Translations under genes and position numbers: made by a program
The notes under the pieces: model-generated
The model's database searches: none
What the model was told of the DNA's origin: nothing
Seen by the model: only the letters and a program-made list of their open reading frames with translations
Part shown: positions 1 through 64,000 of the stretch, one piece after another
How the letters are laid out: the number at the start of each line of letters is the position of its first letter
Numbering within the stretch: position 1 is the first letter of the stretch
Origin: Candidatus Woesearchaeota archaeon
GTDB lineage: Archaea > Nanobdellota > Nanobdellia > Woesearchaeales > SM23-78
Direction of reading: 5' to 3'
NCBI GenBank assembly: GCA_016930415.1
Contig: JAFGGS010000016.1
Span: 149,340-213,339, forward strand
Length of the DNA: 64,000 nucleotides

Positions 1-182
1 AAGGGCCTGATGACCCTTCCGCTGCAAGTCTCAAGGAAGACCTGGTCTACACCCTCATTGTAGTACATGCTCACGCTTGAGGGAAGCTTGTTGCCCCTCC
101 TCTGAGCCAGGAGCGAGGAGACGAACTCCTTGCCGTTGGTCACTTTTCCGACGTACTTGTTGTTTAGGAATACTTCAGTCAT
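1..182 (-). CDS. rpo2C: DNA-directed RNA polymerase subunit B' (Rpo2C), N-terminal fragment; continues past the window start
   Basis: Minus-strand ATG (complement of 180-182) opens a frame reading MTEVFLNNKYVGKVTNGKEFVSSLLAQRRGNKLPSSVSMYYNEGVDQVFLETCSGRVIRP. It lies 12 nt downstream of the B'' stop, matching the archaeal rpoH-B''-B' operon order. Confidence 0.65.
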   Translation of the reverse strand, partial: MTEVFLNNKYVGKVTNGKEFVSSLLAQRRGNKLPSSVSMYYNEGVDQVFLETCSGRVIRP

Positions 183-194
183 GATAATCCACCT

Positions 195-1706
195 CTACTT
201 CTTCTTAGCAGACGACGCTGCCCTCTCGATCTCAAGCCCTGCCTTTACCAGAACAGGCAGCAGGTCTGCTTCAGGCACTTCCTGGCTGATGTTTGCCAGG
301 AGCGCCAAGTTCTTCCTCAGACCGATGTTGCTTCCTTCAGGAGTCTCGCTCGTGCAAAGCCTGCCCATGTGAGTAGGGTGAAGGCTTCGCGCCTCGAAAT
401 TCTCCTGACTGCTGGACAAGGGACTCACGACCCTCTGGAGGTGAGACATCGTCTGGAGGAAGTTAAGCCTCTCTATCCTCTGGCTCACTCCCTTCCTTGA
501 ACCGACCCAGTTGCCGGTCGCCATGCTGCTGTAGATCCTCTGAGTGAGGAGCTTCTCCCTGATTATCACCTTGATGCTTGGGAACTTCCCTCTCTTCACG
601 ATCCTCTGGAAGTTGTAGAGCAAGTCACCGATGAGGACTTTCAGGTTGACCCGAACCAGGTCTCCCATGAGGTCGCCGCTCATCTTAAGCCTCTTGTTCA
701 TGTAGTGGTCCTTGTCGTCCTCTCCCTCGGCTCTCATGACCAGTATCATCTTCTTGAGCATCTTGCAGAGATTATAGCCCTTTATGACGCGGTCCTCCTT
801 TGTAAGGCCGATGTGCGGCAACAAGTACTTGTCCAGGATCTCCTGCATCCTCTCGATCCTTATCTCCCTCGCCTGAGTGATGCCTATCTTCTTCGCCACG
901 TAGTCGATCGCATCATCTGAGTTCTTGATGTCCACGAACTCGTAGAGGTTGATCAATACCTCTGCGTTGTCCTCAAGACCCACAGCTCTCATGATCTCCT
1001 CGTCCTTGACAAGGCCGAGAGCCTTTATTATAGGGATCAAAGGTATCCTCTTCACCCTTGTGAAGGTTATGTAGAATAAACCGTCCTTGAGCTTCTCGAA
1101 CTGGTGAGGGATCTTGTAAGAGCCCCTCTCTGAGAAGATCTTGCCGACGTACTCGCTAACGCCTGTCTTCTCCTTCTCTATCAGGAACCTGTTGGATGCG
1201 AGGTCCTCGATGTTCACGACTGCCTTTTCAGTGCCGTTGATTATGAAATACCCTCCGGGGTCGTCAGGATCCTCGTTGTACTTGATGAGCTCGTCCCTTG
1301 AAAGCCCGCTTAAGTGGCAGTACTTTGACTTGAGCATGATGGGGATGTTCGCGATCTGGGTTATGAACTCCTCTCGCTGGACGCCGTTTATGTGGGCGCT
1401 TATCTTAAGGAACATGGGCGCGCTGTAGCTAAGCTTCCTAAGCCTTGCCTCGACAGGATACACGCTCCTCTTAGACCCGTCTGCCTCGGTAATCTCTGGC
1501 TTAGTCACCCAGACATCATCAAGCCTGATAGTGAAAGAATCCACGTTAGGAGGGATTATCGTAGGCTCTATCTCCTTGTTCTCTTCTATGATCTGCTTTA
1601 GCTCCACATCGATGAACTTGTTGAAAGACTCGATGTTAGCCTTGACGATGCTATTGTCCTCGAAATACTTCTTCAAAAGCGTGTACGATCTCTTCATCAT
1701 GGCCAC
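195..1706 (-). CDS. rpo2N: DNA-directed RNA polymerase subunit B'' (Rpo2N, N-terminal half of split subunit B)
   Basis: 503-aa ORF with the beta-subunit signature GGYFIINGTEKAVV and other conserved blocks (HYMNKRLKMSGDLMGDL, TGNWVGSRKGVSQ). It ends where the B' fragment begins, so subunit B is split. Confidence 0.9.
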   Translation of the reverse strand: MAMMKRSYTLLKKYFEDNSIVKANIESFNKFIDVELKQIIEENKEIEPTIIPPNVDSFTIRLDDVWVTKPEITEADGSKRSVYPVEARLRKLSYSAPMFLKISAHINGVQREEFITQIANIPIMLKSKYCHLSGLSRDELIKYNEDPDDPGGYFIINGTEKAVVNIEDLASNRFLIEKEKTGVSEYVGKIFSERGSYKIPHQFEKLKDGLFYITFTRVKRIPLIPIIKALGLVKDEEIMRAVGLEDNAEVLINLYEFVDIKNSDDAIDYVAKKIGITQAREIRIERMQEILDKYLLPHIGLTKEDRVIKGYNLCKMLKKMILVMRAEGEDDKDHYMNKRLKMSGDLMGDLVRVNLKVLIGDLLYNFQRIVKRGKFPSIKVIIREKLLTQRIYSSMATGNWVGSRKGVSQRIERLNFLQTMSHLQRVVSPLSSSQENFEARSLHPTHMGRLCTSETPEGSNIGLRKNLALLANISQEVPEADLLPVLVKAGLEIERAASSAKKK

Positions 1707-1712
1707 CTTCCT

Positions 1713-1961
1713 TCACTCCTTGATAACGCCGCGGTAGAATACTGATTCACCGGCGGTCCTGCTATTCCTCTTGATCCTGATAACATCACCCTCTTTAGCG
1801 CCGAGATGCGCGATTGCAGGGTCAGATATGAATATCTTAGGTATCTCCCTCAAGGTGATGTTGTACTTGGCATAAAGAGCCTTTTTGTCCTTGTCAGAAA
1901 GCTTTGTGTGCTCAGGAACGAGCTCGTGAGCGATCAAATCAGATTTTTTCTCCGCCATCAT
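1713..1961 (-). CDS. rpoH: DNA-directed RNA polymerase subunit H (Rpo5)
   Basis: 82 aa; HELVPEHTKLSDKDKKALYAKYNITLREIPKIFISDPAIAHLGAKEGDVIRIKRNSRTAGESVFYRGV matches the RpoH/Rpb5 C-domain pattern. Immediately upstream of B''. Confidence 0.85.
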   Translation of the reverse strand: MMAEKKSDLIAHELVPEHTKLSDKDKKALYAKYNITLREIPKIFISDPAIAHLGAKEGDVIRIKRNSRTAGESVFYRGVIKE

Positions 1962-2033
1962 GCATTCCCCCTCTTCCGAAGTGCTTAAACATTATCCGAA
2001 AAAGTTTTTCCCTTGAAAAAAACAATTACTTCA

Positions 2034-2146
2034 TGAGCCGGACGAGATTTGAACTCGCGACCACTGCATTGCTTTCAGCGCTGCTTTTGCAAGCCTGTGC
2101 GCCTCGTTAAAAGTGCAGTGCTCTATCCAGGCTGAGCTACCGGCCC
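2034..2146 (-). tRNA. tRNA-Lys (anticodon UUU) with an approximately 38-nt intron at the canonical 37/38 position
   Basis: Reverse complement gives acceptor GGGCCGG/CCGGCTC, D arm GCTC-AGCCTGGATA-GAGC, anticodon stem CTGCA/TGCAG with loop CTTTTAA, T arm GCGAG-TTCAAAT-CTCGT and discriminator A. The intron sits after position 37. No encoded CCA. Confidence 0.7.
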
Positions 2147-2184
2147 GTCTTAGTATGTGTCGACCAATCTCGTCGGCCGAAATG

Positions 2185-2198
2185 ACCGCCCTGGCCGG
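2185..2198. repeat. 14-nt direct duplicate (accgccctggccgg) of the tRNA-Asp 3' acceptor/T-arm end (copy 2 at 2252-2265)
   Basis: Exact 14-mer occurs twice, 67 nt apart. One copy is inside the tRNA-Asp 3' end and the other lies just 3' of the tRNA in its own sense. Confidence 0.5.
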
Positions 2199-2253
2199 AC
2201 AATCAGAAACGTATTCGTTTCTGGGCCCGTCCATTGGGCGTCGCTTTGCTTAC

Positions 2254-2326
2254 CGCCCTGGCCGGGAGTCGAACCCGGGTCGAAGCCTCGACAGGGCTTC
2301 ATGATAGGCCACTACACTACCAGGGC
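2254..2326 (-). tRNA. tRNA-Asp (anticodon GUC)
   Basis: Reverse complement gives GCCCTGG acceptor, anticodon stem AAGCC/GGCTT with loop CTGTCGA, T arm CCGGG-TTCGACT-CCCGG, acceptor 3' CCAGGGC and discriminator G. 73 nt. Confidence 0.8.
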
Positions 2327-2565
2327 AAGGATCATGTTTTGTCGCCGATGATTCATTGCAGAGTGCTGTGGCTCAAGCGCGTTCCAGTCATACTTTCAGA
2401 ACCGTTCTCTCACAAACATTTTACCCTGCTCACGACGAAATTTTGTAGTCATTATCCTTGGATCCAAGCTTATCACTCTCCAGAAATTTGGCCCCTTTAT
2501 AAAGCTTGCGGAAATCATGGGTTTTTGAGCCTGAAAAATGGGCTTTCCGGCCATTTTAAAGAGGG

Positions 2566-3075
2566 TTAGCTGCAGTAGAAGGGATCGTCTGCCCGCACGA
2601 CTATCTCGCGAGGATTCTTCTTCTCAGGAACAGACGCGAACAGGCTCCTCCTGGCAGGCTCAGGATTCTTATCCTGCAACGAAGCCTTCTTCTCAGGGCC
2701 TTGCTTCACGCCAGAGACATCCCTGACCTCGTTGAACTCGAACACCTTGGCCGAGCTCAGATTGCCGCAGTCGATGCAGGTATAGAAAACCCCGAACTTG
2801 CCCTTCTTCATCTCAAGATACGAGCCGCAAACGCACTTCATCTCAGGAAGGACCGCTGACTTGTGAGAAGTGCAAACAGGCACTCCCTGCTCGCTAGTCG
2901 CAGTCGCCTGGCGACCACAGAAAGGGCAAGGATCACGCCTCGATTCACCGTATCGCTTTGGCATTCTCATCTGCAAGCTTTCCTGGGAATCAGGATGTTT
3001 AAAAGCATTTGTGTCTTGGAAAGCATCATTCGATGAGGGAATCTCGAATAAAGTCTCTTCAATGACCCGTGGCAC
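2566..3075 (-). CDS. Small zinc-ribbon protein with a topoisomerase-type C4 zinc finger
   Basis: 169 aa with two Cys4 clusters: CPFCGR...CTSH and CVCGSYLEMKKGKFGVFYTCIDC. The second has the spacing and GxFxxC signature of the topoisomerase I C-terminal Zn ribbon. Confidence 0.55.
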   Translation of the reverse strand: MPRVIEETLFEIPSSNDAFQDTNAFKHPDSQESLQMRMPKRYGESRRDPCPFCGRQATATSEQGVPVCTSHKSAVLPEMKCVCGSYLEMKKGKFGVFYTCIDCGNLSSAKVFEFNEVRDVSGVKQGPEKKASLQDKNPEPARRSLFASVPEKKNPREIVVRADDPFYCS

Positions 3076-3142
3076 AATAATTATTTATATGAGCGTTGCG
3101 TAACCAGCGCATGGGGTTTGTTAAGGAGATCGTTCTTGATAG

Positions 3143-3439
3143 AGGAAGAAGCCCTATAGAACTGAAGGCGGAGACGTGGACACTTGCTTCAACTACGCAG
3201 GAAAAGTCGGAAACCTGAATGAGGAACCGCTCGAGAGAATTTGGCGCTCTGAGAAGAGAATGATCGCCGCAAGACGGGTGTGCAGCCAGGAGTTCGAGTT
3301 CTGCAGCCGTTGCCTGAGCCATCATGAGAACAACTCCTTCGCAGCGCTCTACAGGAACCTCAGAGAGTCCAGGTTGACCAAGAGTTACAGAGGATATGAT
3401 GAGGTAGAGAAGCGCGTGAGGGAGAGAAGGGCCGGGTGA
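3143..3439 (+). pseudogene. C-terminal remnant of a radical SAM SPASM-domain protein; truncated, with no radical SAM core upstream
   Basis: The frame is open from the stop at 3140 and reads ...TEGGDVDTCFNYAGKVGNLNEEPLERIWRSEK...CSQEFEFCSRCLSHH. This is the typical SPASM C-terminal signature (Cys, then GNL, then a W). A different frame (3111-3218) carries a short overlapping ORF, consistent with gene decay. Confidence 0.35.
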
Positions 3440-3478
3440 CTAGGGCAGCAATAACGGTCAGGGGCCTGCGAACAAAAG

Positions 3479-3488
3479 CTTTATAAAC
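3479..3488 (+). promoter_or_regulatory. Archaeal TATA box (TTTATAAACC) for leaderless rpoL
   Basis: TATA-like element about 27 nt upstream of the rpoL ATG at 3515. Confidence 0.45.
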
Positions 3489-3514
3489 CACTTGTTTGTC
3501 CAATAGGCTTGAAG

Positions 3515-3790
3515 ATGGAAATCAAAGTCATCGAACAATCGAAAAGGAAGCTCGTCTTCGAGCTGGTAGGCACAGACCACACTTTCTGCAACGCGCTCAA
3601 GGAGGAGCTCAACAAGAACGACTCAGTCAAGGTCGCGACTTACACTATCGCGCACCCGCTGGTCAGGGTCCCTAAGTTCATCGTCGAGACCAAGACCGAC
3701 AAGGAGCCAGTCGAGGTCTTGAAGGCCGCTGCCAAGAAGCTTGGCAAGATCAACGAGGAGTTCGTCTCACTCTTCAAGAAGGCCAAGTAA
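3515..3790 (+). CDS. rpoL: DNA-directed RNA polymerase subunit L (Rpo11)
   Basis: MEIKVIEQSKRKLVFELVGTDHTFCNALKEEL...VATYTIAHPLV matches the RpoL/Rpb11 pattern (FELxGEDHTLxN, HPL). An alternative start is at 3509. Confidence 0.8.
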   Translation: MEIKVIEQSKRKLVFELVGTDHTFCNALKEELNKNDSVKVATYTIAHPLVRVPKFIVETKTDKEPVEVLKAAAKKLGKINEEFVSLFKKAK

Positions 3791-3794
3791 GAAT

Positions 3795-3808
3795 TCTTCT
3801 TTTTTTTT
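3795..3808 (+). terminator. Oligo-T tract (TTCTTCTTTTTTTTT) after rpoL; archaeal-type terminator
   Basis: Pyrimidine/T run immediately after the rpoL stop. Confidence 0.4.
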
Positions 3809-3848
3809 GGAAAAATATTAATATCCTGATATATTGTTAGATTATATT

Positions 3849-4409
3849 ATGAAGGTTGAGGACAAGAAGACGTTGCTGGCGCTTGCGAGAGATTCTATAT
3901 ATACATATTTTCAGGGCAAGAAGCCCGAACTTTCATCTGTCAAGAGGTTCTCTGAGAAGCAAGGGGTTTTTGTCACGCTCCACGACAAGCATGGAAGGCT
4001 TAGGGGCTGCATTGGTTTTCCGATAGCGTCTCACCCGCTCTACGTCGGAGTGGTCGAGGCTGCTCGTAGCGCCGCATTCCATGACCCAAGATTCCCGCCT
4101 CTTCGCGAGGATGAATTCGGGGAGACAGTCATCGAGATATCTGTCTTGACCATTCCTAAGCTGATTGAGATCAGTCATTATTCTGATTATCTTAAGAAGA
4201 TAATAATAGGGGTTGATGGCCTGATACTTGAAGGGCCATTTGGTTCAGGGCTCTTGCTGCCGCAAGTAGCGACTGAGAATGATTTCAACATCCAAAGGTT
4301 CCTCAACTGCTTATCGCAAAAAGCAGGGCTTGGTTTCAACGCGTGGAAGGATAAGGAGAACAGGATCTACAGCTTCCAGGCAGACGTCTTCTCAGAGAAG
4401 GAAGAATGA
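3849..4409 (+). CDS. AMMECR1-domain protein
   Basis: GVFVTLHDKHGRLRGCIGFPIASHPLYVGVVEAARSAAFHDPRFPPLREDE matches the conserved AMMECR1 core (RGCIG, DPRF). TATA-like TATTAATA sits 26 nt upstream of the ATG at 3849; the ORF-track start at 3834 is less likely. Confidence 0.8.
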   Translation: MKVEDKKTLLALARDSIYTYFQGKKPELSSVKRFSEKQGVFVTLHDKHGRLRGCIGFPIASHPLYVGVVEAARSAAFHDPRFPPLREDEFGETVIEISVLTIPKLIEISHYSDYLKKIIIGVDGLILEGPFGSGLLLPQVATENDFNIQRFLNCLSQKAGLGFNAWKDKENRIYSFQADVFSEKEE

Positions 4410-4460
4410 GCATAGGCGAGCATCAATCCATGGCGATAAGCCTTGCAGTAGAAGATGATT

Positions 4461-5165
4461 TCACTTCCCGAAGTTCCTTATCCTCTCAGAATACTCTTTC
4501 AGGCAGGCCTCGAGGTCTTCCCTATTGAACTCAGGCCAATGCTTCTCTTCCAGGAAGATTATCTCTGAATACACTGATTGCCAGGGGAGTAGGCCTGACA
4601 TGCAGGCGTGGCCTGTTCGTATGATCAGGTCCGGCTCTGACTGGAGGTATAATCTGCTCATGATCGTGTCCCCGGTAATCTTGTCAGAGGAGAGCTTGCC
4701 CTCAGATGCGTCCCTCGCTATGCTCCTGACAGCTTGGAGCAGCTCCTCCCTTCCGCCGTAGGCTATGAGCAGGTTGAGCTTGTATTCGTGGCTTCCCATC
4801 GTGGCCTTCTCAGCCTCTGCAAAGCGCTCCTGAAGCCACTTCGGGAGCATGTGGAGGGCTCCGCAGAACTTGACGCTTGCCCTGTCAGGATGGTTCTCGG
4901 CAGAGCGCTTCATCACCTCGTCGCAGAGCTCTCCGAAAAGCTTGAATAGGAACTCCAGCTCCAGTTTGTCGCGCTTCAGGTTCTCTGTGCTGGCGCCCCA
5001 GAAAGTGACTTCCTTTATGCCAAGCTCCTTGCACCACTTCAAGACCTCGCGGAAGGTGTCTGCGCCGGCCCGGTGCCCCTCAGAGGGGTGCTTTCCATGC
5101 TTCCTTGCGAATCTCCTGTTGCCGTCAGGCACGAAGACGACGTGCTTGGGGACGTTATCTGCCAT
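4461..5165 (-). CDS. uppS: Cis-prenyltransferase (undecaprenyl/dolichyl diphosphate synthase, UppS family)
   Basis: HVVFVPDGNRRFARKHG...GHRAGADTFREVLKWCKELGIKEVTFWGASTENLKR carries the UppS signature (DGNRRxA, FSxEN). Confidence 0.85.
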   Translation of the reverse strand: MADNVPKHVVFVPDGNRRFARKHGKHPSEGHRAGADTFREVLKWCKELGIKEVTFWGASTENLKRDKLELEFLFKLFGELCDEVMKRSAENHPDRASVKFCGALHMLPKWLQERFAEAEKATMGSHEYKLNLLIAYGGREELLQAVRSIARDASEGKLSSDKITGDTIMSRLYLQSEPDLIIRTGHACMSGLLPWQSVYSEIIFLEEKHWPEFNREDLEACLKEYSERIRNFGK

Positions 5166-5192
5166 ATGGATAGGGTAATCTTCCGACGATGT

Positions 5193-5200
5193 TTATAAAG
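5193..5200 (-). promoter_or_regulatory. TATA box (TTTATAAA) about 28 nt upstream of leaderless uppS
   Basis: Palindromic TATA element in the divergent uppS/regulator intergenic region. Confidence 0.4.
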
Positions 5201-5246
5201 GTTATGAAAGGAGAGAATCATCGTTGCAAAGGGTTTTTAGCAAAAA

Positions 5247-5255
5247 TTTTATAAT
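5247..5255 (+). promoter_or_regulatory. TATA box (TTTTATAAT) 26 nt upstream of the ATG at 5281
   Basis: Supports 5281 rather than 5224 as the start of the winged-helix gene. Confidence 0.4.
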
Positions 5256-5280
5256 CTTGAGAAGGCTAACGGGATCTAGG

Positions 5281-5682
5281 ATGAGGTATACCAGGATAAC
5301 AGTCATCGTAGGGGCGAAGCCTGAGAGGACTGACATCAACCACGAGATCCAATGGTTCGCAGGATCCCTAGGCCTCTTTGGCCTTCGAGACAAGGACAAG
5401 AGTTGCTTTAGGATATTCATAGCGCTGTTGCAGTCGCTAAAGACAGGCGAGAGATTATCATCTGACGAGATAGCCTTCAGGACAAAGCTCGCCCGCGGGA
5501 CAGTAGTGCATCATCTAAACAACCTCATGGACTCAGGCATCGTACGGGTGGAGAGGAACAAGTACTTCCTAAGGATGGATTCTCTCCAGGAGATGGTCGA
5601 CTACCTGAAACGGGACGCAGACGACGCGTGGACCAGGATAAAGGACGTCGCGAGGGACATCGACAAGAAGCTAGGACTGTAA
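5281..5682 (+). CDS. Putative winged-helix transcriptional regulator
   Basis: 133 aa from MRYTRITVIV. Helix-turn-helix-like segment SSDEIAFRTKLARGTVVHHLNNLMDSGIVRVER. Divergent from uppS. Confidence 0.55.
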   Translation: MRYTRITVIVGAKPERTDINHEIQWFAGSLGLFGLRDKDKSCFRIFIALLQSLKTGERLSSDEIAFRTKLARGTVVHHLNNLMDSGIVRVERNKYFLRMDSLQEMVDYLKRDADDAWTRIKDVARDIDKKLGL

Positions 5683-5735
5683 GAGCATCTTCTATATAAA
5701 GAGATATAAAACTAAAAAAAGTTTAGAGCAATACT

Positions 5736-8700
5736 CTAGTCCTTCTTCTCGTGATGCTCGTGACCATGGCTCTCGTGATGAGAGTGATGCTCATGATGGC
5801 GGTGATCCGCGTGATGCACCTCACGTACTGCATCCTCGCCGCGAGCAGGCTGCTCCTCATGGCCTGGAAGAGATGATTCCTGGCGCTCTTCTCTGCCCTT
5901 CCTCATGAACAACCAGAACAGCACGCCGACAAGCAGGACTACAGCGACTATGCCTCCCCAGATCAGCTTGAGATCCAAGCCGCTGCCGTTCTCCCAAGCA
6001 GCCTCCTCAGGTGCTCCTTCTGGCGAAGCTTGTGCCTCAGCAGCGCCCTCATCAGCTGTGAGGTCGACGGTCTCGACACTCATTGACCTGTTCTCCTGGA
6101 TCGGTTCAGCAACCGGCTCAGGCAAAGGCTTTGCGCTTATCGCGAAGTAGCTGAATCCAGGGGAACTAGCCTCGAAAGTGACGCTCTCAGAATCCTCTGA
6201 GAACTCATCCGTCGAAAGAGCCTTCCAGGAACCTCCAACCAATCTCTTCAGCACCACGCTCTCACGGTCTAGCTTGAGAGTGCTTATCCAGCTTTTCAAG
6301 ACCTTGAACCTCATCTTGACATCATCAGATATTATGCTGTCGTCGAAGTTGGTCTTGGTTATCTGGAGGTACTGGTAGACGCTGCCGCCTGCCTCTTCAA
6401 GGCCTTCAGGTTTCTCATCATATGCCTGCACGCTCATGCTGGCGCTGAAAGCGGATGATGACAGCTTGAACTCAATGCGCGTCAAGGCAATGTTCTGATT
6501 GGAGATCGGGAACTGCTGGTCTGTTCCTGGGGGGATAGAGGTCCACATCCTCATGACCTGGGCAGCTGACGTGGTTTGCGAAGAGGGAGCACCGCCGCCA
6601 CCGCCGCCACCGCCTCCCACGGTCGCGGTCGCCACGCTGAAACTGATCGTGGAAGATGAATTCATCGAGTGATTGTATTCATCAGTGCACCTCACGTAGT
6701 ACGTATAAGACGATCCTGACGACACGCTCTTGGACGCAGTGTGCGAGGTCGCATTGCCTGTGAAGCTGTACGTCATGTTCTCATAAGCTATGTCTGCCGT
6801 GTCATACTTGCACGTGGCATTCTCATCAGTCGTGGCCGACAAGGTCACTGAAGTGGTGCTGCTTGACTGGCTGCCTGACGGGCTGGTCGCGGTCACATTA
6901 GGCGCAGACGTGTCGATCACAGGATAAACCGTGCTCGACCGCACGTTATTGTAAGAGTCGTTAGCGTAGGCGATCAGTGTCTTAGAGCCATCGCTCGTGA
7001 AGGTAGTCGTGGTTGCGCCCGCGTAAGTCTCGTTCTGCCCGGATGCATTCATGAACCAGACAGTGTTGTTGCCGGTCGCGTTTATGGATACGTTCAAAGT
7101 CCTGTTGAGGTAGACTATGCTCTCAGGCAGGGTGAAATTCACTGAGAGGGCGCTGTTTAGGACCGTGAAGGCAATGTATCCCAGGTCATCATAGCTTGTG
7201 AGCTGGACAGAGCTATCATTGTAGAGCGTCGCAGTGACAACAGCAAGGTATGCGCCCTCTGTCGTGTTGATGAACGTCAATTTCACTATCTGGCTCTCGT
7301 TCTCTGACAGGTTGACCTGGGACTCGTTTAGCGAGCCGTAGTTCACACTTAGGTTGAAGACGCGAGTCTCGTTCTCCCGGTTCGTCAGGTTGAGAGTCAC
7401 GTTCATGCTCACGCCAGGGCTCGCGGTCTGGTTCACGATCGACAGGTTGGCAAAGCTCAGGTTGTAGGTCGTCGAGGCGATCGTGTAAGTCGAGAACCCA
7501 AGCGAAGTCGGAATGGTCCACTTGTCTGTAGACGCATTATAGTCGGCCTGCGCAGACACGTCTATGCAATTTGACAGGTTGCTCTCCTCGCACTTCTCAA
7601 GCTTGGCTCCAGGAACCATTCCAGGGATCTTTATTGTCACGGACTCGACTCCCAGGTTCTGAGCCATGTCAAGCCATTTCTGGTTCTGGATGCCTACGTA
7701 AGTCTTGCCTGAAGAGTTCGTGACGTTCAAGGCAGTCGAGATGTTGAAGGTCACGGCTTTCGCCAAGTCTATCCCCTCGAACTCTATCTCCCAATCGGCT
7801 TCGGGATTGTCGAACTTGAGCTTGGCATCCTTCAGGTAGGCGGTGTTCTGAGTGAAGCCAGAAGAGATGTTTAGGTATTCAGACCCGTTGAATATCTTTA
7901 TCATGGTAGTGTTCACCATCGGGTTTGGAGGCGGTACGAAGTCGAACTTGAAGTTGAACTGCTGGGGCGTGGCCTGGGTCGTGAAGTTAAGGCATGCGCT
8001 CGTACCGCAATTGCCTGCCTGGTCGCAGAGCTTGAGCTTGTAGAAGTAAGTCGTGCTCAAAGACAAGGATACCTGCGAGGAGTTGGCGTCGTTGTCGCCG
8101 TTCCTTATCCCAAAGTCGTGCCAGGGCCTGTAGTCATCGAACGGGTTGCTTGGCATGCCAACGTCTATGAAGGTGTGTCTCGCACTGTTGTTTGAGCAGC
8201 TCGAATGCAGGGTTATCGTGAGGTTCGTCGGCTCGTTCGCGGTCATGTGGATGAATGCGAAGTCATGGAAAGCCTCTGCCTTGACAGAGAAGACTGTCGG
8301 CGCGGTCTTGTCCTGTGAGATGTTGAAAGCGCCTGCTTGTCCTGTGCACCAGGGGGCCATCAGGCAGTCAGGGTCCTGGCAGTCAGTAAGGCCGTCAAGG
8401 TCTTCATCGCCGCTTCCTATGAAGCAATCCTCGAAGGGCATGAACTTTCCGCCGCCGATTATCCCGAAAGCGGTTCCGCAGGCCATGGGGTTCTCAAAGC
8501 AGTCTTTCGGCTTGAAATCCACTGCTCCAGGAGTATAGTACACTCCTCCGTTGCCTGGCCCAAGCAACGTGTCGTTGGCCCTGTTTCCTGCAGTGTTGTT
8601 GTCGGCAGAGGCGACCATCAACCTTATGTTGCCTTTGGGGTTTCCTATGTCTGTCTTGTCTATGGCCACGATGGCTACGTCTTCCATGCAGGACACTTTC

Positions 8701-10700
8701 TGAGGCTGCTCGCCTGGAGGTCCGAATATCTCCATCTCAGGGGCGCCGCTCATCTTCGCAGGGTATATGCTGAAGTTGCCGTCAGGAAGGCACCTATAAC
8801 CGCGCCTTATCTCTAAGGGATCATTTGAGCCGTTGTTCTGGATCTCATACTCGAACCTGTATTCGAAGCCAGCGTAGATCGAGCCGCTTATGTTGGCATC
8901 GCATCCCGATGAGGCATTGGCGTCGGTATCGACGTAATAATAGTATCTTCCTGTTTCAGTCCCGTTGCAGAGGAGGGATATCCCTGGGTTGGGAGGCGGG
9001 ACGCTCCTGTTGACCATCCCGATAACCCCTATTCCTATACCAAGGGCGTTTCCCATGTCTTTGACCATCAGGTTCCTTATGTCTATCTGGAGCGGCAGGG
9101 AGTCAGGCCCGTCCTCGAAGAGGATTACCGGAGGGCTTGGATCCATATCTCCGAATAAGTCTTTTTTCATGGCTATGAAAGGGTCGAGCGTCCCGTAGTT
9201 GCCTGTCAGGACGTCTATGTTCCCCCCGCAGGCAGAGTCTTTTGAGCAATCTTGCTGGTCGGCGCAGTCCAGGAGACCATCCCCGTCGTTGTCTTCCCCG
9301 TCAAAGCACTGCTCCCTCGACTCGTTGTGGCACATCATGAACTGGCTGCTCCAGTTCCCCCCGACTCCCTCGCAGTCAGTCTGGTTGAAGCAGCGGTACA
9401 TGTTGTCAGCCCTGCAGGTGAACATCGAGTTAGGGCCTGTCGTGGGGGCGGTTGACAAGTCGCACCATGATCCTCCGAAGAACGGATCGACGACCCACTT
9501 GCATCCTGATCCTGTCCCCAAGGGGTTGGGATAGGCTGAGTTCGAGCAGGTCTCGTTCGTGAAGCAGAACTTGCAGTTCTCATCGCAATTTCCCTGTCCG
9601 CCCATCATGAACTTACCCATGTCCTCGACGCACATCTTGTTCCCGCCATCATCCCAGGTCACTGCTTCAGGGGGCGGCATCGGCGGGGCCGGCACGACCA
9701 TGCATTTCCCTTTGGCGCCTGACTGGCAAGCAGGAGTGGAGTTGCAGGCTCCGCAGAACTGGTCGCAGGTCATCATGCTGAAGTCAGGGTCGCATAGGTT
9801 TTCGAACGCGCGCCAGATGCAGCTGTCAGCTCCGCTCACGTTGCTTGGGTTGCTGAGGCACTCAGATTCGCTGGTGTGGTCGTATGTGAAGCATGGGTGC
9901 TGGTTCTCGAACATGAAGTCTTTCGGGGCGTCGTATATGATCAAGTCGCCGCCTGTGCTTCCCAGCATGTCTTTAGGGTCGCCTGTGTTAGCTGGGTTCG
10001 AGAAGGTGTTCACTTCAAAGCTCAAGCCGTTCAAGCCTGCGATTGCGCTCTTGTTGACTGCGAATTTCATGACTGATGGATCAGTGCCTGTTCCGCAGGT
10101 CCAGTTGAAGAAGACTTCCACGCTATCGTTCGCAGGGAACTTGCTGTCGCTGACGTTGCAGTCGGCAGATGAATTGTGGTACCTGAACCTTGTTGAGTTG
10201 TCCCCATAGACCCATATCCTGTATTCTGACCCGTCACGGCAGCAGCCCGTGCAACCGGTCGACCGGTTGTTGTCTGCGTCGAACTCCACGACTACGCCCC
10301 AGTTCGAGGCGTTTTTCGTGCCTCCACAGAACTCTGTGTCTGAGAGGTTGGGCGCGATGACCATCCATGCCAGGTAATCATCGTCCATGTCTACCCACGA
10401 CGCTCCCAAGTCGTAGACTGAGTTGTTGTTGTCAGGGCAGCCTGCCCCTGGGAAGCTGTTGCCTGCTCCGAAGTCGAATTCGCTCACTCCTAGCTGCCTG
10501 CATCCAGGGCCGTTCGCAGCGTAGGGCGGGATCGTGCCGTCGAAGACCTTGAACTGGTTCCAGTCGATTGCGAGCGCAGAGCTAGCGCTAAGAAGCAGGA
10601 ACAAGAGCATGATAGTGCTTGTCTGAAGAATCGTTGATGATCGGTTTCTTTGCCTGTCGTTGGAACATAGTTTACCCTCAGAGTCATGTTCATACTTCAT
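5736..10700 (-). CDS. Giant (1654 aa) secreted Cys-rich surface glycoprotein with C-terminal TM anchor and His-rich cytoplasmic tail
   Basis: Signal peptide (LLFLLLSASSALA). Very many NxS/T sequons. MopE-like CxDxDNDGDGxxDC motifs and a G9 tract. C-terminal TM (IWGGIVAVVLLVGVLFWLF) followed by ...HHADHRHHEHHSHHESHGHEHHEKKD. Confidence 0.85.
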   Translation of the reverse strand: MKYEHDSEGKLCSNDRQRNRSSTILQTSTIMLLFLLLSASSALAIDWNQFKVFDGTIPPYAANGPGCRQLGVSEFDFGAGNSFPGAGCPDNNNSVYDLGASWVDMDDDYLAWMVIAPNLSDTEFCGGTKNASNWGVVVEFDADNNRSTGCTGCCRDGSEYRIWVYGDNSTRFRYHNSSADCNVSDSKFPANDSVEVFFNWTCGTGTDPSVMKFAVNKSAIAGLNGLSFEVNTFSNPANTGDPKDMLGSTGGDLIIYDAPKDFMFENQHPCFTYDHTSESECLSNPSNVSGADSCIWRAFENLCDPDFSMMTCDQFCGACNSTPACQSGAKGKCMVVPAPPMPPPEAVTWDDGGNKMCVEDMGKFMMGGQGNCDENCKFCFTNETCSNSAYPNPLGTGSGCKWVVDPFFGGSWCDLSTAPTTGPNSMFTCRADNMYRCFNQTDCEGVGGNWSSQFMMCHNESREQCFDGEDNDGDGLLDCADQQDCSKDSACGGNIDVLTGNYGTLDPFIAMKKDLFGDMDPSPPVILFEDGPDSLPLQIDIRNLMVKDMGNALGIGIGVIGMVNRSVPPPNPGISLLCNGTETGRYYYYVDTDANASSGCDANISGSIYAGFEYRFEYEIQNNGSNDPLEIRRGYRCLPDGNFSIYPAKMSGAPEMEIFGPPGEQPQKVSCMEDVAIVAIDKTDIGNPKGNIRLMVASADNNTAGNRANDTLLGPGNGGVYYTPGAVDFKPKDCFENPMACGTAFGIIGGGKFMPFEDCFIGSGDEDLDGLTDCQDPDCLMAPWCTGQAGAFNISQDKTAPTVFSVKAEAFHDFAFIHMTANEPTNLTITLHSSCSNNSARHTFIDVGMPSNPFDDYRPWHDFGIRNGDNDANSSQVSLSLSTTYFYKLKLCDQAGNCGTSACLNFTTQATPQQFNFKFDFVPPPNPMVNTTMIKIFNGSEYLNISSGFTQNTAYLKDAKLKFDNPEADWEIEFEGIDLAKAVTFNISTALNVTNSSGKTYVGIQNQKWLDMAQNLGVESVTIKIPGMVPGAKLEKCEESNLSNCIDVSAQADYNASTDKWTIPTSLGFSTYTIASTTYNLSFANLSIVNQTASPGVSMNVTLNLTNRENETRVFNLSVNYGSLNESQVNLSENESQIVKLTFINTTEGAYLAVVTATLYNDSSVQLTSYDDLGYIAFTVLNSALSVNFTLPESIVYLNRTLNVSINATGNNTVWFMNASGQNETYAGATTTTFTSDGSKTLIAYANDSYNNVRSSTVYPVIDTSAPNVTATSPSGSQSSSTTSVTLSATTDENATCKYDTADIAYENMTYSFTGNATSHTASKSVSSGSSYTYYVRCTDEYNHSMNSSSTISFSVATATVGGGGGGGGGAPSSQTTSAAQVMRMWTSIPPGTDQQFPISNQNIALTRIEFKLSSSAFSASMSVQAYDEKPEGLEEAGGSVYQYLQITKTNFDDSIISDDVKMRFKVLKSWISTLKLDRESVVLKRLVGGSWKALSTDEFSEDSESVTFEASSPGFSYFAISAKPLPEPVAEPIQENRSMSVETVDLTADEGAAEAQASPEGAPEEAAWENGSGLDLKLIWGGIVAVVLLVGVLFWLFMRKGREERQESSLPGHEEQPARGEDAVREVHHADHRHHEHHSHHESHGHEHHEKKD

Positions 10701-10894
10701 CTATTCACCCTCTAAAACCCTTTTTTTAAGATGTCTTGAGAATAAGGCTATATAAACATTCGTAACTATTCAGAAATGAAAATGCCGCGTCGAGGAGGTT
10801 TCGTTCGAAAAGACGAAAACACAGCCGCAGGAGTCATCTGATGAACAAGCTGCCCGGCAAAAGATTTATATATTACTTGGTCTTACTTGGTCTT

Positions 10895-11170
10895 ATGGAG
10901 TCTGTGACGATAAAGATGGACGAACTGTTTGCGCGCGAGATGGAAGCAGCCATGAAGCCCAACTACTCGACCAAGACAGAGTTCATAAGAGAAGCCATAC
11001 GGGATAAGATAAAGAAAATAAACCTTGAGAAGATAAGGCCCGAATTGCTGAAGAATCTCGGAGCCGCCAGGAAGAAAGGACAACCCCAGACCACGCCTGA
11101 AGATGAGAGAAGGATAAGGGAAGAAGTAGGAAGGGAGTATGCAAAGAGATTCGGGATAGAGCTAGATTAG
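10895..11170 (+). CDS. Ribbon-helix-helix (CopG/antitoxin-like) DNA-binding protein
   Basis: MESVTIKMDELFAREMEAAMKPNYSTKTEFIREAIRDKI matches the RHH beta-strand plus two helices. It has a charged C-terminal extension. The start is chosen at the internal ATG (10895). Confidence 0.55.
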   Translation: MESVTIKMDELFAREMEAAMKPNYSTKTEFIREAIRDKIKKINLEKIRPELLKNLGAARKKGQPQTTPEDERRIREEVGREYAKRFGIELD

Positions 11171-11575
11171 ATCCTCAGGCTTCATTATAGGCACAGCATC
11201 GCATAGCCCCATGAAATGCTGGTCCCTGGAAACAAGGATAGCGCCCTCTGCTCTCGCGATGACCGCGTGGAGGGCGTCAGCGAAATGGACGCGCCTCTGA
11301 CGGGAGAGGACGAGCGCTTCAGAGACTTGGGATTTTGCAGATTTCACGAAAATAATTGATTCCATGAAAGGCTCCAGCAATTCTTTTATCGATCTTGGAC
11401 TCAGATGTCTTTCAAGCTCTTTTATGACGAGGTCAGATAGCAGGATATTTCCACCAGTCTCAGAGACCATGTTCAGAAAGGCCAAGGCCCAATCCCCAAG
11501 AGGCCTGAACCTATCGCTCCTGTTCTCAAGATAATCCAGCCAGATGTTAGTATCGACATAGTAACGTTCGCCCAT
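11162..11575 (-). CDS. PIN-domain nuclease (VapC-like)
   Basis: From MGERYYVDTNIWLDYLENRSD (PIN N-terminal acidic motif) to ...ILVSRDQHFMGLCD. Its 3' end overlaps the RHH gene 3' end by 9 nt on the opposite strand. Confidence 0.6.
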   Translation of the reverse strand: MGERYYVDTNIWLDYLENRSDRFRPLGDWALAFLNMVSETGGNILLSDLVIKELERHLSPRSIKELLEPFMESIIFVKSAKSQVSEALVLSRQRRVHFADALHAVIARAEGAILVSRDQHFMGLCDAVPIMKPEDLI

Positions 11576-11651
11576 GATAAGGAGGGCGTGACAGTCCTTA
11601 AAATACGCGAACATGCGATAACTGTGAGAAAACCCGAGGAATACGGAGAAT

Positions 11652-12428
11652 CTACAGGTAAACGACAATCAACGTGATAATCCCTAAGAGCGCGCAGTAG
11701 ATCCCGAAATAGCTGAACAAGTCCTTCTTTATTATCTGCATCAATAGCTTGAGCGAGAAGAAGCCAGCGATGATTGCGACTAGGGCTGAGAGCGCTACCA
11801 TCCAAGGATCTGCTATCTGGGACAAGGCGCCCTTGTAGATCTCAAGAGACGCGGCGCCTATCATGGCCGGGATGAACATGAGGAAAGAGAACCTGGCGAC
11901 GTCTTCTCTCTTATAGCCGAGCATCATGCCGACAGAGATGGTGGATCCAGACCTCGAGACGCCTGGGAGGATGGCGAGCGCCTGGGCGAGGCCTATGCCG
12001 ATAGAGGATTTCAGGTCCAGAGGCTTTGTCTTCTTCTCAGGATACCTTGATAGGAACAAGAGAAAGCTTGTTATCAGAAGCGAAATCCCCACAGTCACGA
12101 GGCTCTTGAAGATCGAGGCGATGAAGTCATGGAGGAGGAGTCCTATCGCTGCGATGGGGACAGAAGCCAAGGCTAAGAAGCCTATAGTCTTCCAAGAGGC
12201 AGGGTCGTTCTTCAATACGCCTGCGATGAGTTTCAATATGTCCTTCCAGAAGACAGCCAGGACCACCAATACGCTCGCCAGCTGGATGACGACGTCGAAG
12301 ACGAGCGGCTGACTGATGCCCAAGAAGTGCTCAGCTATCACGAGGTGACCGCTGGAACTGATAGGAAGCCACTCAGTCACCCCCTGGATGACGCCTAAGA
12401 CGACTGCTCCGAAGATGTCCATTAGCAC
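11652..12428 (-). CDS. uppP: Undecaprenyl-diphosphatase (UppP/BacA family)
   Basis: GVTEWLPISSSGHLVIAEHFLG is the classic BacA signature. Multi-TM, 258 aa. Confidence 0.85.
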   Translation of the reverse strand: MLMDIFGAVVLGVIQGVTEWLPISSSGHLVIAEHFLGISQPLVFDVVIQLASVLVVLAVFWKDILKLIAGVLKNDPASWKTIGFLALASVPIAAIGLLLHDFIASIFKSLVTVGISLLITSFLLFLSRYPEKKTKPLDLKSSIGIGLAQALAILPGVSRSGSTISVGMMLGYKREDVARFSFLMFIPAMIGAASLEIYKGALSQIADPWMVALSALVAIIAGFFSLKLLMQIIKKDLFSYFGIYCALLGIITLIVVYL

Positions 12429-12444
12429 AAGATTCCCTGGAAGG

Positions 12445-12452
12445 TATATAAA
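12445..12452 (-). promoter_or_regulatory. TATA box (TATATAAA) upstream of uppP
   Basis: Located 17-24 nt upstream of the uppP ATG at 12428. The spacing is somewhat short. Confidence 0.3.
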
Positions 12453-12504
12453 GATTGTGAAGAAAGACCTGCGAACGGAATGCGGGCCAAGATACCGCCG
12501 AAAC

Positions 12505-12972
12505 CTAATCCTTCCTGAAAAGCTCGAACAAGACGAGGACGAGAAGAGCAGCGACTATGCCTACAGCGTCAGCAAGGAAGTCAAACCACGAGAAAGACCT
12601 GGCGCCAGACGAGAGCTGCAAGTACTCCGAAGCGACTCCTATGGCCGAGGAGAGGATGAGGACGAAGAAGAGCAAGAAGAACTTGTGAATGCCAAAAAAC
12701 GCCTGGAGAGTCCAGAAAATCAGGATCGCGAGGAAGAAGAACTCCAAACCATGAAAGAACTTATCAGAACCAGGCGGGATGAGCGAACCCACATCAGACG
12801 AGAGCGCACCATAGACTAAGAGAGATAAGTATAGCAAGAGGAGCAATGGGAATATGCGCCTCCTATGATGATGGACGTGGGCATGGAACCTCTTAGCATG
12901 ATGCGAGACGTGAGCGTGAAGACGCCTAGCATGATGATGAAGCCTGTCGATCATGAAAACCACAAGGTTCAA
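12505..12972 (-). CDS. VanZ-like membrane protein with His-rich N-terminal extension
   Basis: TM segments with the VanZ-like motifs SDKFFHGLEFFFLAIL and SWFDFLADAVGIVAALLV. N-terminus LHHHARRLHAHVSHHAKRFHAHVHHHRRR. The opposite-strand ORF 12388-12819 is low-complexity. Confidence 0.5.
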   Translation of the reverse strand: MNLVVFMIDRLHHHARRLHAHVSHHAKRFHAHVHHHRRRIFPLLLLLYLSLLVYGALSSDVGSLIPPGSDKFFHGLEFFFLAILIFWTLQAFFGIHKFFLLFFVLILSSAIGVASEYLQLSSGARSFSWFDFLADAVGIVAALLVLVLFELFRKD

Positions 12973-13088
12973 AGACGGTTTATAAAAGTTGCGAAGAAAA
13001 CGAGAAGGACAGAGAAAAACAGAAAGATTTTAAAAGAGAAAAGAGGAAAAAAAGAAGAAGAAAGCGAAATAAAGGTAGATTGTGAGTT

Positions 13089-15050
13089 ATGAGAAAAAGA
13101 GATAAAGAGATAATTCTAGGAGTAATAATGCTAGTAGTCATGCTGCTGCCAAGCATGGCAACAGGAGCGACCTGCGGAGACGGAATATGCGAAGGAATAA
13201 GCAGCTTCGACAAGACAGGACTAATATCAGACTGGAAAGAAAACTGGGACAACTGCCCAAAAGACTGCCAGTTTACATATGATGCAAGAACAGGCACAAC
13301 ATATCGTACGAAAGAAGAGATTGAGACAAAACTTATTGAACTTGTGAATAGGCACCCAGACATAGCAAGATATGAGATTATTGGAAAGAGCCTAGAAGGA
13401 AAAGATATCTTGCTGTTCAAGATGGGAAATCCAGAAGGCGGAAAGTTCATGTTTGACGGTGAAGTACATGGATCTGAAGATTGCGGAACAGAAACAGGCC
13501 TGAAGTTCTTCCAATGGGCTTTAGAAAGCAATGATGATGAAGCAAGAGCCATAAGAGAAGGGAACCAGTTGATTTTCATACCCATCATAAATAGAGATCA
13601 GTACAGAAGGCAGAATTCACGAAGGAATTATACTTTAAGCGACGGGAGCAGAATACAAGTGTCTTATGGAGTTGACTTGAATAGAAATTTTCCAAGCGGC
13701 TGGGGTGGAAGCGGAAGTTCAGATCCCACAAATAACTATGATTATAGAGGAATTAGTTCCGGGAGCGAGCCAGAAACAGAAGCAGTTTCAGCAGCCATGA
13801 AGAAATACAAGCCAAACACTTATTTTAACGTGCATTGCGGGATGAGACTCCTTTACGGGGATGGGAATGCCACATTAATAGCCAACATGATAACTGAGAT
13901 TTCAAACATTCAAAATAAGATTGGAAGCAAAACCAATGAGGTATACGGAACTCACAAAGGAGGAATGGGAGGGGGATTTGTTGCTACAACAGCATGCTCT
14001 TTAGGAGCAACTTGCTGGCTACTTGAGATAGCTAAATGGGAAGAAATGCCAAAAACACTAGAAGAATACCACTCAAGATGGTATCACGAAGCATTCCCAG
14101 CATATCTAGCCGCTGCAAAAACAATCCAGAAAAGTTTGAACAAGACAACAGTTAACAACACAACACCACAAAATAACATAACCACAAATATCACTGCGCA
14201 AACCAACACAACCACGTCCACAAACTCAACAAAAACTAACGTAACAACCCCAACTAACACAACAAAAACCAATACTACAAGCACGAATGTGACTATTCCC
14301 ACAAACTCAACAAAGACCAACACAACAACAGTAAACCAAACACAAGCAAACACAACAACCACTCAAAACAATAACTCAGTTCAGAACGTGACAGTGACAG
14401 CTCCGGTTGTTCAACAAGCACCGCCAGCCCCAGTAATTAGCCGTGGAAGAGGCGGTGGCGGAGGAGGAAGCCTCAAGAGTTACCCTTACTGCGGAGATAA
14501 GAACTGCACTGGAAGCGAGGACTGCACCAACTGCGAGAAAGACTGCGGAAAATGCCAAGAACCAGAACCAATAAGCGTAAAGGAAGTCACCACTCAAGAA
14601 AAAAAGACCTATAAACAGGAAGAAAGCAAAGTTGTAGTGGAAGAACAACCTCAACAAGAGCGAGAAAATGCGATAGTAATACCACTTGGACGCACAGTCA
14701 CGAACCTAATTACAGGCAGGATAATCGACTCAAGCCCCTCACCAGACCACAACAAGCCGTTCATCCCAGCGATAGTGCTTGTAATAGGCGCATTGATAGC
14801 GTCAGTGATCATGATAAAGACCAAGGTGAACGAGAACCCCGTGAACGCGATCACGACACTGGCTGAGCTTGAGATGCACTTCCCAAGGCACGCAGAAGCC
14901 CTGGAAAGATATGTCAGGGAGACTAGGGGCTCAGGGCATGGGGATGAAGTCATAAAGGACATGCTCACAAAGGCAGGCTGGCCAGAGCACCTCATAATAC
15001 ACGCGCTAAACCGGCCAGAAGACCAGACGATAATCGGGCAGTACACCTAG
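13089..15050 (+). CDS. Membrane-anchored M14-family zinc carboxypeptidase-domain surface protein with hyper-glycosylated Asn/Thr linker
   Basis: Signal peptide. M14-like blocks (RYEIIGKSLEGKDILLFKMGNPEGG, FDGEVHGSEDCGTE, VDLNRNFPSGW, GSEPETEAVSA). About 85-aa N-T-T repeat linker with roughly 17 sequons. A G6 tract precedes a 6-Cys module CGDKNCTGSEDCTNCEKDCGKC. One TM helix and a cytoplasmic C-terminal domain. Confidence 0.8.
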   Translation: MRKRDKEIILGVIMLVVMLLPSMATGATCGDGICEGISSFDKTGLISDWKENWDNCPKDCQFTYDARTGTTYRTKEEIETKLIELVNRHPDIARYEIIGKSLEGKDILLFKMGNPEGGKFMFDGEVHGSEDCGTETGLKFFQWALESNDDEARAIREGNQLIFIPIINRDQYRRQNSRRNYTLSDGSRIQVSYGVDLNRNFPSGWGGSGSSDPTNNYDYRGISSGSEPETEAVSAAMKKYKPNTYFNVHCGMRLLYGDGNATLIANMITEISNIQNKIGSKTNEVYGTHKGGMGGGFVATTACSLGATCWLLEIAKWEEMPKTLEEYHSRWYHEAFPAYLAAAKTIQKSLNKTTVNNTTPQNNITTNITAQTNTTTSTNSTKTNVTTPTNTTKTNTTSTNVTIPTNSTKTNTTTVNQTQANTTTTQNNNSVQNVTVTAPVVQQAPPAPVISRGRGGGGGGSLKSYPYCGDKNCTGSEDCTNCEKDCGKCQEPEPISVKEVTTQEKKTYKQEESKVVVEEQPQQERENAIVIPLGRTVTNLITGRIIDSSPSPDHNKPFIPAIVLVIGALIASVIMIKTKVNENPVNAITTLAELEMHFPRHAEALERYVRETRGSGHGDEVIKDMLTKAGWPEHLIIHALNRPEDQTIIGQYT

Positions 15051-15066
15051 AAAACCAAGTTGGAGT

Positions 15067-16347
15067 TCAGATTAAACATTTAAACGCAATTCTCTTACCA
15101 TTGGATTCTGTTGGAAACTTATCAAGATAATGGACATTGACTTTATCACAATCCAAGAAAAATTTTAATATCTCTACAAGTCGCTTCACTGAATCCTCTT
15201 TTGTAAACTCATCTTTAACAATATTCAAGTCAACCTCATCCAGAGATTTTTGCACAACCTGGAATTCATTGATGTCAAGATCCTCATCTTCAACTTGAGT
15301 TTTTATAAGACCTCCACTGATGTGCTCTCCTTTCCTGTTCTTCATAACCTCATAAGTCCTTCCAATTGTTATATTAAACTGTTTGAATGGATATGTATCA
15401 GTTAGTGATTTCTTCTCAATCAGTCCTATGTCACCAAGCTTATATCTTATCAGAGGCATAGCATAGCTTTCCAGAGCAGTTATGAGAACTTCTCCATTAA
15501 AGACCTCCACAATCACGAAATCATCTGAAGAGTGCATCACGTAGTTCTTGTCCTCTATGGCTATCGCAGGAATCTCGGTCGCACCATACTGGTCTATAAC
15601 TTGACAGCCGAACACACCCTCAATATATTTTCTCTTTTCCAGACGTTCTGATGAGGATATAATCAGCTTTGGCTTATGGATAGGAATCTTCTTCTCTTTT
15701 ATCAGCTTTGCGATATCATATAATGTTCCGCCAAAACCAAAAAGATAATCTGGCTTGAATTTGTTGTACTTGTTCTGGAACCAATCTATAATGTCAGCTT
15801 CTTTATACTGAAATGTGTCCAGAACTATCTTCCGGTTTATCCTATCAAGCAAGGCATAAAACATCCTGAAGATCACTGGCTTGTTCTTATAGATATCTCC
15901 TGAAAACCAAGCGGATTTTGCACCAATCTCAACTCCAGCGGACTGCCAATCTCGCATCAAGACTGCCTTTGAAATCGCATGATATCTCAAGTCCTTATAC
16001 ACCGTAACTTTATTCCCGGTCGAACCTCCCGACTTGTCTTTTATCGTCCTATAATTTTTAGTGCTTCGCAGCCGGTTAATGTCAGAAAGAATTGTTTTCT
16101 TATCAAGAACAGGAATCTTTTTTAGGTCCTCCAATGAAGCAACGATATTAATATCTTTATAGTGAGGAACAGTATTTTTGGCATGAATAAGCAAGTGGTT
16201 AAGTCTTGCAAGCTGATACTCTCTAACTTGACTTCGGGTCATATTTAGGTTATTGATATACCTGTTAAGATAAAAGAATCTCAGGTCGCCTCTGAGCAAG
16301 TAGACAGCCGGAAGGATAATTCTCCCAAATAAGCGATTCATAATCAT
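15067..16347 (-). CDS. CapK-like adenylate-forming enzyme (phenylacetate-CoA ligase family)
   Basis: DKSGGSTGNKVTVYKDLRYHA (adenylation Ser/Thr-Gly-rich motif) and VFGCQVIDQYGATEIPAIAIEDKN. Paralog of the 39369-40700 gene. Confidence 0.7.
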   Translation of the reverse strand: MIMNRLFGRIILPAVYLLRGDLRFFYLNRYINNLNMTRSQVREYQLARLNHLLIHAKNTVPHYKDINIVASLEDLKKIPVLDKKTILSDINRLRSTKNYRTIKDKSGGSTGNKVTVYKDLRYHAISKAVLMRDWQSAGVEIGAKSAWFSGDIYKNKPVIFRMFYALLDRINRKIVLDTFQYKEADIIDWFQNKYNKFKPDYLFGFGGTLYDIAKLIKEKKIPIHKPKLIISSSERLEKRKYIEGVFGCQVIDQYGATEIPAIAIEDKNYVMHSSDDFVIVEVFNGEVLITALESYAMPLIRYKLGDIGLIEKKSLTDTYPFKQFNITIGRTYEVMKNRKGEHISGGLIKTQVEDEDLDINEFQVVQKSLDEVDLNIVKDEFTKEDSVKRLVEILKFFLDCDKVNVHYLDKFPTESNGKRIAFKCLI

Positions 16348-17093
16348 CGCCTCACCTTTCTTAATACCATATAAAATGCAAACAAGACATTACTGTTGAT
16401 ATAACGCTTCCACATTCTTCTAGGTTCAAGAATGAATCTGTATAACCATTCCAGATTGAGACGCTGAAACAGTAAGGGAGCCCTTTTTCTAGTGCCCGCG
16501 TAGAAATCAAACGCGGCCCCGATAGAAGCAACCAAGGGCACTTTGAGCTTTAACCTGTTTTCATAAGTCCACTTCTCCTGTTTTGGAGCAGTCATTCCCA
16601 CCCAAAGGACATCTGGCTTTGCCTTATTGATTTTCTTGATTATATCACAGTTAACTTTCTTCTCAAAGGGGTATATGGGCGGCGATAAAGTATGGACTTT
16701 GATATTCGGATACTCGCGTTTCATGCGATTCCTGATCATACCCAAGACCTCCTCTGATGATCCCATGAAAAAGTAAGTGAGTCTCTCCTTATTGGCTAGT
16801 CCAGTCAGTTCCATGAAGAAATCCGGACCAGGAACCCTATGATGAAGCCTTGGTTTTATATTGAAAAGGCAAGTGGCAATTGAGATTGAAGCGCCATCAG
16901 GCAACAGAATGTCCGCGTTCTCCAAAGCCTCCCTAAAAAACAAGTCCTCCTGGGCGGCAACAAAGCTGTGGGCGTTAATAGTCTGGACTATATTCGTCTT
17001 TTTTGAGCGTTTTATCAGGCTTAAGGCTAATTTAGCCAGCTCTTCCCTCGATTCAGTATTTATCCTGAAATTATCAATTTTTAGCATTTTCAA
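16344..17093 (-). CDS. WecB/TagA/CpsF-family glycosyltransferase (GT26)
   Basis: LLPDGASI...KPDVLWVGMTAPKQEKW...IGAAFDFYAGTRKRAP...LEWLYRFILEPRRMWKRY matches the family signature. Confidence 0.75.
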   Translation of the reverse strand: MKMLKIDNFRINTESREELAKLALSLIKRSKKTNIVQTINAHSFVAAQEDLFFREALENADILLPDGASISIATCLFNIKPRLHHRVPGPDFFMELTGLANKERLTYFFMGSSEEVLGMIRNRMKREYPNIKVHTLSPPIYPFEKKVNCDIIKKINKAKPDVLWVGMTAPKQEKWTYENRLKLKVPLVASIGAAFDFYAGTRKRAPLLFQRLNLEWLYRFILEPRRMWKRYINSNVLFAFYMVLRKVRR

Positions 17094-19350
17094 AAGCAGT
17101 TATCAAATTATCATAGTTAACATCAGGAGTATATTTGTCAAGGTAATCTTTATAAGCATTTTTGCCCATCAGCACAGTATCATGCCTTATCATAAATAAA
17201 ACTTTCTGCTTCAAGTCATCAATGTTTCCAGGCTCAAAGAATTTGCCCGAAACACCGTCTTTTATCACATATTTCATGTTTCCAATCCTTGATGCCAGCA
17301 CAGGAGTTCCTACAGAGAACGCTTCAATCATAGAGATACCGAAAGTCTCATTCCATTCTGATGAGAATATCATGAATTTGGCTTTCCTGATGCGCTTCAA
17401 ACATTCATCATTAGGCTTTGGACCTTTATAGATTATATTCTTATGGCCCATCAGCAAGGACTTTAATGGTCCAGCACCATATACTTCCAATGGAAAATCA
17501 ATGCCTTTCCACGCAGCCACGAGAGTATGGATTCCCTTCTCAACAGACAATCTGCCGACGTAGATTGCAAACTTACCCTTCTTAAATGTTGGTTCCAAAT
17601 CTCCTTCTGTGAAATTTGGCTTGACAACCAGCTTTTTCTCATCATAACCGGCCTGAATAAATTTATCCTTGACAATCTGAGAATTTGGAAGGAAACAATC
17701 AATTCTGTTCTTATAAGTCTTATCATGAAGCTTCAACATCAAGGCCACGAGGAATGTTAGGATCTTTGAATTCCTATAGCACTTGTATTTGACCCCAATA
17801 AACGGATTGTTATGTTCCAGGCAGAGCTCACAGATCTTATTGTTCCTGAAAAGATAGGCTTTTGGACATATCAATCTGAAGTTTGGAAGCCTCTGAATAG
17901 TAGGCACGCCCTTACAAGCAAAATAAGCAGAAGGACTGATAAGAGGGAAGGTATTGTGGAAGTAGACTATATCAGGCAACCTATATTTTATCAGTCTCCG
18001 GATGTCAAGGTAAGTCTTCACAGAGAACAACGTGTTGAAAGGAAACAAGAGTATCTGAATCCAGTTATACCTCTCAGTCTCCTTATTGTCCCGGGAGTAT
18101 ACTATAACCTCATGTCCTTTTCTCTCCAAAAGATCCTTCTCCATCAAAAACATGGAATCCTCACCACCCCTGCTCACATACTGGTCATGAATCAAGAGAA
18201 CCCTCTGCTTCCTGACCTTAGAATAAATATCCATCAAGAGCGCATAGTTCTTCTCAGCAGTGTACTTTTCCTTGTACTCGTTGAAAGCATTCACACCCAT
18301 CTGCCTGGCTTCCTTAGGATGAGCAATCATCCACTCAACCTTCCTGCGAAGATCATCAGGGTCACCAGGAGAGAACAGCAGCCCAGTTCTCTTGCCATCA
18401 ATTATGTGCTTCATATTTCCAATGTTAGACGATATCACTGGAGTCGCTACCGAAAATGCCTCCAAGATAGTTTTAGGAAAACCCTCGTAGCATTCAGAAG
18501 ATAAGACCAGAAACCTGGCTTTCTTTATCATATCTAAACACTCTTCAATCGGTTTTTGACCATGATAGATCACATTTGGCTTATTCTCAACCAATTTTTT
18601 CAGAGGACCATCTCCAAAAACATGAATAGGAAAATCTATCAACTCCCAGGATTTAACCAGCGTAGCAATACCTTTCTCTTCAGATAATCTCCCTAAATAA
18701 ACTCCAAAATCTTCCTTTTTTGAACCGTGAGGAATTGGCTTCACAATAAAATTAGGCTTGACAATAATTTTATCTGCGGAAAAACCCGCTTCGATAAATT
18801 TGTTCCTGTTAAAATCCGTTAGAGCAATATAGTGGTCAATAACATTCATGAAAGTCTTCTTATGGATTTTTAGCATCAAAGCCAAGATGAAAGTCAACAC
18901 CTTAGAATGTCTATAACAACCGTATTTAACAGCACAAAAAGAATTTTTCTTCTTCAAGCACAATTCACAGACCTTATTATCCCGCAAGAACATGGCTTGA
19001 GGACAAATCAACCTAAAATTATGAAGTGTCTGGACAATCTTCACCTTATTATCTTTACAAGCATAATAAGCTGAAGGGCTAATGAGCGGAAAGAAATTGT
19101 GAAAATGAGCAATATCTGGCGTCTCTTTCTTAATCAGATGATCTAATTCTTTGTAAGTTTTTCTGCAATAAAGGGTTCTAAACGGAAATAATAGTTTCTG
19201 AAAAAAGTTGTAATTATGAATTTCCTCATTATCCCTCATATAAGTTATTATCTGATGACCCTGCGACTCAAGAAGCCTCTTCTCATCCTCAAAAACAGAA
19301 TCCTCTCCGCCTTTGTGTTGGTACTTGTTATGAATTAGTAGGATTTTCAT
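17074..19350 (-). CDS. Fused tandem GT4-GT4 glycosyltransferase (two complete GT-B units in one 758-aa ORF)
   Basis: Each half begins M-KILLIH/RVLLIHDQY-GGED. Each contains a Cys4 insertion (CPQAMFLRDNKVCELCLKK...C and CPKAYLFRNNKICELCLEH...C). Each ends with a GT4 E-x7-E region (FLVLSSECYEGFPKTILEAFSVATPVI and FMIFSSEWNETFGISMIEAFSVGTPVL). Confidence 0.8.
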   Translation of the reverse strand: MKILLIHNKYQHKGGEDSVFEDEKRLLESQGHQIITYMRDNEEIHNYNFFQKLLFPFRTLYCRKTYKELDHLIKKETPDIAHFHNFFPLISPSAYYACKDNKVKIVQTLHNFRLICPQAMFLRDNKVCELCLKKKNSFCAVKYGCYRHSKVLTFILALMLKIHKKTFMNVIDHYIALTDFNRNKFIEAGFSADKIIVKPNFIVKPIPHGSKKEDFGVYLGRLSEEKGIATLVKSWELIDFPIHVFGDGPLKKLVENKPNVIYHGQKPIEECLDMIKKARFLVLSSECYEGFPKTILEAFSVATPVISSNIGNMKHIIDGKRTGLLFSPGDPDDLRRKVEWMIAHPKEARQMGVNAFNEYKEKYTAEKNYALLMDIYSKVRKQRVLLIHDQYVSRGGEDSMFLMEKDLLERKGHEVIVYSRDNKETERYNWIQILLFPFNTLFSVKTYLDIRRLIKYRLPDIVYFHNTFPLISPSAYFACKGVPTIQRLPNFRLICPKAYLFRNNKICELCLEHNNPFIGVKYKCYRNSKILTFLVALMLKLHDKTYKNRIDCFLPNSQIVKDKFIQAGYDEKKLVVKPNFTEGDLEPTFKKGKFAIYVGRLSVEKGIHTLVAAWKGIDFPLEVYGAGPLKSLLMGHKNIIYKGPKPNDECLKRIRKAKFMIFSSEWNETFGISMIEAFSVGTPVLASRIGNMKYVIKDGVSGKFFEPGNIDDLKQKVLFMIRHDTVLMGKNAYKDYLDKYTPDVNYDNLITAFENAKN

Positions 19351-19356
19351 TTCATA

Positions 19357-20406
19357 TCACTTTTCGAAACTTGATTTTTTAGGAAAAAGTTTATTCATCA
19401 AATTGTTAAATTGCACAATCGACTGTTCATTGAGTTTAATGGCTCTATCCTCTTGTATACAAAACATTTTCTGTTTTTTAAACTGGTCATATCTTCTAAG
19501 ATTCTCACCCAAATCATTCGACCAATAAAACATGTCTTTCTCAAATAAATTTACGACAAAAGCCGCCTTCTTCTGATAACATGCCATGTATGGCATTAAC
19601 TGGTTGTGGAGGAGATACATAAACTCCGACCTGAAATGACACCTTCTCGTCATCTCAAAAGCCTCCTTGTATCTTTTTTCGCATTCTCTCATCAGCGTTT
19701 TTGTCATTGGTTGAGGCCGATGAGGCGGAGTGAGTCTGAGCTCCTTTTTCTGAGTCTTATCAAGCAGAAGCTCAGTATTCCTGACAACTTTAGTGACTAG
19801 GTCAAAATCTATCGATAATGGACCTTTTTCGGCAATCTTTCTTCCCAAACGAGGCCTGATACCACCATCCGCAAAAAAGAAATCATCTGCATAAAAAGGT
19901 GCATTCACAAAATAATCATCATTTAGACACAAAAACTGCTCAGTCAAACCAGGAATCTCATGAACATATGACTCCATAGTGGGCGAGTTATACGATGGAA
20001 GATGTTTCTTATCTTTAAAAAGATCTTTATGAAAAACTATCTTCAGGCTGTTGTTCTTCAAGTTTAACCAATTGGGAATTTGTCCATCAGTCAGTATATG
20101 GATCTTATTCAAGTTCTTGAAATTCTTCTCAAGAGCACGTAAAGAGTACTTAAGCTCATTCATCGAGTTCTTAGTATAATCAAATTTATTCTTATAACCA
20201 AGCAAACTCATCCTGTGCCGTTCTCTAGTTCTCAACCAGGAAGGATCATTGAAGTCAGCCCAGAGATAAACTGCATCAATCTTGACATTTTTATCAGGAA
20301 TGCTTCGCTTAAAGAAAGAAGAGAGGGAGAATTTAATAGAGCAATATAAAAGAGACAGACAGTATCTAATTTTGTTTATAATTCTCATTAGCACATCACT
20401 TCTCAA
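19357..20406 (-). CDS. Stealth-family hexose-1-phosphoryltransferase (capsule phosphotransferase-like), copy 1
   Basis: CR1 IDAVYLWADFNDPSWLRTRE, CR2 MNELKYSLRALEKNFKNLNKIHILTDGQIPNWL, CR3 LCLNDDYFVNAPF. Confidence 0.65.
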   Translation of the reverse strand: MRSDVLMRIINKIRYCLSLLYCSIKFSLSSFFKRSIPDKNVKIDAVYLWADFNDPSWLRTRERHRMSLLGYKNKFDYTKNSMNELKYSLRALEKNFKNLNKIHILTDGQIPNWLNLKNNSLKIVFHKDLFKDKKHLPSYNSPTMESYVHEIPGLTEQFLCLNDDYFVNAPFYADDFFFADGGIRPRLGRKIAEKGPLSIDFDLVTKVVRNTELLLDKTQKKELRLTPPHRPQPMTKTLMRECEKRYKEAFEMTRRCHFRSEFMYLLHNQLMPYMACYQKKAAFVVNLFEKDMFYWSNDLGENLRRYDQFKKQKMFCIQEDRAIKLNEQSIVQFNNLMNKLFPKKSSFEK

Positions 20407-21436
20407 AACTCGATTTCTTAGGAAAAAGTTCGCTCATCAGTTGATTAAACTGTTTAATTGCTTTTACATTCAGATGAATTCCCCAATTCTCCTGTATACA
20501 AAAGGATCTCTGCTTCTTGAATTGGCCATATAATAATTTGTTCTTAGATAGGTCATTTGACCAATAGAACATGTCCTTCTCCATGAGATTTATAATAAAA
20601 GAAGTCTTTCCTTCATAATAATACAAATATGACAAAAGATGACTATGCAAAACATATCTCATCTCAGATCTAAAATGACCCTTACGCGTTACTTCAAACT
20701 CCTTAGGATACAAACATTCACATCTTCTCATAAAAGATTTCTTAAGAGGCTGAGGTCTGTGAGCCATAGTAAGTCGCGATTCGGGTTTAAAATCACGATC
20801 AAGAAGAAGATCTGAGTTCTTTATGGCAATAGTATGATGATCCGGATTCTCACCCAAATCGCCCTTTTCCGCAACCTTTCTTCCCAACCTCGGGCGAATC
20901 CCGTCCTTGATAAAGAAATCCTTAGCAGAACAAGGCGCATTCAAGAAAAAATCATCATTAAAATACAAAAAATCTTCTTTCAATCCAGGAATATTATGAA
21001 GATACGACTCAATGACCAAAGGATTGTACGATGGGAGATTCAACCTATCCTTGACAATATCTTTATGATCAACAATCTTTACCCGCGGATTCGAAACATC
21101 CAGCCATTCAGGAACTTGCTTATCTGTCACGATAAATATCCTGTTTAAGTCCTTGAAGTACATCTCCAACGCCCTAATCGAGAATTTTAGTTCATCCATA
21201 GGCTTCGGAAGGCGATGAATTTTGCTGTCAAATCCCAGATATCTCTTTCTATCACATTCTCTTTTCTTAAGCCAAGCTAAGTCAGTGAAATCAGCCCACA
21301 GATATACAACATCAATCTTTTCAGAAGGATTGACAAAAGGCTTCAAATTCACGAATGAAAATAAAATGAATTTTAGATAACAAAATAGGATTTTCAAATA
21401 TTGAAGAAAACAGTTAAGAGTGGTCTTAACGCGCAT
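20396..21436 (-). CDS. Stealth-family hexose-1-phosphoryltransferase, copy 2 (tandem paralog)
   Basis: CR1 IDVVYLWADFTDLAWLKKRE, CR2 MDELKFSIRALEMYFKDLNRIFIVTDKQVPEWL, CR3 LYFNDDFFLNAPC. Shares a conserved C-terminal LFPKKSSFEK with copy 1. Confidence 0.65.
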   Translation of the reverse strand: MRVKTTLNCFLQYLKILFCYLKFILFSFVNLKPFVNPSEKIDVVYLWADFTDLAWLKKRECDRKRYLGFDSKIHRLPKPMDELKFSIRALEMYFKDLNRIFIVTDKQVPEWLDVSNPRVKIVDHKDIVKDRLNLPSYNPLVIESYLHNIPGLKEDFLYFNDDFFLNAPCSAKDFFIKDGIRPRLGRKVAEKGDLGENPDHHTIAIKNSDLLLDRDFKPESRLTMAHRPQPLKKSFMRRCECLYPKEFEVTRKGHFRSEMRYVLHSHLLSYLYYYEGKTSFIINLMEKDMFYWSNDLSKNKLLYGQFKKQRSFCIQENWGIHLNVKAIKQFNQLMSELFPKKSSFEK

Positions 21437-22634
21437 CTTTTTTCACCCCGACAGATGATTTGGAGAGGTTTACCAATCCCGACAGATGAATCAAGAGGTA
21501 TAATTGGAAAGTCGAATAACAAAACGAGGCAGACATAAGACCATCAACGAAAATCACTATAAAAATAATCACCAAAAATGGTTTCAATTTACCATGCAAC
21601 CGCATAAGATCTTTTAAAAGATGGAATAGAAATTTCAACCAAATAAAAAGACCAATCAAACCCGCAGTTAGCAGTATTTCTAAGAACACATTGTGACTGT
21701 GCTTCACATAATCAGTCACAATTAATCTCGAACCTTTGAATCCGTAACCATAAACTGGACTCTTGGCAATGAAAGATAATGATGACAACCAAACTTCAGT
21801 TCTGCCTGTTAGCTCACCCAACGAATCAACAGATTCATCCCTTAGAACAAAATTTGAGATAGTATGAAGATCAGTATTTAAGGCAGACACGAATAACAAT
21901 AGCAACATCAAAACTCCAAATCCAGAAACGCCAACAGAAAATGCGCCCGCAATAATTGATTTTTTCTTCAGCAATAAGTAGAGAAAAGCCACAATAAATG
22001 CAAAATACATCGTTCTAGAATTCGTTAATATTAACCCCACAAAAGAAACAAAGGCCACGGGAAGGTATACAACTCTCTTTTCGTAAGAGAAGAACACTAT
22101 TGAAAACAAGCAAACAATTGCACAAAACATGGCCAAAAGATTCGGGTTTATGGCAAAATATCCCCCATCAAGCCTAGATGAAAAACTCAAATTTGCAAGG
22201 TTTGTTATGAGAGCGACAAAAATCAACAAGGAAAAAATGAAGTAGATAAAAACAACATTTTTCATACCATGTGAAAAATCATTGATTGAATAGAGAACAG
22301 CACCAAACAAAACAACAGCAAGAAATTCAAATATGTAGAAATAATTTACTAAAGGAAGGGCAAAAAATGTATTGACAATAATACCGATGAATGCATAAAT
22401 CCAGAAGAGATGAAATCCCATTTTAAAAGAAGTGGTAAGGAATTTTCTTGGCCTCATGATAATAAAGGACAAAGAGACCGCAAAGAGAATAAGCAAACCC
22501 ACCACATTAGGATCCGAAAATATCTGTACGAGTCCATACGACGATGGATCCCGATCTCCACTCAAAATGGATCTTCCTAGAAGTGGAACTAGAAATAAAA
22601 CAGACAAGACATAAAATTTCAAATTCTTATTCAT
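21426..22634 (-). CDS. Wzy/O-antigen-ligase-like polysaccharide polymerase (multi-TM)
   Basis: About 10 TM helices. Wzy_C-type motifs LTNSRTMYF and HNVFLEILLTAGLIGLFIW. Confidence 0.6.
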   Translation of the reverse strand: MNKNLKFYVLSVLFLVPLLGRSILSGDRDPSSYGLVQIFSDPNVVGLLILFAVSLSFIIMRPRKFLTTSFKMGFHLFWIYAFIGIIVNTFFALPLVNYFYIFEFLAVVLFGAVLYSINDFSHGMKNVVFIYFIFSLLIFVALITNLANLSFSSRLDGGYFAINPNLLAMFCAIVCLFSIVFFSYEKRVVYLPVAFVSFVGLILTNSRTMYFAFIVAFLYLLLKKKSIIAGAFSVGVSGFGVLMLLLLFVSALNTDLHTISNFVLRDESVDSLGELTGRTEVWLSSLSFIAKSPVYGYGFKGSRLIVTDYVKHSHNVFLEILLTAGLIGLFIWLKFLFHLLKDLMRLHGKLKPFLVIIFIVIFVDGLMSASFCYSTFQLYLLIHLSGLVNLSKSSVGVKKDAR

Positions 22635-23729
22635 TTTTATCAGCTACAATATGAATAAACATCTCGTTCAACTTTCTCACAGACGTATCTGTTAACTCTT
22701 GTTTTATTATTTCAATTGATCGCTTCCCACAGGAGAATAGCTTCCTTTTGTCAGCCAAAAATCTTCTAATCTTATTAGCAGAACCACCAACATCATCTGG
22801 ATTTATCACGATGCCATTCTCTTTCACTAAGTCTTCAGCACAACCCGCATATTTTGAGCAGATTACTGGAAGGCCATATGCCAAGGCTTCAGACACCACC
22901 AAACCAAAAGTATCCTGTCTAGTGAAAAAGATGAAGACACTCGCATCTTTATATATCTTATCTAGGTTTTGGGTAAATGATACAAAGGTTATGCCATCCC
23001 TCCCATTGTAGGACATCATCTCATCCACGAATTTCTTGTCAGAGTCTGGTTCTCCAACCAGCGTCAATGAGATGTTCTTAATATTCTTTCTTACCAAGAG
23101 ATATGTCTCAATGAGTTTATCGATGCCTTTTTGGCGTGAAATTCTGCCAACGTAGAGCAGGTTAATTTTCCGCGCTTCAGAATATTTTTTTTTAGATACT
23201 TTAGTAACACAAAGAGAATCAATAGTTAATAGATTCACATAGATCTTTTTTACGCCAATTGACTCGTAATATCTCCTAGTCTCACTCGAGGGAGCCCAGG
23301 CAGCCGCAGCAATTTTCGCCATGCACCTACGTATAAGCTTCTGGAAAAAGTTGCGTTTTGATTCTGATTGCCTAGTAAGCTCTCCCCATAGCACAATCTT
23401 CTTTCTAAAAAGATATGCCCAGACGAATATCTGCAGAAAAGTAAGTCCATATCCTCCACAAACTACAATGTCAGGATTGTAAGTAGATAATCTTGGGATG
23501 GCGTTCCATGAAATCCAAGACCTCTTAAACATTTTAAGAATAAGAGTGTTGAGAGTTTCATAATCAAATTTAATGGAGCTCTTATCGATCGACCAATGAC
23601 GAAAAGCACTCCCCTCCCTCTCAAAGAAAACCTTGAAGTCCACAACCTTGCTTCCCTCCAACTTATTGAAGAGACCAACCCTATAGGGCGCAATAATGTT
23701 AGTTATAAATGCGACTTTTATTTTCTTTC

Positions 23730-23745
<16 letters not shown>
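22627..23745 (-). CDS. GT4 glycosyltransferase
   Basis: LLYVGRISRQKGIDKL...FTRQDTFGLVVSEALAYGLPVICSKYAG is the GT4 signature. Confidence 0.75.
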
Positions 23746-26993
<3,248 letters not shown>

Positions 26994-27252
26994 TATGAAA
27001 CAACCTCCTTTGTTTGAAAAATCAGGCCGATAATCTTGTTTCTGGCTTGTTTTTCTTCATATCCCCCAGGATATCCTATATGTTCCCTTGTGAAAAAGCC
27101 ATCATTTATAAAGATTACTATTAAGTGGTAACTACTTTAGCCCTTTCTGCCTTATTTGAGCGCTAAAGCCAAAGACTTAGTGAAAAAGCCAATCCTAAAA
27201 GAAAAAGAGCCTGAAAAAGAGTTTAAAACAGGTTTTTGGCCTTCTTTAGCCC

Positions 27253-30200
27253 TTATCTCCACTTCTTGACCGCGAAGTAGCCTATAACAAGCGCGACTAC
27301 GAGTCCCAGGGCTGCCACGAACCACAAGTAGCTTACAGAGCCAGTCTCCTGGGCTCCGATCGCCTGTCCTGTGACCGATTCAAGGCCAGAAGCCTCTGCC
27401 AGGTCCCGTGGGTCTATGCTGTTCTCAAGGCTTGAATCCTTATCCTGGGTGAGAGAACTCACCAAGTCGACGTAGGTTGAGTTGTCCTCTACCGAAGCAT
27501 TGCATGGCCTAGTCTCCTTCCTGCTCTCGTTCTCGTAGAGGCAAGTCCTGTACTCCTCGCTGTTTATGCAAATAGACCAGTCGGTGCACACCAGCTGGGT
27601 TGAACAGTCAGTCGCTGCCGAGCAGTTATCTTCGCTGGTGGAAGCGGCGCTGTATGAACTCAGGAAGCTACCGCCGCCCCCTCCTCCACCGCCGCCTGAA
27701 GACGAGACAGTGCAGGCCCCACAGTCAACTGCGCATGAAGAGCAAGTCTCGCCTGCCTCGCACACGAGGTCTCCGCAGTCAGTGACTGGAATGACGCTCA
27801 AAGTAACCATGTTCGTCTGGGCAGACCTGTTGCCGCTCGAAGCAGTGAAGTAGAGGGTCTCGAATCCGTACCAGTTAGCTGGCGCAGACACGTTCACAAG
27901 GCCATCCTCTCCAATGCCGATCACCAGGACCGATTGGTTCCTGACAACGCTGTAATTCAAGGTCGAATTGAGCGGGTCATCGAAGCAGGATGAGAGGTCG
28001 TAAGCCCCCACAAGGGAGGTGTCCTCGTTCCATGACTTGTTAGGCAGGTCGCATCCGGTTATGTTACAGTCGCAGTCAGACTCACAGCTTCCGCAATCCT
28101 CGCCGGCATCGCACACTCCGTCGCCGCAGTAAGGAAGAGCCACGCAAGTCCCCCAGCCGCACTCTGAAGTGCAGGTCCTGACACCGTCATGGCCTCCAAA
28201 GTCAACGCAGGACTGGGTCATGTTAGGCTCGCAAGACTCGTTGCCGTTCACGATGCCGTCTCCGCAGAACTCCAAGACAGTGTGTTCGCAAGTACAACCA
28301 GAGAGGCAAGTGTCGAGCGTCGATGTGTTGCTATCGTCGCAGTCAGCATCTATAACGCACTCTGCAGAGCAGTTGAGGTCGCATGAATGAGTCATCGTGT
28401 CGTTGCTCTCGCTACAAGTCCCAGTAGGTTCCTGGCACTCTGAGGTGAAAGGCGCAAGGTAGTCGAACGTGAACGGGTTGTCGTCAGGGCTGTTATCGCA
28501 GGTATTGATCCCGAAGACGTCGTAAGCAGAGCAGTCGACAGGAGTGCCAGGGGCGCAATCACCCAAGACGCAGGTCTCAAGGCCATCGCACGCCAAACCA
28601 TTATCACAGTCAGCATCGAAAGTGCAGTTCACGTCAGGACAGACTCCACAGTCAGCCTCGCAAGATGAACAGTTCTCATCCGCGCCGCAGACCCCATCAC
28701 CACAGGATGAAAGCGGCTCAAAGCTGCAAGAGCAGCCAAGGCAGGAATCAGCAGTGCTCTCGTTGCCGTCGTCGCAGTCAAGGTCCGAGACGCACGCTGC
28801 GCCGCAGATGCCGACGTCGCAGGTGTGCGTGATGTTCTCATCACCCACAGTGCACTCGCCAGAAGGCTCTTCGCACACAGAAGTGAATGCAGCCCTGTAG
28901 TCGAGCGTGAACGGATTGTCATCAGGCGAATAAGTACAGCTCTCGACATCAATTATGTCGTAAGCAGAGCAATCGACAGGAGTGCCAGGGGCGCAAGCGC
29001 CTAGGCTGCAGGTCTCAAGGCCATCGCACGCCAAACCATTATCACAGTCAGCATCGAAAGTGCAATTCACATCCGAACAGACCCCGCAATCAGTCTCACA
29101 AGACGAACAATTCTCATCGCCATTGCAGACCCCATCGCCGCAGAAAGGCAAGGCAGGGCACTCACCGCAATCCGCAGAGCAGGACGAACAATTCTCGTCA
29201 AGGTCGCAGACACCATCTCCACAGAACCATAAAGGCTCATGCAAACAGACACATCCAACACAAGCGTCGCTAGTTGAGGTCAGATTATCATCACAATCAA
29301 TGTCAGCCTCACATGTAGCAGAACAGTTTTCAATGCTACATACGTGATAGATGGTATCATCGCCGACGGTGCACTCGCCGGAAGGCTCTTCACATACAGA
29401 AGTGAATGCAGCCCTGTAATCCCACGTGAATGGATTAGTATCCTCAGGGATGTTCCTGCAGTCAGCAATCTCGAATATGTCGAAAGCGCTGCAGTCAACA
29501 TCTTCACCTGCTATGCAAGAGCCAAGATCGCAGCTCTCCAAGCCGTTGCAGGCCAAGCCGTCATCGCAATCCAAGACAACGGCGGACTCGTTCCAGACGC
29601 AAGCCCCTGCCAAGCAGACGTAATCATCATGATAGACAGAGGATCCGACGCAATAGTCATTATCGAAAGGATCGCAATCAGAGTCCTGGAAGCAAGCGCA
29701 ATCCTCATCGATAAATCCATCGCAGTCATCGTCGACCATGTTGAAGCAGGTCTCGTTCATTCCAGGGTTGACCAGGAAGGCATCATCATCGCAGTCGCCA
29801 TCCTGGGCGACATAACCAGCGGTCAAGCTGCAAGTCAGCAGCAACTCGCTGGAGTTCCCGAAGGAGTCATTGTCGAAGTCCAGGAACAACGACAAGAGCA
29901 GGCCTTCATCCACGAGCCCGTTGCAGTCATTATCCAATCCATCACAGAGAGTCTCGTTGGACTCGTAGGATGAGACATTCGAATAATCATCAGTCCAGTT
30001 CCCTGCAATGCATGATTGGGTGCTATTCACACAGACCCCGAGCTGCAGGAAGTTGAAAGGCGCAACCTCGCCAGAGCCATCAAGAGTGAGGTCAGAGCAA
30101 TCATTATCTACGCCATCGCAAGTCTCGGTGGCGTTTGGATTGATAAGATAATCCAGATCATTACAGTCCACAGGGCCGCAGAGATCGCCATCAGGAGAGA

Positions 30201-32151
30201 AACCATCCTCATCAAGATCAGAGCAAGCATGCTCGGCATCCGCAGCAGTCGTGAAACTGAAACTCTTCTCAGTATAGAGCCCATCGCCTCGCTCACGGAC
30301 AACGACGTGCCAGAAATAAGTTGTATTAGACTCGTTCATATCGACTGGATTCGCATAAAAAACCCCGTTAGAAACGTTCTCATAATAGGCAATGACCCTC
30401 CAGACACCGGAAGCATTAGAGCTGAACTCCACATCGATAGGATCATGGCGATAATCGACAGCACGGACAGCCAAAGGAGGATTCAAAGAGACATTAACCC
30501 CTGAATCCGAAGGAGAAGCATCATAGATGAAAGCCTGAGGCGCGCCAGGAGGCGGGACGTAGACGCCAGCACCAAGGCGACGTTCACTATAAAACTGGAC
30601 ATTTGTTCTAGGAAGAATCTCAGGACTATAAGCTGAAGTCTCAAATAACTGGACTGTACCACCACTCCCAATAACAACCAATTCATTCTGGCCATCAGAA
30701 TCAATATCCTGAACAATCATAGTCCCTATACTGCCCGCAGAAGTCAGATTTTCAATCTGATTATAAGAACTATTATACACCCTCACAGGACCATAACCAC
30801 CCACAATCTCCAATCTAGAATCCCCAATCACATCAAGCATCTTTGGAGGTTCGGCAAAGTAATCTAAAGTCGCATCCAAGCTCCAAGAGTCAAGGTCCCA
30901 CACCTTAGCCACACCATAATCATTAGAGATAAGCTCGACATGTCCATCAAGATCAATATCGCCAAGAGGAAAAGGTGAATGGCCACTCACAGGAATTGAG
31001 TTAGACCATTTTCCCGGGATTTTTTCACCAGTTAATCCATTCACAGTATAAATACCACGACCTAATTCTTGAACTACAGTAACATCCAAGACATTATCAC
31101 CAGTCAAATCTAAGAGTGCGCCCATATGGCTACTGCAGAGCACATCATCAACATACCATAGAAGAGATAGGTTATCAGCATCATAAGCTTGTATTCCTTT
31201 TCCAAGACTTGATCCTACAGTAGGATAATCATAAGAACGATCAGTCATAAAAATCTCAAAATCTCCATCAGAATCAATATCTGCGGCTGAAAGCCCTCCC
31301 CAACAAGGCCTCCAAGCAAAAGCCTCTGCCAAAACAGCACCATTAGATCCATTGATTTTTCTTAACCTCCCAGTCCCATTTTCTCCTTGAGTAATATCGG
31401 AAGTCGCAGTATAGACATAAGGATAATTATTTCCATCCACATCGACAATAACCAAGTATTTATCTGCGGATTCAACAGGAACGTCCCAAAATATAGAACC
31501 ATCTTCAGCATTCAAGGCAACTGTTCTAGATCCAGAAGCCACAACCACCTCCAAAGTCCCATCGTTATCAAGATCAGCAATTTCAAAAGGTGAATGATAT
31601 GAAAGGCGATAATTATTATATATCCATCTTACTTGGCCTGTTAAGCCATCAATACAAGTCAGCTTATCATTTCCAGATACAAAAATCTCGTAAATCCCAT
31701 CATTATCAACATCTGCCGCTAAAGGTCCAATCGCGGTATTTGTGTTAGTTCGATACTGCCAGCTCAGTACAAAAGGTTTGGCTGTGAAATAAAATGTTTC
31801 AGTTTTCCAATCAACACCATCAAATAGTTTTATTCGCCAAAAATAAGTTTCACCTTGCTCTCCAAAAGAGATATTCTTCGTGTGAGTGCTATAGAATCCG
31901 GATGAGCCTGAAAAAGAAGTAATCTCCTCCCAAGATCCAGAGATATTAGTTTCAAATGTTACCAACAGAGTCCTGTTAAGGGAATCCTCTATATTCGCAG
32001 ACAATCTGGGATGATAAGTGGCGGTTTCATTTGCAGGATACGCTCCAGATATCATTATTTCCGAATCTGCCAACACCGAAGGAATTTGAATTAAACAGAA
32101 GAATAGTATCATGAATAGAACAAATCTCCTCTGCAAATTATGAAAATACAT
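27253..32151 (-). CDS. Giant (1632 aa) secreted surface protein: FG-GAP/beta-propeller repeats, MopE-like metal-binding motifs, three tandem ~146-aa Cys-rich repeats, and a C-terminal anchoring cassette
   Basis: Signal peptide. FG-GAP-like DxDxDG repeats (DLDNDGTLEV, DIDSDGDFEI). CDGVDNDCS and CDGLDNDCNGLVDE motifs. Repeated CGDGVCxxxENCSSCxxDCGVC modules. A G9 tract. CTDWSICINSEEYRTC, then a C-terminal TM (YLWFVAALGLVVALVIGYFAV) plus KKWR. Confidence 0.85.
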   Translation of the reverse strand: MYFHNLQRRFVLFMILFFCLIQIPSVLADSEIMISGAYPANETATYHPRLSANIEDSLNRTLLVTFETNISGSWEEITSFSGSSGFYSTHTKNISFGEQGETYFWRIKLFDGVDWKTETFYFTAKPFVLSWQYRTNTNTAIGPLAADVDNDGIYEIFVSGNDKLTCIDGLTGQVRWIYNNYRLSYHSPFEIADLDNDGTLEVVVASGSRTVALNAEDGSIFWDVPVESADKYLVIVDVDGNNYPYVYTATSDITQGENGTGRLRKINGSNGAVLAEAFAWRPCWGGLSAADIDSDGDFEIFMTDRSYDYPTVGSSLGKGIQAYDADNLSLLWYVDDVLCSSHMGALLDLTGDNVLDVTVVQELGRGIYTVNGLTGEKIPGKWSNSIPVSGHSPFPLGDIDLDGHVELISNDYGVAKVWDLDSWSLDATLDYFAEPPKMLDVIGDSRLEIVGGYGPVRVYNSSYNQIENLTSAGSIGTMIVQDIDSDGQNELVVIGSGGTVQLFETSAYSPEILPRTNVQFYSERRLGAGVYVPPPGAPQAFIYDASPSDSGVNVSLNPPLAVRAVDYRHDPIDVEFSSNASGVWRVIAYYENVSNGVFYANPVDMNESNTTYFWHVVVRERGDGLYTEKSFSFTTAADAEHACSDLDEDGFSPDGDLCGPVDCNDLDYLINPNATETCDGVDNDCSDLTLDGSGEVAPFNFLQLGVCVNSTQSCIAGNWTDDYSNVSSYESNETLCDGLDNDCNGLVDEGLLLSLFLDFDNDSFGNSSELLLTCSLTAGYVAQDGDCDDDAFLVNPGMNETCFNMVDDDCDGFIDEDCACFQDSDCDPFDNDYCVGSSVYHDDYVCLAGACVWNESAVVLDCDDGLACNGLESCDLGSCIAGEDVDCSAFDIFEIADCRNIPEDTNPFTWDYRAAFTSVCEEPSGECTVGDDTIYHVCSIENCSATCEADIDCDDNLTSTSDACVGCVCLHEPLWFCGDGVCDLDENCSSCSADCGECPALPFCGDGVCNGDENCSSCETDCGVCSDVNCTFDADCDNGLACDGLETCSLGACAPGTPVDCSAYDIIDVESCTYSPDDNPFTLDYRAAFTSVCEEPSGECTVGDENITHTCDVGICGAACVSDLDCDDGNESTADSCLGCSCSFEPLSSCGDGVCGADENCSSCEADCGVCPDVNCTFDADCDNGLACDGLETCVLGDCAPGTPVDCSAYDVFGINTCDNSPDDNPFTFDYLAPFTSECQEPTGTCSESNDTMTHSCDLNCSAECVIDADCDDSNTSTLDTCLSGCTCEHTVLEFCGDGIVNGNESCEPNMTQSCVDFGGHDGVRTCTSECGWGTCVALPYCGDGVCDAGEDCGSCESDCDCNITGCDLPNKSWNEDTSLVGAYDLSSCFDDPLNSTLNYSVVRNQSVLVIGIGEDGLVNVSAPANWYGFETLYFTASSGNRSAQTNMVTLSVIPVTDCGDLVCEAGETCSSCAVDCGACTVSSSGGGGGGGGGSFLSSYSAASTSEDNCSAATDCSTQLVCTDWSICINSEEYRTCLYENESRKETRPCNASVEDNSTYVDLVSSLTQDKDSSLENSIDPRDLAEASGLESVTGQAIGAQETGSVSYLWFVAALGLVVALVIGYFAVKKWR
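28380..29560. repeat. Tandem DNA repeats (period 438 bp, at least 3 copies, two nearly identical) inside the giant gene
   Basis: Equivalent antisense mini-ORFs at 28544 and 28982 (MPGAQSPKTQVSRPSHAKPLSQSASKVQFTS... vs MPGAQAPRLQVSRPSHAKPLSQSASKVQFTS...) show 438-bp periodicity. Long identical stretches, for example gccatcgcacgccaaaccattatcacagtcagcatcgaaagtgca. Confidence 0.6.
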
Positions 32152-32270
32152 GTTTCTTCCCTTGAGTTGCTATCTTGTCACGACGAAACACACCTCTCTT
32201 TTTAAAACTTTCCATAGTCACCACTAACCGAGAGCAAAGATATTAATCCAAGTCGAAGTCTTGATTCAAA

Positions 32271-34961
32271 TTACAAACCAGATTTCTTCGGTTTATAAAA
32301 GGTAAAGAACATAAACAGCACTATGAAAAAACAAGCCATTGCTCCCGAAATCAAAGTATATTTCTGACTTCCCAATTGCACTCCAGTAATCTGTGTTGGA
32401 GATTCAACTACAGGCTCTCGAATAAGCTCTTCAGTCAAGGCAGTCAGATTATCATCAAGTTCCTGTAACGCCGCAGTCTCAGTAATAGACTGGTTTTCAT
32501 CAAATGAAGCTTTCGAGCCTCCAGAGGATTCGGAACTAGAAGAGACGGCAGTTACAATCTCTTGGAATCCAGATTCTTGAGATGCTTGTGTTCCTTCAGG
32601 CTCGCAAGTCCTAGAATTTGTCTTGGATGCAAATCTAGCATTATGTTCACATTCTTGCGTCTGCTTATAGTTCACACACTCACCCCATTCTCCGCAAGTC
32701 CAATCAGCATCAGTCGTGGCGGCTACGCCTCCACCGCCGCCTCCTCCAGACGAGCAGGAGCCACAGTCAATAGAGCAACTAGAGCAAGTCTCCCCAGACT
32801 CACAGGCGTCATCCCCACAGTCAGCAACGCTCAAAACAGTCAAAGTAACTAAGTTAGTAGAACTATTCCGACTAGTATTTGAAGCATCAACAGCAGTGAA
32901 ATAGACAGTTTCAACGCCGTGCCAGTTGGCTGGGGCTGAGAGGTTAACAAGGCCGTCAGAACCGATTAAAACCCTAATTGAGCTGTTTCCAGCCACGCTA
33001 AAGCCTAAAGTCTGGTTCAGTGAGTCATTGAAGCAGCCAGAGAGGTTGTAAGCTCCATTTAAGGCAGCATCCTCATTCCAAGTCTTTACACTTAGAGTAC
33101 AGACTGATATATCATTCTCTGTTACAAGACATACGCCGCAGTCAGCGGCACACATAGAGCAGTTTTCAACCCCGTTGCATGAAGCATCACCACAGTATTG
33201 AGAGGCAGTTATCTGTAAAGAAGATGAATTCAAAGCCAATCCAAATCCTACACCATCATAAGGAGAAATTTGACAAATCCAGAAATCGCCTAGAGATAAG
33301 TTTCCGGAGTTGATACTAGATTCATTCAAACCAGACATTAAAGAACCATCCTTAAACCAAGAATAATAATTTATGACAGAATCATCATCTAAATCTAATG
33401 TAGATTGGTTATAACAATTCAAAACAGCATTTGTCGTGTTCTGAGGATAGTCAGAAGCATTCAACACAGGAGTTGAGTGTGTCGGAAGAACATTAGGAGG
33501 AAGTTCGCAAGGGACAGCACCTACATAAGAGCCAGTTGAAGATATATTACAAGCTGGACTAGTATATAGAGGAGTTAAATTCCCGGCAGAAATATCAGCC
33601 AACAAGGGATCTGATACAACTCCATTAACCTCAAACCCAGTAGCTGAACTCAGAGAGTAGAGCGAATCATAATCAGTTGAACCATTACGTACCAAATAAG
33701 AACCAGAGCTCGAATACAGATTGAAATCTATTTCAGGATATTGGCCAAACCAAGTTCCTTCTGCAATCTGTAACTCCCTGAAATAAGAATTGACAAGAAT
33801 ATTGTTCTTAACCACAATTCCCGAAGTAAAAGATGGAGCCCTCGTCAATTTTATATTCCTGCCATAAGTACTCAGTCTCTGGTTAAAGCTCCAACCCCGA
33901 CCCGCATTAATAAGAGTATTCTGATTAAAAGATATATTAGAGACAACAGATGAAGACACAGTACTAAAAAACTCGATGTTATTCTCAGAGAAGGAAATCT
34001 GATTTCCATACACCTCAATATCAGAAATTACTGTTTGGCCAGCGTCTAACCAAGACTCAACAGCGACACCAGAATCATAACACTGAGAAATAGTATTATT
34101 TATGATAAAAATCATGCTGTTATTCGTGGCAATATCAACACAATTTCCATATCGAAGCGTTCCAGATTGATAAGCACCACCGATATAAGATAAAGCGCCA
34201 TTCTGAAAGACGATGTTATTGGAGTTTCTTAATTCTAGACCCATCTGACCCCCATATCTCAAATCCAAATTCTCAAAGAAAACATATCTTTTACTCCATA
34301 GTTTAATAATATCAACATTTTTTGCCGCTTCTATATCTGAATAATAATTTGCTGGATTAGAAACACTGTATAGAAACACTTTCTGAGAAGAAGAATTGAC
34401 CCAGAAGTCTCCTTGAGACGCAAGAGATCCAAAAGAATCTACTTTAGTTCCCACCGAGGATTCGTCATTAAAAATTAAATTACCCACATCAGCATTAAAA
34501 TCCAAATCATACTCCCAGATATTTAAGCCCATTGAAGACCAAATGGACCCATTATTCATTTCGTAACTTCCTAAAAACAACGGACGATTGCCAGAACCAT
34601 AAGAACCATAGTAGATATACCCTGAATCAGATCCGCTTTTTGCGTCAAGGTAAGCATCCTCAGCAAAACGCCAAGATTCTCCTCTTTTAAATAGAACTGA
34701 ATCCCCAGGCTGAAGATTCAATCCATTGACTTTTGAAATTGATTGGAAAGGTTCTAAAACAGAAGTTCCTAAATTTGAATCATTACCGCTCGTCGCATCA
34801 ACATAATAAACCGTGCCAAAACCCCAAGTAACAAAACCCGTCGGATTCTCTGTGGGAGACAGCAAAAGCAGCATGGAAGAAAGGAATATAAAAACAACTA
34901 TTACGAATGAAAACCTCACTATTAAATTCCATCTCTTTATCAAATCACGAAGTTCTTTCAT
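32271..34961 (-). CDS. Large (896 aa) secreted right-handed beta-helix (pectate-lyase-fold-like) surface protein with C-terminal anchoring cassette
   Basis: Signal anchor. Repetitive N/G/S-rich beta-helix-like rungs (NNIVFQNGALSYIGGAY, NNSMIFIINNTISQCYDSG). CGDASCNGVENCSMCAADCGVC and CGDDACESGETCSSCSIDCGSC modules. A G7 tract. DWTCGEWGECVNYKQTQEC, then a C-terminal TM plus KPKKSGL. Confidence 0.8.
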   Translation of the reverse strand: MKELRDLIKRWNLIVRFSFVIVVFIFLSSMLLLLSPTENPTGFVTWGFGTVYYVDATSGNDSNLGTSVLEPFQSISKVNGLNLQPGDSVLFKRGESWRFAEDAYLDAKSGSDSGYIYYGSYGSGNRPLFLGSYEMNNGSIWSSMGLNIWEYDLDFNADVGNLIFNDESSVGTKVDSFGSLASQGDFWVNSSSQKVFLYSVSNPANYYSDIEAAKNVDIIKLWSKRYVFFENLDLRYGGQMGLELRNSNNIVFQNGALSYIGGAYQSGTLRYGNCVDIATNNSMIFIINNTISQCYDSGVAVESWLDAGQTVISDIEVYGNQISFSENNIEFFSTVSSSVVSNISFNQNTLINAGRGWSFNQRLSTYGRNIKLTRAPSFTSGIVVKNNILVNSYFRELQIAEGTWFGQYPEIDFNLYSSSGSYLVRNGSTDYDSLYSLSSATGFEVNGVVSDPLLADISAGNLTPLYTSPACNISSTGSYVGAVPCELPPNVLPTHSTPVLNASDYPQNTTNAVLNCYNQSTLDLDDDSVINYYSWFKDGSLMSGLNESSINSGNLSLGDFWICQISPYDGVGFGLALNSSSLQITASQYCGDASCNGVENCSMCAADCGVCLVTENDISVCTLSVKTWNEDAALNGAYNLSGCFNDSLNQTLGFSVAGNSSIRVLIGSDGLVNLSAPANWHGVETVYFTAVDASNTSRNSSTNLVTLTVLSVADCGDDACESGETCSSCSIDCGSCSSGGGGGGGVAATTDADWTCGEWGECVNYKQTQECEHNARFASKTNSRTCEPEGTQASQESGFQEIVTAVSSSSESSGGSKASFDENQSITETAALQELDDNLTALTEELIREPVVESPTQITGVQLGSQKYTLISGAMACFFIVLFMFFTFYKPKKSGL

Positions 34962-35469
34962 TTTTCTCCAATTTTAATTTTCCATGCTTGTAGGAGATCC
35001 ACAACGTGCTATATGCACGGTTTAATGTTATAGATAATTCATGAAAAGACATGTTCAACACATCACGAGCATAAATTGTCAAGGTTTCAAGAGGAGATAA
35101 CGACCGATTAGAGAAGATAACACCAGGAACAAACATACCACTCTCATCCAGTTTAAATTCGGAAGAGTACTTCCGCACCGCATTCTTATATGAAGTCCAA
35201 ATAGTACGATCATCCCTACCAAGGAATTTAGCAATTTTGCAGTAATCCAAAGCATAGTTCTCTTTTAGTGTCTTCACCACCACTTCTAACACACCAAGAT
35301 TAGAATTTGAGAATAAACTAAGCGGCAGTCTTAAATACTCTTCCCGTTTCATTACATCTTTATATAATTTAAGGAAATCTTCTAAAACATTGATAAAATT
35401 CACACCCTCAGCAGATGCATGCCTAGATAACCAATTATTTTCACCTAACATATCCAAACCAGCACTCAT
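34945..35469 (-). CDS. Hypothetical protein with two helix-turn-helix-like segments; possible regulator co-transcribed with the beta-helix surface protein
   Basis: 174 aa. HTH-like stretches ALDYCKIAKFLGRDDRTIWTSYKNA and SFHELSITLNRAYSTLWISYKHG. Overlaps the downstream gene start by 17 nt. Confidence 0.45.
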   Translation of the reverse strand: MSAGLDMLGENNWLSRHASAEGVNFINVLEDFLKLYKDVMKREEYLRLPLSLFSNSNLGVLEVVVKTLKENYALDYCKIAKFLGRDDRTIWTSYKNAVRKYSSEFKLDESGMFVPGVIFSNRSLSPLETLTIYARDVLNMSFHELSITLNRAYSTLWISYKHGKLKLEKNERTS

Positions 35470-35669
35470 TAAAAGATATCATTTAACTCAAAGTTATATA
35501 AATATATCGATTTTTACCTATTAAAAATGATAAAATACTTAAATAATAAGTATGATGATATAAAAAAATAAGAAAAATCAAAAAGAAGAAAATCCAATCA
35601 AGAGCACTAAAAGGAAGATTTATAAAGACATGATTTTTCCTTATCGCTCGGTAGTAAATAGAGGATCTA

Positions 35670-36938
35670 ATGGAATATAAACGAGTCCTAAAAGATGGAA
35701 TGCACTTTAGCTTAGGAAAAGTAGGCACAATACTAATAAGCCTGATAAACACAATCATACTGGCAAGATTGTTAACAACCACACAAATGGGTCAATATTC
35801 TCTTTTCCTTATGATAGTAAACTTAGCAGTAGTCATCACATTCACATGGTCAGATAATGCAATAATAAGACATGGAAGAGAAGAATACACCACCTCTAAA
35901 GAGATTAACAAATCATTCTGGGCGAGAAACGTAATCATAGGCCCCGCAACAGCACTCATAACCACAGCCATAATTATTTTCAGAAAAGATATTGCTCAGT
36001 ACATTGGAATGAAAGAAGAAATAATCATATTTATCTTGATCTTATTTATTATTCAAGGAATATTTAATTATATCAACTCAATATTTCAAGGCACAAATCA
36101 GATGCAAAAATCAGCATATCTGCTTCTCTTCCAAAAAGCAATCTATCTTGTAACCATACTAGCATTAATGACTGGATTTTTCCAGATTGACAATCTTTAT
36201 GCCGCAATAATATTTCTTAACTTAAGCTTCATTATAGTCACAGCAATACAACTAATTCAATTCCGATATCATCAGATACTTCCCGCGAAATACAGTAAAC
36301 AGCATCTAAAGAAAATATGGTCATATTCTTGGCCTCACATAATAGGATTTCCAGGAATATACGTGATTAATTATATTGATTTATTTGTCATAAGACAATT
36401 CATGGATCTTGAAGCAGTAGGCACATACAATATTGCATATTTAGGATTTACTAATATATGCACCTCAATAATGCTCATCAACACAGTTATGTTTCCATTG
36501 CTAGTAGAATATAAAACAAAGAAGAATTATGAGGCAATAAGAAAATACCTCTCACACATACCAAAATACACATTCATCTGGATTATTCTTACAATAATAG
36601 GACTGTTCTTATCACCTCATGTGATTCCAGCATTATTCTCAACACAATATGTGAGTTCAATCCCATCGTTTAATATCTTGTTGATAGCTAGCATCGTCTA
36701 TTTCATATATGTGTGCTTAATACCCCTCGTCAACACATTTGACCTAATCATATATTCTCAGACATTCAATGTGATAAAAGCAGGCATCAACATCGGATTG
36801 GATTTCATATTAATACCAAAGATGGGAATTATTGGAGCAGCCTATGGAACTCTGGTTTCATATGCAGTGGGCACGATGCTAATAATCCTGTTACTCATAT
36901 ACAAAAGAAAATTGTTTTTACATACCAAAGAACAATGA
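35670..36938 (+). CDS. Wzx-like oligosaccharide flippase (MOP superfamily)
   Basis: 422 aa with about 12 TM. N-terminus GKVGTILISLINTIILARLLTTTQMGQYSLFL is typical of polysaccharide flippases. Very AT-rich coding sequence. Confidence 0.65.
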   Translation: MEYKRVLKDGMHFSLGKVGTILISLINTIILARLLTTTQMGQYSLFLMIVNLAVVITFTWSDNAIIRHGREEYTTSKEINKSFWARNVIIGPATALITTAIIIFRKDIAQYIGMKEEIIIFILILFIIQGIFNYINSIFQGTNQMQKSAYLLLFQKAIYLVTILALMTGFFQIDNLYAAIIFLNLSFIIVTAIQLIQFRYHQILPAKYSKQHLKKIWSYSWPHIIGFPGIYVINYIDLFVIRQFMDLEAVGTYNIAYLGFTNICTSIMLINTVMFPLLVEYKTKKNYEAIRKYLSHIPKYTFIWIILTIIGLFLSPHVIPALFSTQYVSSIPSFNILLIASIVYFIYVCLIPLVNTFDLIIYSQTFNVIKAGINIGLDFILIPKMGIIGAAYGTLVSYAVGTMLIILLLIYKRKLFLHTKEQ

Positions 36939-38101
36939 AAAACACCATAATACTAGGAATAGAACGTTTCCCTCCAGATTTTACCGGATCAGGATTGAGA
37001 GCATATAGACAAAGCTTAAGGATTCAGAGTAAATACGGCTATAAATTTATCATATTAACTAATAAAAGCAAACAAAAAGAGATAACTAAGGATCTGGAGA
37101 TAATCAGAATCCCTACGATAACACCAAAAATACTTTTACCAATATATCTTATTGAATTATTCATAAGAATTAATTTGATAATGCAGAAAAGGAAAGATGA
37201 TATTAGCCTCATCCACATGTTCTCACTATACTGGTTAAATAGAATGTTAATGTTATCCAACATATTATTCTATAAAAAACCAAGCATACTAGAAGTCACC
37301 TTAGATGGAGACGATGATCCAGTCTCTTTAATAAAAAACAGCCCTCTAGGTAAAATTATAAGCAACCCACTAAAAGCGCTCATGAAAAAAATAGGACTTT
37401 TCATTGTTCAAACCAAAAATAGCAAGAGATCGTGCGAACAAATAGGAATTTCCCAAAAAAAAATATGGCAAAGACCAAATCCAATAGATGAAAAAGTCTT
37501 TGGGAAGATACCATTCAGCAAAATAGAATGCATTAAGAAGAGACTCACACTCCCAAAAGGTATTAATTTAGTGAATATAGGGGCTATTTCCAAAAGAAAA
37601 AATCAGCTTCTATTAGCAAAAGTACTCAAGCAAGTCCAATATCAAGATGTAAACCTACTCTTAATTGGCCCAAAATCAGATAAAAAATATTACAATATTA
37701 TACAAAAACAAATCAAAGAATCAAAACTTGAAAACAGAATTGTCTTTATGGGTGAAAAAACAAACACCCAAGAATACCTCTTAGCAGCAGATATTTTTGT
37801 ATTCTCTTCTGAACGAGAAGGATTTGGAAATGTTTTCGGAGAAGCAATGATATCAGGTCTGCCAATAATAACAACTTATCTGGATGGAATCAGCAAGTTC
37901 ATCAATATTAATAACGGAATTATCATAACAGAAAAGAACGAAGAAGATAAAATAAGAAGATTCGCAAGTGAAATTGACAAAATCATAAGAAAGAAGACCA
38001 CATATAATCGACAAATAATAAGAAATATGGGCATTAAATATTTTTCTGCTAAGAATATAGATCTGCAGTATCATGAAAAATACAATCGGCTGATAAAATG
38101 A
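36935..38101 (+). CDS. GT4 glycosyltransferase
   Basis: LVNIGAISKRKNQLLLAKVLK...FVFSSEREGFGNVFGEAMISGLPIITT has the GT4 EX7E region. Its start overlaps the Wzx stop (ATGA). Confidence 0.75.
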   Translation: MKNTIILGIERFPPDFTGSGLRAYRQSLRIQSKYGYKFIILTNKSKQKEITKDLEIIRIPTITPKILLPIYLIELFIRINLIMQKRKDDISLIHMFSLYWLNRMLMLSNILFYKKPSILEVTLDGDDDPVSLIKNSPLGKIISNPLKALMKKIGLFIVQTKNSKRSCEQIGISQKKIWQRPNPIDEKVFGKIPFSKIECIKKRLTLPKGINLVNIGAISKRKNQLLLAKVLKQVQYQDVNLLLIGPKSDKKYYNIIQKQIKESKLENRIVFMGEKTNTQEYLLAADIFVFSSEREGFGNVFGEAMISGLPIITTYLDGISKFININNGIIITEKNEEDKIRRFASEIDKIIRKKTTYNRQIIRNMGIKYFSAKNIDLQYHEKYNRLIK

Positions 38102-39372
38102 GAAAAATAGAGAATTTAGAGATTTTCCTGTACCTAATAATATTGACAATTCTTACTACAATAATTAGAGTTACAGCAGGAGACTATAAAACATTTACTG
38201 GAAGCCCACTAAGTCACAGCCTATTTTTATTAATAATAAGTACACTATTCATTTTCTTCTTCTTCAAGAAGTATGATTACTTCATTTTAGTATGGTCCTC
38301 AGTTTATTTTGCGGCCCCAATAATAAAAGTACCGGGAACAGAGGTTGGAAGTCTCGGAATACTTAACTTAATATTCCTTCCACTGATGATTTGGAAGATA
38401 TTTGATCTTAAAGACAAAAGATTTTATCTCATACCTGCAATAATATTGCTTTCATTAATCAATTTGGCAGATGTTCCCGCCAGACTAATCATATCGGGAA
38501 TATTCAATTCCTCTGCATTACCAGTATTTCTCCTTTTTGTAGTGAAAAAGTGTAAAAACCCAGAACTACTAATAAAAGGAAGTATATTTATAGCAATAAT
38601 AAATCTTCCACTAACATTTTACGAATATACATCATTGCCCGATTGGGGAGTAATGATTGATTGGAGAGGAATTAGAGTACAAGGGAATCTATTTCATCCA
38701 AATGGATATACACTATTCCTTCTGCCAGTAATTTTACTGACATATGCAAAACTAAGAGAGCGACTGCAGATAAGCACAACAGTCATATTCATAGTTTTTT
38801 TAGTGGCCGACCTATTAACAAGGTCAAGAATTGGACTTATTACGTTAGTTGCCACAATAGGACTGTTTGAGATAATTCACGAAGATAGAAAACACAACCG
38901 AATAAAAAAGATCCTCATTGCGTTTGCAATTGCCGCGACAATAATTATTTTTTTGCAAATAAGAGAGGAACAGAGCAGAATATCTCCTGAGGCCATGGAA
39001 GATAGAACAAAAATCTGGGAGCCAATAATCCCATATATCAAATCCAACCTCCTAATTGGAAATGGTGTGGGCAGCTATGAAGAGCACATGGAAAGCGAGT
39101 TTCATGGTCTCGGACCTCACAATTTATATCTGGGAATATTATTTGAATTCGGAATTATAGGATTAACTCTAATACTACTTTTTGTATGGTCAGTACTTAA
39201 AGAGTTCTTCAAGATGAAAAACTCGGTTTGGCGCACCACAGGAATGGCACTCATAATTGGCATCCTAATTTATTCCATAACAGAATCTAACGCTTTCAAT
39301 CAAGTGTTTGCATTAAACACGTGGATTCTTTTAGGCGCACTGCTATTAATAAAAAAAATGAAAAGAAAATGA
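38098..39372 (+). CDS. Wzy/O-antigen-ligase-like polymerase (multi-TM)
   Basis: About 10-11 TM. Wzy_C-type motif HGLGPHNLYLGILFEFGIIGLTLILLF. Confidence 0.6.
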   Translation: MRKIENLEIFLYLIILTILTTIIRVTAGDYKTFTGSPLSHSLFLLIISTLFIFFFFKKYDYFILVWSSVYFAAPIIKVPGTEVGSLGILNLIFLPLMIWKIFDLKDKRFYLIPAIILLSLINLADVPARLIISGIFNSSALPVFLLFVVKKCKNPELLIKGSIFIAIINLPLTFYEYTSLPDWGVMIDWRGIRVQGNLFHPNGYTLFLLPVILLTYAKLRERLQISTTVIFIVFLVADLLTRSRIGLITLVATIGLFEIIHEDRKHNRIKKILIAFAIAATIIIFLQIREEQSRISPEAMEDRTKIWEPIIPYIKSNLLIGNGVGSYEEHMESEFHGLGPHNLYLGILFEFGIIGLTLILLFVWSVLKEFFKMKNSVWRTTGMALIIGILIYSITESNAFNQVFALNTWILLGALLLIKKMKRK

Positions 39373-40700
39373 AACAAATTATAAGAATCATAGAAGAAAT
39401 AGCGTTAAACCTATTCTTCCTATTAGAAAATGATTTCAGGATGATCTATTTCTACCAATACTGTAGAAACCTGAGAAAAAATAGAGATGAAATAAAACAA
39501 CTACAAGATAAAAAACTCAAGAAGCTGATTGAACACGCATACAGTACTTGTCCATATTACAAAAAAGCATTTGATGATGCAAAAATATCACCAAAATGCA
39601 TAAATTCATCCGAAGATCTGAAGAAAATTCCAAACATCACAAAAGCCGATGTCAACAAGAATAAAAAACAAATGATAAGTCAGAAGTATAATATCAGAAA
39701 ACTAACAAAAGATTTCTCAGGAGGAACAACCGGAGAAGGGGTACAATTTTATAAGGATAAGAGATACATGCAGAAAGCTCGCGCAGTCTGGATGAGAGAC
39801 ATATATGCTCATGGATATAGGCCTGGAGATAAGATGGCTTGGATTTGGGGATCTGAAAGAGAAACCAAAGATTCATCAAAAATAATGAAAAGAATAAGAA
39901 GGATATTAACACGTAAAATTTGGTTCAACCCCACGAATTTTGAAGAGGAAACATTTTACCAATGGATAATTGAAGAATATAATATGTTTAAGCCAAAATT
40001 CATCTACGGATATGAAAACGCAATCTTATCAATGGCAAGATTGATTGAGAAGAGAGGCATAAAAATCCATAAACCCCAGAAGGTTTTTAGTACCTCTGAG
40101 AGCCTGAATAATAGAGATTACCTTGAAAAAGTATTTGGATGTGAAGTAATAGATCAATACGGCTGTCGTGAAGTTCTGGCCTTAGCAATAGAAGATAAAA
40201 ATAAAATAATGCGCTCAGACGATGATTTTGTAATAATTGAAGTTAATGAAAAGAATGAGATTCTACTAACACCTTTGGAAGCATATGGAATGCCACTCAT
40301 ACGATATCGAGTTGGAGATCTTGGAATTAGAAAAAAAAGTCAAAAATCTAACAAACACCCATTCAACAGTTTTGACCTTACACTAGCACGAACATTTGAG
40401 ATGTTTAAAACATCAAATAACACAACCATATACAGTGGAGAGATAATTCATCAAGCAAGCAAGAAAAAAGTGGATGTGGGAGAGTATCAACTAGTGCAAA
40501 ACTCAACAAATCTAATAACAATTAATATCATCGGGAAGAAGAAAGATGTAAAACCAGAAGAAATAGATAAACTTAAGAAAGTTATAACTAAGTTATCAGG
40601 AATAATAGATGTGCGAGTCAAATTTCTCAACAAGAGACTCATCGCCAAGAGCGGAAAGATAATAGCAGCAAAGTGCTTAATAGAATCAAGAGAAAAATGA
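39369..40700 (+). CDS. CapK-like adenylate-forming enzyme (phenylacetate-CoA ligase family), paralog of 15067-16347
   Basis: DFSGGTTGEGVQFYKDKRY and VFGCEVIDQYGCREVLALAIEDKNKIMRSDDDFVIIEV are about 65% identical to VFGCQVIDQYGATEIPAIAIEDKNYVMHSSDDFVIVEV in the other copy. The start is at the internal ATG (39369), overlapping the Wzy stop. Confidence 0.7.
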   Translation: MKQIIRIIEEIALNLFFLLENDFRMIYFYQYCRNLRKNRDEIKQLQDKKLKKLIEHAYSTCPYYKKAFDDAKISPKCINSSEDLKKIPNITKADVNKNKKQMISQKYNIRKLTKDFSGGTTGEGVQFYKDKRYMQKARAVWMRDIYAHGYRPGDKMAWIWGSERETKDSSKIMKRIRRILTRKIWFNPTNFEEETFYQWIIEEYNMFKPKFIYGYENAILSMARLIEKRGIKIHKPQKVFSTSESLNNRDYLEKVFGCEVIDQYGCREVLALAIEDKNKIMRSDDDFVIIEVNEKNEILLTPLEAYGMPLIRYRVGDLGIRKKSQKSNKHPFNSFDLTLARTFEMFKTSNNTTIYSGEIIHQASKKKVDVGEYQLVQNSTNLITINIIGKKKDVKPEEIDKLKKVITKLSGIIDVRVKFLNKRLIAKSGKIIAAKCLIESREK

Positions 40701-41956
40701 AAATCCTCCTTATCAATTACAGGTTCTTCTTTTCAGGCGGACCGGAGAAATACCTGTTCGGGATAATTGATATACTGAAGAGCCACGGCCATGAAGTCAT
40801 TCCGTTCTCAGTCCATGCTAAAAAGAATGAGAATAATCCGTACGAGAAGTTCTTTGCAGATCCCATCGGGGGCGAGGATGCTACTTACTTTGAGGATTAT
40901 AAGAAGACTCCAAAAACAATGCTTCAGATGTTAGATCGCCAGTTCTACTCATTAAGCGTGAAGAAGAGACTTGAAAAGTTAATAATTGAGATGAAGCCAG
41001 ACATATGTTATTTGATGCATCATTATAATAAGCTGTCTCCGAGTGTCATAGATGCCTGCAAGAAACATAAGATCCCAGTGGTCATGAGGCTCTCTGATTT
41101 CTTCATGATATGCCCAAACGCGCTCTTAATAAGGGACGGACGAGTATGCGAGGAGTGCCTGCAAAGAGGCCTTTGGAGAGGTGTAAAGAATAAGTGTGTC
41201 AAGAATTCTCTGTTTGCATCAACTGTAAAAGTGGCTGCCATGAAGCTTCACCGGATCTTAGGGTTATACGAGAAAGTCAGCTACATAATATCGCCTTCAA
41301 GCTTTACAATATCAAAAGTGAGCAAGATTTTCAAGAAGAATAATTTCGTTCACGTACCGACATTCATCAAACCGACAGAAAAATATAATCCTCAGATTGG
41401 AAAGTATGCATTATACGTTGGAAGGACAGAAGAAGAGAAAGGAGTCATGACTCTGATCAAGGCCGCAGAAGGCACCGACCTGAAGGTAAAGATCGTAGGG
41501 AAGTCCAGCACTGAGTACGATCAGAAGATAAGGGATTACCTAAAGTCTAACAATATCAAGAATGTCGAGTTCCCAGGCCCCAAATACGGCAAGGAACTCC
41601 AGAAGATATACCGAAACGCAAGGTTTGTGGTCGTTCCAGCAGAGTGGTATGAGAACATGCCAAACGTAGTCCTGGAAGCGATGCTCTTTAGTAAGCCAAT
41701 AATCGCCTCAGACATAGGATCCCTAAAGGAGCTCATACAAGACGGGCGCAACGGGCTCTTGTTCAAGCCTAAAGACGTAAATGACCTGAAGGATAAGATG
41801 AAGAAGCTCTTCAAGCATGATAAGCTCGTCAGGAAGATGGGCCGGAACGCTTATCATGAAGCAGTAACAAAGTATAACCCTGATATTCATTACGAAAAAC
41901 TGATAAAGGTATTCGAGAAAGCTGTTAAGGAGGAGAATTTAAAATGGAAGCGCTGA
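40697..41956 (+). CDS. GT4 glycosyltransferase with Cys4 zinc-ribbon-like insertion
   Basis: MKILLINYRFFFSGGPEKY...CPNALLIRDGRVCEECLQRGLWRGVKNKC is the same insert type as both halves of the fused GT4-GT4. C-terminal GT4 motif FVVVPAEWYENMPNVVLEAM. Confidence 0.75.
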   Translation: MKILLINYRFFFSGGPEKYLFGIIDILKSHGHEVIPFSVHAKKNENNPYEKFFADPIGGEDATYFEDYKKTPKTMLQMLDRQFYSLSVKKRLEKLIIEMKPDICYLMHHYNKLSPSVIDACKKHKIPVVMRLSDFFMICPNALLIRDGRVCEECLQRGLWRGVKNKCVKNSLFASTVKVAAMKLHRILGLYEKVSYIISPSSFTISKVSKIFKKNNFVHVPTFIKPTEKYNPQIGKYALYVGRTEEEKGVMTLIKAAEGTDLKVKIVGKSSTEYDQKIRDYLKSNNIKNVEFPGPKYGKELQKIYRNARFVVVPAEWYENMPNVVLEAMLFSKPIIASDIGSLKELIQDGRNGLLFKPKDVNDLKDKMKKLFKHDKLVRKMGRNAYHEAVTKYNPDIHYEKLIKVFEKAVKEENLKWKR

Positions 41957-42921
41957 TTTGTGTAACTTACAGGTGTAATGCTAAATGTCACATGTGCAAT
42001 ATCTGGAAGTATCCCACTACTAGGAAGCAGGAGATAACGCCTGCTGACCTGAAGAAGATCCCTTCAGGCTTGGAATTCGCCAACATTACAGGGGGAGAAC
42101 CTTTCTTAAGAGAGGATATCGAAGAGCTAATCAAAGTCGTGCTTCCTAAGACAAAGAGGCTAGTCATCTCCACAAACGGCTATTTCACCGAGAAGATAGT
42201 GGCTTTGGCCAAGAAATACCCACAGATAGGTGTCAGGGTCTCCATAGAAGGCCTTCCAAAGGCAAACGATGAACTAAGAGGCTTGAAGGATGGATTTGAT
42301 CACGGCATCAGGACCTTGATAGATCTCCACGAGCTAGGCCTTAAGGATATCGGCTTTGGAATCACAGTAAGCGACAGGAACGCAAAGGACTTATTGGAGC
42401 TATACCACCTGGCAAAGTGGCTGGGACTTGAGTTCGCCACGGCAGCGATCCACAACACATACTACTTCCACAAGGATGACAACCAGTTCAAGGATCGGAA
42501 GATGATAACAGACGAGTTCAAGAAGCTCATTGACGAATTATTGGCCTCAAAGAAGCCAAAAGACTGGTTCAGAGCCTACTTCAACTACGGCCTCATAAAC
42601 TTCATAAACGGCAATAAAAGACTGCTTCCTTGCGAGATGGGAACAGACGTCTTCTTCATAGACCCATTCGGAGAAGTCTACCCCTGCAACGGCATGAACT
42701 GGAGCATGGGAAACATCAAGAAACAGAAATTCGAAGAGATCTGGAATGGCGAGAAGGCGAAAACAGTCAGGGAGAAAGTCAAGAACTGTAGCAAGAACTG
42801 CTGGATGGTAGGATCCGCAAGCCCAGCCATCAAAAAAGACAAGAAAACAGCGATCAAATGGATACTGAAAAGCAAATTGAAAGGGAAAGTAGAATACGGA
42901 TGCGTGGAAAACAAAAGGTGA
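41944..42921 (+). CDS. Radical SAM enzyme with C-terminal SPASM/twitch domain
   Basis: CVTYRCNAKCHMC (CxxxCxxC). ITGGEPFLRED. C-terminal CEMGTDVFFIDPFGEVYPCNGMNWSMGNIKKQKFEEIWNGEKA...CSKNCW. An AAGGAGG Shine-Dalgarno lies upstream. Confidence 0.8.
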   Translation: MEALICVTYRCNAKCHMCNIWKYPTTRKQEITPADLKKIPSGLEFANITGGEPFLREDIEELIKVVLPKTKRLVISTNGYFTEKIVALAKKYPQIGVRVSIEGLPKANDELRGLKDGFDHGIRTLIDLHELGLKDIGFGITVSDRNAKDLLELYHLAKWLGLEFATAAIHNTYYFHKDDNQFKDRKMITDEFKKLIDELLASKKPKDWFRAYFNYGLINFINGNKRLLPCEMGTDVFFIDPFGEVYPCNGMNWSMGNIKKQKFEEIWNGEKAKTVREKVKNCSKNCWMVGSASPAIKKDKKTAIKWILKSKLKGKVEYGCVENKR

Positions 42922-42925
42922 AGAG

Positions 42926-44044
42926 TTGAAAAAGAACATTAAGGTTGCAATGATTGGTCTTCGTGGTATTCCTGCTGGATCGGGCGGTATCGAAGTCGCT
43001 GTCGAGGAGCTCTCAACTAGACTTGTTAAACTTGGTTGTGATGTGACTGTGTTTTGCAGGTCACAGTACTGTCCTGAGAAACCAGCCCAGTTTAAGGGTG
43101 TTAAGCTAGTTTATATCCCTGCATTGGATACTAAGATTACTGAAGCAATATCTCATTCCACAATCTCTAGTTCCCTGGCCGCAATCCAGAAGTTTGATAT
43201 TGTTCATTTTCACGCCATGTCTAATGGCGCATTCTCGCTGATTCCCAAGCTTGCTGGCAAGAAGACTGTTGTCACGTTTCACGGTCTTGATTGGGAGCGA
43301 GAGAAGTGGGGTGTTTTTGCAAGGATATATATCAAATCATCTGAATTCATGACTTTCTTGTTCAGGAACAAGGTCATATCAGTTTCTAATAAGATCAAGG
43401 ATTATTGCAAGAAAAAGTACCATGCTGATGTTACTGTGATTCCTAATGGTGTCAATATTCCAAAGTCCAGGCTCATCAACTCCTTGAAGCGATTCTGCCT
43501 AAAGAAGGATGGTTATGTCCTCTTCTTGAGCCGCATCGTGCCTGAGAAGGAAGTCCATACCCTGATCAGGGCATTCAAGAGAGTTAAGACTAATCAGAAG
43601 CTGGTCGTCGCGGGCGGATCCACGCATACTGACGCTTATCTTGCCAAGTGCAAGGAGCTTGCCAAGGATGACCCTAGAATCGTCTTCACAGGCCCTCTTT
43701 ATGGTTCTGAGAAGGCAGAGGCTTACAGCAACTGCTCTTTCTTCGTGCTTCCTTCAACGATCGAGGGCATGCCCATCGTCCTTCTTGAGGCTTTGAGCTT
43801 TGCTAAGTGCCCGCTCGTCTCTGACATCAGGGAGAACTTGGAGGTCGTTGATGACAAGACCGCTTTCAGTTTCAGGGTGAGGGACGTCAATGACTTGGCG
43901 AAGAAGCTTGACTTCATGCTTAAGAATAATGCGATAGTCCGCAAGAAAGGCTTGGCTGGCAGGGCGATGGTCCGGAAGAAGTACGACTGGGACTGCATTG
44001 CCAAGCAGACCTTGAAGGTGTACGAGGAAGCGCTTAGGAAGTGA
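42926..44044 (+). CDS. GT4 glycosyltransferase (TTG start as in the ORF track; alternative ATG at 42950)
   Basis: KVAMIGLRGIPAGSGGIEVAVEELSTRLVKLGCDVTVF...FFVLPSTIEGMPIVLLEALSFAKCPLVSD matches GT4. Confidence 0.75.
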   Translation: MKKNIKVAMIGLRGIPAGSGGIEVAVEELSTRLVKLGCDVTVFCRSQYCPEKPAQFKGVKLVYIPALDTKITEAISHSTISSSLAAIQKFDIVHFHAMSNGAFSLIPKLAGKKTVVTFHGLDWEREKWGVFARIYIKSSEFMTFLFRNKVISVSNKIKDYCKKKYHADVTVIPNGVNIPKSRLINSLKRFCLKKDGYVLFLSRIVPEKEVHTLIRAFKRVKTNQKLVVAGGSTHTDAYLAKCKELAKDDPRIVFTGPLYGSEKAEAYSNCSFFVLPSTIEGMPIVLLEALSFAKCPLVSDIRENLEVVDDKTAFSFRVRDVNDLAKKLDFMLKNNAIVRKKGLAGRAMVRKKYDWDCIAKQTLKVYEEALRK

Positions 44045-44050
44045 TTAATA

Positions 44051-45082
44051 ATGGAGAAGGAGACCAAGAATTTCATCATCAGGGGGATCATCCTAGTAGG
44101 AGTCTTCCTGGCAGTGACTTTCCTGTTCCGCTTCCCGATCGACTTATTCCATTTGAAGCTCTTCAGGATGACAGAGGCCACCCGCGTCTTTAGCAAGAGC
44201 GACGGCCTCAAGATATTCGCTTTGGCAGGCATCTTCTTCACGCTCTACTTCCAGCACAGGATCGCGAAGGTCAGGCAACAGGGCCAGCCCCTTTGGAGGA
44301 CCATCCTCCTTGGCGTCGCAGGCTTCCTACTGGTCGCGGGCTACTATGGCCTTAGATATCTCAGCAATGCATACCAGGTGACAGAGGGACCTTGGTTCTA
44401 TGCGATCTACGCCTCCAGCTTGGTTGTCCTGACAGCGTCTTTCCTGTTCTTCTCCGCAAGCGTATTCTCGCCAGGCTATATCATGAGATTCTTCCTGGAA
44501 TTCCGAAAAGAGCTGGCAGTCACTGCGATCGCATCGGTCGTGGCCTATAACTTACTAATGCTCTTCCAGGAGCAGTGGCTCTTCTTCTCATCAACAGTCA
44601 CCTTGCTCTTAGTGAAGCTCTTCAATCCGCTCTTCCCTACAGTGTATGATCTTTCAGGACCATCGCCTTTGTTGAAGGTTGCTGACTTCACAGTCTCTAT
44701 CGGGCCTCCTTGTTCTGGCATCGAGTCCATGTTCCTATTCGTCGCGTTCTCGCTTGGCATCTTCGCGCTTGATCATAAGAGGCTCAAGAAGCTTCTTTTC
44801 TTCGTCGTTTCGCTCGTCGGCTTCGTCGGCGTCTACTTCGTGAACGTCATCCGTCTCTTCCTCCTCATGCTTGCCGGCATCTATGTCAGCCCCGAGTTCT
44901 CTGTCGGGCTCTTCCATACGAACATCGGCTGGCTCTTATTCGTAATATACTTCCTTTGTTACTATTTAGTAATGAAAAGATTTATATATGTTGATGACTC
45001 CACCAGGAAAGAGAAAGGAGCTCAAGCCGCAGAGGCATCACCTGCAGAAGAGGAAGGAGAAAAGAAACTGAGGACAAGATGA
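44051..45082 (+). CDS. Exosortase/archaeosortase-family integral membrane transpeptidase (EpsH-like)
   Basis: About 8 TM. Candidate catalytic Cys in LLKVADFTVSIGPPCSGIESMF (Cys 221). Conserved Arg in VYFVNVIRLFLL (Arg 268). Downstream FHTNIGW. This spacing and order match exosortase/archaeosortase signature regions. It sits in an EPS locus, as bacterial epsH does. Confidence 0.6.
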   Translation: MEKETKNFIIRGIILVGVFLAVTFLFRFPIDLFHLKLFRMTEATRVFSKSDGLKIFALAGIFFTLYFQHRIAKVRQQGQPLWRTILLGVAGFLLVAGYYGLRYLSNAYQVTEGPWFYAIYASSLVVLTASFLFFSASVFSPGYIMRFFLEFRKELAVTAIASVVAYNLLMLFQEQWLFFSSTVTLLLVKLFNPLFPTVYDLSGPSPLLKVADFTVSIGPPCSGIESMFLFVAFSLGIFALDHKRLKKLLFFVVSLVGFVGVYFVNVIRLFLLMLAGIYVSPEFSVGLFHTNIGWLLFVIYFLCYYLVMKRFIYVDDSTRKEKGAQAAEASPAEEEGEKKLRTR

Positions 45083-46407
45083 GAGAAGGGTTCTTCCATG
45101 GAAAGAAGAAGTGGTTCTTCGCGCTGATATATTTCTCAGACGTATTGGCATACTTGTTCTCAGCAGTCGCGTCCACACTCCTGACGCGCCTGGACTACAC
45201 GATGCCTTTCTACCAGCGGTTCTTCCTATTCGGCCTGGTGATAATAATCCTGGCGTACTCTAGCTACGGCCTCTACAAGGACAAGAGAAACCTCTTCGAC
45301 GACAATGATTTCATGGGAATACTTTACTCAAACGCAATGGCCCTCTTTGTCCTCGCAGTCTTCATAGTCATGTTTGACCCGAGAGATACTGCGCTCTGGA
45401 TCGCGATGACCCTCACACTCACACTCACAATACCAGTCACCACAACTGGAAGGATGATACTGAGCAAGATAATCGCGCTCTTCAGGGAGCATGGCTATGA
45501 CGTGCGAAACACCATCATCTTCGGAGATGCAGATAGTGAACTGATCGACAAGCTAAAGGACGAGCACCTAGGCTACCACCTGACTGCAGTCACCAAGGAC
45601 AAGAACGTGCTAAAGAAGCACCTGAAACACGCAGACGTGGTGTTCCTGAAGATGGAGTCAGTCGACGAATCAATGTTAGAACTAATGATAAACAACGACC
45701 ACATCCAGTGGAAGATAATCTCATCCATCCTCAACCTGGTGATAGACCCTGTCGCGATGGACGAGTTCAAGGACTACCCCATAATCAACGTCTCCCACAG
45801 GGAGGACAGCAGAGGCTACCTGCGGGTCAAGAGGCTGATGGATATAGTGCTCTCAGGAGCAGCCATAGTCATCCTCTCGCCGCTGCTCATAACCATCGCG
45901 ATCGCAGTCAAGCTAGGATCCCCAGGCCGGGTCTTCTACAAGCACGAGCGCCTGGGCAAGAACCTAAAGCCATTTATGCTCTACAAGTTCAGGTCTATGA
46001 GAAAGAATGATGACTTCCTTAAGAACAAGGAGTACAACAACGAAGTCAAGGGCATCTTCAAGATGAAAGACGATCCAAGAATAACTCCAGTCGGCAAGTT
46101 CATAAGGAGAACCTGCGTGGACGAACTAGGACAGCTCATAAACATCTTCAAGGGAGACATGTCGATCGTAGGCCCAAGGCCTCACCTGCGGACCGAGCTT
46201 CCTGCCTTCAAGGGCTGGAGGATGGCGAGATTCAAGGTAAAGCCAGGCCTGACCGGCCTTTGGCAGGTGAACGGCCGCCACGAGCTAAACTTCGACAAGG
46301 CCATGCTCTACGACGTCTACTACGTCAAGCACATGTCCCTTCTGATGGACCTCAAGATCATAATAAAGACGATCCCCGCCATACTGATGACTAAAGGATG
46401 GTATTAA
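45079..46407 (+). CDS. Polyprenyl-phosphate sugar phosphotransferase (bacterial sugar transferase, WbaP/EpsB-like initiating enzyme)
   Basis: Multi-TM N-terminal domain, then RVKRLMDIVLSGAAIVILSPLL...GSPGRVFYKHERLG...FRSM...GDMSIVGPRPHL...LKPGLTGLWQVNGR are canonical Bac_transf motifs. Confidence 0.85.
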   Translation: MREGFFHGKKKWFFALIYFSDVLAYLFSAVASTLLTRLDYTMPFYQRFFLFGLVIIILAYSSYGLYKDKRNLFDDNDFMGILYSNAMALFVLAVFIVMFDPRDTALWIAMTLTLTLTIPVTTTGRMILSKIIALFREHGYDVRNTIIFGDADSELIDKLKDEHLGYHLTAVTKDKNVLKKHLKHADVVFLKMESVDESMLELMINNDHIQWKIISSILNLVIDPVAMDEFKDYPIINVSHREDSRGYLRVKRLMDIVLSGAAIVILSPLLITIAIAVKLGSPGRVFYKHERLGKNLKPFMLYKFRSMRKNDDFLKNKEYNNEVKGIFKMKDDPRITPVGKFIRRTCVDELGQLINIFKGDMSIVGPRPHLRTELPAFKGWRMARFKVKPGLTGLWQVNGRHELNFDKAMLYDVYYVKHMSLLMDLKIIIKTIPAILMTKGWY

Positions 46408-46707
46408 AAAGGCATGATTTAGGCCGACAACCAGCAGCTAGCGTCAATAGCTCTTTTCTCAGCGATTCAAGCACAACTTTAAGAAAACCGGATTTTCTGG
46501 CAAGTCAAGGCGCAAAGACAGCCCTAAATCCACTATCCGGCCGGAAAAGCCACTCGAAAACCCGGAAAAACCAGTTCCCTATCTCGGAGTGGTAAAAAAG
46601 GGAAACCTTTATAAATGACCTGGCCATCCTCATACCCATATAAAGCTTAAATGGAAGAATCCAAGAACGGATTCCATCCATAGCACAAAATATTGGGGGA
46701 TTGGAAA

Positions 46708-47181
46708 ATGAAAGCAACAATACTAAGCAGTGTCGCCATAGCACTACTCCTGGTAGCAGGGACAAGCGCAATGACGATGGGCCCAAGCGCGCTGGACACG
46801 ACTTGTGAAGACAACTTCTTCCCAGGCTGGTACGGCATCGCACAGTGGACCTATACAAACGACACATACACCTTAGTAGAGAGTAACCCTGCATACACAA
46901 CGACAGTGGAAGGAGACGCAACAAGCGCCAACTGGACCTCAAGCGCGCCAGTAGCCCAGATACTCGTCCAAGCAGAAACGGGCGAATCAAAGGTATCAGG
47001 AAACTACGGGACTGAGAGAGCCGTAGAAGAGGAAGGGATACAAGCCCTGACACTCTGCTCGCACCCAGACGGAAAGCGGAGATTAAGCGTCCAGAACGCA
47101 GTGCCAGAGTTCTCGATGCTCACGCTTGGCGCAGCAGTCGTCGTGAGCCTCTTGGGAGTACTCTACCTAAGGAAGCAGTAA
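46708..47181 (+). CDS. Small secreted protein with PEF-CTERM sorting signal (putative archaeosortase substrate)
   Basis: Signal peptide MKATILSSVAIALLLVAGTSAMTMG. The C-terminus AVPEFSMLTLGAAVVVSLLGVLYLRKQ has the P-E-F motif, a TM helix and a basic tail. A TATA-like CATATAAAG lies about 60 nt upstream. Confidence 0.65.
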   Translation: MKATILSSVAIALLLVAGTSAMTMGPSALDTTCEDNFFPGWYGIAQWTYTNDTYTLVESNPAYTTTVEGDATSANWTSSAPVAQILVQAETGESKVSGNYGTERAVEEEGIQALTLCSHPDGKRRLSVQNAVPEFSMLTLGAAVVVSLLGVLYLRKQ

Positions 47182-47272
47182 ATTATTTGATATTTTATAT
47201 TCGTGGCGTCAAAGAGAAAATAATATAAGCTCAAATTATAATTACCATTTCAAAAAGGAGGAGAGAAGCAAA

Positions 47273-48115
47273 ATGTCTGATAACGAGATTGATTTTCTGG
47301 AGTACCTGGATGCACTGAAAGAGAACTGGATTGCGGCGACTGTCGCGTTCCTAGTGGTCTTCGGGCTTGTCTTGGCCTACACCTTGACGACCACGCCGAT
47401 GTACGAGTCAAGAAGCCTCGTATTCGTGGCAAGCCAGGACCAGGCGAGCTTCCTCTTGGGAAACGCTGCTCCAAAGACCATATCTGACCTGGAGACACAG
47501 AAGATAATCCTGCAGAGCACAAGCGTCCTGGGGCCAATCTACGCAGAGCATCCGATCGACAGCTTCGAGCTCAAGGTCAACACCATCAAGAACTCGAACA
47601 TCCTGGAGATAGTCGTGACCTCGGACTCCGCCTTGAACGCGATGAACATCGCGAACAAGATCTCAGAGTCATATGAGAGCTACAACAAGGACCTAAGGAA
47701 GGACGAAGCCAACGAGGTCATAACCTTCATCTCAGAGCAGATCGACCTCTACAACCTCGAAGGAGAGACCTTGAGCGCAAGGAAGGTGTACTATGACTCG
47801 CTCGGGGAGAACATCACTAACGAGCAGGCACTTGAGTACGAGACCCTGAAGAGGGAGATAAACGCCAAGAACAAGATCTACGATTACCTCTTGAACAAGC
47901 GCGAGGAAGCAAACCTGGTGGTAAGCCTAAGGAGCGGGAACGTAAGGATCCTAAGCCGCGCAGAGCTGCCAATAGCGCCTGTCCGGCCCAACGTGCCATT
48001 GAACATAGCGCTTGGCCTCATCCTGGCCGCGGGAGCAGCGATAGGCGCAGCTTACGCAGCCAAAACCATCATGCCACCTCAGAACGGCAAGAAGAAGAAA
48101 CTGTTCAACTGGTAA
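47273..48115 (+). CDS. Wzz-like polysaccharide co-polymerase (chain-length determinant)
   Basis: N-terminal TM after ENWIAATVAFLVVFGLVLAY. Coiled-coil periplasmic region. C-terminal proline-rich motif plus TM: ELPIAPVRPNVPLNIALGLILAAGAAIGAAY. An AGGAGG Shine-Dalgarno lies 11 nt upstream. Confidence 0.7.
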   Translation: MSDNEIDFLEYLDALKENWIAATVAFLVVFGLVLAYTLTTTPMYESRSLVFVASQDQASFLLGNAAPKTISDLETQKIILQSTSVLGPIYAEHPIDSFELKVNTIKNSNILEIVVTSDSALNAMNIANKISESYESYNKDLRKDEANEVITFISEQIDLYNLEGETLSARKVYYDSLGENITNEQALEYETLKREINAKNKIYDYLLNKREEANLVVSLRSGNVRILSRAELPIAPVRPNVPLNIALGLILAAGAAIGAAYAAKTIMPPQNGKKKKLFNW

Positions 48116-48136
48116 GCTATCCTAAGAAATTCTTTT

Positions 48137-48165
48137 ATTCTTTCCCCAAGCCCAGGTTTCGCGGG
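48137..48165. terminator. Hairpin (AAGCCC..GGGCTT) plus T tract between convergent wzz and hxlR
   Basis: 6-bp stem with 10-nt loop followed by GTTTTCT. Positioned between two convergent stops, so it could be a bidirectional terminator. Confidence 0.35.
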
Positions 48166-48191
48166 CTTGTTTTCTCATCCCTCCTTACGCC

Positions 48192-48545
48192 TCACCTGCA
48201 ATACCTGCACAAGGTCTTGCCGCACTTCTCTGAGCCGCCGCGCCATCTGAGCCCCCATTCCTTGATGCCCATTATCACCTCGACTAGGTCGTCCCCTCCA
48301 GGCGTGAGCGCATAGGAGCATACAACCTCACCACGCAAGGAGTCCTTGCTCTTCCTTATCACGCCCTCGGCCTCAAGCTCTTTTAGCCTGGCAGAGAGCA
48401 TCTTGCCAGTTATCCCTTTCAGGTCCCGCTTTATCTGGGAGTACCTGTTGGATCCGCCTCCCTTGTGTAGGCTTAGGATCACGAGCAGGCTCCATTTCTT
48501 CGCGATCACGTCCAAAGTCCTGTAGACTGTGCAGTCCTCGTCCAT
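48192..48545 (-). CDS. HxlR-family (MarR-like) transcriptional regulator
   Basis: MDEDCTVYRTLDVIAKKWSLLVILSL...RYSQIKRDLKGITGKMLSARLKELEAEGVIRK...VCSYALTPGG matches the HxlR/DUF24 pattern. The ORF-track N-terminal extension to 49013 is low-complexity and unlikely. Confidence 0.75.
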   Translation of the reverse strand: MDEDCTVYRTLDVIAKKWSLLVILSLHKGGGSNRYSQIKRDLKGITGKMLSARLKELEAEGVIRKSKDSLRGEVVCSYALTPGGDDLVEVIMGIKEWGLRWRGGSEKCGKTLCRYCR

Positions 48546-48603
48546 CAAGTACCATTTGTGAAACCACCCATTTATATAGGTATCTTTTTTATACCAACAA
48601 ATC

Positions 48604-49806
48604 ATGAAGCGCAAGATCGTCAGGATAGACGAAGACAAGTGCACAGGCTGCGGCGAGTGCGTCCCGAACTGCCAAGAAGGAGCCCTCCAGATAATAGACG
48701 GCAAAGCAAGACTCGTAAGCGACCTGTTCTGCGACGGCCTGGGAGCATGCATAGGCCACTGCCCAGAAGGAGCGATCACAATAGAGGAGCGCGAAGCAGA
48801 AGGATACGACGAGAGAAAGACCATGGAAGAGAACATAATCCCAAAAGGCAAGAACACCATAAGAGCGCACCTGGAACACCTAAGAAGCCACGGCGCGAGA
48901 GAATACCTGGAAGAGGCGATAAGACTCATGAAAGACAAGAACATCCCAAACCCACTAGAAGAAAAAGAACAACAATCCTGCGGCTGCCCAGGCGCGAAGA
49001 TGATGGACTTCACAGCAAGGCGAGCAGAAAGAGAAGAAAGCCAAGAAGAGACGCAATCAGAGCTCAGGCAATGGCCAGTCCAACTCCACCTAGTAAGCCC
49101 ACACGCGCCCTACTACCAAGGAAAAGACGTGGTCCTAGCAGCAGACTGCGCAGCCTACGCAACAGGAGGATTCCACAAGCAGCAGCTAAGAGGAAGAAGC
49201 CTGGCGATAGCCTGCCCAAAGCTAGACAGCGGACAAGAAGAATACATCGAGAAAATCCAAGCACTGATCGACGAGGCAAAGATAAACACGCTCAACGTAA
49301 TCACGATGGAAGTGCCCTGCTGCCAAGGACTGCTAGGCATAGCCCAGAAAGCCGCAAGCCAGGCCAAGAGAAAGATCCCCATAAAATCAACAGTGATAGG
49401 AATAAGAGGACGCATCCTCAAAGAGGAATGGATCTTAACCCCTGTAAGGGCCGAAAGCCTTGTAAGCCCCGACGTGCGCATCAGCGACCCTCGCAGCCCT
49501 GGCAAAAGCAGAATACTCCTCAAGGACAGGCGCAAGCTCCCTCTGCCGATCAATAGAATCCTTATGCATCTTGGACCCATAGACCGTAGAAACCAACAAA
49601 CCGATGAGAGAAAGCATGGCGATACTGCCAGGCTCAGGCGAGGCCTTGAAATCATAAAGCATCCCAATAAGGGAAGCGAAAGCGCCGACCCCAGACACGA
49701 ACTCTCCGACGACGTACCTGTTAGGATTGAACAAGGAACCGTCGCCAAAGCTCAAGGCAGCCCTGACAGGATCATAAAGCAGGAGCTTGGAATCGAAATC
49801 CCTTGA
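48604..49806 (+). CDS. 4Fe-4S di-cluster ferredoxin-domain protein; 3' end uncertain
   Basis: N-terminal CTGCGECVPNCQEGAL...CDGLGACIGHCPEGAI (two CxxCxxCxxxCP motifs). Conserved-looking core to about 49400. The tail beyond is Arg/Pro-rich and overlaps a convergent ORF. Confidence 0.55.
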   Translation: MKRKIVRIDEDKCTGCGECVPNCQEGALQIIDGKARLVSDLFCDGLGACIGHCPEGAITIEEREAEGYDERKTMEENIIPKGKNTIRAHLEHLRSHGAREYLEEAIRLMKDKNIPNPLEEKEQQSCGCPGAKMMDFTARRAEREESQEETQSELRQWPVQLHLVSPHAPYYQGKDVVLAADCAAYATGGFHKQQLRGRSLAIACPKLDSGQEEYIEKIQALIDEAKINTLNVITMEVPCCQGLLGIAQKAASQAKRKIPIKSTVIGIRGRILKEEWILTPVRAESLVSPDVRISDPRSPGKSRILLKDRRKLPLPINRILMHLGPIDRRNQQTDERKHGDTARLRRGLEIIKHPNKGSESADPRHELSDDVPVRIEQGTVAKAQGSPDRIIKQELGIEIP

Positions 49807-50076
49807 AGAAGCCGCGGTCGCGACAGCCAAAAGGCCAGGCGGGACGACCTGCTTGATATCCTCCACAGAGGAACACCTTATCCTCTGCCTCCTGAAAAGA
49901 GAAGGATGGCCATTAGCCTTCAAGCCATAGAAATCCCTAATCTGCCTCTGGAAATAGGCCCCTGAATCATCAGCCAAGGCATCAATCAAGAAACCATTCC
50001 CACGACCAGTATTAATCCACTCCCTTGCTTCAGGATCCGAAAACGCATCAGTCAACACTGCCATTTCAAAGTTCAC
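49435..50076 (-). CDS. Hypothetical protein (convergent with, and overlapping, the ferredoxin ORF tail)
   Basis: 213-aa ORF with hydrophobic segments (IAMLSLIGLLVSTVYG). No recognisable family. Confidence 0.35.
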   Translation of the reverse strand: MNFEMAVLTDAFSDPEAREWINTGRGNGFLIDALADDSGAYFQRQIRDFYGLKANGHPSLFRRQRIRCSSVEDIKQVVPPGLLAVATAASSRDFDSKLLLYDPVRAALSFGDGSLFNPNRYVVGEFVSGVGAFASLIGMLYDFKASPEPGSIAMLSLIGLLVSTVYGSKMHKDSIDRQRELAPVLEEYSAFARAARVADAHVGAYKAFGPYRG

Positions 50077-50114
50077 CAGTCAAAATCGAAAATGAAAAAG
50101 TATCAAAAAAGTTT

Positions 50115-53100
50115 TTACTTCCTAAAGACCCTGAAACTCGCATAGCCAGCAATAGCCAGCGCGACCAGCACGAAGAGCCAGAAGAGGTTGAAACCCTCAA
50201 ACCAACCAGACCTGCTACCGACACTAAAGCCAGTGATAGGACCCAAAGCCTTCTTGACGCCATCATTGTTCGAAAGCAAGATAGGCTCATCAGAACCAAA
50301 AGCGTCAGACCCATCAGAGCCGTCATCAACGCCAACACCACTCTCAAGAGGCGTGAAGCCAGAAGTCACGAAGAACTCATCCTCCTGCCCACTGTCAGAA
50401 GAGCCGCTTCCAGAGGAAGACTTCACAGTGCAAGCCTGCTTCTCCTCCTTAGAGACGCCATTCAAAGAGCAAGTCCTATGCTCCTCCCCATTGATGCAAG
50501 TGCTCCAATCACCGCACTCCCAGTTCGAAGCCACGAAGTAGCTACCACCGCCACTACCGCCGCCTCCACCGCCACTGCTCCTAGGGCAAGTACCGCAGTC
50601 AGCAGGGCACGAAGCGCAGGTCTCGCCATTATTGCACACCTGATCGCCGCATCCACCAACCCAAGGGTTAGAGCAGCTGCAGTTGCCAAGGCAGATATCC
50701 TGCGTGAAAGGCTCCCCATCATCGCAATCAGAATCCTGCTCGCATGACGCGTTGCATGACTCTATTGAACAGTTGTGTGTGAAGATCCTAGTCTGATTCG
50801 TGCACATGTCAGCAGTCTCATCGCAGACGCTTACAAATGCATGGCTGAAATCCCAAGTGAAAGGGTTGTCATCAGGCATGTTATCGCAAAGCCCGAGCTC
50901 TCCGTAATTATTGGCTGAACAATCCCTCGGCTCCCGGACGCAAACACCTGCAGAGCAATAATCCCCTACAGTGCACCACAATCCATCTATGCATGCAGTC
51001 CCGTCAGGCACGTTCCTGGTGTTGTTGGTATCGAACCATGATGTGTCTGTGATTTGGTATATGCAAGCATTAGGCGCGCAGGCATACTCCCTGTAATTAG
51101 CCTTCACTTGCTCCTTCTCAGCACAGTCGCTCACAGCAACCCACCTGGTAGTGGTCGTGTTGTACCAGCCATCCTTTGCGTCACAATCTTCTGTCTCGTA
51201 GATGCAACCGCAAGTCTCCACCATATCACAAGTTCCTGAGTAGTATCTGACTCCATCAACGCACTTCGCAGGGCAACTGACCTTTGCGTCGCACTCAGCT
51301 CCGCACTCTCCAGCCACACAATGGTAATTGAATGGATCATAGGCGCACCCGCAGATCCCATTGCAATCCCCATACATATCCCTTGTTCCAAGCATCGAGC
51401 CGTTGCACACGCTCAAGGCCTGGCCGCAGAAGGCGTTGTTGTGAGTGTTCGGGTATTCGCAAGTCTCAGGAGGATTAATAACTCCGTTTCCGCATAATCC
51501 CTGCTCGTGCTCGCAGGTGCAGTTGGCTAGGCAAGTGTCCTGGGTGTATGGGAGTCCGTCGTCGCAGTCTGCGTCGTCTTCGCACTCCGCGTCGCACCGC
51601 TCCACGTCGCACTCGTGCGTGTAGGTCCTGTTCTTCTCTGTGCACTCGTCGTGGTCCTCGTCGCACACGCTCGTGAATCCTGCGCTGTAGTCCCAGGTGA
51701 AGTAGATGCTGTCGGGGATGTTGTCGCACTTCGCGATCTCTCCGTAGCTATGCATGCTGCAATCCCGAGGTTCTCCGCCGCAGGCCCCGTCTGTGCAGAC
51801 GTCTGGGTCTGTGCACCAGAAGCCGTCGTTGCAGACAGTGCCGTTTGGAACGTTCCTCGTGTTGCCAGTGTCTATCCAAGTGTAATCTGTCACGTCGTAC
51901 GTGCATCCGTCAGGCAGGGCGCAGCGATAGTCCCTGTACTCTTTTTTCATCTGCTCTTTCTCCTTGCAGATGACATCGGCCACCCAACGGGTCTCATTGG
52001 TCACGTACCACCCGTCTTTGCTATCGCAATCCTCTGAATCGTATGAGCAGGCGCAAGCGCTCTGCATGTCGCAGGCTCCGCCATGATAATATACGTCATC
52101 TACGCACTTTGGAGCGCAGTCAGAGTCTGCGTCGCAAGTCGCGCCGCACTGTCCCTCTACGCAAGAGTACTGGAATGGGTCTTGTGCGCATCCGCATGCT
52201 GAGTTGCAGAGTCCGAAGGCATCCCTGGTCCCTGTCAAGTTACCGTTGCAGCTAGAGGTCGTCTGGGCGCAGAAAGGATTGTTGCTTGTGCCTGGAAGCT
52301 CGCAGGTCTCAGGAGGCTGGACTGTGCCGTCTCCGCAGTATGGGCCTTCATGCCTGCAGGTGCAGTTCTCAAGGCAAATATCAACAGTCAGAGGATTCTG
52401 GTCGTCGCAGTCTGCGTCAGTCTCGCACTCAGCATCGCATCGGTCCACGTCGCAGGTGTGGGCGAAAGTCCTCGTGCTTGACGTGCAGAGGTCGTGGACC
52501 TCGTCGCACACGCTAGTGAACCCTGAGCTGTAGTCCCAGGTGTAGAATATGCTGTCAGGGACGTTGTCGCACCTCGCGATCTCGTTGAAATCGTTGTGGC
52601 TGCAATCCCTTGAGGTTCCGGTGCATTGGCCTTGGACGCAGTAGTCTGGCGTGGTGCACCAGAGCCCGTCGTTACAGGTCGTTCCGTCGACCTTGTTCCT
52701 GGTCTCGCTCGTGTCGACCCATTGAGTTCCGGTCACGGTGTACTCGCATGAGACAGTCGCTGACTTGCAGGTGTAGTCCCTGTACTCTTGCTTCTTCTGC
52801 TTCTTCTCCTTGCAGACTCCATTGTCGACCCACCTGGTCTCGGAAGTGTCTTCCCAGCCATCGTAGTCATCGCAGTTCTCCACGACCTGGTCGTTAATCC
52901 AAGAGCCGTGCTCAGTGCAGCCAGAATCACAGTAATAATCACGGGCCCACTGGTGCTTCTTCACCTTGGATCCAGAGCAGTAATTCACGTAATTATCGGT
53001 AGAATCAGAATGTCTGTCAGAATATGTGTACGAGCAAGGCGTGTTGGTGTTGCCTTCAACACAGGAGTAATCCCTTTGCTCGCAGCCGTTGTTCCAAGAG

Positions 53101-53609
53101 TAGCAGCCGTCGAAGTCGTTGCACTTCTCCCCCCAAGCGTTTATGCTCTCAGCGCAAGTGGGAGGGCTGAATACCTTGTGGATCCTCTGCTGTGAGGCTG
53201 AGCAGTACCACCCGTCAGGTGGGCAGCTGCTTCCAGTGACGGTCAGGGTCGCAGATTCGCTATCAGAAGTACAGCAACATGGATCGCATGAAGTCTCGGT
53301 AGCAGTACAAGTCACGGTGTATGTGCCAACACCATTGTACTGGCTTGGACCTACATTCACTGTTTTCTGAGCACTACTGCTAGAGACCGATCCTGATTGA
53401 AGCACCTTATTGACGCCGTTTCCAGTGAGCCTGATCTCATAGTTCGCTGTGCCAGACATCGGATCGACAGTGCATGTGAACGGAGCAGAGGCTCCATTGC
53501 TTATGGTCTGGTCTGAGCTCATGAACACGAGCACCGCAGCTACAAAACTAGCGCTTAGAGTTATTGCCAATACAAGTAACAAAAGCTTGTTGAATCTTAA
53601 ATATTTCAT
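50115..53609 (-). CDS. Giant (1164 aa) secreted Cys-repeat surface protein with three ~270-aa tandem repeats and C-terminal anchoring cassette
   Basis: Signal peptide. Repeats each contain CDNxPDxxxFTWDYSxGFTSVCDE...C. CGDQVCNNGETCASCPADCGTC, then G6SG3S, then NWECGDWSTCINGEEHRTC, then a C-terminal TM plus RVFRK. A strong GGGGGGA Shine-Dalgarno lies 7 nt upstream, coupled to the upstream gene. Confidence 0.85.
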   Translation of the reverse strand: MKYLRFNKLLLLVLAITLSASFVAAVLVFMSSDQTISNGASAPFTCTVDPMSGTANYEIRLTGNGVNKVLQSGSVSSSSAQKTVNVGPSQYNGVGTYTVTCTATETSCDPCCCTSDSESATLTVTGSSCPPDGWYCSASQQRIHKVFSPPTCAESINAWGEKCNDFDGCYSWNNGCEQRDYSCVEGNTNTPCSYTYSDRHSDSTDNYVNYCSGSKVKKHQWARDYYCDSGCTEHGSWINDQVVENCDDYDGWEDTSETRWVDNGVCKEKKQKKQEYRDYTCKSATVSCEYTVTGTQWVDTSETRNKVDGTTCNDGLWCTTPDYCVQGQCTGTSRDCSHNDFNEIARCDNVPDSIFYTWDYSSGFTSVCDEVHDLCTSSTRTFAHTCDVDRCDAECETDADCDDQNPLTVDICLENCTCRHEGPYCGDGTVQPPETCELPGTSNNPFCAQTTSSCNGNLTGTRDAFGLCNSACGCAQDPFQYSCVEGQCGATCDADSDCAPKCVDDVYYHGGACDMQSACACSYDSEDCDSKDGWYVTNETRWVADVICKEKEQMKKEYRDYRCALPDGCTYDVTDYTWIDTGNTRNVPNGTVCNDGFWCTDPDVCTDGACGGEPRDCSMHSYGEIAKCDNIPDSIYFTWDYSAGFTSVCDEDHDECTEKNRTYTHECDVERCDAECEDDADCDDGLPYTQDTCLANCTCEHEQGLCGNGVINPPETCEYPNTHNNAFCGQALSVCNGSMLGTRDMYGDCNGICGCAYDPFNYHCVAGECGAECDAKVSCPAKCVDGVRYYSGTCDMVETCGCIYETEDCDAKDGWYNTTTTRWVAVSDCAEKEQVKANYREYACAPNACIYQITDTSWFDTNNTRNVPDGTACIDGLWCTVGDYCSAGVCVREPRDCSANNYGELGLCDNMPDDNPFTWDFSHAFVSVCDETADMCTNQTRIFTHNCSIESCNASCEQDSDCDDGEPFTQDICLGNCSCSNPWVGGCGDQVCNNGETCASCPADCGTCPRSSGGGGGGSGGGSYFVASNWECGDWSTCINGEEHRTCSLNGVSKEEKQACTVKSSSGSGSSDSGQEDEFFVTSGFTPLESGVGVDDGSDGSDAFGSDEPILLSNNDGVKKALGPITGFSVGSRSGWFEGFNLFWLFVLVALAIAGYASFRVFRK

Positions 53610-53622
53610 TCCTCATCCCCCC

Positions 53623-54897
53623 TTAAAGCCTTAATTTCACACCGACGCCAAAGCGTTTGGTGACTCTTGGCATTACCTGGACAGTCTGGTTGTCAGCCCC
53701 ATGGTACACGCTATTTGCTCCATGATAGCTGACCCCTCCATTTCCAACGATGCTGAGTTTGTTCTTAATGATTTCTGCTTCCACTATAGCATCAACAAAT
53801 GCATGGATGCCTCCAGTCTTTGAAGTAGCGTTGTAGCATTCCTGTCGCTTGATCTCTTCCCTAGTGGCGGAGTCCGTGGCAGTTTGGTATTGCGTGTTCG
53901 ATGAGTTCAAAGACTCATAACCAACACCTAGCCTGCCACCAAGATGAATTTTTCCGCGACCTTCTTTCATCAACTGAGCAATAGCTCCAAAGTGAGTTAC
54001 GTCAATCTCAGATCCATAGAATGATTCAAGGTCCAGTACCTGTCTTCCGGTGTCGACTCCAAGATCAGCCTGGAATCTGCGGTTAATAGATTTTCGTCCA
54101 AATCCTGCATATACTCCTCCACCAAAAGACCAGTTCTCTCCGGCTTTGAGGACTACCAATGATCCTTCATGTATGAATCCTGCATCATTCTTGTAGTCAA
54201 GCAACACATCTATATTTGCAGGAACCTTAACTTCAAAAGGAACTGGAACCGGAATCTCAGTCTCTGTCTTGATGATTTCCGGGACGCATTTCACGTCAGG
54301 GCCTGTTGCAGGGCATTCAGGTGCTTTCGCAACCAGGTCTGCCATTACTTCCAGGAGGACTGGCTTTAGTGATGCGTTCACGCCTTTGTCCTTTTCTCCT
54401 GCTATGAATAGCAAGTATTTTCCTGGTTTTAGCCCGTCATTCTTAGGGTTCAAGGGTGATAAATCGAATGCATAGGGTGTCTTGTTTGAGCTTGATGTCG
54501 CATCTTTGAAGTGTGTCTTGCCATCCAGTGAAGTTATGAGGGCATCTAGTGCCAGATTCTTTCCGATTCCGTTTGCATCGAATGCGATTGCGTTCTCTGG
54601 ATCGCAGAAGGTCATATTGTCACTCTCATACATCTTAATGTGGCCACCGCTCATTGCAATGGTATAATCTTTGGTTGTGCTTTGAGCACCAGATACCTGA
54701 ACGCAGGTTGGATTGATCTTGTAATCCTCTGATTTGACGTCTGTTGCTACCGGCTTCGTACTTTTTACGTTTTCGGCTGCTTGTGCTGGTCCTGCATATA
54801 GGAATCCTCCGAAGAGTGTTGCTGCTCCAAGAACGGTTGCGCCTATCATTCGTCTTAATCTAGAAGTGTTTGCTTTGCTGACTTTTGTTTCTAACAT
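53623..54897 (-). CDS. Secreted two-domain protein whose C-terminal ~190 aa look like an outer-membrane-type beta-barrel
   Basis: Signal peptide with AQA cleavage site. Pro-rich linker (PVPVPFEVKVP). C-terminal region of alternating hydrophobic, Gly/aromatic-rich strands (VYAGFGRK, IHLGGRLGVGYESL, LSIVGNGGVSYHG) ending FGVGVKLRL. Gene ends 13 nt before the giant Cys-repeat gene. Confidence 0.65.
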   Translation of the reverse strand: MLETKVSKANTSRLRRMIGATVLGAATLFGGFLYAGPAQAAENVKSTKPVATDVKSEDYKINPTCVQVSGAQSTTKDYTIAMSGGHIKMYESDNMTFCDPENAIAFDANGIGKNLALDALITSLDGKTHFKDATSSSNKTPYAFDLSPLNPKNDGLKPGKYLLFIAGEKDKGVNASLKPVLLEVMADLVAKAPECPATGPDVKCVPEIIKTETEIPVPVPFEVKVPANIDVLLDYKNDAGFIHEGSLVVLKAGENWSFGGGVYAGFGRKSINRRFQADLGVDTGRQVLDLESFYGSEIDVTHFGAIAQLMKEGRGKIHLGGRLGVGYESLNSSNTQYQTATDSATREEIKRQECYNATSKTGGIHAFVDAIVEAEIIKNKLSIVGNGGVSYHGANSVYHGADNQTVQVMPRVTKRFGVGVKLRL

Positions 54898-55040
54898 TAT
54901 TTTTCCCCCCGTTGCAATATCATAATGATATCTTTATCCGGATATAATTCGGTGGGAAGAGAGTTTTCTTTTTAAAGGTTAGCATTTTCACCACTACGAA
55001 AGGAATACTACTTCACCGACGACAAAAAAATGTTCAAATA

Positions 55041-55133
55041 CGTCACTAAACAGTGACTAAAAAAATATCATTTTTTATTTTTTAAGAAGACAAGCAACAG
55101 AAATCCACCAGAAGAAAAGTGTTTTAAACACTT
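55041..55133. promoter_or_regulatory. Two perfect palindromes (GTCACTAAACAGTGAC at 55041-55056; AAGTGTTTTAAACACTT at 55117-55133) in the divergent intergenic region between the barrel gene and cbf5
   Basis: Perfect 6- and 7-bp inverted-repeat arms in a 330-bp AT-rich intergenic region; candidate operator sites. Confidence 0.3.
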
Positions 55134-55228
55134 CAAGCTTCTTAAAAGAAAACAACCGAGCGGCGCACTCATCGGAATACGGCTCGACCAAGCGCCGTTT
55201 GAAAATAGACCTTTAAGAAGACAACATC

Positions 55229-56224
55229 ATGAAAATCAACAAGTTCCCCTGGATGGACAAACGAGAAGTCTTAGTCAAGAGCGAGTCTGAGACTGACCCC
55301 AAGTACGGCTGTGACCCTGAGAAGCGATCAATCCCAGACCTATTAGACTATGGCATCGTGAACATCGACAAGCCATCAGGCCCCTCCAGCCACGAAGTCT
55401 CAAGCTTTGTCAAAAAAATCCTGAAAGTAGAAAAATCAGGCCACTCAGGCACACTCGACCCAAAAGTCACCGGCGTCCTGCCAGTCGCCATAGGCAGAGG
55501 CACAAGGATAGTCCAATCCCTCCTAACAGCAGGAAAGGAATACGTCTGCCTGATGACCATACACGAGGATAAGGACGAGGAGAAGATAAGAGCTGCGATG
55601 CAGAGCTTCGTCGGCGAGATAGACCAGCTCCCACCAGTGAGGAGCGCAGTCAAACGCCAGATGAGAAGGAGGACAATATACTATATAGAGATAATAGACA
55701 TCAAAGGGCGAGACGTGCTCTTCAGAGTCGGCTGCCAGGCAGGCACCTACATAAGGAAGCTATGCACAGACATAGGACAAAAACTAGGGATGGGAGCACA
55801 CATGGCAGAATTAAGGAGGACAATGGCAGGCCCATTCGACGAATCAACCATCTGCACGCTCCAAGACCTGACAGACGCACACCACTACTACGAGAGCGAA
55901 GGGAAAGAAGACAAGCTAAGGAAACTCGTACAAACAGTGGAGCGAGGAGCAGGTCACCTGAAAAAAGTCTGGATCCACGACAGCACAGTCAGCAGCATCT
56001 GCCACGGCGCATACCTAAACCTCCCAGGCATCTCAAAGCTAGAATCAAGAATCGACAAAGGCGAGAGGATCGCAGTCCTGACGCTCAAAGGAGAACTAGT
56101 CATGGCAGCAATCTCCCAGATGACGAGCGAAGAAGCCATGAAAAAAGACAAGGGACTATTCGCAAAGCCAGACCAGGTCTTCATGCAGCCAGGAGCATAC
56201 CCGAAGATAAAGGCCAAGGAATAA
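55229..56224 (+). CDS. cbf5: H/ACA RNP pseudouridine synthase Cbf5 (TruB family) with PUA domain
   Basis: GIVNIDKPSGPSSHEVSSFVKKILKVEKSGHSGTLDPKVTGVLPVAIGRGTR matches the TruB catalytic motif (HxGTLDP). C-terminal PUA-like region. Confidence 0.85.
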   Translation: MKINKFPWMDKREVLVKSESETDPKYGCDPEKRSIPDLLDYGIVNIDKPSGPSSHEVSSFVKKILKVEKSGHSGTLDPKVTGVLPVAIGRGTRIVQSLLTAGKEYVCLMTIHEDKDEEKIRAAMQSFVGEIDQLPPVRSAVKRQMRRRTIYYIEIIDIKGRDVLFRVGCQAGTYIRKLCTDIGQKLGMGAHMAELRRTMAGPFDESTICTLQDLTDAHHYYESEGKEDKLRKLVQTVERGAGHLKKVWIHDSTVSSICHGAYLNLPGISKLESRIDKGERIAVLTLKGELVMAAISQMTSEEAMKKDKGLFAKPDQVFMQPGAYPKIKAKE

Positions 56225-56281
56225 TTCTGAACAAAAAGAAAGAAAACAATATGAAATAATCTAAAAGACCCATATGAAAAT

Positions 56282-56641
56282 CTAGATCTTAATCTTATCA
56301 GCCAAGGTGCCAAGGACAGGCATAGGCTCATCCTTCTTGGTAGCCGCGTGGATAATCCCGATAACCCATAGTATCAGGAATAATATCTGCGCAATAGGGA
56401 TAAGCACCCAACCAAGGAGCGGGATAGCGCTAAGCACCATGACGACTGCAATCCAGAGCACGAGCAAGACAATACCCTGTCGGACATGCCTCTTCACAAA
56501 AGCATTCCCCTTCATCGAAGCATCCGCAAAATACCAGATTATCCCGACTAAGAGGTAGCTTAGCACTGCGCACGCAACGTCATTGCCAGAGCCATTAGAT
56601 TGACCCTTCTTTGAAACAACACTCTTCTTAGGCTTTGCCAT
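56282..56641 (-). CDS. DUF4870-like small membrane protein
   Basis: AVLSYLLVGIIWYFADASMKGNAFVKRHVRQGIVLLVLW matches the DUF4870 pattern (FHAKQ-like), with 2-3 TM. Confidence 0.5.
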   Translation of the reverse strand: MAKPKKSVVSKKGQSNGSGNDVACAVLSYLLVGIIWYFADASMKGNAFVKRHVRQGIVLLVLWIAVVMVLSAIPLLGWVLIPIAQILFLILWVIGIIHAATKKDEPMPVLGTLADKIKI

Positions 56642-56808
56642 TCAAATAACCCCCTAAAACCTTTTCAACCGAAAAACTTTGATAAACAAGACAAATATCG
56701 GATTCCATATAAATATCTTTTTGTTTTTCAAGAGGGAATGCCAGCGCAAAGCAGAAACCCGCGAAAGACATATATACTATAAGCGACTAACCATCTGCCA
56801 GGCGACTA

Positions 56809-57327
56809 ATGAGTCTTCGAGACACATCACAAAGCGCAGACGACCCTTCATACGGCACTTGTTCTAGCAAAGAGCCCAGCAAGCCCACACATCCAAGAAA
56901 CGAGCAGAAAACACTCCTCCAAAGGATGCGCGAGATAAGCCCGGAAGTATACCTAAGAGAAGCAAGAGAATACGCCGACAGAGGAGATATAGTATACGCA
57001 GACTACTTCTTAAGGCGCCTGCCAGGAAGCATATACTTCTGCGAGGAAGCCAACAAGATACGGCGCATGCTAGCAGTCCCACGCGCAAGGAAAGCAGGAG
57101 AATTAGGCATGTCAAAAGAGGCCTACCCGCTGCTAAGGACGGCGCTAAACGACTCTGCAGGGATAAGGCAAGTCATCTTGATAACCACAACATATATTGC
57201 TTCAGCAGTCACCACCGCTCTAGGAAGCATATGCGTGATAAACCTGAAGAAAACCGAATGCCTGCCAACACCATCCCCAGGCCTCATTGAGGATCTGCTG
57301 CAAAGAGAGAGTCATCACTCACCTTGA
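56809..57327 (+). CDS. Hypothetical protein (disordered N-terminus, helical region, one TM)
   Basis: TATA-like ATATATAC 31 nt upstream of the ATG. TM segment IRQVILITTTYIASAVTTALGSICVI. No family recognised. Confidence 0.3.
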   Translation: MSLRDTSQSADDPSYGTCSSKEPSKPTHPRNEQKTLLQRMREISPEVYLREAREYADRGDIVYADYFLRRLPGSIYFCEEANKIRRMLAVPRARKAGELGMSKEAYPLLRTALNDSAGIRQVILITTTYIASAVTTALGSICVINLKKTECLPTPSPGLIEDLLQRESHHSP

Positions 57328-57595
57328 AAAGGCCTATCCTCGCGCCCGCGTCAAGCCAGGCGTGAGCGTAGTTCACGGCCGCAAACGCCAAGACATAATT
57401 GCCCTTCTCACGGAAGTGCTTGGCATCGCTAAAATACCTCTGCGCCATGTCAAGGAAGTCAAGAGCCTGGCTTCTCCTAGGCCCATCCATCTCAGACGAC
57501 TTCACCACATCAAGCGCCTTCTGCGTGACACCGAAGTACTTCTCAAGCCTGCGATCGCAGACGACATTCACCCGTTTGACCTTAGCACCAGCCAT
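57284..57595 (-). CDS. Conserved archaeal small protein (DUF357-like)
   Basis: YFSDAKHFREKGNYVLAFAAVNYAHAWLDAGARIGL resembles the DUF357 core (EKGDY..AFAA..YAHGWLDAG.RLGL). Confidence 0.45.
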   Translation of the reverse strand: MAGAKVKRVNVVCDRRLEKYFGVTQKALDVVKSSEMDGPRRSQALDFLDMAQRYFSDAKHFREKGNYVLAFAAVNYAHAWLDAGARIGLFKVSDDSLFAADPQ

Positions 57596-57696
57596 GAAAA
57601 AAAAACCACCAAAAAATCAATAAACCAAAGACAAGTTAAAAATATTTATAAATGTTGCTGAACATCGATAAGAAATAACGAGGAAGAGGGACTTTT

Positions 57697-58602
57697 TTGG
57701 CTGGAAAGAAAGACAAGAAAAATAGGGAAGACCTGATGATAGGCGGCCAGGCCGTCATCGAAGGGGTCATGATGAGGACGAAGGACACCTACGCAGTGGC
57801 TGTCAGGAACAAGAGAAGAGGAATCACTGTCCAGAAGCAGAAGTTCCACTCCGCGACCCACAAGTCAAGCATCCTGAGGCTCCCGCTGCTGCGAGGCATG
57901 GTGATGCTCTTCGAGACCATGATCCTTGGGATAAAAGCCCTCAACTTCTCTGCAAGCATGGAATTCGAGAACGAGATACCCTCAAAGAAAGACCTGGAGA
58001 AGGGAATACTCCTGACGATGATATTATCATTCATATTCGCGATCGCCCTCTTCAAGTTCCTCCCGCTACTGGTAGCATCGCTCTCGACCAGGATAATAGG
58101 CGAGAGCAACATATTGTTCAACGTGGTTGACGGAGTGACGAAACTAGCCATCCTGATAGCGTACCTGCTCGCAATATCCTTCATGCCTGACGTGAAGAGG
58201 CTCTTCCAATACCACGGGGCAGAACACAAGTCAGTCGCCTGCTACGAGGACAAGAAGAAACTCACTCCCGAGAACGTGAAGAAGTACAAGAAAGAGCACG
58301 CCAGATGCGGAACAAGCTTCATCATGATAGTCATCTTCCTAAGCATACTAATCTACTTGTTCATACCGATGGCAACAGGCTTCTGGGCGAAGCTCGGGTT
58401 GAGAGTGCTACTGCTCCCAGTGATAGCAGGCACATCCTATGAGGTCATACACCTGAGCGGGAAGCATGACAACTGGCTCACCCGCTCGCTGGTATACCCA
58501 GGCATCCTGGTCCAGAGGCTCACCACAAAGGAACCTGACAAGAAGCAGATCGAAGTCGCAATCGCATCGCTAAAAGCAGCAGTCGGAAGAAAAGACATCT
58601 AG
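57697..58602 (+). CDS. DUF1385-family membrane protein (YqhQ-like)
   Basis: IGGQAVIEGVMMRTKD and YHGAEHKSVACYE are the two hallmark DUF1385 motifs, with about 4 TM helices. Confidence 0.7.
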   Translation: MAGKKDKKNREDLMIGGQAVIEGVMMRTKDTYAVAVRNKRRGITVQKQKFHSATHKSSILRLPLLRGMVMLFETMILGIKALNFSASMEFENEIPSKKDLEKGILLTMILSFIFAIALFKFLPLLVASLSTRIIGESNILFNVVDGVTKLAILIAYLLAISFMPDVKRLFQYHGAEHKSVACYEDKKKLTPENVKKYKKEHARCGTSFIMIVIFLSILIYLFIPMATGFWAKLGLRVLLLPVIAGTSYEVIHLSGKHDNWLTRSLVYPGILVQRLTTKEPDKKQIEVAIASLKAAVGRKDI

Positions 58603-58621
58603 AGAGAGAAAGAACAAAAGA

Positions 58622-59002
58622 TCATATCCGCTCAACGACCTTGAAAGCCTCTTTCCGAGACACGAAAGACTCAGGAGCCCAGACATCAAGCCTCCTCTCG
58701 AACTTAGTGAAATCATCCTTCTTCAAAGTGGTCTTAAGCCTGGATATCATTGCGATGACGGTCTTCTGGGAAAAGACAACACCCTCCTTAAGCGAATTGA
58801 CCTCATCCTTGAGCTCCTTAAGAGAGGCAGCCACCTCCTTCCTGCGAAGCTTGACCCGCGCATCCATCTGATCCAGGGACTGGTCGTGCTCAAAAGTCCT
58901 GGACTCAAGGAAAGAAGCCCGATCAGCAATCCTCTTGATGTAGCCAGCAACCTCATGCGCCTCATCCATGCCAGGAAGTTCTTCAGCCATACAAGCCTCC
59001 AT
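58622..59002 (-). CDS. Hypothetical coiled-coil protein
   Basis: 126 aa with heptad-like charged pattern (RRKEVAASLKELKDEVNSLKEG). No family recognised. Confidence 0.45.
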   Translation of the reverse strand: MEACMAEELPGMDEAHEVAGYIKRIADRASFLESRTFEHDQSLDQMDARVKLRRKEVAASLKELKDEVNSLKEGVVFSQKTVIAMISRLKTTLKKDDFTKFERRLDVWAPESFVSRKEAFKVVERI

Positions 59003-59115
59003 GCGGGAGCGGATATAAATAGTTTACCAATTATTGATGACTGATATTTATCCACCAAAAAGTTTAAATAGTAAGGTCATAATTTAAAGACTAAAAAGAG
59101 GGGTGAATTAACAGG

Positions 59116-60990
59116 GTGGACGAGTTAGTGCCTCCAGCGCCGCCTGGAGAGGACAAGAAATCCAAGAAAGGGTTCTTATCAAAGATATTCAGCGGAAAAG
59201 AAAAAGAGAACCTTAAAGAGACCGCTGCAGCGCCGCTACCAGAGACGCCTCCAGCCCCGGGCCTGATGGCAGCCCCACCGCTCAAGGATGATGAGCCTGA
59301 GAAAGCCAGCGCAGCTACAGGCAGTGATGATCTTGACCTTGATAAGATAAGAAAACAGCTAGGCCTTGACAATGCAGAGCCAACCCCAAAATCGCCTTCT
59401 TACCTTCCTGAAGAACCATCAAAGAACGAGCTGAAAGCAAAGCCAAGACCCAGCATTGATGACCTGAAACCAAGATATTCTCCAAAGGACACGCTTAGCC
59501 TTCCGAAGCTTGAGGACTCGGTCAGCAAGTACGACCCTTCTGACTTCGCAAAAGACCCGCGAGACCAAGCGCCCGGCGTCGAAATCCCAAAATCCCCTAT
59601 TGAAGAGGCGATTCCAGACTATAAGAGCGTGGACTACCCATTCGACCTGAAGAAGGACTATAAGAGCATAGAGAAGCCACGCCCGGTCAAGGACGTGAAG
59701 TGGACAGAAGATATCGAACCTGAGGAAATAAATAAGAGCTCCCAATTCACAAAAGATATTATCTCCAAGCCAGAAGAGGCTAAGAAGGGGGAGAAGAGCG
59801 AGTTTTTAGAAGATGTCGGTGAAGAAGCCAAGGAAGCCAGGAAAGACGAGAAGAAAGCAGAGCCAAAGAAACTTGACAAGAAACAGGAAAAGGATATAGA
59901 CGTGCCAATGCCTCCAGAGACAGACAAGGCTAGAGGCGGCTTTGACTTCACCCAGGAGCCAGAACCAGTAACACCTGGCGCAAAGGAGATAGAGCTGCCA
60001 GACATCGAACCGTTGCCAGGGGAATCTCCCTTGAAGAAGGAAGAGAAGAGAGCGGCAGAGATTAAGCCAGAAGCAAAGCCTGAAGATAAGAGAACAGTTC
60101 CGGAAGAGAAGCCTGCAAGGAAGCACGGCAAGCATGATCATCAGAAGGCAGAGAATAAAGAACAGCCAGAAGAGAAGCTGGAAGAAGTGAAACCAGAGAG
60201 GATTGAGGATCAACCCGAGCAGAGGAGAGCCATATCCGAGAGGATACTCAAGTTCACAGAGAAGGTAAGGGCCAATATCAGGCGCGAAGTGAAGACAGAG
60301 GAGAAGAAGAAGCTGCTCAAGCAGATCGAGGAGGAGAGGAAAGCCCTTCAAGACGAAAAAGAAGCCTTTGAGAAGGAGAAGATAAGAGTGGCTGGTCTTG
60401 ACAACAAGCTCAAGTTCAAGGAGAAACAAATCTCGAAAGAGAGGGAAGGCATAGAGAAAGAAAAGCAGTCCCTGAAAGCTGAGAGGGAGCAGCTGGAGGC
60501 GGACAGGAAAGACGCAAAAAGCCTGAAAGCGAAGCTTCCGCACCTGCGAAGAGAAGACGAGAGACTCACGAAGCACATCATGGACATGAAAGAACGCTTA
60601 GAGCTCAACGAGAAGATCGAGAAGAACCTGGGGCAGAGGGAAGCAGCCCTGAAAGAAGCACAGGAAAGCCTTGAGAAGATGGAAGCCGCCATCAGGGAGC
60701 GTGGATTCTCAGAATTCCTGGACAACACGATCAGCGGAAGACAAGTAGTATACCCCTCGTTCTCAGGGAAGGAAGACGAGCAAACGAAGCCGCACAGCGA
60801 GATATACGAGATAGTGGACGAGTGCAGAGGCCTCATATGGGAGCACAAGCTCGAAGAGGCCAAGAGAGCATATATGAAAGCCAGGGATATCTACAACAAG
60901 CTCGAGGGAAAAGTGCCTGAGAGCGAGGAGATATACAATCTTATTCGCGAACTCTATGATGATATAAATCTTGCCCTCATAAAAGGATGA
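59116..60990 (+). CDS. Highly charged Lys/Glu-rich coiled-coil protein (624 aa)
   Basis: Long K/E/P-rich low-complexity region, then coiled-coil (KKKLLKQIEEERKALQDEKEAFEKEKIRVAGLDNK...) and a compact C-terminal domain (YEIVDECRGLIWEHKLEEAKRAYMKARDIYNKLEG). Confidence 0.55.
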   Translation: MDELVPPAPPGEDKKSKKGFLSKIFSGKEKENLKETAAAPLPETPPAPGLMAAPPLKDDEPEKASAATGSDDLDLDKIRKQLGLDNAEPTPKSPSYLPEEPSKNELKAKPRPSIDDLKPRYSPKDTLSLPKLEDSVSKYDPSDFAKDPRDQAPGVEIPKSPIEEAIPDYKSVDYPFDLKKDYKSIEKPRPVKDVKWTEDIEPEEINKSSQFTKDIISKPEEAKKGEKSEFLEDVGEEAKEARKDEKKAEPKKLDKKQEKDIDVPMPPETDKARGGFDFTQEPEPVTPGAKEIELPDIEPLPGESPLKKEEKRAAEIKPEAKPEDKRTVPEEKPARKHGKHDHQKAENKEQPEEKLEEVKPERIEDQPEQRRAISERILKFTEKVRANIRREVKTEEKKKLLKQIEEERKALQDEKEAFEKEKIRVAGLDNKLKFKEKQISKEREGIEKEKQSLKAEREQLEADRKDAKSLKAKLPHLRREDERLTKHIMDMKERLELNEKIEKNLGQREAALKEAQESLEKMEAAIRERGFSEFLDNTISGRQVVYPSFSGKEDEQTKPHSEIYEIVDECRGLIWEHKLEEAKRAYMKARDIYNKLEGKVPESEEIYNLIRELYDDINLALIKG

Positions 60991-61072
60991 AAGGACATAT
61001 CCTGGGCAAGCGCTGCAACAACCCGCAATAAGAGTTCTGTCCAAGAGAAAGACTTGACCTGAGGCCAAGGAA

Positions 61073-61492
61073 ATGATAACATACACTCCAGAAGAGATAG
61101 CGCTAAAAGAAGGGTATTCCAAGAGGACAGGACACGTCTTCTCAAGCCCGGAAGAGACCATCAGTATGTTCAGGCGCATGAAGCCTCATGAACGGGACAG
61201 ATGCGCCCGCAGGCTTGAGAAGTTCATCGAGATAATGACAAGAAACACAAGGGGAGGGGAGGCCTTCGAGAACCCAGACTATTCATGGATGGTGAAAGAC
61301 TACACCCAAAGGCTTGAGATGATCACGCAGATAGAGGAAGAACGCAACAGCTGTCAGGAACAGGCCCCTAATCTTCACCAGAGGATCCTCTCATTGCTCT
61401 TGGTCCACACGAGACAAGATCATCCTTCACCTCAAAGCGCACATCAAGGAACTTCTCAGCCACGTAAATATTTGATAAGGTGTGATCAGTGA
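61073..61492 (+). CDS. Hypothetical protein; the tail overlaps the convergent rtcA
   Basis: The first ~100 aa look protein-like (MITYTPEEIALKEGYSKRTGHVF...). The last ~40 aa overlap the rtcA 3' end and are probably not coding. Confidence 0.25.
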   Translation: MITYTPEEIALKEGYSKRTGHVFSSPEETISMFRRMKPHERDRCARRLEKFIEIMTRNTRGGEAFENPDYSWMVKDYTQRLEMITQIEEERNSCQEQAPNLHQRILSLLLVHTRQDHPSPQSAHQGTSQPRKYLIRCDQ

Positions 61493-62456
61493 CCTTATTG
61501 GTCCTAATAACCCCGCCAACGACCGCAAGATAAGGTATCAACTGGTCGCAGAGATACTCATCAACACAAGCACCGGACTTGATGAATCCTATCAACGAGT
61601 CAGAAGCCTCGAGCCCCACCTGCTCTGCGCGCTTCCCCCTCTCACCAAGAGAGTCAGCCCCTAAGACCACAGGATTCAGGAAGTCTATCTCATCAGTTCC
61701 AAACAAGGCCCAAAGGACAATCCCTGAGCCAGCGCCAAGGGAATTCGAGTATTCATTCATGACAGCCACAGGCACGCCAAGCTCTTTTAGCCTGAGCTTC
61801 GCGCTCTCGCCCTGACGCTCAGATACCTTGTGCTCCTCTAAGTCTACAGAGGCATGGCTAGACCCTCTCACCTGCAGAAGGTTACCTCTTGAAGTGAGCA
61901 GGATCTGCTTTAGGCCATCGTGATCGTCCTCTCCACTAACAGAGTGCCTTCCATTAATAGATATCCTGACCTCACCCCCACCCTTAGGATAATACCCTCT
62001 CTTGAAGAGCTGGACGTCGACATCAGCAAACCTCCTGAGTTGAGGTAAGAAGACGTTCTTCAGGTAATCAAAAGGCTGAGACCAGGAGACGTCAGTCCCG
62101 CCTATTATAGTGAAGACAGACCTCTTCTTGGAGAACACAGCAGGCAAGAGAAGAGACTGCAAGAAGAGCGTGACCGACCCGGCAGTGCCAATATCAAACC
62201 TCCTGATGCCACCCTTATAGTCTCCTGGCTTGAAGAAGACCTCTGTGCTGCCAAGGGAATTTCCCCAGACAGTCGCGCCGCAGACCTCTGCAGCCACGTT
62301 GAGCGCCGCCAAGTGCTGGTAAGAGAGCCCAGGCTTTGGCCTGTTGCTCCTGATATTCTTGACATTGACCTCCTTGCCAGTCAATATGCTCAGCGCAAGC
62401 GCCTGCCTAAGGACGCTGCCGCCCCCCTCTCCGAAACTGCCATCAAGCTGGATCAT
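61368..62456 (-). CDS. rtcA: RNA 3'-terminal phosphate cyclase
   Basis: MIQLDGSFGEGGGSVLRQALALSILTGKEVNVKNIRSNRPKPGLSYQHLAALN matches the RtcA N-terminal signature. A TATA-like TTTATAC lies 22 nt upstream of this ATG; the ORF-track start at 62537 adds an implausible Cys-rich leader. Confidence 0.8.
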   Translation of the reverse strand: MIQLDGSFGEGGGSVLRQALALSILTGKEVNVKNIRSNRPKPGLSYQHLAALNVAAEVCGATVWGNSLGSTEVFFKPGDYKGGIRRFDIGTAGSVTLFLQSLLLPAVFSKKRSVFTIIGGTDVSWSQPFDYLKNVFLPQLRRFADVDVQLFKRGYYPKGGGEVRISINGRHSVSGEDDHDGLKQILLTSRGNLLQVRGSSHASVDLEEHKVSERQGESAKLRLKELGVPVAVMNEYSNSLGAGSGIVLWALFGTDEIDFLNPVVLGADSLGERGKRAEQVGLEASDSLIGFIKSGACVDEYLCDQLIPYLAVVGGVIRTNKVTDHTLSNIYVAEKFLDVRFEVKDDLVSCGPRAMRGSSGED

Positions 62457-62963
62457 GCCAACCATTGGTATGGCTGCGTATAAATAGTTAATGAAAGAAC
62501 AACAGATGAAAGGAAGCAAACATGATGCCTGATTCAAAGAAGACGGCGTCTAAGAGAGCATCTTAAAGAACAATACGACCCTTAAAAGATAAACAGCCAG
62601 ATATCAGAAAAGACCTCTGATCCAGCATGGAAAAACATGGAAAAGGACGTGAAAATGCAAAACCTATCAGAGCCCCTTCTCAGACCAATCTACATACTCA
62701 TCCTTCATATAGTCGCAGTAGTGGATGTCATCAAGGCTGTCGAACTCAATCTCGCAATCGACAGACTCAAGATCCACGCACTTGCCGCTACGGCACATTA
62801 TCCTATCATCTTTCATTATCCCACCCCGAAAACCTTATACAGAACCAGACATCAAGGCTATTAATTAATTCTCTTGAAAGATTAAAAGAAATCTTTAAGA
62901 GAAAAAAACCAGACATAAAAATATTGTTCAAAGAATTTCAGACGAGAAAAACCATAAGCCTGC

Positions 62964-63194
62964 TCACTGCTCGCTAGGCAGCTTCCTCTTGATTTCAATA
63001 GGAAGGACTCCCTGCTCGAACTCGAGCTTGGCGATCTCCAAAGGATTATACCTAAGCTCCTCAAGCTGCTTTGGCGTGAGCTTGACGAGGAACGGAGCTC
63101 CCATGCTGATCTGAAGCGCCCTAGCCCCTATAAGCCTTGCCTTCTCGAATTTAGTGTACTCATCATCCCTTAATGGTTCAATTTCCAGATTCAT
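62964..63194 (-). CDS. rpoK: DNA-directed RNA polymerase subunit K (Rpo6/omega)
   Basis: YTKFEKARLIGARALQISMGAPFLV...PLEIAKLEFEQGVLPIEIKR matches the Rpo6 consensus. Confidence 0.85.
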   Translation of the reverse strand: MNLEIEPLRDDEYTKFEKARLIGARALQISMGAPFLVKLTPKQLEELRYNPLEIAKLEFEQGVLPIEIKRKLPSEQ

Positions 63195-63229
63195 CCCAAT
63201 ATCACCATGCTTTTTTCATGACTGCAAAA

Positions 63230-63994
63230 TCAAGCCATCCCAAGGGCCTTCTTTATGAGGCCTCTAAGCTCCTGGCTCTTCTGAACAGCGAGGTCTATCA
63301 TCTCATTTAAATCTTTTACGGTCAAGCTGGCGTTCCCCCCCTTCTGCATGGCGCAAAGAGTCCCATCCTCAAGGACCGCAATCGTAAGCCTTGCATCCAG
63401 GCTCTGATACTCAGCGTCATTAGGATCCACTATCAGGTTATCCCCTATCTTACCGATGGTTACAGGCAACGGCATGGCATTAAGAGGAATCTTCTCACCA
63501 GTCTTAGAGCCAGGCACGACCTTGTCATTCTCAAGCTTAGGCATCCTAGCGTTGTAGAGCGCGGTCAAGGAAGCGACTCCGCCGATGTCGATCAGGTTTC
63601 CATCATAGTTGATCGGCAGCACGTCGACCATGACGTTCCAGACAAGCTCTCCAGGGGTTATGCAAAGCTTCTTAGTATCCATTGCCTTGCCCTCACGGAT
63701 GCCGCGATCAATCACCCTCGCAACCTCTATCGACTCGATCTTAGGAGGACCTGGCTCGAACTGGGGATTCGAGAGCGGAAGCATCTCAGAGCTAAACATC
63801 ATAACTCCATCCTCCTGGCTGTCAGGATAAGGCTTTGCAACATCCATCTTAACCCCGGCAACCACCTGAGTATCTCCGCAGGTCACCATCGCGCTGCCCT
63901 CTGCAGTCGCGACGACGCCTATCTTTATCTCGATAGGCCTAAACTCATCTTTCTTGCGGCCATCAAGCCTTATGCCCTTGTTCAGGGCCTGCAA
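63230..63994 (-). CDS. rrp42: Exosome complex component Rrp42 (RNase PH-like); N-terminus may extend past the window end
   Basis: GIRLDGRKKDEFRPIEIKIGVVATAEGSAMVTCGDTQVVAGVKMDVAKPYPDSQEDGVMMFSSEMLPLSNPQFEPGPP and IDRGIRE...LCITPGELVWNVMVDVLPINYDGNLIDIGGVASLTAL match the Rrp42 pattern. Confidence 0.7.
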   Translation of the reverse strand: MQALNKGIRLDGRKKDEFRPIEIKIGVVATAEGSAMVTCGDTQVVAGVKMDVAKPYPDSQEDGVMMFSSEMLPLSNPQFEPGPPKIESIEVARVIDRGIREGKAMDTKKLCITPGELVWNVMVDVLPINYDGNLIDIGGVASLTALYNARMPKLENDKVVPGSKTGEKIPLNAMPLPVTIGKIGDNLIVDPNDAEYQSLDARLTIAVLEDGTLCAMQKGGNASLTVKDLNEMIDLAVQKSQELRGLIKKALGMA

Positions 63995-64000
63995 TATGTG

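Follow-up and report, generated by a model that had tools for sequence, protein, structure and literature searches.

The 64,000-nt window analyzed here, from a MAG of a Candidatus Woesearchaeota archaeon (DPANN; GCA_016930415.1, contig JAFGGS010000016.1, positions 149,340–213,339 of the forward strand), carries two glycan-gene cassettes that diverge from each other with giant surface-protein genes between them. We favor, at a probability of about 0.6, a reading of this region as a cell-surface island with two non-orthologous cassettes for Wzx/Wzy-dependent repeat-unit polysaccharides, each a mosaic brought in by recombination from lower-GC Woesearchaeota-like relatives and neither produced by duplication inside this genome. 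The original prediction described the cassettes as O-antigen-like, which cannot hold literally, as the host is an archaeon. This is shown by a split RpoB, Cbf5, a subunit of the exosome, and a tRNA that likely contains an intron. Exact copies of the window's archaeosortase and gmd proteins were found in one sample only.

Gene content and order are as originally predicted (Table 1). Each cassette opens with Wzx, GT4, and Wzy, and each contains a CapK-like ligase together with a GT4 that bears a Cys4 motif. The motif (C-x11-CxxC-x12-C) is real, being invariant in an alignment of 152 homologues that takes in both halves of the fused GT4-GT4 of cassette 1; these halves are 51% identical to each other, and their cysteines 116/128/131/145 and 495/507/510/524 lie in the invariant columns. 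The ATGA start/stop overlaps noted for cassette 2 are present at 36935, 38098, 39369, and 40697. The divergent flippase of cassette 1 aligns over its full length with a Wzx profile (hhalign probability 93%, E 3.6e-7, 364 columns), the WecG protein scores 140.9 bits against TIGR00696 (cutoff 69), and the two Stealth genes, 55% identical, are a duplication marked by DNA repeat pairs D4 and D12. A Woesearchaeota protein annotated as "phenylacetate-CoA ligase family protein" matches the CapK-like protein of cassette 1 at 100%, and about 40 members of the clade of this CapK, 40–67% identical to it, carry PF27533 (CapK_C). An ATP-grasp gene usually follows CapK in relatives and is missing from the window.

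Table 1. Features of the island, in window coordinates
Position	Strand	Feature	Evidence or remark
15067..16347	−	CapK-like adenylate-forming (PaaK/F390-synthetase-like) ligase	weak NCBIfam PaaK/F390 matches; PDB PaaK E 2e-8
16344..17093	−	WecG/TagA/CpsF-family glycosyltransferase	PF03808 E 2e-53
17074..19350	−	fused GT4-GT4, 758 aa, Cys4 motif in each half	two Glycos_transf_1 stretches
19357-20406, 20396-21436	−	two tandem Stealth-family genes, putative hexose-1-phosphate transferases	Stealth_CR2 E 1.7e-34, 3.1e-34
21426..22634	−	Wzy_C-domain membrane protein (polymerase, ligase, or O-OTase superfamily)	PF04932 E 6.6e-19
22627..23745	−	GT4 glycosyltransferase	PF00534 E 1.6e-29
23730..25028	−	divergent MOP-family (Wzx-like) flippase	hhalign to Wzx profile; Pfam Polysacc_synt_3 E 0.016 (weak)
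24997-25941	−	fcl, GDP-L-fucose synthesis	Epimerase E 2.7e-57
25944-26993	−	gmd, GDP-L-fucose synthesis	GDP_Man_Dehyd E 7e-152
27253..32151	−	giant surface protein 1 (giant1), 1632 aa	Pfam: FG-GAP beta-propeller, Cys-rich MopE-type repeats
32271..34961	−	giant surface protein 2 (giant2), 896 aa	GC 0.40; C-terminal TM helix and basic tail
34945..35469	−	small 174-aa protein, two HTH-like repeats	overlaps giant2 start by 17 nt
35470..35669	.	AT-rich (~30% GC) divergent intergenic region, TATA-like elements	sequence read
35670..36938	+	Wzx (MOP flippase)	PF01943 E 5e-22
36935..38101	+	GT4 glycosyltransferase	PF00534 E 5e-23
38098..39372	+	Wzy_C-domain membrane protein	PF04932 E 2e-13
39369..40700	+	CapK-like ligase, last low-GC gene	ATG at 39369; NCBIfam PaaK/F390 families E 1e-25
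40697..41956	+	Cys4-GT4	ATG at 40697; GC 0.426, GC3 0.54; Cys4 motif
41944-42921	+	radical SAM/SPASM	conserved backbone
42926-44044	+	GT4 with DUF1972	conserved backbone; 73% to L003 GT4
44051-45082	+	exosortase/archaeosortase-family protein	conserved backbone; 69% to L003 archaeosortase
45079-46407	+	WbaP-type polyprenyl-phosphate hexose-1-phosphate transferase	conserved backbone; 72% to L003 WbaP
47273..48115	+	Wzz/GNVR chain-length-determinant-like protein	PF02706, PF13807; NCBIfam EPS chain-length families below cutoff

Composition, relatives, and origin of the cassettes

Both cassettes are AT-rich, as predicted, with GC of 0.377 (cassette 1) and 0.329 (cassette 2, 35670-40700) against 0.50–0.52 in the flanks, but the predicted value of about 30% is wrong for cassette 1. 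GC3 is 0.30–0.50 in the cassettes compared with 0.57–0.72 in fcl, gmd, radical SAM, archaeosortase, and WbaP. Sharp GC steps occur at ~15,050, 25,000–25,050, and ~40,700, all within 150 bp of gene junctions. At the second of these, the start of the cassette-1 Wzx overlaps the stop of fcl by 32 nt and GC steps between 0.36 and 0.53; fcl and gmd, upstream of cassette 1 on the same strand, have core-like GC (0.47–0.50) and a GC3 of 0.62. The right-hand low-GC tract does not coincide with cassette 2 as it had been delimited. It runs from ~30,600 to ~40,700, starting within giant1, whose 5' third it covers, continuing through giant2, the small gene, and the cassette-2 genes from Wzx to CapK, and ending before the Cys4-GT4. 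As part of the favored reading, the two cassettes, at GC 0.38 and 0.33 in a genome near 0.50, would stand at different stages of amelioration.

Closer relatives of each cassette are found outside the window than within it. The GT4GT4, WecG, and CapK proteins of cassette 1 have counterparts at 63%, 66%, and 65% identity in locus L091, where the fused GT4 is 767 aa long and GC is 0.26–0.31 throughout, including UvrAB. The same module occurs in L002 (GC 0.34) at 59–62%, and the WecG proteins of L002 and L091 are 62–66% identical to that of cassette 1. Cassette-2-like arrangements, divergent from giant genes, occur in L004/L009 and L087 (GC 0.34–0.37), with Wzx at 45–49%, Wzy at 40–42%, and CapK at 42–44% identity. 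At the junction of CapK and Cys4-GT4, where GC also steps, identity to L009 leaps from 44% to 69%; the real boundary in both GC and identity is at ~40,700. By composition and conservation, the Cys4-GT4 is a member of the backbone and not a gene of the variable cassette.

A second Woesearchaeota MAG (GCA_016933095.1; loci L003/L005) keeps the flanks of cassette 2, with the small gene at 44%, GT4 at 73%, archaeosortase at 69%, and WbaP at 72% identity, and carries a different gene set in between: a Wzx (22%), an Asn-synthase-like gene, a GT2, CapK, Wzy, a GT4, and a methyltransferase. In the favored reading, cassette 2 fills a variable slot, along with giant2, the HTH-like small gene, and the 5' portion of giant1, beside a conserved backbone of Cys4-GT4, radical SAM, GT4, archaeosortase-family protein, WbaP, and Wzz. 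The trio of Cys4-GT4, radical SAM, and GT4 is present also in L032. This replaced center between flanks at 69–73% identity, and relatives in lower-GC Woesearchaeota-like contigs that are closer than the partner cassette, fit the part of the original prediction that called the cassettes variable and independently acquired. The P0002 contig has the same succession of WecG, CapK, and BacA as the window, and the cassette-1 distal module may therefore have occupied its present site for a long time.

The same prediction had offered duplication as an origin and had called the cassettes paralogous, which is true in a specific sense of the CapK pair and the Cys4-GT4 pair only. The CapK proteins are 37–38% identical overall, and the stretches of about 65% identity noted earlier reduce to one 30-aa block at 70%, the remaining best blocks being at 53–57%. 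The cassette-2 Cys4-GT4 is 30% identical to either half of the fused GT4. Blastp matches between the Wzx, Wzy, and plain GT4 pairs are marginal (E 1e-3 to 6e-12 over 83–165 residues; Wzy/Wzy, E 1.3e-4 over 95 aa), and the similarity of these pairs is at the superfamily level only. Cassette-1 CapK is 60–67% identical to four database proteins and at least 40% identical to about 40, compared with 38% to cassette-2 CapK; the latter is 37–45% identical to the clade holding cassette-1 CapK, and its best matches (44–45%) are other members of that clade. The cassette-2 Cys4-GT4 is 69–70% identical to its best homologues and has more than 120 homologues at 44% identity or above, among them a Bacillota cluster at 48%. 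The two CapK proteins are not each other's nearest relatives, nor are the Cys4-GT4 proteins of the two cassettes; all have far closer relatives in other archaea, and duplication of the cassettes is not supported.

These data bear on three other accounts of the island. Duplication of one ancestral Wzx-GT4-Wzy-CapK-Cys4-GT4 cassette, followed by inversion across the giants and divergence of the copies, would explain the identical opening order and the shared CapK-clade ligase and Cys4-GT4. However, Woesearchaeota-like loci commonly show Wzx, GT, Wzy orders in which CapK lies close to a GT4, and the cassettes differ in GC; with the identities given above, this account is largely refuted and very improbable. 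It has more in its favor to suppose that no horizontal transfer took place and that ancient cassettes of fast-evolving, weakly expressed surface genes drifted to AT under mutation bias. The low-GC tract is not confined to glycan genes but extends over giant2 into the variable 5' part of giant1, island genes are at 42–49% where the backbone is at 69–73% against the same relatives, and the location of cassette 1 beside BacA is common to the P0002 contig. Mobility genes, tRNA targets, and direct repeats were not found at the cassette borders, which counts against acquisition. Drift in place is nevertheless improbable, given a very large GC3 shift (0.30–0.43 versus 0.57–0.72), steps so close to gene junctions, content in L003 that was replaced and not just diverged, and best homologues in genomes whose overall GC matches that of the cassettes. 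Some of the low GC could reflect AT-biased drift in fast-evolving surface genes instead of transfer. Phase variation had also been proposed; a switch of this kind would activate either cassette by inversion or by slipped-strand mispairing. The cassettes are indeed divergent, with one 9-nt homopolymer in the stand-alone GT4 of each (T9 at 23185, A9 at 37455). These are the only such runs found, and by our own estimate one A9/T9 per 5–10 kb of 33–38% GC DNA is close to chance expectation. The inverted repeats found do not exceed 31 nt and none lies at the cassette borders, and neither a recombinase or integrase among the window genes nor multi-unit repeats were found, leaving such a switch barely credible. 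The best inverted pair (19323 / 40695) was rejected as a switch repeat, being homologous N-terminal coding sequence of two Cys4-GT4 genes. Separate acquisition from lower-GC relatives is the preferred origin.

Surface proteins and the proposed product

Giant1 has a signal peptide and a C-terminal TM helix with a basic tail, and its N-terminal homologues (44–52% identity) are in Woesearchaeota/Nanoarchaeia records. It has a ~148-aa domain in common with giant2 at 54% identity. The small HTH-like protein has 369 metagenome relatives and is a conserved partner of giant genes, lying immediately upstream of an ORF of at least 800 aa in 13 of 22 long loci. The intergenic region next to it presumably contains the promoters for the small gene/giant2 and for cassette 2. 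The giants are sequon-rich, as predicted (giant1, 48 versus 15.5 expected, z 9.2; giant2, 25 versus 14.5, z 3.1), but this property is not special to them, because a distant 1654-aa protein (z 10.5) and an M14 peptidase (z 4.6) are also strongly enriched; it is common among the secreted proteins of the window. The third large surface protein (50115-53609) is not enriched.

From the functions of the families, we predict that the single backbone WbaP-type phosphoglycosyl transferase would load hexose-1-phosphate on polyprenyl (dolichyl) phosphate. The lipid-linked unit would then be extended by WecG, the double Cys4-GT4, GT4, and the two Stealth sugar-phosphate transferases for cassette 1, or by GT4 and the backbone Cys4-GT4 for cassette 2. 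In Vibrio cholerae, VpsL, the initiating phosphoglycosyl transferase, starts the unit with glucose, the WecG-type VpsK adds HexNAcA, and the PaaK/CapK-like VpsH adds glycine to this HexNAcA (PMC13463779). By analogy with VpsH, the CapK-like adenylate-forming ligase could amidate a uronic-acid carboxylate. Genes wecB and wecC for UDP-ManNAcA synthesis are absent from the window. Each unit would be flipped by its own Wzx and polymerized by its own Wzy_C protein, with Wzz setting chain length.

It is also possible, although unlikely, that the lipid-linked glycans are moved onto the giants, through N-linkage by an AglB whose gene lies elsewhere or through O-linkage by Wzy_C oligosaccharyltransferases, as in agl-type clusters. 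Judged from sequence, the Wzy_C proteins of both cassettes could be polymerases, ligases, or O-oligosaccharyltransferases; the PglL/TfpM O-OTases belong to the Wzy_C family, and the cassette-1 protein has a weak TfpM match (E 1e-10). The sequon enrichment of the giants would suit such a role, as would the recurrence of a Wzx cassette divergent from small-gene/giant arrays in the closest relatives, L007 and L009, and from giant1-like genes in L087. Archaeal agl clusters are likewise variable and have Wzx-like flippases (PMC5867893). Against protein glycosylation, AglB/STT3 was not found in the window, the distant protein and the peptidase match the giants in sequon enrichment, an adjacent cassette is present at only 4 of 22 long small-gene/giant loci, and a Wzz/GNVR protein with a WbaP primer is typical of polymer synthesis. 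Wzy and Wzz point to a polymer instead of an N-glycan oligosaccharide.

Comparison with known systems

The island resembles bacterial Wzx/Wzy O-antigen and capsule clusters in its MOP flippase, Wzy_C protein, several GT4s, chain-length protein, and WbaP-type initiating transferase. Further likenesses are a GC well under that of the genome, a replaced center between conserved flanks, and ATGA translational coupling. It differs in that the host is a DPANN archaeon without outer membrane or LPS, where dolichyl phosphate is the presumed carrier, a single WbaP and a single Wzz would serve two cassettes, and an archaeosortase-family gene and giant surface-protein genes belong to the locus. The V. 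cholerae VPS system likewise combines a WbaP/WcaJ-type initiator, WecG-family transferase, PaaK/CapK-like ligase, GT4s, Wzx, and Wzy (PMC13463779). Its VpsL/VpsK/VpsH module would correspond to the GT4GT4, WecG, CapK module of cassette 1 by family membership, whereas the window is without VpsA/VpsB (UDP-ManNAcA synthesis) and the VpsJ epimerase, and cassette 2 has a CapK without WecG.

Two surface-glycan clusters, a major and an alternative agl cluster, one of them highly variable, are known in Haloferax (PMC5867893), and Haloquadratum walsbyi has a cell-wall island, GI1 (PMC4535781). Points in common with the window are two separate glycan clusters in a single archaeal genome, which vary strongly among related genomes, are associated with surface glycoprotein genes, and have been proposed to diversify the surface. 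Unlike the window, which has polymerase-like and chain-length proteins and no AglB, they perform AglB-dependent N-glycosylation without Wzy or Wzz.

The backbone also recalls PEP-CTERM systems, in that an exosortase/archaeosortase-family protein adjoins a WbaP-type transferase, GT4s, and a chain-length determinant, and nearby surface proteins end in a TM helix and basic tail. PEP-CTERM/exosortase-associated EPS loci and archaeosortase systems have reportedly been described by Haft et al. The window protein, however, passes the generic TIGR04178 signature only, with none of the named NCBIfam exosortase/archaeosortase subfamily models reaching cutoff for the 44051-45082 protein, and the giants match no known CTERM sorting-signal model.

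Overall, this is a Wzx/Wzy glycan island of the ordinary, horizontally shuffled kind; its host is unusual. Separately imported sugar-polymer cassettes are the ordinary route by which microbes vary their sugar coats. Here the cell probably makes two surface glycopolymers, as alternatives or together, that diversify its surface, which for an episymbiont is the interface with hosts and viruses.

Composition and gene content of the two cassettes

Both cassettes are real, compositionally distinct sets of glycan genes. The AT-richness first noticed by eye was borne out by a GC check whose baseline was the window DNA alone: GC is 0.377 in cassette 1 and 0.329 in cassette 2 (Wzx to CapK), compared with 0.50-0.52 in the flanking housekeeping DNA, and the boundaries are sharp. 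The fcl-gmd genes (0.489) and the backbone from the radical SAM gene to WbaP (0.483) lie near the flanking values, and the GT4 gene at 40697 has a GC of 0.426. GC at third codon positions separates the cassettes from the backbone and fcl-gmd more strongly than GC does, with values of 0.30-0.50 in cassette genes versus 0.57-0.72 in fcl, gmd and the radical SAM, GT4-DUF1972, archaeosortase and WbaP genes. GC steps from 0.36 to 0.53 within ~150 bp (25,000-25,050), where fcl and the Wzx gene of cassette 1 overlap by 32 nt, and further sharp steps fall at ~15,050 and at ~40,700, the latter being the CapK/Cys4-GT4 junction. The right-hand low-GC tract is not made of glycan genes alone; it starts at ~30,600 inside giant1 and spans giant2 and the small gene.

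Positions of the features discussed (window coordinates unless a locus is named)
Feature	Position (strand)	Description
Split RNA polymerase subunit B fragment	195-1706 (-)	503 aa; Rpb2 domains 1-3
tRNAs	2034-2327	only tRNAs in the window
113-nt tRNA	2034-2146 (-)	adjoins tRNA-Asp
1654-aa protein	5736-10700 (-)	PGF-pre-PGF domain
BacA	11652-12428	
M14 carboxypeptidase	13089-15050 (+)	convergent with cassette-1 CapK
Cassette 1	15067-25028 (-)	in order: Wzx-like (25028->23730), GT4, Wzy_C, Stealth, Stealth, GT4-GT4, WecG/TagA, CapK-like (16347->15067)
Fused GT4-GT4	17074-19350 (-)	within cassette 1
Tandem Stealth genes	19357-21436 (-)	within cassette 1
fcl-gmd	24997-26993	
Giant1 Cys-rich C-terminal repeats	27253-30500	438-nt period
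Domain common to giant1 and giant2	32550-32850	~148 aa
Small gene	34945-35469 (-)	174 aa
Cassette 2	35670-41956 (+)	in order: Wzx 35670, GT4 36935, Wzy_C 38098, CapK-like (ATG 39369), GT4 with Cys4 motif (ATG 40697)
Radical SAM/SPASM gene	41944-42921 (+)	between Cys4-GT4 and GT4-DUF1972
WbaP	45079-46407	initiating transferase
Wzz	47273-48115	
1164-aa surface protein	50115-53609	
Cbf5	55229-56224	DKCLD, TruB and PUA domains
Sorting-signal-like C-termini of giant1, giant2 and the 1164-aa protein	27253-27390, 32271-32400, 50115-50250 (-)	
Sorting-signal-like C-terminus of a 610-aa protein	19185-21017 of locus L005	

An ORF map and Pfam/NCBIfam scans agree with the gene content predicted for both cassettes, and the four ATGA overlaps claimed within cassette 2 are present. 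The cassette-2 Wzx is a MOP-family flippase (PF01943, E 5e-22); its cassette-1 counterpart is divergent (Pfam E 0.016) and, in hhalign, matches a six-protein Wzx profile along its whole length (probability 93%, E 3.6e-7). Each cassette encodes a Wzy_C domain (E 6.6e-19 in cassette 1, 2.2e-13 in cassette 2), which by itself denotes a polymerase, a ligase or an O-oligosaccharyltransferase (O-OTase), as WaaL ligases and PglL/TfpM O-OTases carry the domain too. In both Stealth genes CR2 scores far over its cutoff, with CR1, CR3 and CR4 detected below cutoff only. The initiating transferase WbaP (TIGR03025, 330.6 bits versus a cutoff of 295.6) is part of the backbone, outside both cassettes, and the Pfam Wzz and GNVR models both exceed their cutoffs in Wzz. 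No named NCBIfam equivalog reaches its cutoff for the glycosyltransferases, the CapK proteins, the archaeosortase or the radical SAM enzyme; for the radical SAM enzyme, every NCBIfam match lies far below cutoff. PDB searches returned no relatives of the Wzy proteins and distant PaaK only for the CapK proteins.

The 'Cys4 insert' ascribed to certain of the GT4s does have four invariant cysteines, but their spacing is C-x11-CxxC-x12-C and not that of a classical CxxC...CxxC ribbon. The motif is invariant in 152/152 aligned family members, both halves of the fused GT4 included, and is predicted to bind zinc. Two duplications lie inside cassette 1: the halves of the fused protein are 51% identical to each other, and the tandem Stealth genes share 55% identity, their DNA repeats of 72-76% being still detectable.

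The window is archaeal by its marker genes, among them the RNA polymerase subunit B fragment, Cbf5, an exosome RNase PH subunit, RNA 3'-phosphate cyclase and AMMECR1. Two cassette proteins have matches at 100% identity that NCBI lists under Candidatus Woesearchaeota archaeon. The 'O-antigen-like' frame of the original prediction must therefore be recast in archaeal terms. The 113-nt tRNA probably carries an intron, as it is matched by the Rfam model and missed by ARAGORN.

Origin of the cassettes

The two cassettes had been described as paralogous and perhaps duplicated. In all-against-all blastp, the CapK pair is 38% identical over its full length, the cassette-2 Cys4-GT4 is 30% identical to each half of the fused GT4, and the remaining pairs align only in part (Wzx, 27% over 83 aa, E 1e-3; Wzy, 25% over 95 aa, E 1e-4; GT4, 27% over 165 aa). 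The identity of about 65% attributed to the CapK paralogs holds for short blocks (best 30-aa window 70%, next 53-57%) but not overall, where global identity is 37%. Database searches with the cassette-1 CapK returned four matches at 60-67% and about 40 at >=40%, after which identity falls abruptly to <=31%, the level of generic PaaK-like proteins; the CapK of cassette 2 is a member of this clade too, sharing 37-45% identity with the others. The cassette-2 Cys4-GT4 has >120 homologues at 44-70%. Among them is a large Bacillota cluster (Blautia and others; 988 member sequences) at 48% identity to the woesearchaeotal protein, so that the family spans domains, a distribution suggesting that this type of enzyme has passed between domains of life. 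By blastp and database searches, then, corresponding genes have their nearest relatives elsewhere and not in the partner cassette, which speaks against duplication. What stands of the paralogy is common membership in two specific families, CapK and Cys4-GT4, beyond what random GT4 genes would share. The resemblance of the cassettes stems from common Woesearchaeota-typical modules, not from duplication.

Related loci from databases show where those relatives sit. In L091 and L092, a 767-aa fused GT4, WecG and CapK are 63%, 66% and 65% identical to their cassette-1 counterparts and stand ahead of an ATP-grasp gene and UvrBA, on a contig with a GC of 0.26-0.31 throughout. In locus L002 (GC 0.34) a single Cys4-GT4, 59% identical to the C-terminal half of the fused GT4, is accompanied by genes for WecG (62%), CapK (61%) and an ATP-grasp protein. 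On the contig of the best match to the cassette-1 CapK (P0002), WecG, CapK and ATP-grasp genes precede BacA, an echo of the BacA gene in the window. Judged by gene order and protein identity, the distal GT4GT4-WecG-CapK genes of cassette 1 form a module that is conserved at other loci. Its GT4 is single in L002 and fused in L091. The ATP-grasp gene that follows CapK in L002, L091 and the P0002 contig is absent in the window (15050-15067), where the convergent M14 peptidase gene abuts CapK.

For cassette 2, the closest arrangement is found in loci L004 and L009, in which three giants and the small gene lie on one strand, divergent from a cassette of Wzx (45%), a distant PaaK-like gene, Wzy (42%), GT4 (30%), CapK (44%), Cys4-GT4 (69%) and radical SAM. 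Identity thus leaps from 44% to 69% at the CapK/Cys4-GT4 junction, the same place as the 40,700 GC step. In L087, Wzx (49%), Wzy (40%) and CapK (42%) resemble cassette 2 and diverge from giant1-like proteins (46%). The GC of L004/L009 and L087 is 0.34-0.37, and the nearest cassette homologues in general sit in other lineages with matching genome composition (L091, 0.28; L002, 0.34; L009 and L087, 0.34-0.37). No second cassette was found downstream of the giant1-like genes in L087, L088 and L089; among the loci compared, the two-cassette arrangement was therefore seen in this genome alone.

The flanks of the cassette-2 slot are retained in L003 and L005, loci of the Woesearchaeota MAG GCA_016933095.1 (small gene 44%, GT4-DUF1972 73%, archaeosortase 69%, WbaP 72%). 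The slot itself holds Wzx (22%), an Asn-synthase-like gene, an unknown gene, GT2, CapK, Wzy, a Cys4-like GT4 (34%) and a methyltransferase. By these identities, the comparison with the window is a classical case of conserved flanks around a replaced centre, seen in one MAG that, with backbone proteins 69-73% identical, is not a close strain. A scan of the genome collection with an archaeosortase alignment gave two loci, one of them L003 and the other ending at a contig edge before the upstream slot. Exact-protein look-up of gmd and the archaeosortase for other strains found only sample SRR13394437, with DNA identical to the window. The trio of Cys4-GT4, radical SAM and GT4-DUF1972 also occurs in L032; the radical SAM gene is kept between its two neighbors in L009 (1-299) and L032 (666-1640) and is absent from L003.

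Phase variation, as originally proposed, finds no footing in the window, where there are no flanking inverted repeats, no recombinase and no repeat tracts. We considered inversion through border inverted repeats and rejected it: no long pair flanks or brackets the cassettes, and the best pair (30 nt, 80% complementary) is coding homology, namely the homologous 5' coding sequence of both Cys4-GT4 genes. Multi-unit simple repeats are absent, and the only homopolymers of >=9 nt are T9 at 23185 and A9 at 37455, by our own estimate about as many as chance would give in DNA of such composition. Likewise, no integrase, tRNA target or flanking direct repeats were found near the cassettes in the window. 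The proposal that the variable cassettes were acquired independently fits the closer relatives elsewhere and the replaced slot of L003/L005. On these sequence comparisons, the best reading in our view is that the cassettes were acquired independently, by recombination, from relatives of lower GC and entered a conserved locus for surface biogenesis.

Giant proteins, the small gene and a candidate sorting signal

Both giants have a signal-like segment at the N-terminus and end in a transmembrane helix followed by a basic tail. The giants were predicted to be sequon-rich and decorated by the neighboring cassettes. The enrichment is real (shuffle test, z 9.2 for giant1 and 3.1 for giant2), but it is also seen in the 1654-aa protein (z 10.5) and the M14 peptidase (z 4.6), with cytoplasmic proteins at ~0 and the 1164-aa surface protein not enriched (z 0.4). 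Sequon enrichment is thus frequent among the secreted proteins of the window and has no special tie to the cassettes. No AglB/STT3 match was found in the scanned ORFs of >=100 aa in the window; the gene may sit elsewhere in the genome.

Sequon enrichment in the window peaks in the 1654-aa protein (66 versus 20 expected), which combines a PGF-pre-PGF domain (TIGR04213, E 6.5e-23) with acidic double-disulfide repeats and, in place of a transmembrane anchor, a histidine-rich C-terminal tail (HHADHRHHEHHSHHESHGHEHHEKKD). The last residues of the M14 carboxypeptidase form a short motif, 'AGWPEHLIIHAL', which in the form 'GW[PST]xxx[IV]xxAL' recurs at the C-termini of many giant or surface proteins in L006, L007, L009, L016 and L032 and is an unannotated C-terminal domain.

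The giant genes look mosaic because their GC differs between the C-terminal repeats or common domain and the remainder. GC is core-like or higher (0.50-0.57) in the Cys-rich repeats of giant1 (76% identity) and likewise in the domain common to both giants (54% identity), and is 0.34-0.42 in the FG-GAP-bearing N-terminal portion of giant1 and in the remainder of giant2.

The small gene belongs to a large family from environmental DNA, with 369 metagenome relatives, and in 13/22 long loci the ORF directly downstream of it is 800 to >3300 aa long. A Wzx cassette lies beside it in four of the 22, including the two best-scoring matches, L007 and L009. The physical link of cassette, small gene and giant is recurrent. 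The encoded protein has two HTH-like repeats ('RDDRTIWTSY' and 'NRAYSTLWISY'), its gene often overlaps the giant ORF in relatives (L007-L086), and its domain forms the C-terminal end of the giant ORF in L066, L073, L076, L080 and L083. One possibility is that the small gene specifies a regulator or partner devoted to the giant surface-protein genes of DPANN archaea.

The archaeosortase-family protein scores 43.2 bits against PF09721 (cutoff 25.7) and 55.9 against TIGR04178 (cutoff 23), and no named exosortase or archaeosortase subfamily matches it at cutoff. A pattern of [VI]TG-x2-[IVL]-[GK], 6-15 residues, a transmembrane helix and a basic tail was found at four C-termini only (Table), and these are a candidate sorting signal for the adjacent archaeosortase-family protein; NCBIfam CTERM sorting-domain models gave zero matches to the giants. 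A protein 51% identical to the archaeosortase is encoded by L006 (CAZOPU010000008.1, GC 0.35), a contig labelled 'uncultured Methanosarcinales archaeon' that may be misbinned DPANN.

Predicted glycan chemistry and proposed surface diversification

The Wzy_C, Wzz/GNVR and WbaP-type primer proteins point to a polymer. By the established activity of their family, the two Stealth proteins of cassette 1 would introduce sugar-1-phosphate (phosphodiester) linkages. In cassette 1 a PaaK-like adenylate-forming enzyme stands next to WecG, with a WbaP-type primer in the locus, and the pairing is kept in L002, L091 and the P0002 contig; cassette 2 has CapK without WecG. A literature search for CapK with phenylacetate-CoA ligase, or F390 synthetase with capsule, found no papers.

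In the Vibrio cholerae VPS system, a 2026 study (PMC13463779) reports that the initiating phosphoglycosyl transferase VpsL begins the repeat unit with glucose, that the WecG-type enzyme VpsK contributes HexNAcA and that VpsH, a predicted phenylacetate-CoA ligase relative that is partly CapK-like, is needed for glycine on the HexNAcA of a lipid-linked disaccharide. Amidation of a lipid-linked uronic acid has been demonstrated for VpsH only (PMC13463779). The WbaP, WecG and CapK-like ligase of the window mirror the VpsL/VpsK/VpsH logic, and by this analogy the GT4GT4-WecG-CapK module would install a HexNAc-uronic acid and then amidate it.

A more ambitious proposal joins the archaeosortase, WbaP, Wzz, exchangeable Wzx/Wzy cassettes and adhesin-like giants into one DPANN-specific surface-assembly system, in which the archaeosortase would cleave the [VI]TG-x2-[IVL]-G signal of the giants and join them covalently to a lipid-linked glycopolymer, or the giants would be substrates of the Wzy_C proteins working as O-oligosaccharyltransferases. 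We consider this improbable; if it were true, a cassette swap would re-coat the host-contact apparatus.

Woesearchaeota and other DPANN archaea are uncultivated and probably host-dependent, and it is at their surface that they meet hosts and viruses. Exchange of the kind proposed here is known from O-antigen, capsule and archaeal agl loci, with precedents in Haloferax and Haloquadratum; the present case is in a DPANN archaeon. The locus is useful for annotation and gives DPANN surface biology a reasonable hypothesis; it is not a new kind of system. The locus also suggests that a module of CapK-like ligase and Cys4-GT4 recurs in the glycans of these archaea, and the WecG and CapK pair may be readable, on the VpsK/VpsH model, as uronic acid addition followed by amidation. 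Overall, these observations suggest that DPANN archaea diversify their surfaces much as bacteria do, with low-GC Wzx/Wzy cassettes swapped by recombination against a conserved backbone.

Follow-up and report, generated by a model that had tools for sequence, protein, structure and literature searches.

Gene content and organization of the locus

Two adjoining genes encoding paralogs of the Stealth family, hereafter StlB and StlA, were identified on the minus strand of the window, the 64-kb stretch of DNA analysed here, which belongs to a MAG labelled Candidatus Woesearchaeota at NCBI. The upstream paralog, StlB (20396..21436; 346 aa, ATG start), is a predicted Mg2+-dependent nucleotide-sugar:glycan sugar-1-phosphate transferase. 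The downstream paralog, StlA (19357..20406), has 349 aa when read from a TTG; both open reading frames lie exactly where the preliminary description had placed them. For StlA, the ATG at 20388, which is the start called by NCBI and gives a protein of 343 aa, is the more probable start. Shine-Dalgarno-like motifs were found 5' of both ATGs, namely GTGAT 6 nt upstream of that at 20388 and GGGGTGA 6 nt upstream of that of StlB, whose gene overlaps the stop of the preceding wzy gene by 11 nt. The two proteins share 55% identity over 334 aa (E 2e-128), and both are annotated as "hypothetical" at NCBI.

The pair is part of an island of ten genes on the same strand, running from 25028 to 15067, in which neighbouring genes overlap or are separated by no more than 7 nt, an operon-like packing. 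The order within the island is Wzx-like, GT4, Wzy, StlB, StlA, GT4xGT4, GT26 and CapK-like, beside Gmd and Fcl. Directly upstream of the pair, a Wzy-type polymerase of the Wzy_C/O-antigen ligase superfamily is encoded (21426..22634, minus strand). It matched PF04932 with 68.6 bits (cut-off 31.7), although Wzy_C proteins may also be ligases or O-oligosaccharyltransferases, which the Wzy_C model does not tell apart; a weak NCBIfam match to TfpM was also obtained. The adjacency of Wzy and Stealth genes was kept in loci L001, L083, L085 and L088. Directly downstream of the pair lies a gene for a fused double GT4 (GT4x2; 17074..19350, minus strand), a protein of 758 aa composed of two 379-aa halves with two Glycos_transf_1 stretches. 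It is followed by a WecG/TagA/TarA-like glycosyltransferase of family GT26 (16344..17093, minus strand; PF03808, 181 bits; TIGR00696, 140.9, cut-off 69), which co-occurs with the Stealth clade in loci L010, L083 and L085. The last gene of the island encodes a CapK/PaaK-like adenylate-forming enzyme (15067..16347, minus strand), which matched NCBIfam models of AMP-dependent ligase, F390-synthetase and PaaK weakly and below cut-off and is 38% identical to a paralog encoded at 39321-40700.

Further upstream, genes for a GT4 glycosyltransferase (22627..23745, minus strand; PF00534, 103 bits) and a multi-pass membrane protein (23730..25028, minus strand) were found. The latter is a Wzx-like flippase candidate, assigned by its position and hydrophobic sequence; its match to Polysacc_synt_3 was weak (E 0.016) and below cut-off. 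Gmd (25944-26993, minus strand) passed TIGR01472 gmd with 585 bits (cut-off 415). It is encoded next to an Fcl-like reductase/epimerase (24997-25941, minus strand), for which the GDP-L-fucose synthase model was the best match, below cut-off (296 vs 500); the two would supply a GDP-6-deoxyhexose, probably GDP-L-fucose.

A second gene cluster in the window contained a clear Wzx, as well as the only initiating polyprenyl-phosphate hexose-1-phosphate transferase (PGT) found in the window (45079..46407, plus strand; PF02397, 214.5 bits; TIGR03025, 330.6 vs 295.55). This gene lies 20 kb from the Stealth pair, and its use by the first cluster is assumed. A Wzz/GNVR chain-length-determinant-like protein (47273..48115, plus strand) matched PF02706 with 39.9 bits (cut-off 25.5) and PF13807 with 48.8 bits (cut-off 27.7). 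No ABC-transporter domain was detected among the open reading frames of at least 150 aa across the 64-kb window, and neither a KpsMT-type exporter nor KpsCS-type genes beside the Stealth genes were found within it. Large secreted proteins flank the islands; the C-terminal tails shared by three large proteins matched no NCBIfam sorting-signal model. A scan for sigma-70 promoters and terminators gave results not above shuffled expectation, the sigma-70 model being unsuited to an archaeon.

Assignment to the Stealth family and structural relatives

The Stealth family was defined by its conserved regions CR1 to CR4 (Sperisen 2005; Pfam PF17101, PF11380, PF17102 and PF17103), among which CR2, of about 100 residues, is the most conserved. 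Both proteins passed the Stealth_CR2 model (PF11380) strongly and far beyond chance, with 118.7 bits for StlA (E 1.7e-34, residues 81-182) and 117.8 bits for StlB (E 3.1e-34, residues 80-179) against a gathering cut-off of 39.4. Matches to the remaining regions were below cut-off and in the correct order: CR1 (PF17101) gave 18.5 and 15.3 bits (cut-off 27.2), CR3 (PF17102) gave 19.2 and 17.5 bits (cut-off 24.2), and CR4 (PF17103) gave 19.5 bits for StlA (cut-off 27.4), with no match reported for StlB. The CR1 motif reads IDAVYLW in StlA and IDVVYLW in StlB, where the family motif is IDVVYTF or very similar, and residues D44, V46, Y47 and W49 sit in conserved family columns. In an NCBIfam profile search, no model matched StlA or StlB. 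The two proteins are confirmed as genuine members of the Stealth family.

All motifs quoted in the preliminary description occur literally in the proteins: VYLWAD in both, NELKYSLRAL and DELKFSIRAL, IHILTDGQIPNWL and IFIVTDKQVPEWL, and NDDYF and NDDFF. They had been presented as CR1 to CR3; the first does belong to CR1, and the remaining three are all sub-blocks within CR2. CR3 proper corresponds to HRPQP...FRS (StlA 229-261) and CR4 proper to FCIQE...FPKKSSFEK (312-349). The latter region is colinear, C-terminal and alignable across the family, and its C316 is present in 157 of 167 sequences.

A sequence search of the PDB gave significant matches to Stealth structures only, CpsY and GNPTAB, with E values of 1e-23 to 1e-33. 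The best match of StlB was CpsY (8j2n, E 1.8e-33), and among solved structures GNPTAB was the nearest to StlA in sequence (7s6n, E 1.7e-29). The AF2 model of StlA (pLDDT 87.8, pTM 0.87) retrieved CpsY or GNPTAB as all of its top 13 Foldseek matches (E 1e-22 to 8e-18). CpsY was matched at E 1e-22 and TM 0.89, and the next matches after the Stealth structures were generic GT-A enzymes at 1e-5. The modelled StlA thus has the GT-A-like fold in the Stealth form known from CpsY and GNPTAB, preceded by an N-terminal helix of residues 2-31.

Mycobacterium tuberculosis CpsY (8j2n) is the best structural match, at 24-26% identity in Foldseek, but it has an extra N-terminal region of 200 residues and is not encoded in a Wzy operon of the kind seen here. 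GNPTAB (7s6n, 7sj2, 7s05, 7dxi) has the same catalytic domain, for which a one-step mechanism is proposed, in which a His acts as general base and the phosphates are stabilised by Arg and Mg2+. It is, in contrast, a Golgi-lumenal multidomain protein of 1256 aa that acts on the N-glycans of lysosomal hydrolases. Its relationship to StlA raises the possibility that the archaeal enzymes modify protein-attached glycans, for instance on the large secreted proteins beside the cluster, instead of a lipid-linked intermediate, and the N-terminal helix could serve as a membrane anchor. We consider this very improbable, since in prokaryotes the nucleotide-sugar donors are found in the cytoplasm, the N-terminal segment has only moderate hydrophobicity and contains lysines (KD19 maximum, 1.0 in StlA and 1.6 in StlB), the accessory domains of GNPTAB are absent from both proteins, and the genes sit between those for Wzy and glycosyltransferases.

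Conservation of catalytic residues and deviation in CR4

The mutagenised CpsY residues E305, N322, D324 and R419 (PMC10668966), and the GNPTAB catalytic residues E389, N406, D407, D408, His956 (the general base) and Arg986 (PMC9388126), are matched by identical residues in StlA as well as in StlB. The conserved catalytic residues are E145, N162, D163, D164, H229 and R259 in StlA, and E143, N160, D161, D162, H226 and R256 in StlB; the CR3 residues H229/R259 and H226/R256, which represent the invariant general-base His and phosphate-binding Arg of the family, align to GNPTAB His956/Arg986 and, for the arginine, to CpsY R419. Judged from these alignments, the catalytic apparatus is intact in both copies. 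The possibility that one copy is a pseudoenzyme was rejected, as both keep all catalytic residues.

CR4 reads FCIQED in StlA and FCIQEN in StlB, and the canonical CLND/CIND is absent from both. This motif has been described for the Stealth family as "almost universally conserved" and is thus not strictly defining. In the HMM alignment, 26 of the approximately 167 nearest family members, among them the whole of the closest clade, carried Gln at the CR4 Asn position, and on this alignment CIQE is a sub-clade trait. In GNPTAB, the CR4 residue Asn1151 binds Mg1 and the beta-phosphate, and its mutation cuts activity 200-fold (PMC9388126). StlA and StlB have Gln in place of this Asn and Glu in place of the next residue, Asp, so that activity or the geometry of metal and donor could differ in the pair. 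The CIQE sub-clade may serve as a natural experiment on the CR4 Asn, which in human GNPTAB binds Mg2+ and the transferred phosphate. Further, the GNPTAB donor-sugar contacts His959 and Gln992 are replaced by Gln and Tyr, respectively, in StlA and StlB, and neither copy has the acceptor-positioning Arg322. Because the contacts at His959 and Gln992 are not conserved, the donor sugar of the pair cannot be predicted.

Archaeal host and origin of the island

The host is archaeal. One contiguous sequence carries a split RpoB (195-1706) and an intron-bearing tRNA-Lys (2034-2146), and beyond the island Cbf5 (55229-56224) and an exosome RNase PH (63230-63994). The earlier designation of the locus as an archaeal glycan cluster is borne out by these markers on both sides of the cluster, together with its full set of polysaccharide genes.

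The composition of the island differs from that of the host, with GC3 values of 0.35-0.43 (0.50 for WecG) against 0.58-0.75 for housekeeping genes; the value for Gmd/Fcl, 0.62, is close to that of the host. The best 80 loci in species-representative genomes were all bacterial, led by Verrucomicrobiales at 35-40%, and all taxonomically labelled relatives of the pair were bacterial. A module of Stealth, GT4 and GT26 genes recurs in bacterial loci. Its composition and relatives make it probable that bacteria were the source of the island, by horizontal transfer. The two closest homologues of the pair (P0003 and P0024) may be part of an archaeal sub-lineage.

The sharp compositional break and the uniformly bacterial labelled relatives could also arise if bacterial DNA had been misjoined into an archaeal contig during assembly or binning. 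Such an artefact is highly unlikely: archaeal markers stand on both sides of the island in contiguous sequence, the source contig is 395 kb long, and the two low-GC islands would need four false junctions, near 15.0, 25-27, 32 and 41 kb. Moreover, glycan islands of low GC are commonplace in genuine genomes, and the closest homologue lies within the same low-GC island pattern, from 52% to 32%, in L001, an independent assembly. Outside the island, the flank of L001 did not resemble the window; its 506-aa flanking protein was an orphan that matched only itself in a protein search, and no tRNA was found in a scan of L001, L002, L083, L085 and L088.

The earlier suggestion that Stealth enzymes are uncommon in archaea agrees with everything seen here. 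A literature search on archaeal Stealth proteins found nothing relevant, and the present pair places in an archaeal genome a family whose founding description and taxonomically labelled relatives, as retrieved, are bacterial or eukaryotic.

Probable duplication of the Stealth and GT4 genes

StlA and StlB were sisters in a neighbour-joining tree (bootstrap 74), inside a clade with 100% support, and were equidistant from outgroups (47.2/47.3% and 46.2/46.2%). The closest locus, L001, contains a Wzy gene, a single Stealth gene and then a GT4 whose start is 68% identical to that of GT4x2. Because this locus reads Wzy-Stealth-GT4 with one Stealth copy, the pair seems to have arisen by duplication in place; between local duplication and separate acquisition, which had been left to phylogeny to decide, the former is favoured. 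The two halves of GT4x2 share 52% identity (195/375, E 4e-141) and are closer to each other than to the single-domain bacterial homologues in L010 and L083 (39-40%). Duplication of a Stealth-GT4 unit as one segment was rejected, as the order is Stl-Stl-GT4-GT4 and not Stl-GT4-Stl-GT4. From this order we therefore infer that the Stealth gene and the neighbouring GT4 were each duplicated separately and in place.

The tandem arrangement as such, read in the preliminary description as pointing to a phospho-sugar-containing polymer or a duplicated specificity switch, turned out to be common, tandem Stealth genes being present in 16 of 84 bacterial loci. This frequency, and the identical catalytic cores, through which both copies could carry out the same chemistry, would fit a redundant pair, or a pair with one non-catalytic or regulatory member, that makes one phosphodiester per unit and in which the duplicate is kept for dosage or as a scaffold. 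We regard such redundancy as rather doubtful. All catalytic residues are kept and neither copy resembles a pseudoenzyme, and the 45% divergence between the copies includes positions equivalent to donor-sugar and acceptor contacts of GNPTAB, namely Ser385 (S vs P), Ile388 (M vs I), Asn1153 (D vs N) and Arg322 (T vs L). In addition, the adjoining GT4 shows a doubling of comparable depth (52%), and this is more in keeping with an enlarged repeat unit than with dosage.

Predicted function in a Wzy-dependent pathway

Single-transfer Stealth enzymes are known from Wzy-dependent loci, including WfgC (alpha-GlcNAc-1-P-6-Glc) of E. coli O152/Shigella dysenteriae 12, the enzyme of H. parainfluenzae 20D, and streptococcal WcwK/WefC (PMC3989065, PMC5111408). 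Like StlA and StlB, they are single-domain proteins of about 310-350 aa with CR1 to CR4, encoded among Wzx, Wzy and glycosyltransferase genes. Each of these enzymes has been assigned one sugar-1-phosphate linkage inside a repeat unit, and they are the best functional analogue of the pair. As judged from their descriptions, StlA and StlB are set apart from them by an archaeal host, two diverged adjoining copies and CIQE in place of C(L/I)ND. With ordinary bacterial Stealth proteins, StlA and StlB share about 25-32% identity.

CsaB and CsxA of N. meningitidis, which belong to the same family and also form hexose-1-phosphate phosphodiester bonds, act as processive polymerases and are encoded in group 2 capsule loci, which depend on ABC transporters. 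Polymerases of this type are the best characterised among bacterial Stealth enzymes, and StlA and StlB might likewise build a poly(hexose-1-phosphate) processively, either alone or by alternating, which for two copies could give a two-sugar phosphopolymer. This is unlikely for the present locus. No ABC-transporter or Kps-type export genes were present among the open reading frames of at least 150 aa in the window, Wzy directly adjoins the pair with an adjacency conserved in related loci, and Wzx, Wzz and several glycosyltransferases fit a heteropolymeric repeat unit. The Wzx/Wzy/Wzz-type context without ABC-transporter genes argues against capsule poly(hexose-phosphate) polymerases. Because of this context, single sugar-1-phosphate additions resembling those of WfgC and WcwK are the preferred reading.

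On this basis StlA and StlB are predicted, with a probability of roughly 0.6, to be two active Stealth-type Mg2+-dependent transferases serving a Wzy-dependent polymer; most likely, each would add one sugar-1-phosphate to the lipid-linked repeat unit. A UDP-hexose or UDP-HexNAc is the most likely nucleotide-sugar donor, from which the sugar-1-phosphate would be moved with release of NMP. The acceptor would be a hydroxyl of an oligosaccharide that is being extended on polyprenyl diphosphate on the cytoplasmic side of the membrane, giving a phosphodiester bridge. We infer the donor and acceptor sugars, the formation of a different linkage by each copy and the lipid-linked repeat unit as acceptor. 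In the pathway proposed from gene content, the PGT would start the repeat unit, and the GT26 and GT4 enzymes, one of them the fused double GT4, would extend it together with the two Stealth enzymes. The unit would then be flipped by the Wzx-like protein and polymerised by the adjacent Wzy, with chain length controlled by the Wzz-like protein; a surface heteropolysaccharide containing phosphodiesters would result.

The enzyme family at this locus is well understood and its host is unusual; the system is of a known kind, and knowledge of the Stealth enzyme mechanism is unchanged by it. A function can be predicted with confidence for two genes listed as "hypothetical protein" at NCBI. A further prediction is that the surface of a DPANN-type archaeon carries a phosphodiester-containing polymer made with bacterial tools gained by horizontal transfer, a point of relevance to how episymbiotic DPANN-type archaea build and vary their surfaces.

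To our knowledge, glycans of the teichoic-acid-like phosphodiester class have not been demonstrated chemically in archaea. As a tentative extension, which we consider possible, the product may be a teichoic-acid-like heteropolymer made by the bacterial-type Wzx/Wzy route, with two different phosphodiester linkages per unit resulting from the co-duplication of Stealth and GT4 genes, and with CIQE reflecting a non-canonical donor, such as the GDP-6-deoxyhexose from Gmd/Fcl. If so, an archaeal polymer would have gained a doubled set of linkages through co-duplication of Stealth and GT4 modules.

Tandem Stealth genes

Two ORFs, both on the minus strand, occupy exactly the interval 19357-21436, where a preliminary description had proposed a tandem pair of Stealth paralogs: StlB (20396..21436; 346 aa, ATG start) and, downstream, StlA (19357..20406; 349 aa from a TTG start). 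Both are annotated by NCBI as 'hypothetical protein' (JW826_04420, JW826_04425). The true start of StlA is probably a downstream ATG at 20388, for a protein of 343 aa; this ATG lies 7 nt past the StlB stop and is preceded at 6 nt by GTGAT; the StlB ATG has GGGGTGA at the same spacing. The two proteins shared 55% identity across 334 residues (E 2e-128).

Both proteins exceeded the gathering score of Pfam Stealth_CR2 threefold, with 118 bits, and sub-threshold matches to CR1 and CR3 (both proteins) and CR4 (StlA only) occurred in the correct order. No NCBIfam model matched StlA or StlB. Significant sequence matches in the PDB were all Stealth enzymes (E 1e-23 to 1e-33), namely M. tuberculosis CpsY (8j2n) and GNPTAB of zebrafish, human and fly. 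The AlphaFold2 model of StlA was confident (pLDDT 87.8, pTM 0.87); in it, a single long helix at the N-terminus (residues 2-31) leads into an alpha/beta domain. When this model was compared with the PDB by Foldseek, CpsY and GNPTAB structures filled the top 13 places (E 1e-22 to 8e-18; TM 0.89 for CpsY), followed by generic GT-A transferases at E about 1e-5, and StlA as modelled has the Stealth fold. The Stealth interpretation of the preliminary description was essentially right. The motif strings quoted there are all literally present in the two proteins; one of its blocks is CR1, but the other three all belong to CR2. CR3 proper reads HRPQP...FRS, and CR4 proper FCIQE...FPKKSSFEK. A tandem Stealth pair is not unusual, two to four Stealth genes being found within 10 kb in 16 of 84 fetched loci. 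StlA and StlB add new members to a well-understood family; their host is unusual, their genomic arrangement routine.

Active site and predicted function

Residues shown by mutagenesis to be important are E305, N322, D324 and R419 in CpsY (PMC10668966) and Glu389, Asn406, Asp407, Asp408 (Mg1), His956 (general base) and Arg986 in GNPTAB (PMC9388126). All of them align to identical residues in StlA and StlB, and by this alignment the catalytic apparatus is intact in both copies. The sole departure in the active site is in CR4, where C(L/I)ND, described as 'almost universally conserved' in Stealth proteins (Sperisen, 2005), is replaced by CIQE. The Gln corresponds to Asn1151 of GNPTAB, a Mg1 ligand that is hydrogen-bonded to the transferred phosphate and whose mutation costs 200-fold activity (PMC9388126). 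Among the ~167 nearest family members, 26 have Gln in this column, every member of the closest clade among them; CIQE is therefore a sub-family trait, and the possibility that it is a lesion was rejected. The donor-sugar contacts His959 and Gln992 of GNPTAB are Gln and Tyr in the window proteins, so that the donor sugar cannot be read off the sequence.

In the proposed mechanism, a nucleotide sugar would serve each enzyme as donor of a single sugar-1-phosphate, to be attached in the cytoplasm to a hydroxyl of a polyprenyl-PP-linked repeat unit; flipping of this unit and its polymerisation by the adjacent Wzy would follow. Precedents for a single-transfer Stealth enzyme inside a Wzy-dependent locus are WfgC, which forms alpha-GlcNAc-1-P-6-Glc in E. 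coli O152 and S. dysenteriae 12, as well as H. parainfluenzae 20D and streptococcal WcwK/WefC (PMC3989065, PMC5111408). StlA and StlB differ at four GNPTAB-equivalent positions: Ser385 (donor-sugar contact; S in StlA, P in StlB), Ile388 (uracil stacking; M and I, respectively), and Arg322 (T and L) and Asn1153 (D and N), both of which position the acceptor. These differences weakly favour two different linkages over redundancy; the donor, acceptor and linkage count are what we infer for the pair. The most interesting uncertainties are the archaeal display of a phosphodiester-linked heteropolymer and the meaning of the CIQE variant.

Gene cluster and host

Ten minus-strand genes run from 25028 to 15067, tightly packed (overlapping, or at most 7 nt apart). 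Preceded by Gmd and an Fcl-like gene, they are, in order, Wzx-like (a membrane protein with a weak match), GT4, Wzy, StlB, StlA, a fused double GT4, GT26 and CapK/PaaK-like genes. The double GT4 (17074-19350, minus strand; 758 aa) joins two complete GT4 units in frame, and the GT26 glycosyltransferase between it and the CapK/PaaK-like gene is WecG/TagA/TarA-like; the CapK/PaaK-like gene encodes an adenylating enzyme. The ORFs scanned across the window yielded no ABC transporter. GC3 was 0.35-0.43 in the island genes (0.50 in WecG) and 0.62 in Gmd/Fcl, compared with 0.58-0.75 in housekeeping genes, and by this contrast the Stealth island is compositionally foreign.

The host is archaeal. The source contig (395 kb) is labelled Candidatus Woesearchaeota by NCBI, and the window carries archaeal markers on either side of the cluster: a split rpoB, with an RpoB fragment terminating after Rpb2 domain 3 (195-1706); a tRNA-Lys(UUU) whose 39-nt intron occupies the canonical position 37/38 (2034-2146, minus strand), detected by Rfam but missed by ARAGORN in default mode; Cbf5 with DKCLD, TruB and PUA domains (55229-56224); and an exosome RNase PH subunit (63230-63994).

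Duplication and origin of the pair

The Stealth family is large, with 6195 representatives at E≤1e-3 and only 116 at E≤1e-30 in an exhaustive search; identity to the nearest relatives was 44-47%. A bootstrapped NJ tree paired the two copies as sisters (support 74%), and they were equidistant from every outgroup. With the closest homologue (P0003) and a further one (P0024) they formed a 100%-supported clade within a 98%-supported clade of 17. The contig of the closest homologue (L001) carries, in order, Wzx, Wzy, a single Stealth gene and a GT4 that the contig end cuts off after 38 codons; these codons are 68% identical to the beginning of the window's double GT4. The ancestral order was therefore Wzy-Stealth-GT4, with the Stealth gene duplicated in place; between local duplication and separate acquisition, which the preliminary description had set against each other, the tree and the single copy in L001 point to the former. 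The halves of the double GT4 are 52% identical to each other, versus 39-40% to single bacterial homologues, and this doubling is similar in depth to that of the Stealth pair (55%).

In a scan of species-representative genomes capped at 600 pattern matches and 80 loci, the best 80 loci were all bacterial, marine Verrucomicrobiales MAGs coming first at 35-40%; one homologue cluster (P0023) was Verrucomicrobiales. Three others (P0212, P0214, P0208) had bacterial surroundings that included exosortase EpsH, EpsI, PEP-CTERM and bL28; the gene order there was WecG-Stealth-Wzy. A broad profile search gave 2631 matches, and among the best 120 every named one was bacterial save the window's own two. The Stealth+GT4+GT26 module recurs in two bacterial loci (L010, L083), which have a single GT4 unit. 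The simplest reading is that the module was acquired horizontally from bacteria, a direction of transfer that we infer. At 45% divergence the two copies must be old, yet their composition is still foreign; hence the duplication may predate the transfer, or low GC may have been maintained as in bacterial O-antigen loci. Since L001 shows the same GC step as the window (52% to 32%), an exchange pool among related archaea may also be involved.

The 52%-GC flank of L001 (1-5000) encodes orphan proteins only, including a 506-aa protein that matched only itself among 5.8 billion sequences; its host is apparently very poorly sampled. In two bacterial loci of the same Stealth sub-clade (L085, L088), WecG-Stealth-Wzy_C(TPR fusion) lies beside exosortase EpsH, EpsI and PEP-CTERM genes, which suggests that the sub-clade travels with exosortase-linked EPS systems and echoes the window's sortase-family gene.

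Second polysaccharide cluster and secreted proteins

A second complete Wzx/Wzy-type cluster (35670-46407, plus strand) encodes Wzx, GT4, Wzy, a CapK paralog, GT4, a radical-SAM/SPASM protein among the glycosyltransferases (41944-42921, plus strand), GT4, an exosortase/archaeosortase-family protein and a PGT, the only initiating phosphoglycosyltransferase, which passes TIGR03025. It is followed by a Wzz/GNVR gene (47273-48115, plus strand); UppS and BacA lie upstream. GC is even lower in the first half of this cluster (GC3 0.30-0.34) and host-like in the second (0.54-0.72). Each glycan cluster contains one CapK/PaaK/F390-synthetase-like adenylate-forming enzyme (15067-16347, minus strand; 39321-40700, plus strand). 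The copies are 38% identical and had no Pfam match and only sub-threshold NCBIfam matches; the pair suggests acyl or amino-acid decoration of both polymers.

Three large secreted proteins on the minus strand (27253-32151, 32271-34961 and 50115-53609; 1632, 896 and 1164 aa) share a tripartite tail in which ~10-15 residues separate x(I/V)TGxxxG from a TM helix and a basic cluster (one such tail is ...PITGFSVGSRSGWFEGFNLFWLFVLVALAIAGYASFRVFRK); no NCBIfam sorting-signal model matched these tails. The exosortase/archaeosortase-family gene (44051-45082, plus strand), adjoining the PGT, scored 55.9 bits with TIGR04178 (cut-off 23), and its best specific model was archaeosortase C, below cut-off. Tail and gene together resemble a sorting signal of an undescribed 'ITG-CTERM' type and the sortase that goes with it. 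A 1654-aa secreted protein without a Pfam domain (5736-10700, minus strand) has a strikingly His-rich cytoplasmic tail beyond its C-terminal TM helix (...VHHADHRHHEHHSHHESHGHEHHEKKD), which suggests that it binds metal. Its neighbour, the 1632-aa protein, contains MopE-like Cu-binding motifs and FG-GAP repeats.

Follow-up and report, generated by a model that had tools for sequence, protein, structure and literature searches.

A putative portable stalk-and-anchor module at the C-terminus of diverse DPANN surface proteins

Giant surface proteins of a Candidatus Woesearchaeota archaeon end with a composite C-terminal cassette that, as sequence comparisons support, behaves as a portable module, recurring on hundreds of DPANN surface proteins that are otherwise unrelated. 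This cassette is probably a stalk-and-anchor module that lies next to the membrane in type I surface glycoproteins (N-out, C-in) and has spread by domain shuffling, and its most likely role is to tether surface proteins to the membrane rather than to act as a sortase-type sorting signal. We found no description of this cassette in the literature searched, which covered DPANN archaea and Woesearchaeota, their surface proteins, cysteine, thrombospondin and archaeosortase.

Organization of the cassette in the window

Cassette elements were placed in the window (the whole stretch of 64,000 nucleotides analysed here, from contig JAFGGS010000016.1, locus tags JW826_*) by a regular-expression (regex) scan of all six frames and by examination of the translations. 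They sit only in the frames of the genes listed below. P1, P2 and P3 present them in the same order: a 6-Cys module, a poly-Gly tract, a W-C-W-C mini-domain, an acidic/Ser-Thr spacer, a (I/V)TGxxxG motif, a transmembrane (TM) helix and a basic tail.

27253-32151, minus strand: P1, giant surface protein with the cassette at its C-terminus
27712-27777, minus strand: last 6-Cys module of P1 (regex); four further copies upstream, at 28066-29223
27670-27696, minus strand: poly-Gly of P1 (G9; regex, codon inspection)
27502-27630, minus strand: variant mini-domain of P1, ...LVCTDWSICINSEEYRTC...RPC (alignments)
27256-27375, minus strand: tail of P1, with VTGQAIG (27355-27375), TM helix (27268-27330) and basic tail KKWR
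32271-34961, minus strand: P2, giant surface protein with the cassette at its C-terminus
33129-33194, minus strand: second 6-Cys copy of P2, an Ig-like domain lying between the two copies
32754-32819, minus strand: membrane-proximal 6-Cys module of P2 (regex)
32727-32747, minus strand: poly-Gly of P2 (G7; regex, codon inspection)
32604-32705, minus strand: W-C-W-C mini-domain of P2, DWTCGEWGECVNYKQTQECEHNARFASKTNSRTC (regex)
32274-32390, minus strand: tail of P2, with ITGVQLG (32370-32390), TM helix (32295-32360) and basic tail KPKKSGL
50115-53609, minus strand: P3, giant surface protein with the cassette at its C-terminus
50586-50651, minus strand: 6-Cys module of P3, CGDQVCNNGETCASCPADCGTC (regex), optional N-terminal element of the cassette
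50544-50573, minus strand: putative poly-Gly hinge of P3, GGGGGGSGGG (regex)
50430-50525, minus strand: W-C-W-C mini-domain of P3, NWECGDWSTCINGEEHRTCSLNGVSKEEKQAC, with 4 Cys and 2 Trp (regex)
50238-50429, minus strand: acidic/Ser-Thr spacer of P3, predicted disordered stalk (translation)
50217-50237, minus strand: juxtamembrane motif of P3, ITGFSVG (family consensus ITGAVVG; regex, logo, control window)
50133-50186, minus strand: TM helix of P3, LFWLFVLVALAIAGYASF (AF2 helix 159-179); 50118-50186 with the basic tail RVFRK
13089-15050, plus strand: gene of P4 (M14 peptidase); its C-terminal region, 14451-15047, is a rearranged relative of the cassette
5736-6617, minus strand: C-terminus of P5, with poly-Gly (G9), PGF-pre-PGF domain, TM helix and His-rich cytoplasmic tail

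The initial annotation had attributed the same ordered cassette to at least four proteins, one of them in rearranged order. Regex and translations bear this out for P1, P2 and P3. The C-terminus of P4 does contain poly-Gly, a 6-Cys module and a TM helix in a changed order (poly-Gly, 6-Cys, spacer, LITGRIID, TM helix); it has no W-C-W-C domain (regex scan and translation), and ends with a 77-aa cytoplasmic tail instead of a short basic one. The poly-Gly, TM helix and His-rich tail ascribed to P5 are present, with the correction that a PGF-pre-PGF domain follows the poly-Gly (TIGR04213, 84.8 bits); P5 has in common with the cassette just its hinge and anchor logic. The N-termini of P1-P5 are signal-peptide-like in the translations.

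Cassettes align significantly with each other (P2 and P3, 39% identity, E 1e-7), and a profile of the cassette reaches independent database proteins down to E 1e-20. The P1 mini-domain has lost the first Trp and carries a 20-aa insert that adds two Cys (alignments), and the Ig-like domain between the 6-Cys copies of P2 gives a weak match to Big_9. The passenger domains of the window had been described as unrelated, which does not hold for all of them: a Cys-rich repeat array recurs in P1 and P3 (E 4e-21), and a 6-Cys / Ig-like / 6-Cys block is common to P1 and P2, with 54% identity (E 2e-40).

Portability and taxonomic spread

With a profile extending from the poly-Gly through the tail, without the 6-Cys module, we obtained 437 protein clusters (clustering level, 50% identity) for E<=1e-3, and 39 when the limit was lowered to 1e-10. 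The matched clusters range from 133 to 2180 aa, with very diverse passenger domains: among 52 scanned members, we detected MopE, FG-GAP, TSP_3, CARDB, fn3, LamG, beta-helix, subtilase, ice-binding, archaeal S-layer and other domains. These proteins are found in Woese-, Pace-, Nano-, Aenigm-, Micr- and Iainarchaeota, and the earlier proposal of a portable C-terminal module is borne out. The WxCxxWxxC motif is present in 145 of 149 retrieved matches and poly-Gly in 106, with the counts from this search biased towards poly-Gly and ITG, both of which are contained in the profile.

Mini-domain loci were also found by a degenerate DNA pattern scan of genomes, giving a sample chosen by the canonical mini-domain only and not by poly-Gly, ITG or TM. 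A TM helix lies downstream, at a median of 75 aa, in 76 of the 88 archaeal ORFs with a canonical mini-domain, and in 26 of 27 ORFs bearing poly-Gly. The ITG motif is commoner with poly-Gly (13/26) than without (11/50); overall it is present in 24 of the 76 TM-anchored proteins, being absent in roughly two thirds. The W-C-W-C domain occurs overwhelmingly in DPANN archaea; a few CPR bacteria have it too, with a TM helix in none of nine cases.

The 6-Cys module, initially taken as an obligate part of the cassette, was seen in just some 20 among the 150 best profile matches, and its copy number (five in P1, two in P2; regex) indicates that it is not specific for the C-terminus. In 18 distinct clusters, of proteins of 223-1347 aa, 6-Cys, poly-Gly and W-C-W-C follow one another in exactly this order at a spacing of 17-25 aa. 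The wider distribution of the unit is based on P0002, P0003 and regex counts; a homologous-protein search with a tandem 6-Cys query returned no candidates sharing words. The unit resembles the Myxococcus cysteine-rich repeat / DUF4215 in its CG[DN]G start, the acidic residue before Cys and the D-C-x-x-C end, and DUF4215-like units (YCGDGTVQPPETCE...) co-occur in 6-Cys-bearing proteins. However, the 22-aa pattern CGDGxCxxxExCxxCxxDCGxC contains two Cys more and is shorter, and neither DUF4215 (PF13948) nor TIGR02232 matched the isolated unit, a three-copy segment of P1 or the eight copies of P0003 at E<=10. The optional 6-Cys unit is probably a small disulfide knot that serves elsewhere in the same proteins as an inter-domain spacer.

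Mini-domain, poly-Gly and spacer

The W, C, W, C, C and C positions are invariant in alignments of 56-64 mini-domain homologues. The AF2 model of the mini-domain consists of an irregular strand bearing Trp and a beta-hairpin. When the entire P3 cassette was modelled, pLDDT values were about 75 for the 6-Cys module, 49 for the poly-Gly (consistent with flexibility), 94 for the mini-domain core, 50 for the spacer and above 95 for the TM helix. The spacer has a median length of 90 aa in homologues.

No Pfam or NCBIfam model matched the mini-domain or the ITG tail. A mini-domain profile found no match among PDB sequences (E<=10), and a Foldseek search of PDB with the 53-aa model gave nothing significant. 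The named comparison for this domain is the thrombospondin type 1 repeat (TSR; properdin, midkine/pleiotrophin domains), to which it is possibly related: hhalign against six TSRs, whose sequences were approximate, gave P=0.0013 with a probability of 18% over 14 columns. The model NF045500 ('Omp28-related selenoprotein') matched 6 of 52 full-length homologues and none of the tandem mini-domain proteins, and thus corresponds to a passenger domain.

The poly-Gly tracts use mixed GGN codons, which argues for selection at the protein level and rules out a slippage-prone DNA repeat.

The juxtamembrane motif and the cytoplasmic tail

Among 117 single-domain proteins with a downstream TM helix, the consensus ITGAVVG is found within 30 aa of the helix in 94, against 7 for a control window, at a median distance of 13 aa. 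In the logo, only I/V/L-T-G is conserved, the two preceding positions being variable; between the motif and the TM helix lies a polar linker of about 6-10 aa, and the motif has no defined structure in the AF2 model. The loose motif that had been noticed before the TM helix is therefore real, with the exception that ETGSVSYLWF of P1 was misaligned, the homologous element being VTGQAIG. Its conservation demands a function beyond the plain-anchor model.

A basic cluster follows the TM helix in 107 of the 117 proteins. The tail after the helix has at most 12 aa in 70 members and is longer in 47; 33 of the 94 ITG-bearing proteins have such a long cytoplasmic tail, some of them with a conserved domain. 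A subset of the long tails carries a conserved ..L...GW....I..A. motif, present in P4 (...AGWPEHLIIHAL) and in P0014, P0015, P0029, P0041, P0050 and P0061. Since this cytoplasmic motif is conserved, the TM helix of the subset should be a true bitopic anchor. The tripartite tail (motif, TM helix, basic cluster) resembles true sorting signals and, like the 70 short tails, is a point against a plain anchor.

Stalk-and-anchor model and alternative interpretations

In the model that we consider probable, the passenger would be exported by the N-terminal signal peptide, and the single C-terminal TM helix, with its basic cluster (positive-inside), would stop transfer and hold the protein, presumably uncleaved, in the cytoplasmic membrane. 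The acidic/Ser-Thr segment of 60-110 aa would form a disordered and probably glycosylated stalk, topped by the mini-domain as a small, putatively disulfide-stabilised knob of three strands, with the poly-Gly as a flexible hinge joining stalk and passenger. ITGAVVG, about 13 aa before the TM helix, would be a conserved juxtamembrane element. The whole module would move onto many different passengers by domain shuffling and would not be served by the neighbouring archaeosortase.

A possible, if unlikely, alternative is that ITGAVVG, TM helix and basic tail form a new DPANN C-terminal sorting signal, which a membrane enzyme would cleave with or without attachment to lipid or cell wall, by analogy with sortases, archaeosortases, rhombosortases and myxosortases. 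The tripartite architecture is at the extreme C-terminus in the 70 short-tailed members, the motif stands at a fixed distance from the TM helix well above the control, the tail is covered by no known CTERM model, and several carriers per region (three to four in the window, two adjacent ones in locus L126) fit the pattern of many substrates for one enzyme. However, the long tails, some with a conserved domain, are unexpected if this part is removed, and the polar linker parts the motif from the TM helix. Moreover, the motif is present in just 24 of the 76 TM-anchored proteins of the genome sample, it has no defined structure in the model, and neither the window nor related loci yielded a candidate enzyme. 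The initial annotation had left the choice between anchoring and sorting open; the portable C-terminal module stands, and the sorting half is disfavoured by the 47 tails of more than 12 aa, which are atypical of cleaved signals.

In a broader and rather unlikely version, the ITGAVVG-TM-basic tail would be a DPANN-wide sorting or shedding signal read by a membrane enzyme, and the poly-Gly thread and W-C-W-C knob would pass the passenger through the S-layer or dock it there, displaying host-interaction domains.

For the long-tail subset, it could also be imagined that transmembrane signalling proteins use the cassette as their extracellular or juxtamembrane portion, with ITG as a shedding site and a cytoplasmic domain that is released or signals. 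The conserved ..L...GW....I..A. tails point in this direction, as do several tails that look winged-helix-like by eye (P0078, L059). Nevertheless, in most members the TM helix is followed by just 3-12 basic residues, and the passengers are adhesin- or enzyme-like, which makes this interpretation quite improbable.

Finally, it is scarcely credible that the common C-termini are a mere trace of recent gene duplication within the genome: the block shared by P1 and P2 and the repeat array of P1 and P3 indicate some local duplication or exchange, but the profile matches 437 clusters, the exact element order recurs in 18 distinct clusters, the passengers are diverse and the cassette is found in several DPANN phyla.

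The neighbouring archaeosortase and its VPEF proteins

The window also encodes an enzyme to which the cassette had initially been linked:

44051-45082, plus strand: ArtC-like gene of the exosortase/archaeosortase family (MBN1792915.1; PF09721; TIGR04178, 55.9 bits for a cut-off of 23)
46693-47181, plus strand: small secreted protein ending AVPEF-SMLTLGAAVVVSLLGVLYL-RKQ, likely cognate substrate of the archaeosortase

The enzyme scores below the ArtC equivalog cut-off (TIGR03762, 49.7 bits versus 100) and is named by NCBI only as 'exosortase/archaeosortase family protein'. Cys221 of the PCSGI motif, Arg268 and His289 are invariant with respect to a homologue sharing 45% identity. A search of metagenome contigs for loci related to that of the enzyme retrieved only the already known contig. 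In five of five related loci, a small protein with a (G)VPE[FY]-TM-[RK][RK]x tail, a motif recognized by eye, directly follows the archaeosortase / sugar-transferase pair. Homologous VPEF tails are present in L003, L126, L127 and L128, with eight in L127; the PEF-CTERM model TIGR03024 gives 12-15.4 bits on the small VPEF proteins (cut-off 23). These data indicate that an ArtC-like / VPEF-CTERM system of its own kind operates in Woesearchaeota, inside a polysaccharide locus.

That the cassette proteins are substrates of this enzyme is very unlikely. It does retain the catalytic Cys/Arg/His, and cassette proteins are encoded within 10 kb of the gene in three of the five loci (P3 in the window, P0008 in L003 and two in L126). 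However, L127 and L128 have none within this distance, no motif of PEF, PGF or PEP type abuts the TM helix of the cassette tails, and the adjacent small proteins provide VPE[FY] tails in all five loci. Besides, the named relatives of the archaeosortase clade are all from Woesearchaeota, whereas the cassette is also present in Nano-, Aenigm-, Pace- and other DPANN archaea. In addition, 120 mini-domain loci of up to 8 kb apiece were all devoid of an archaeosortase homologue. The archaeosortase is thus likely context outside the cassette system, with VPEF-CTERM proteins as its own substrates.

Implications for DPANN surface proteomes

DPANN archaea spend their lives attached to other cells. Prime candidates for host contact are their large surface proteins, almost all of which are annotated as 'hypothetical'. 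The new Trp/Cys domain of about 40 aa, the poly-Gly hinge and ITGAVVG offer a simple way of listing, from sequence, the surface proteins that these uncultivated organisms display, and two new families are defined for Pfam or NCBIfam curation. Should ITG turn out to be a site of processing, the few C-terminal sorting systems of prokaryotes would gain a new one.

Comparison with known anchoring and sorting systems

PGF-CTERM with ArtA and PEF-CTERM with ArtC are archaeal sorting systems (Haft et al., 2012, cited in PMC5244752). Their signals resemble the cassette in their C-terminal position and their recurrence on numerous unrelated surface proteins, in the succession of a short motif, a TM helix and a basic cluster, and in the Ser/Thr-rich, probably glycosylated linker ahead. 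However, the cassette has no P-[GE]-F abutting the TM helix, the ITG motif being located about 13 aa upstream instead, and many members have long cytoplasmic tails. The P1-P3 tails do have the TM helix and basic cluster at the extreme C-terminus expected of PEF-CTERM, but no P-E-F motif directly before the helix and no match to TIGR03024. Likewise, the tails of P1-P3 and P5 gave no NCBIfam match (PGF-CTERM model TIGR04126), P5 being devoid of a PGF motif. The distinction from PGF-/PEF-CTERM drawn initially is supported, and every curated CTERM model stays below its cut-off on the cassette tails.

The tail is also reminiscent of the LPXTG/sortase signal, in which a '...TG' motif likewise precedes, by some residues, a TM helix with a basic tail. 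In contrast to this signal, the cassette logo has no L-P. TIGR01167 gives weak scores (13-15.6 bits) that cover the TM and basic part only, and its matches begin at profile position 5-11, past the LPXTG motif.

A last likeness concerns haloarchaeal S-layer glycoproteins, which have a Thr-rich, O-glycosylated stalk, presumably spacing the ectodomain from the membrane, and a C-terminal anchor of the PGF-CTERM type that is processed by ArtA and lipid-modified. Both systems place a disordered segment rich in hydroxy amino acids between a folded ectodomain and the membrane anchor, but the anchor of the cassette is apparently a plain TM helix, with a folded knob and a poly-Gly hinge in addition.

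The C-terminal cassette of the giant surface proteins

In GenBank, the proteins of the window have identical counterparts from the MAG of a Candidatus Woesearchaeota archaeon (locus tags JW826_044xx-045xx), and the gene content of the window is archaeal (split RpoB, Cbf5, exosome subunit). The giant surface proteins are the following.

Giant surface proteins (window position, strand, GenBank entry and annotation)
P1: 27253-32151, minus; MBN1792905.1, 'putative metal-binding motif-containing protein'
P2: 32271-34961, minus; MBN1792906.1, 'hypothetical protein'
P3: 50115-53609, minus; MBN1792921.1, 'hypothetical protein'
P4: 13089-15050, plus, M14 peptidase; MBN1792894.1, 'hypothetical'
P5: 5736-10700, minus; MBN1792889.1, 'PGF-pre-PGF domain-containing protein'

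The initial annotation proposed that P1-P3 and, in rearranged order, P4 end with a cassette (6-Cys unit, poly-Gly, Trp/Cys mini-domain, acidic/Ser-Thr spacer, transmembrane (TM) helix, basic tail), P5 having only poly-Gly and TM helix with a His-rich tail. This observation is valid for P1-P3, since regular-expression positions, alignment and BLASTP agree. In a six-frame scan of the window, the 6-Cys pattern CG[DN]..C...E.C..C..DC..C gave ten matches, every one of them in a frame of P1 (five), P2 (two), P3 (one) and P4 (one), and runs of at least five Gly were detected only in P1-P5. P2 and P3 contain the WxCxxWxxC motif of the mini-domain, of which P1 has a degenerate version, and an (I/V)TGxxxG motif (ITG motif) lies just ahead of the C-terminal TM helix in P1-P3. 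The alignment of these three C-termini begins at the 6-Cys unit and runs through to the stop codon; every Cys is invariant, as are the second Trp and the T-G pair, and the cassettes of P2 and P3 share 39% identity (BLASTP, E 1e-7). The rearranged cassette attributed to P4 retains poly-Gly, 6-Cys unit and TM helix (in the order poly-Gly, 6-Cys, spacer, LITGRIID, TM), but lacks the Trp/Cys domain, and its cytoplasmic tail is 77 aa long.

The C-terminus of P5 is composed of poly-Gly, a PGF-pre-PGF domain (TIGR04213, 84.8 bits), a TM helix and a His-rich tail. In this region (5736-6617, minus strand), the PGF-pre-PGF domain occurs without PGF-CTERM, the protein ending with a plain TM helix, and the 70-aa cytoplasmic tail carries a His-rich run, HHADHRHHEHHSHHESHGHEHH, that is possibly metal-binding.

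The passengers, initially described as unrelated, are only partly so: a Cys-rich repeat array is common to P1 and P3 (BLASTP, E 4e-21) and a 6-Cys/Ig-like/6-Cys block to P1 and P2 (54% identity, E 2e-40). The Cys-rich repeat (about 120-250 aa, ...CDN.PD..F.TWDY...FTSVCDE...C...H.CD...C.A.C..D.DCDD...) is found at 50700-52700 (P3) and 28200-29600 (P1), in the P3-like database protein P0008 and in a small VPEF-CTERM protein of L003, a related locus (7248-7901); the repeat has no match in Pfam.

Genomic setting

The window contains two clusters for polysaccharide biosynthesis, at 15067-26993 and 35670-48115, and P1-P5 are set among them. The GC content is 0.33-0.39 at 16000-24000 and 32000-40000, versus about 0.50 elsewhere; these stretches cover the glycosyltransferase, flippase and Wzy parts of both clusters, plus P2, suggesting exchangeable glycan islands. 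P2 lies in a low-GC part despite a C-terminal block 54% identical to that of P1. The clusters also encode two F390-synthetase/CapK-like adenylate-forming enzymes and a radical SAM/SPASM protein (39321-40700, 15067-16347 and 41944-42921), likewise present in the related loci L127 and L128, which may act on the glycan or on a peptide.

The P1 reading frame (1632 aa) exceeds the deposited protein (1331 aa in MBN1792905.1) and, in this longer form, has a signal-peptide-like N-terminus ahead of an FG-GAP propeller; a 5' truncation of the deposited gene model is probable. Directly upstream of, and overlapping, a large surface-protein gene, and divergently from a flippase gene, both the window (34945-35469, minus strand) and L127 (877-1371, minus strand) encode a conserved protein, about 170 aa long, that contains two HTH-like half-repeats and is without Pfam or NCBIfam match; it is possibly a dedicated regulator. 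The immediate upstream neighbour of P3, likewise on the minus strand and 14 bp from its start codon (53623-54897), encodes a secreted protein of 424 aa that matched neither Pfam nor NCBIfam; this gene may be co-transcribed with P3.

Distribution and composition of the cassette

A profile running from poly-Gly to the C-terminus, built from P1-P3 and one metagenomic relative and deliberately omitting the 6-Cys unit, matched 437 proteins of 133-2180 aa among 1.84 billion cluster representatives at E<=1e-3 (39 at <=1e-10). WxCxxWxxC was present in 145 of the 149 matches retrieved and a run of at least four Gly in 106; in 117, a single or double mini-domain precedes a TM helix, followed by a basic cluster in 107 of these. 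The spacer has a median of 90 aa in proteins with mini-domain and downstream TM. No Pfam family is common to all 52 full-length members scanned, whose passengers include MopE motifs, FG-GAP, DUF4215, TSP_3, CARDB, fn3, LamG_3, beta-helix, DUF2341, ice-binding, subtilase, archaeal S-layer, PKD and disintegrin domains. Local paralogy as the sole source of the shared C-termini is ruled out by these matches and this diversity, which show the cassette to be a shuffled module, in line with the portability suggested by the initial annotation.

The 6-Cys unit did not prove to be a fixed part: only about 20 of the 150 best matches carry it in strict form. In 18 of these, poly-Gly separates it from the mini-domain, with 17-25 aa from last Cys to first Trp, as in the window, which makes the full cassette a recurrent sub-type. 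The unit also occurs in tandem arrays of other proteins (database homologues P0002 and P0003) and is an optional, independently repeated spacer.

The bias of the profile towards poly-Gly and ITG was avoided by a DNA pattern that covers only the canonical mini-domain (W.C..W..C..G.QTR.C; about 0.1 chance match expected, as estimated from pattern information content) and was run on GTDB representative genomes. At least 120 loci were detected, 73 of the 120 listed belonging by record title to named DPANN groups.

Mini-domain loci among the matches listed
Woesearchaeota: 32
Nanoarchaeota/Nanobdellota: 17
Pacearchaeota: 9
Aenigmatarchaeota: 8
Iainarchaeota/Diapherotrites: 4
Micrarchaeota: 2
Nanohaloarchaea: 1
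'archaeon': 16
TPA MAGs labelled Methanosarcinales or Gammaproteobacteria (labels not trusted): 20
CPR/Patescibacteria: 10
Streptococcus (probably a chance match): 1

For the 20 TPA 'binchicken' MAG records with a DPANN-type mini-domain (L011, L015, L018, L048 and others; L005, L017, L064), the title reads 'uncultured Methanosarcinales archaeon' or 'uncultured Gammaproteobacteria bacterium', labels that look like placeholders or misassignments.

Among the matches listed, a TM helix lies downstream of the mini-domain in 76 of 88 archaeal ORFs (median 75 aa) and in none of nine from CPR/Patescibacteria; poly-Gly precedes the mini-domain in 27 of 101 ORFs, 26 of them with a TM, and the ITG motif is present in 13 of 26 TM proteins with poly-Gly versus 11 of 50 without. 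By these counts, mini-domain, spacer and TM are the general DPANN rule, poly-Gly and ITG being frequent, mutually associated additions.

The Trp/Cys mini-domain

The consensus of 224 instances is [C-x3]-W-x-C-x2-W-S-x-C-x-N-G-x-Q-T-R-x-C-x5-6-(C)-x8-12-C, with two flavours, 4-Cys (window type) and 5-6-Cys. The 5-6-Cys flavour is additionally found in tandem, with 3-9 copies per array (database proteins P0009, P0022, P0026, P0043, P0087, P0100 and P0117; loci L026 and L027). Neither Pfam (2025) nor NCBIfam (2026) yielded a match to the mini-domain, also with the threshold relaxed to E<=10 and with tandem-array proteins as queries. An AlphaFold2 model (64 homologues) has a confident core (pLDDT about 94), in which an irregular strand bearing Trp packs against a beta-hairpin, and gave no significant Foldseek match in the PDB. 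Using hhalign against six approximate thrombospondin type 1 repeat sequences, the WSxC...G.Q.R core aligned with P=0.0013 and a probability of only 18%, making a TSR-like fold a lead rather than an established assignment.

Linkers, ITG motif and tails

In the AlphaFold2 model of the entire P3 cassette (71 homologues), pLDDT is about 75 for the 6-Cys unit, 49 for poly-Gly, 94 for the mini-domain and 50 for spacer and ITG region, and above 95 for the 21-residue TM helix. All five proteins, P1-P5, use a mixture of GGN codons for their poly-Gly, which rules out a slippage tract and indicates maintenance at the protein level.

The pre-TM logo (94 instances) is [N/S/G]-x-I(64)/V(16)/L(12)-T(84)/S(10)-G(94)-A(39)-V/A-I/V-G(47). 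The motif lies a median of 13 aa ahead of the TM, within 30 aa in 94 of 117 proteins versus 7 of 117 in the interval 30-64 aa upstream. Its conservation, which an anchor model leaves without explanation, could reflect a new sorting or shedding signal; we consider this unlikely, as many ITG-bearing members have long, conserved cytoplasmic tails, arguing against routine TM removal. The motif accompanies both short (61/70) and long (33/47) tails. None of the curated CTERM sorting-domain models reached its cut-off in ten representative tails, and weak LPXTG_anchor, Loki-CTERM or Heimdall-CTERM scores came only from the TM-plus-basic part.

A subset of long tails, including that of P4, shares a ..L...GW....I..A. 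motif, a recurrent cytoplasmic C-terminal mini-domain after the TM (window 14817-15047; P0014, P0015, P0029, P0041, P0050, P0061; GTDB loci L015, L066, L080, L082, L087, L110, L121). In some mini-domain/TM proteins (C-terminal 96 aa of P0078; tail of the L059 ORF), the tail is winged-helix DNA-binding-like by eye, hinting at membrane-tethered regulators.

The archaeosortase and the neighbouring VPEF proteins

The gene at 44051-45082 (plus strand) encodes a genuine exosortase/archaeosortase-family protein, judging from its TIGR04178 score (55.9 bits, cut-off 23) and the conserved catalytic Cys221, Arg268 and His289; it falls under the ArtC equivalog cut-off (49.7 vs 100). The organism-named members among its 64 relatives (E<=1e-10) are all Woesearchaeota. 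We compared the window with four related loci (45-66% identity).

Archaeosortase modules
Window: 42926-48115
L003: 2939-8834
L126: 8851-17539
L127: 8905-13896
L128: 8899-15627

The order GT4(DUF1972), archaeosortase, sugar transferase (Bac_transf), small protein(s), Wzz is kept in all five, and the small proteins all end with (G)VPE[FY]-TM-[RK][RK]x (VPEF tails), as in window ORF 46693-47181 (plus strand; C-terminus AVPEFSMLTLGAAVVVSLLGVLYLRKQ); L127 has eight such tails. The 162-aa window ORF is absent with this start from a 15-billion-protein collection; in GenBank it may have been left unannotated or given a different start. VPEF tails resemble PEF-CTERM by eye and score only 12-15 bits on TIGR03024 (cut-off 23). 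ArtC recognises PEF-CTERM, as stated in a passage of PMC5244752 citing Haft et al. 2012.

Given VPEF proteins beside the enzyme in 5/5 loci, their pairing with the archaeosortase is the parsimonious one, and looks like an uncurated enzyme/sorting-signal pair of a DPANN lineage in a polysaccharide locus. The suggested partnership of archaeosortase and cassette is thereby disfavoured: the enzyme has its own VPEF proteins, the cassette proteins found within 10 kb of it in 3/5 loci lack a VPEF-type motif, and no archaeosortase homologue was detected at the 120 mini-domain loci among the matches listed (stretches of up to 8 kb). One VPEF protein of L003 carries the Cys-rich passenger module of P3, so that both anchor types can bear the same passengers.

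A probable portable stalk and anchor

On the best-supported model, the cassette serves type I membrane glycoproteins as a portable stalk-and-anchor module. From outside to inside, it would consist of a poly-Gly hinge, the mini-domain as a knob, a disordered stalk, the juxtamembrane ITG motif, the TM helix and a positive-inside tail; we infer that the proteins are retained uncleaved, that the stalk is glycosylated and that disulfide bonds form. We found no paper describing the mini-domain or the ITG tail, and neither is covered by Pfam or NCBIfam; both are worth curating as families, and the cassette is useful for annotating DPANN surface proteomes. Stalked membrane anchors that are found at the C-terminus and reused across many surface proteins are well known, and present evidence does not make the cassette a new mechanism.
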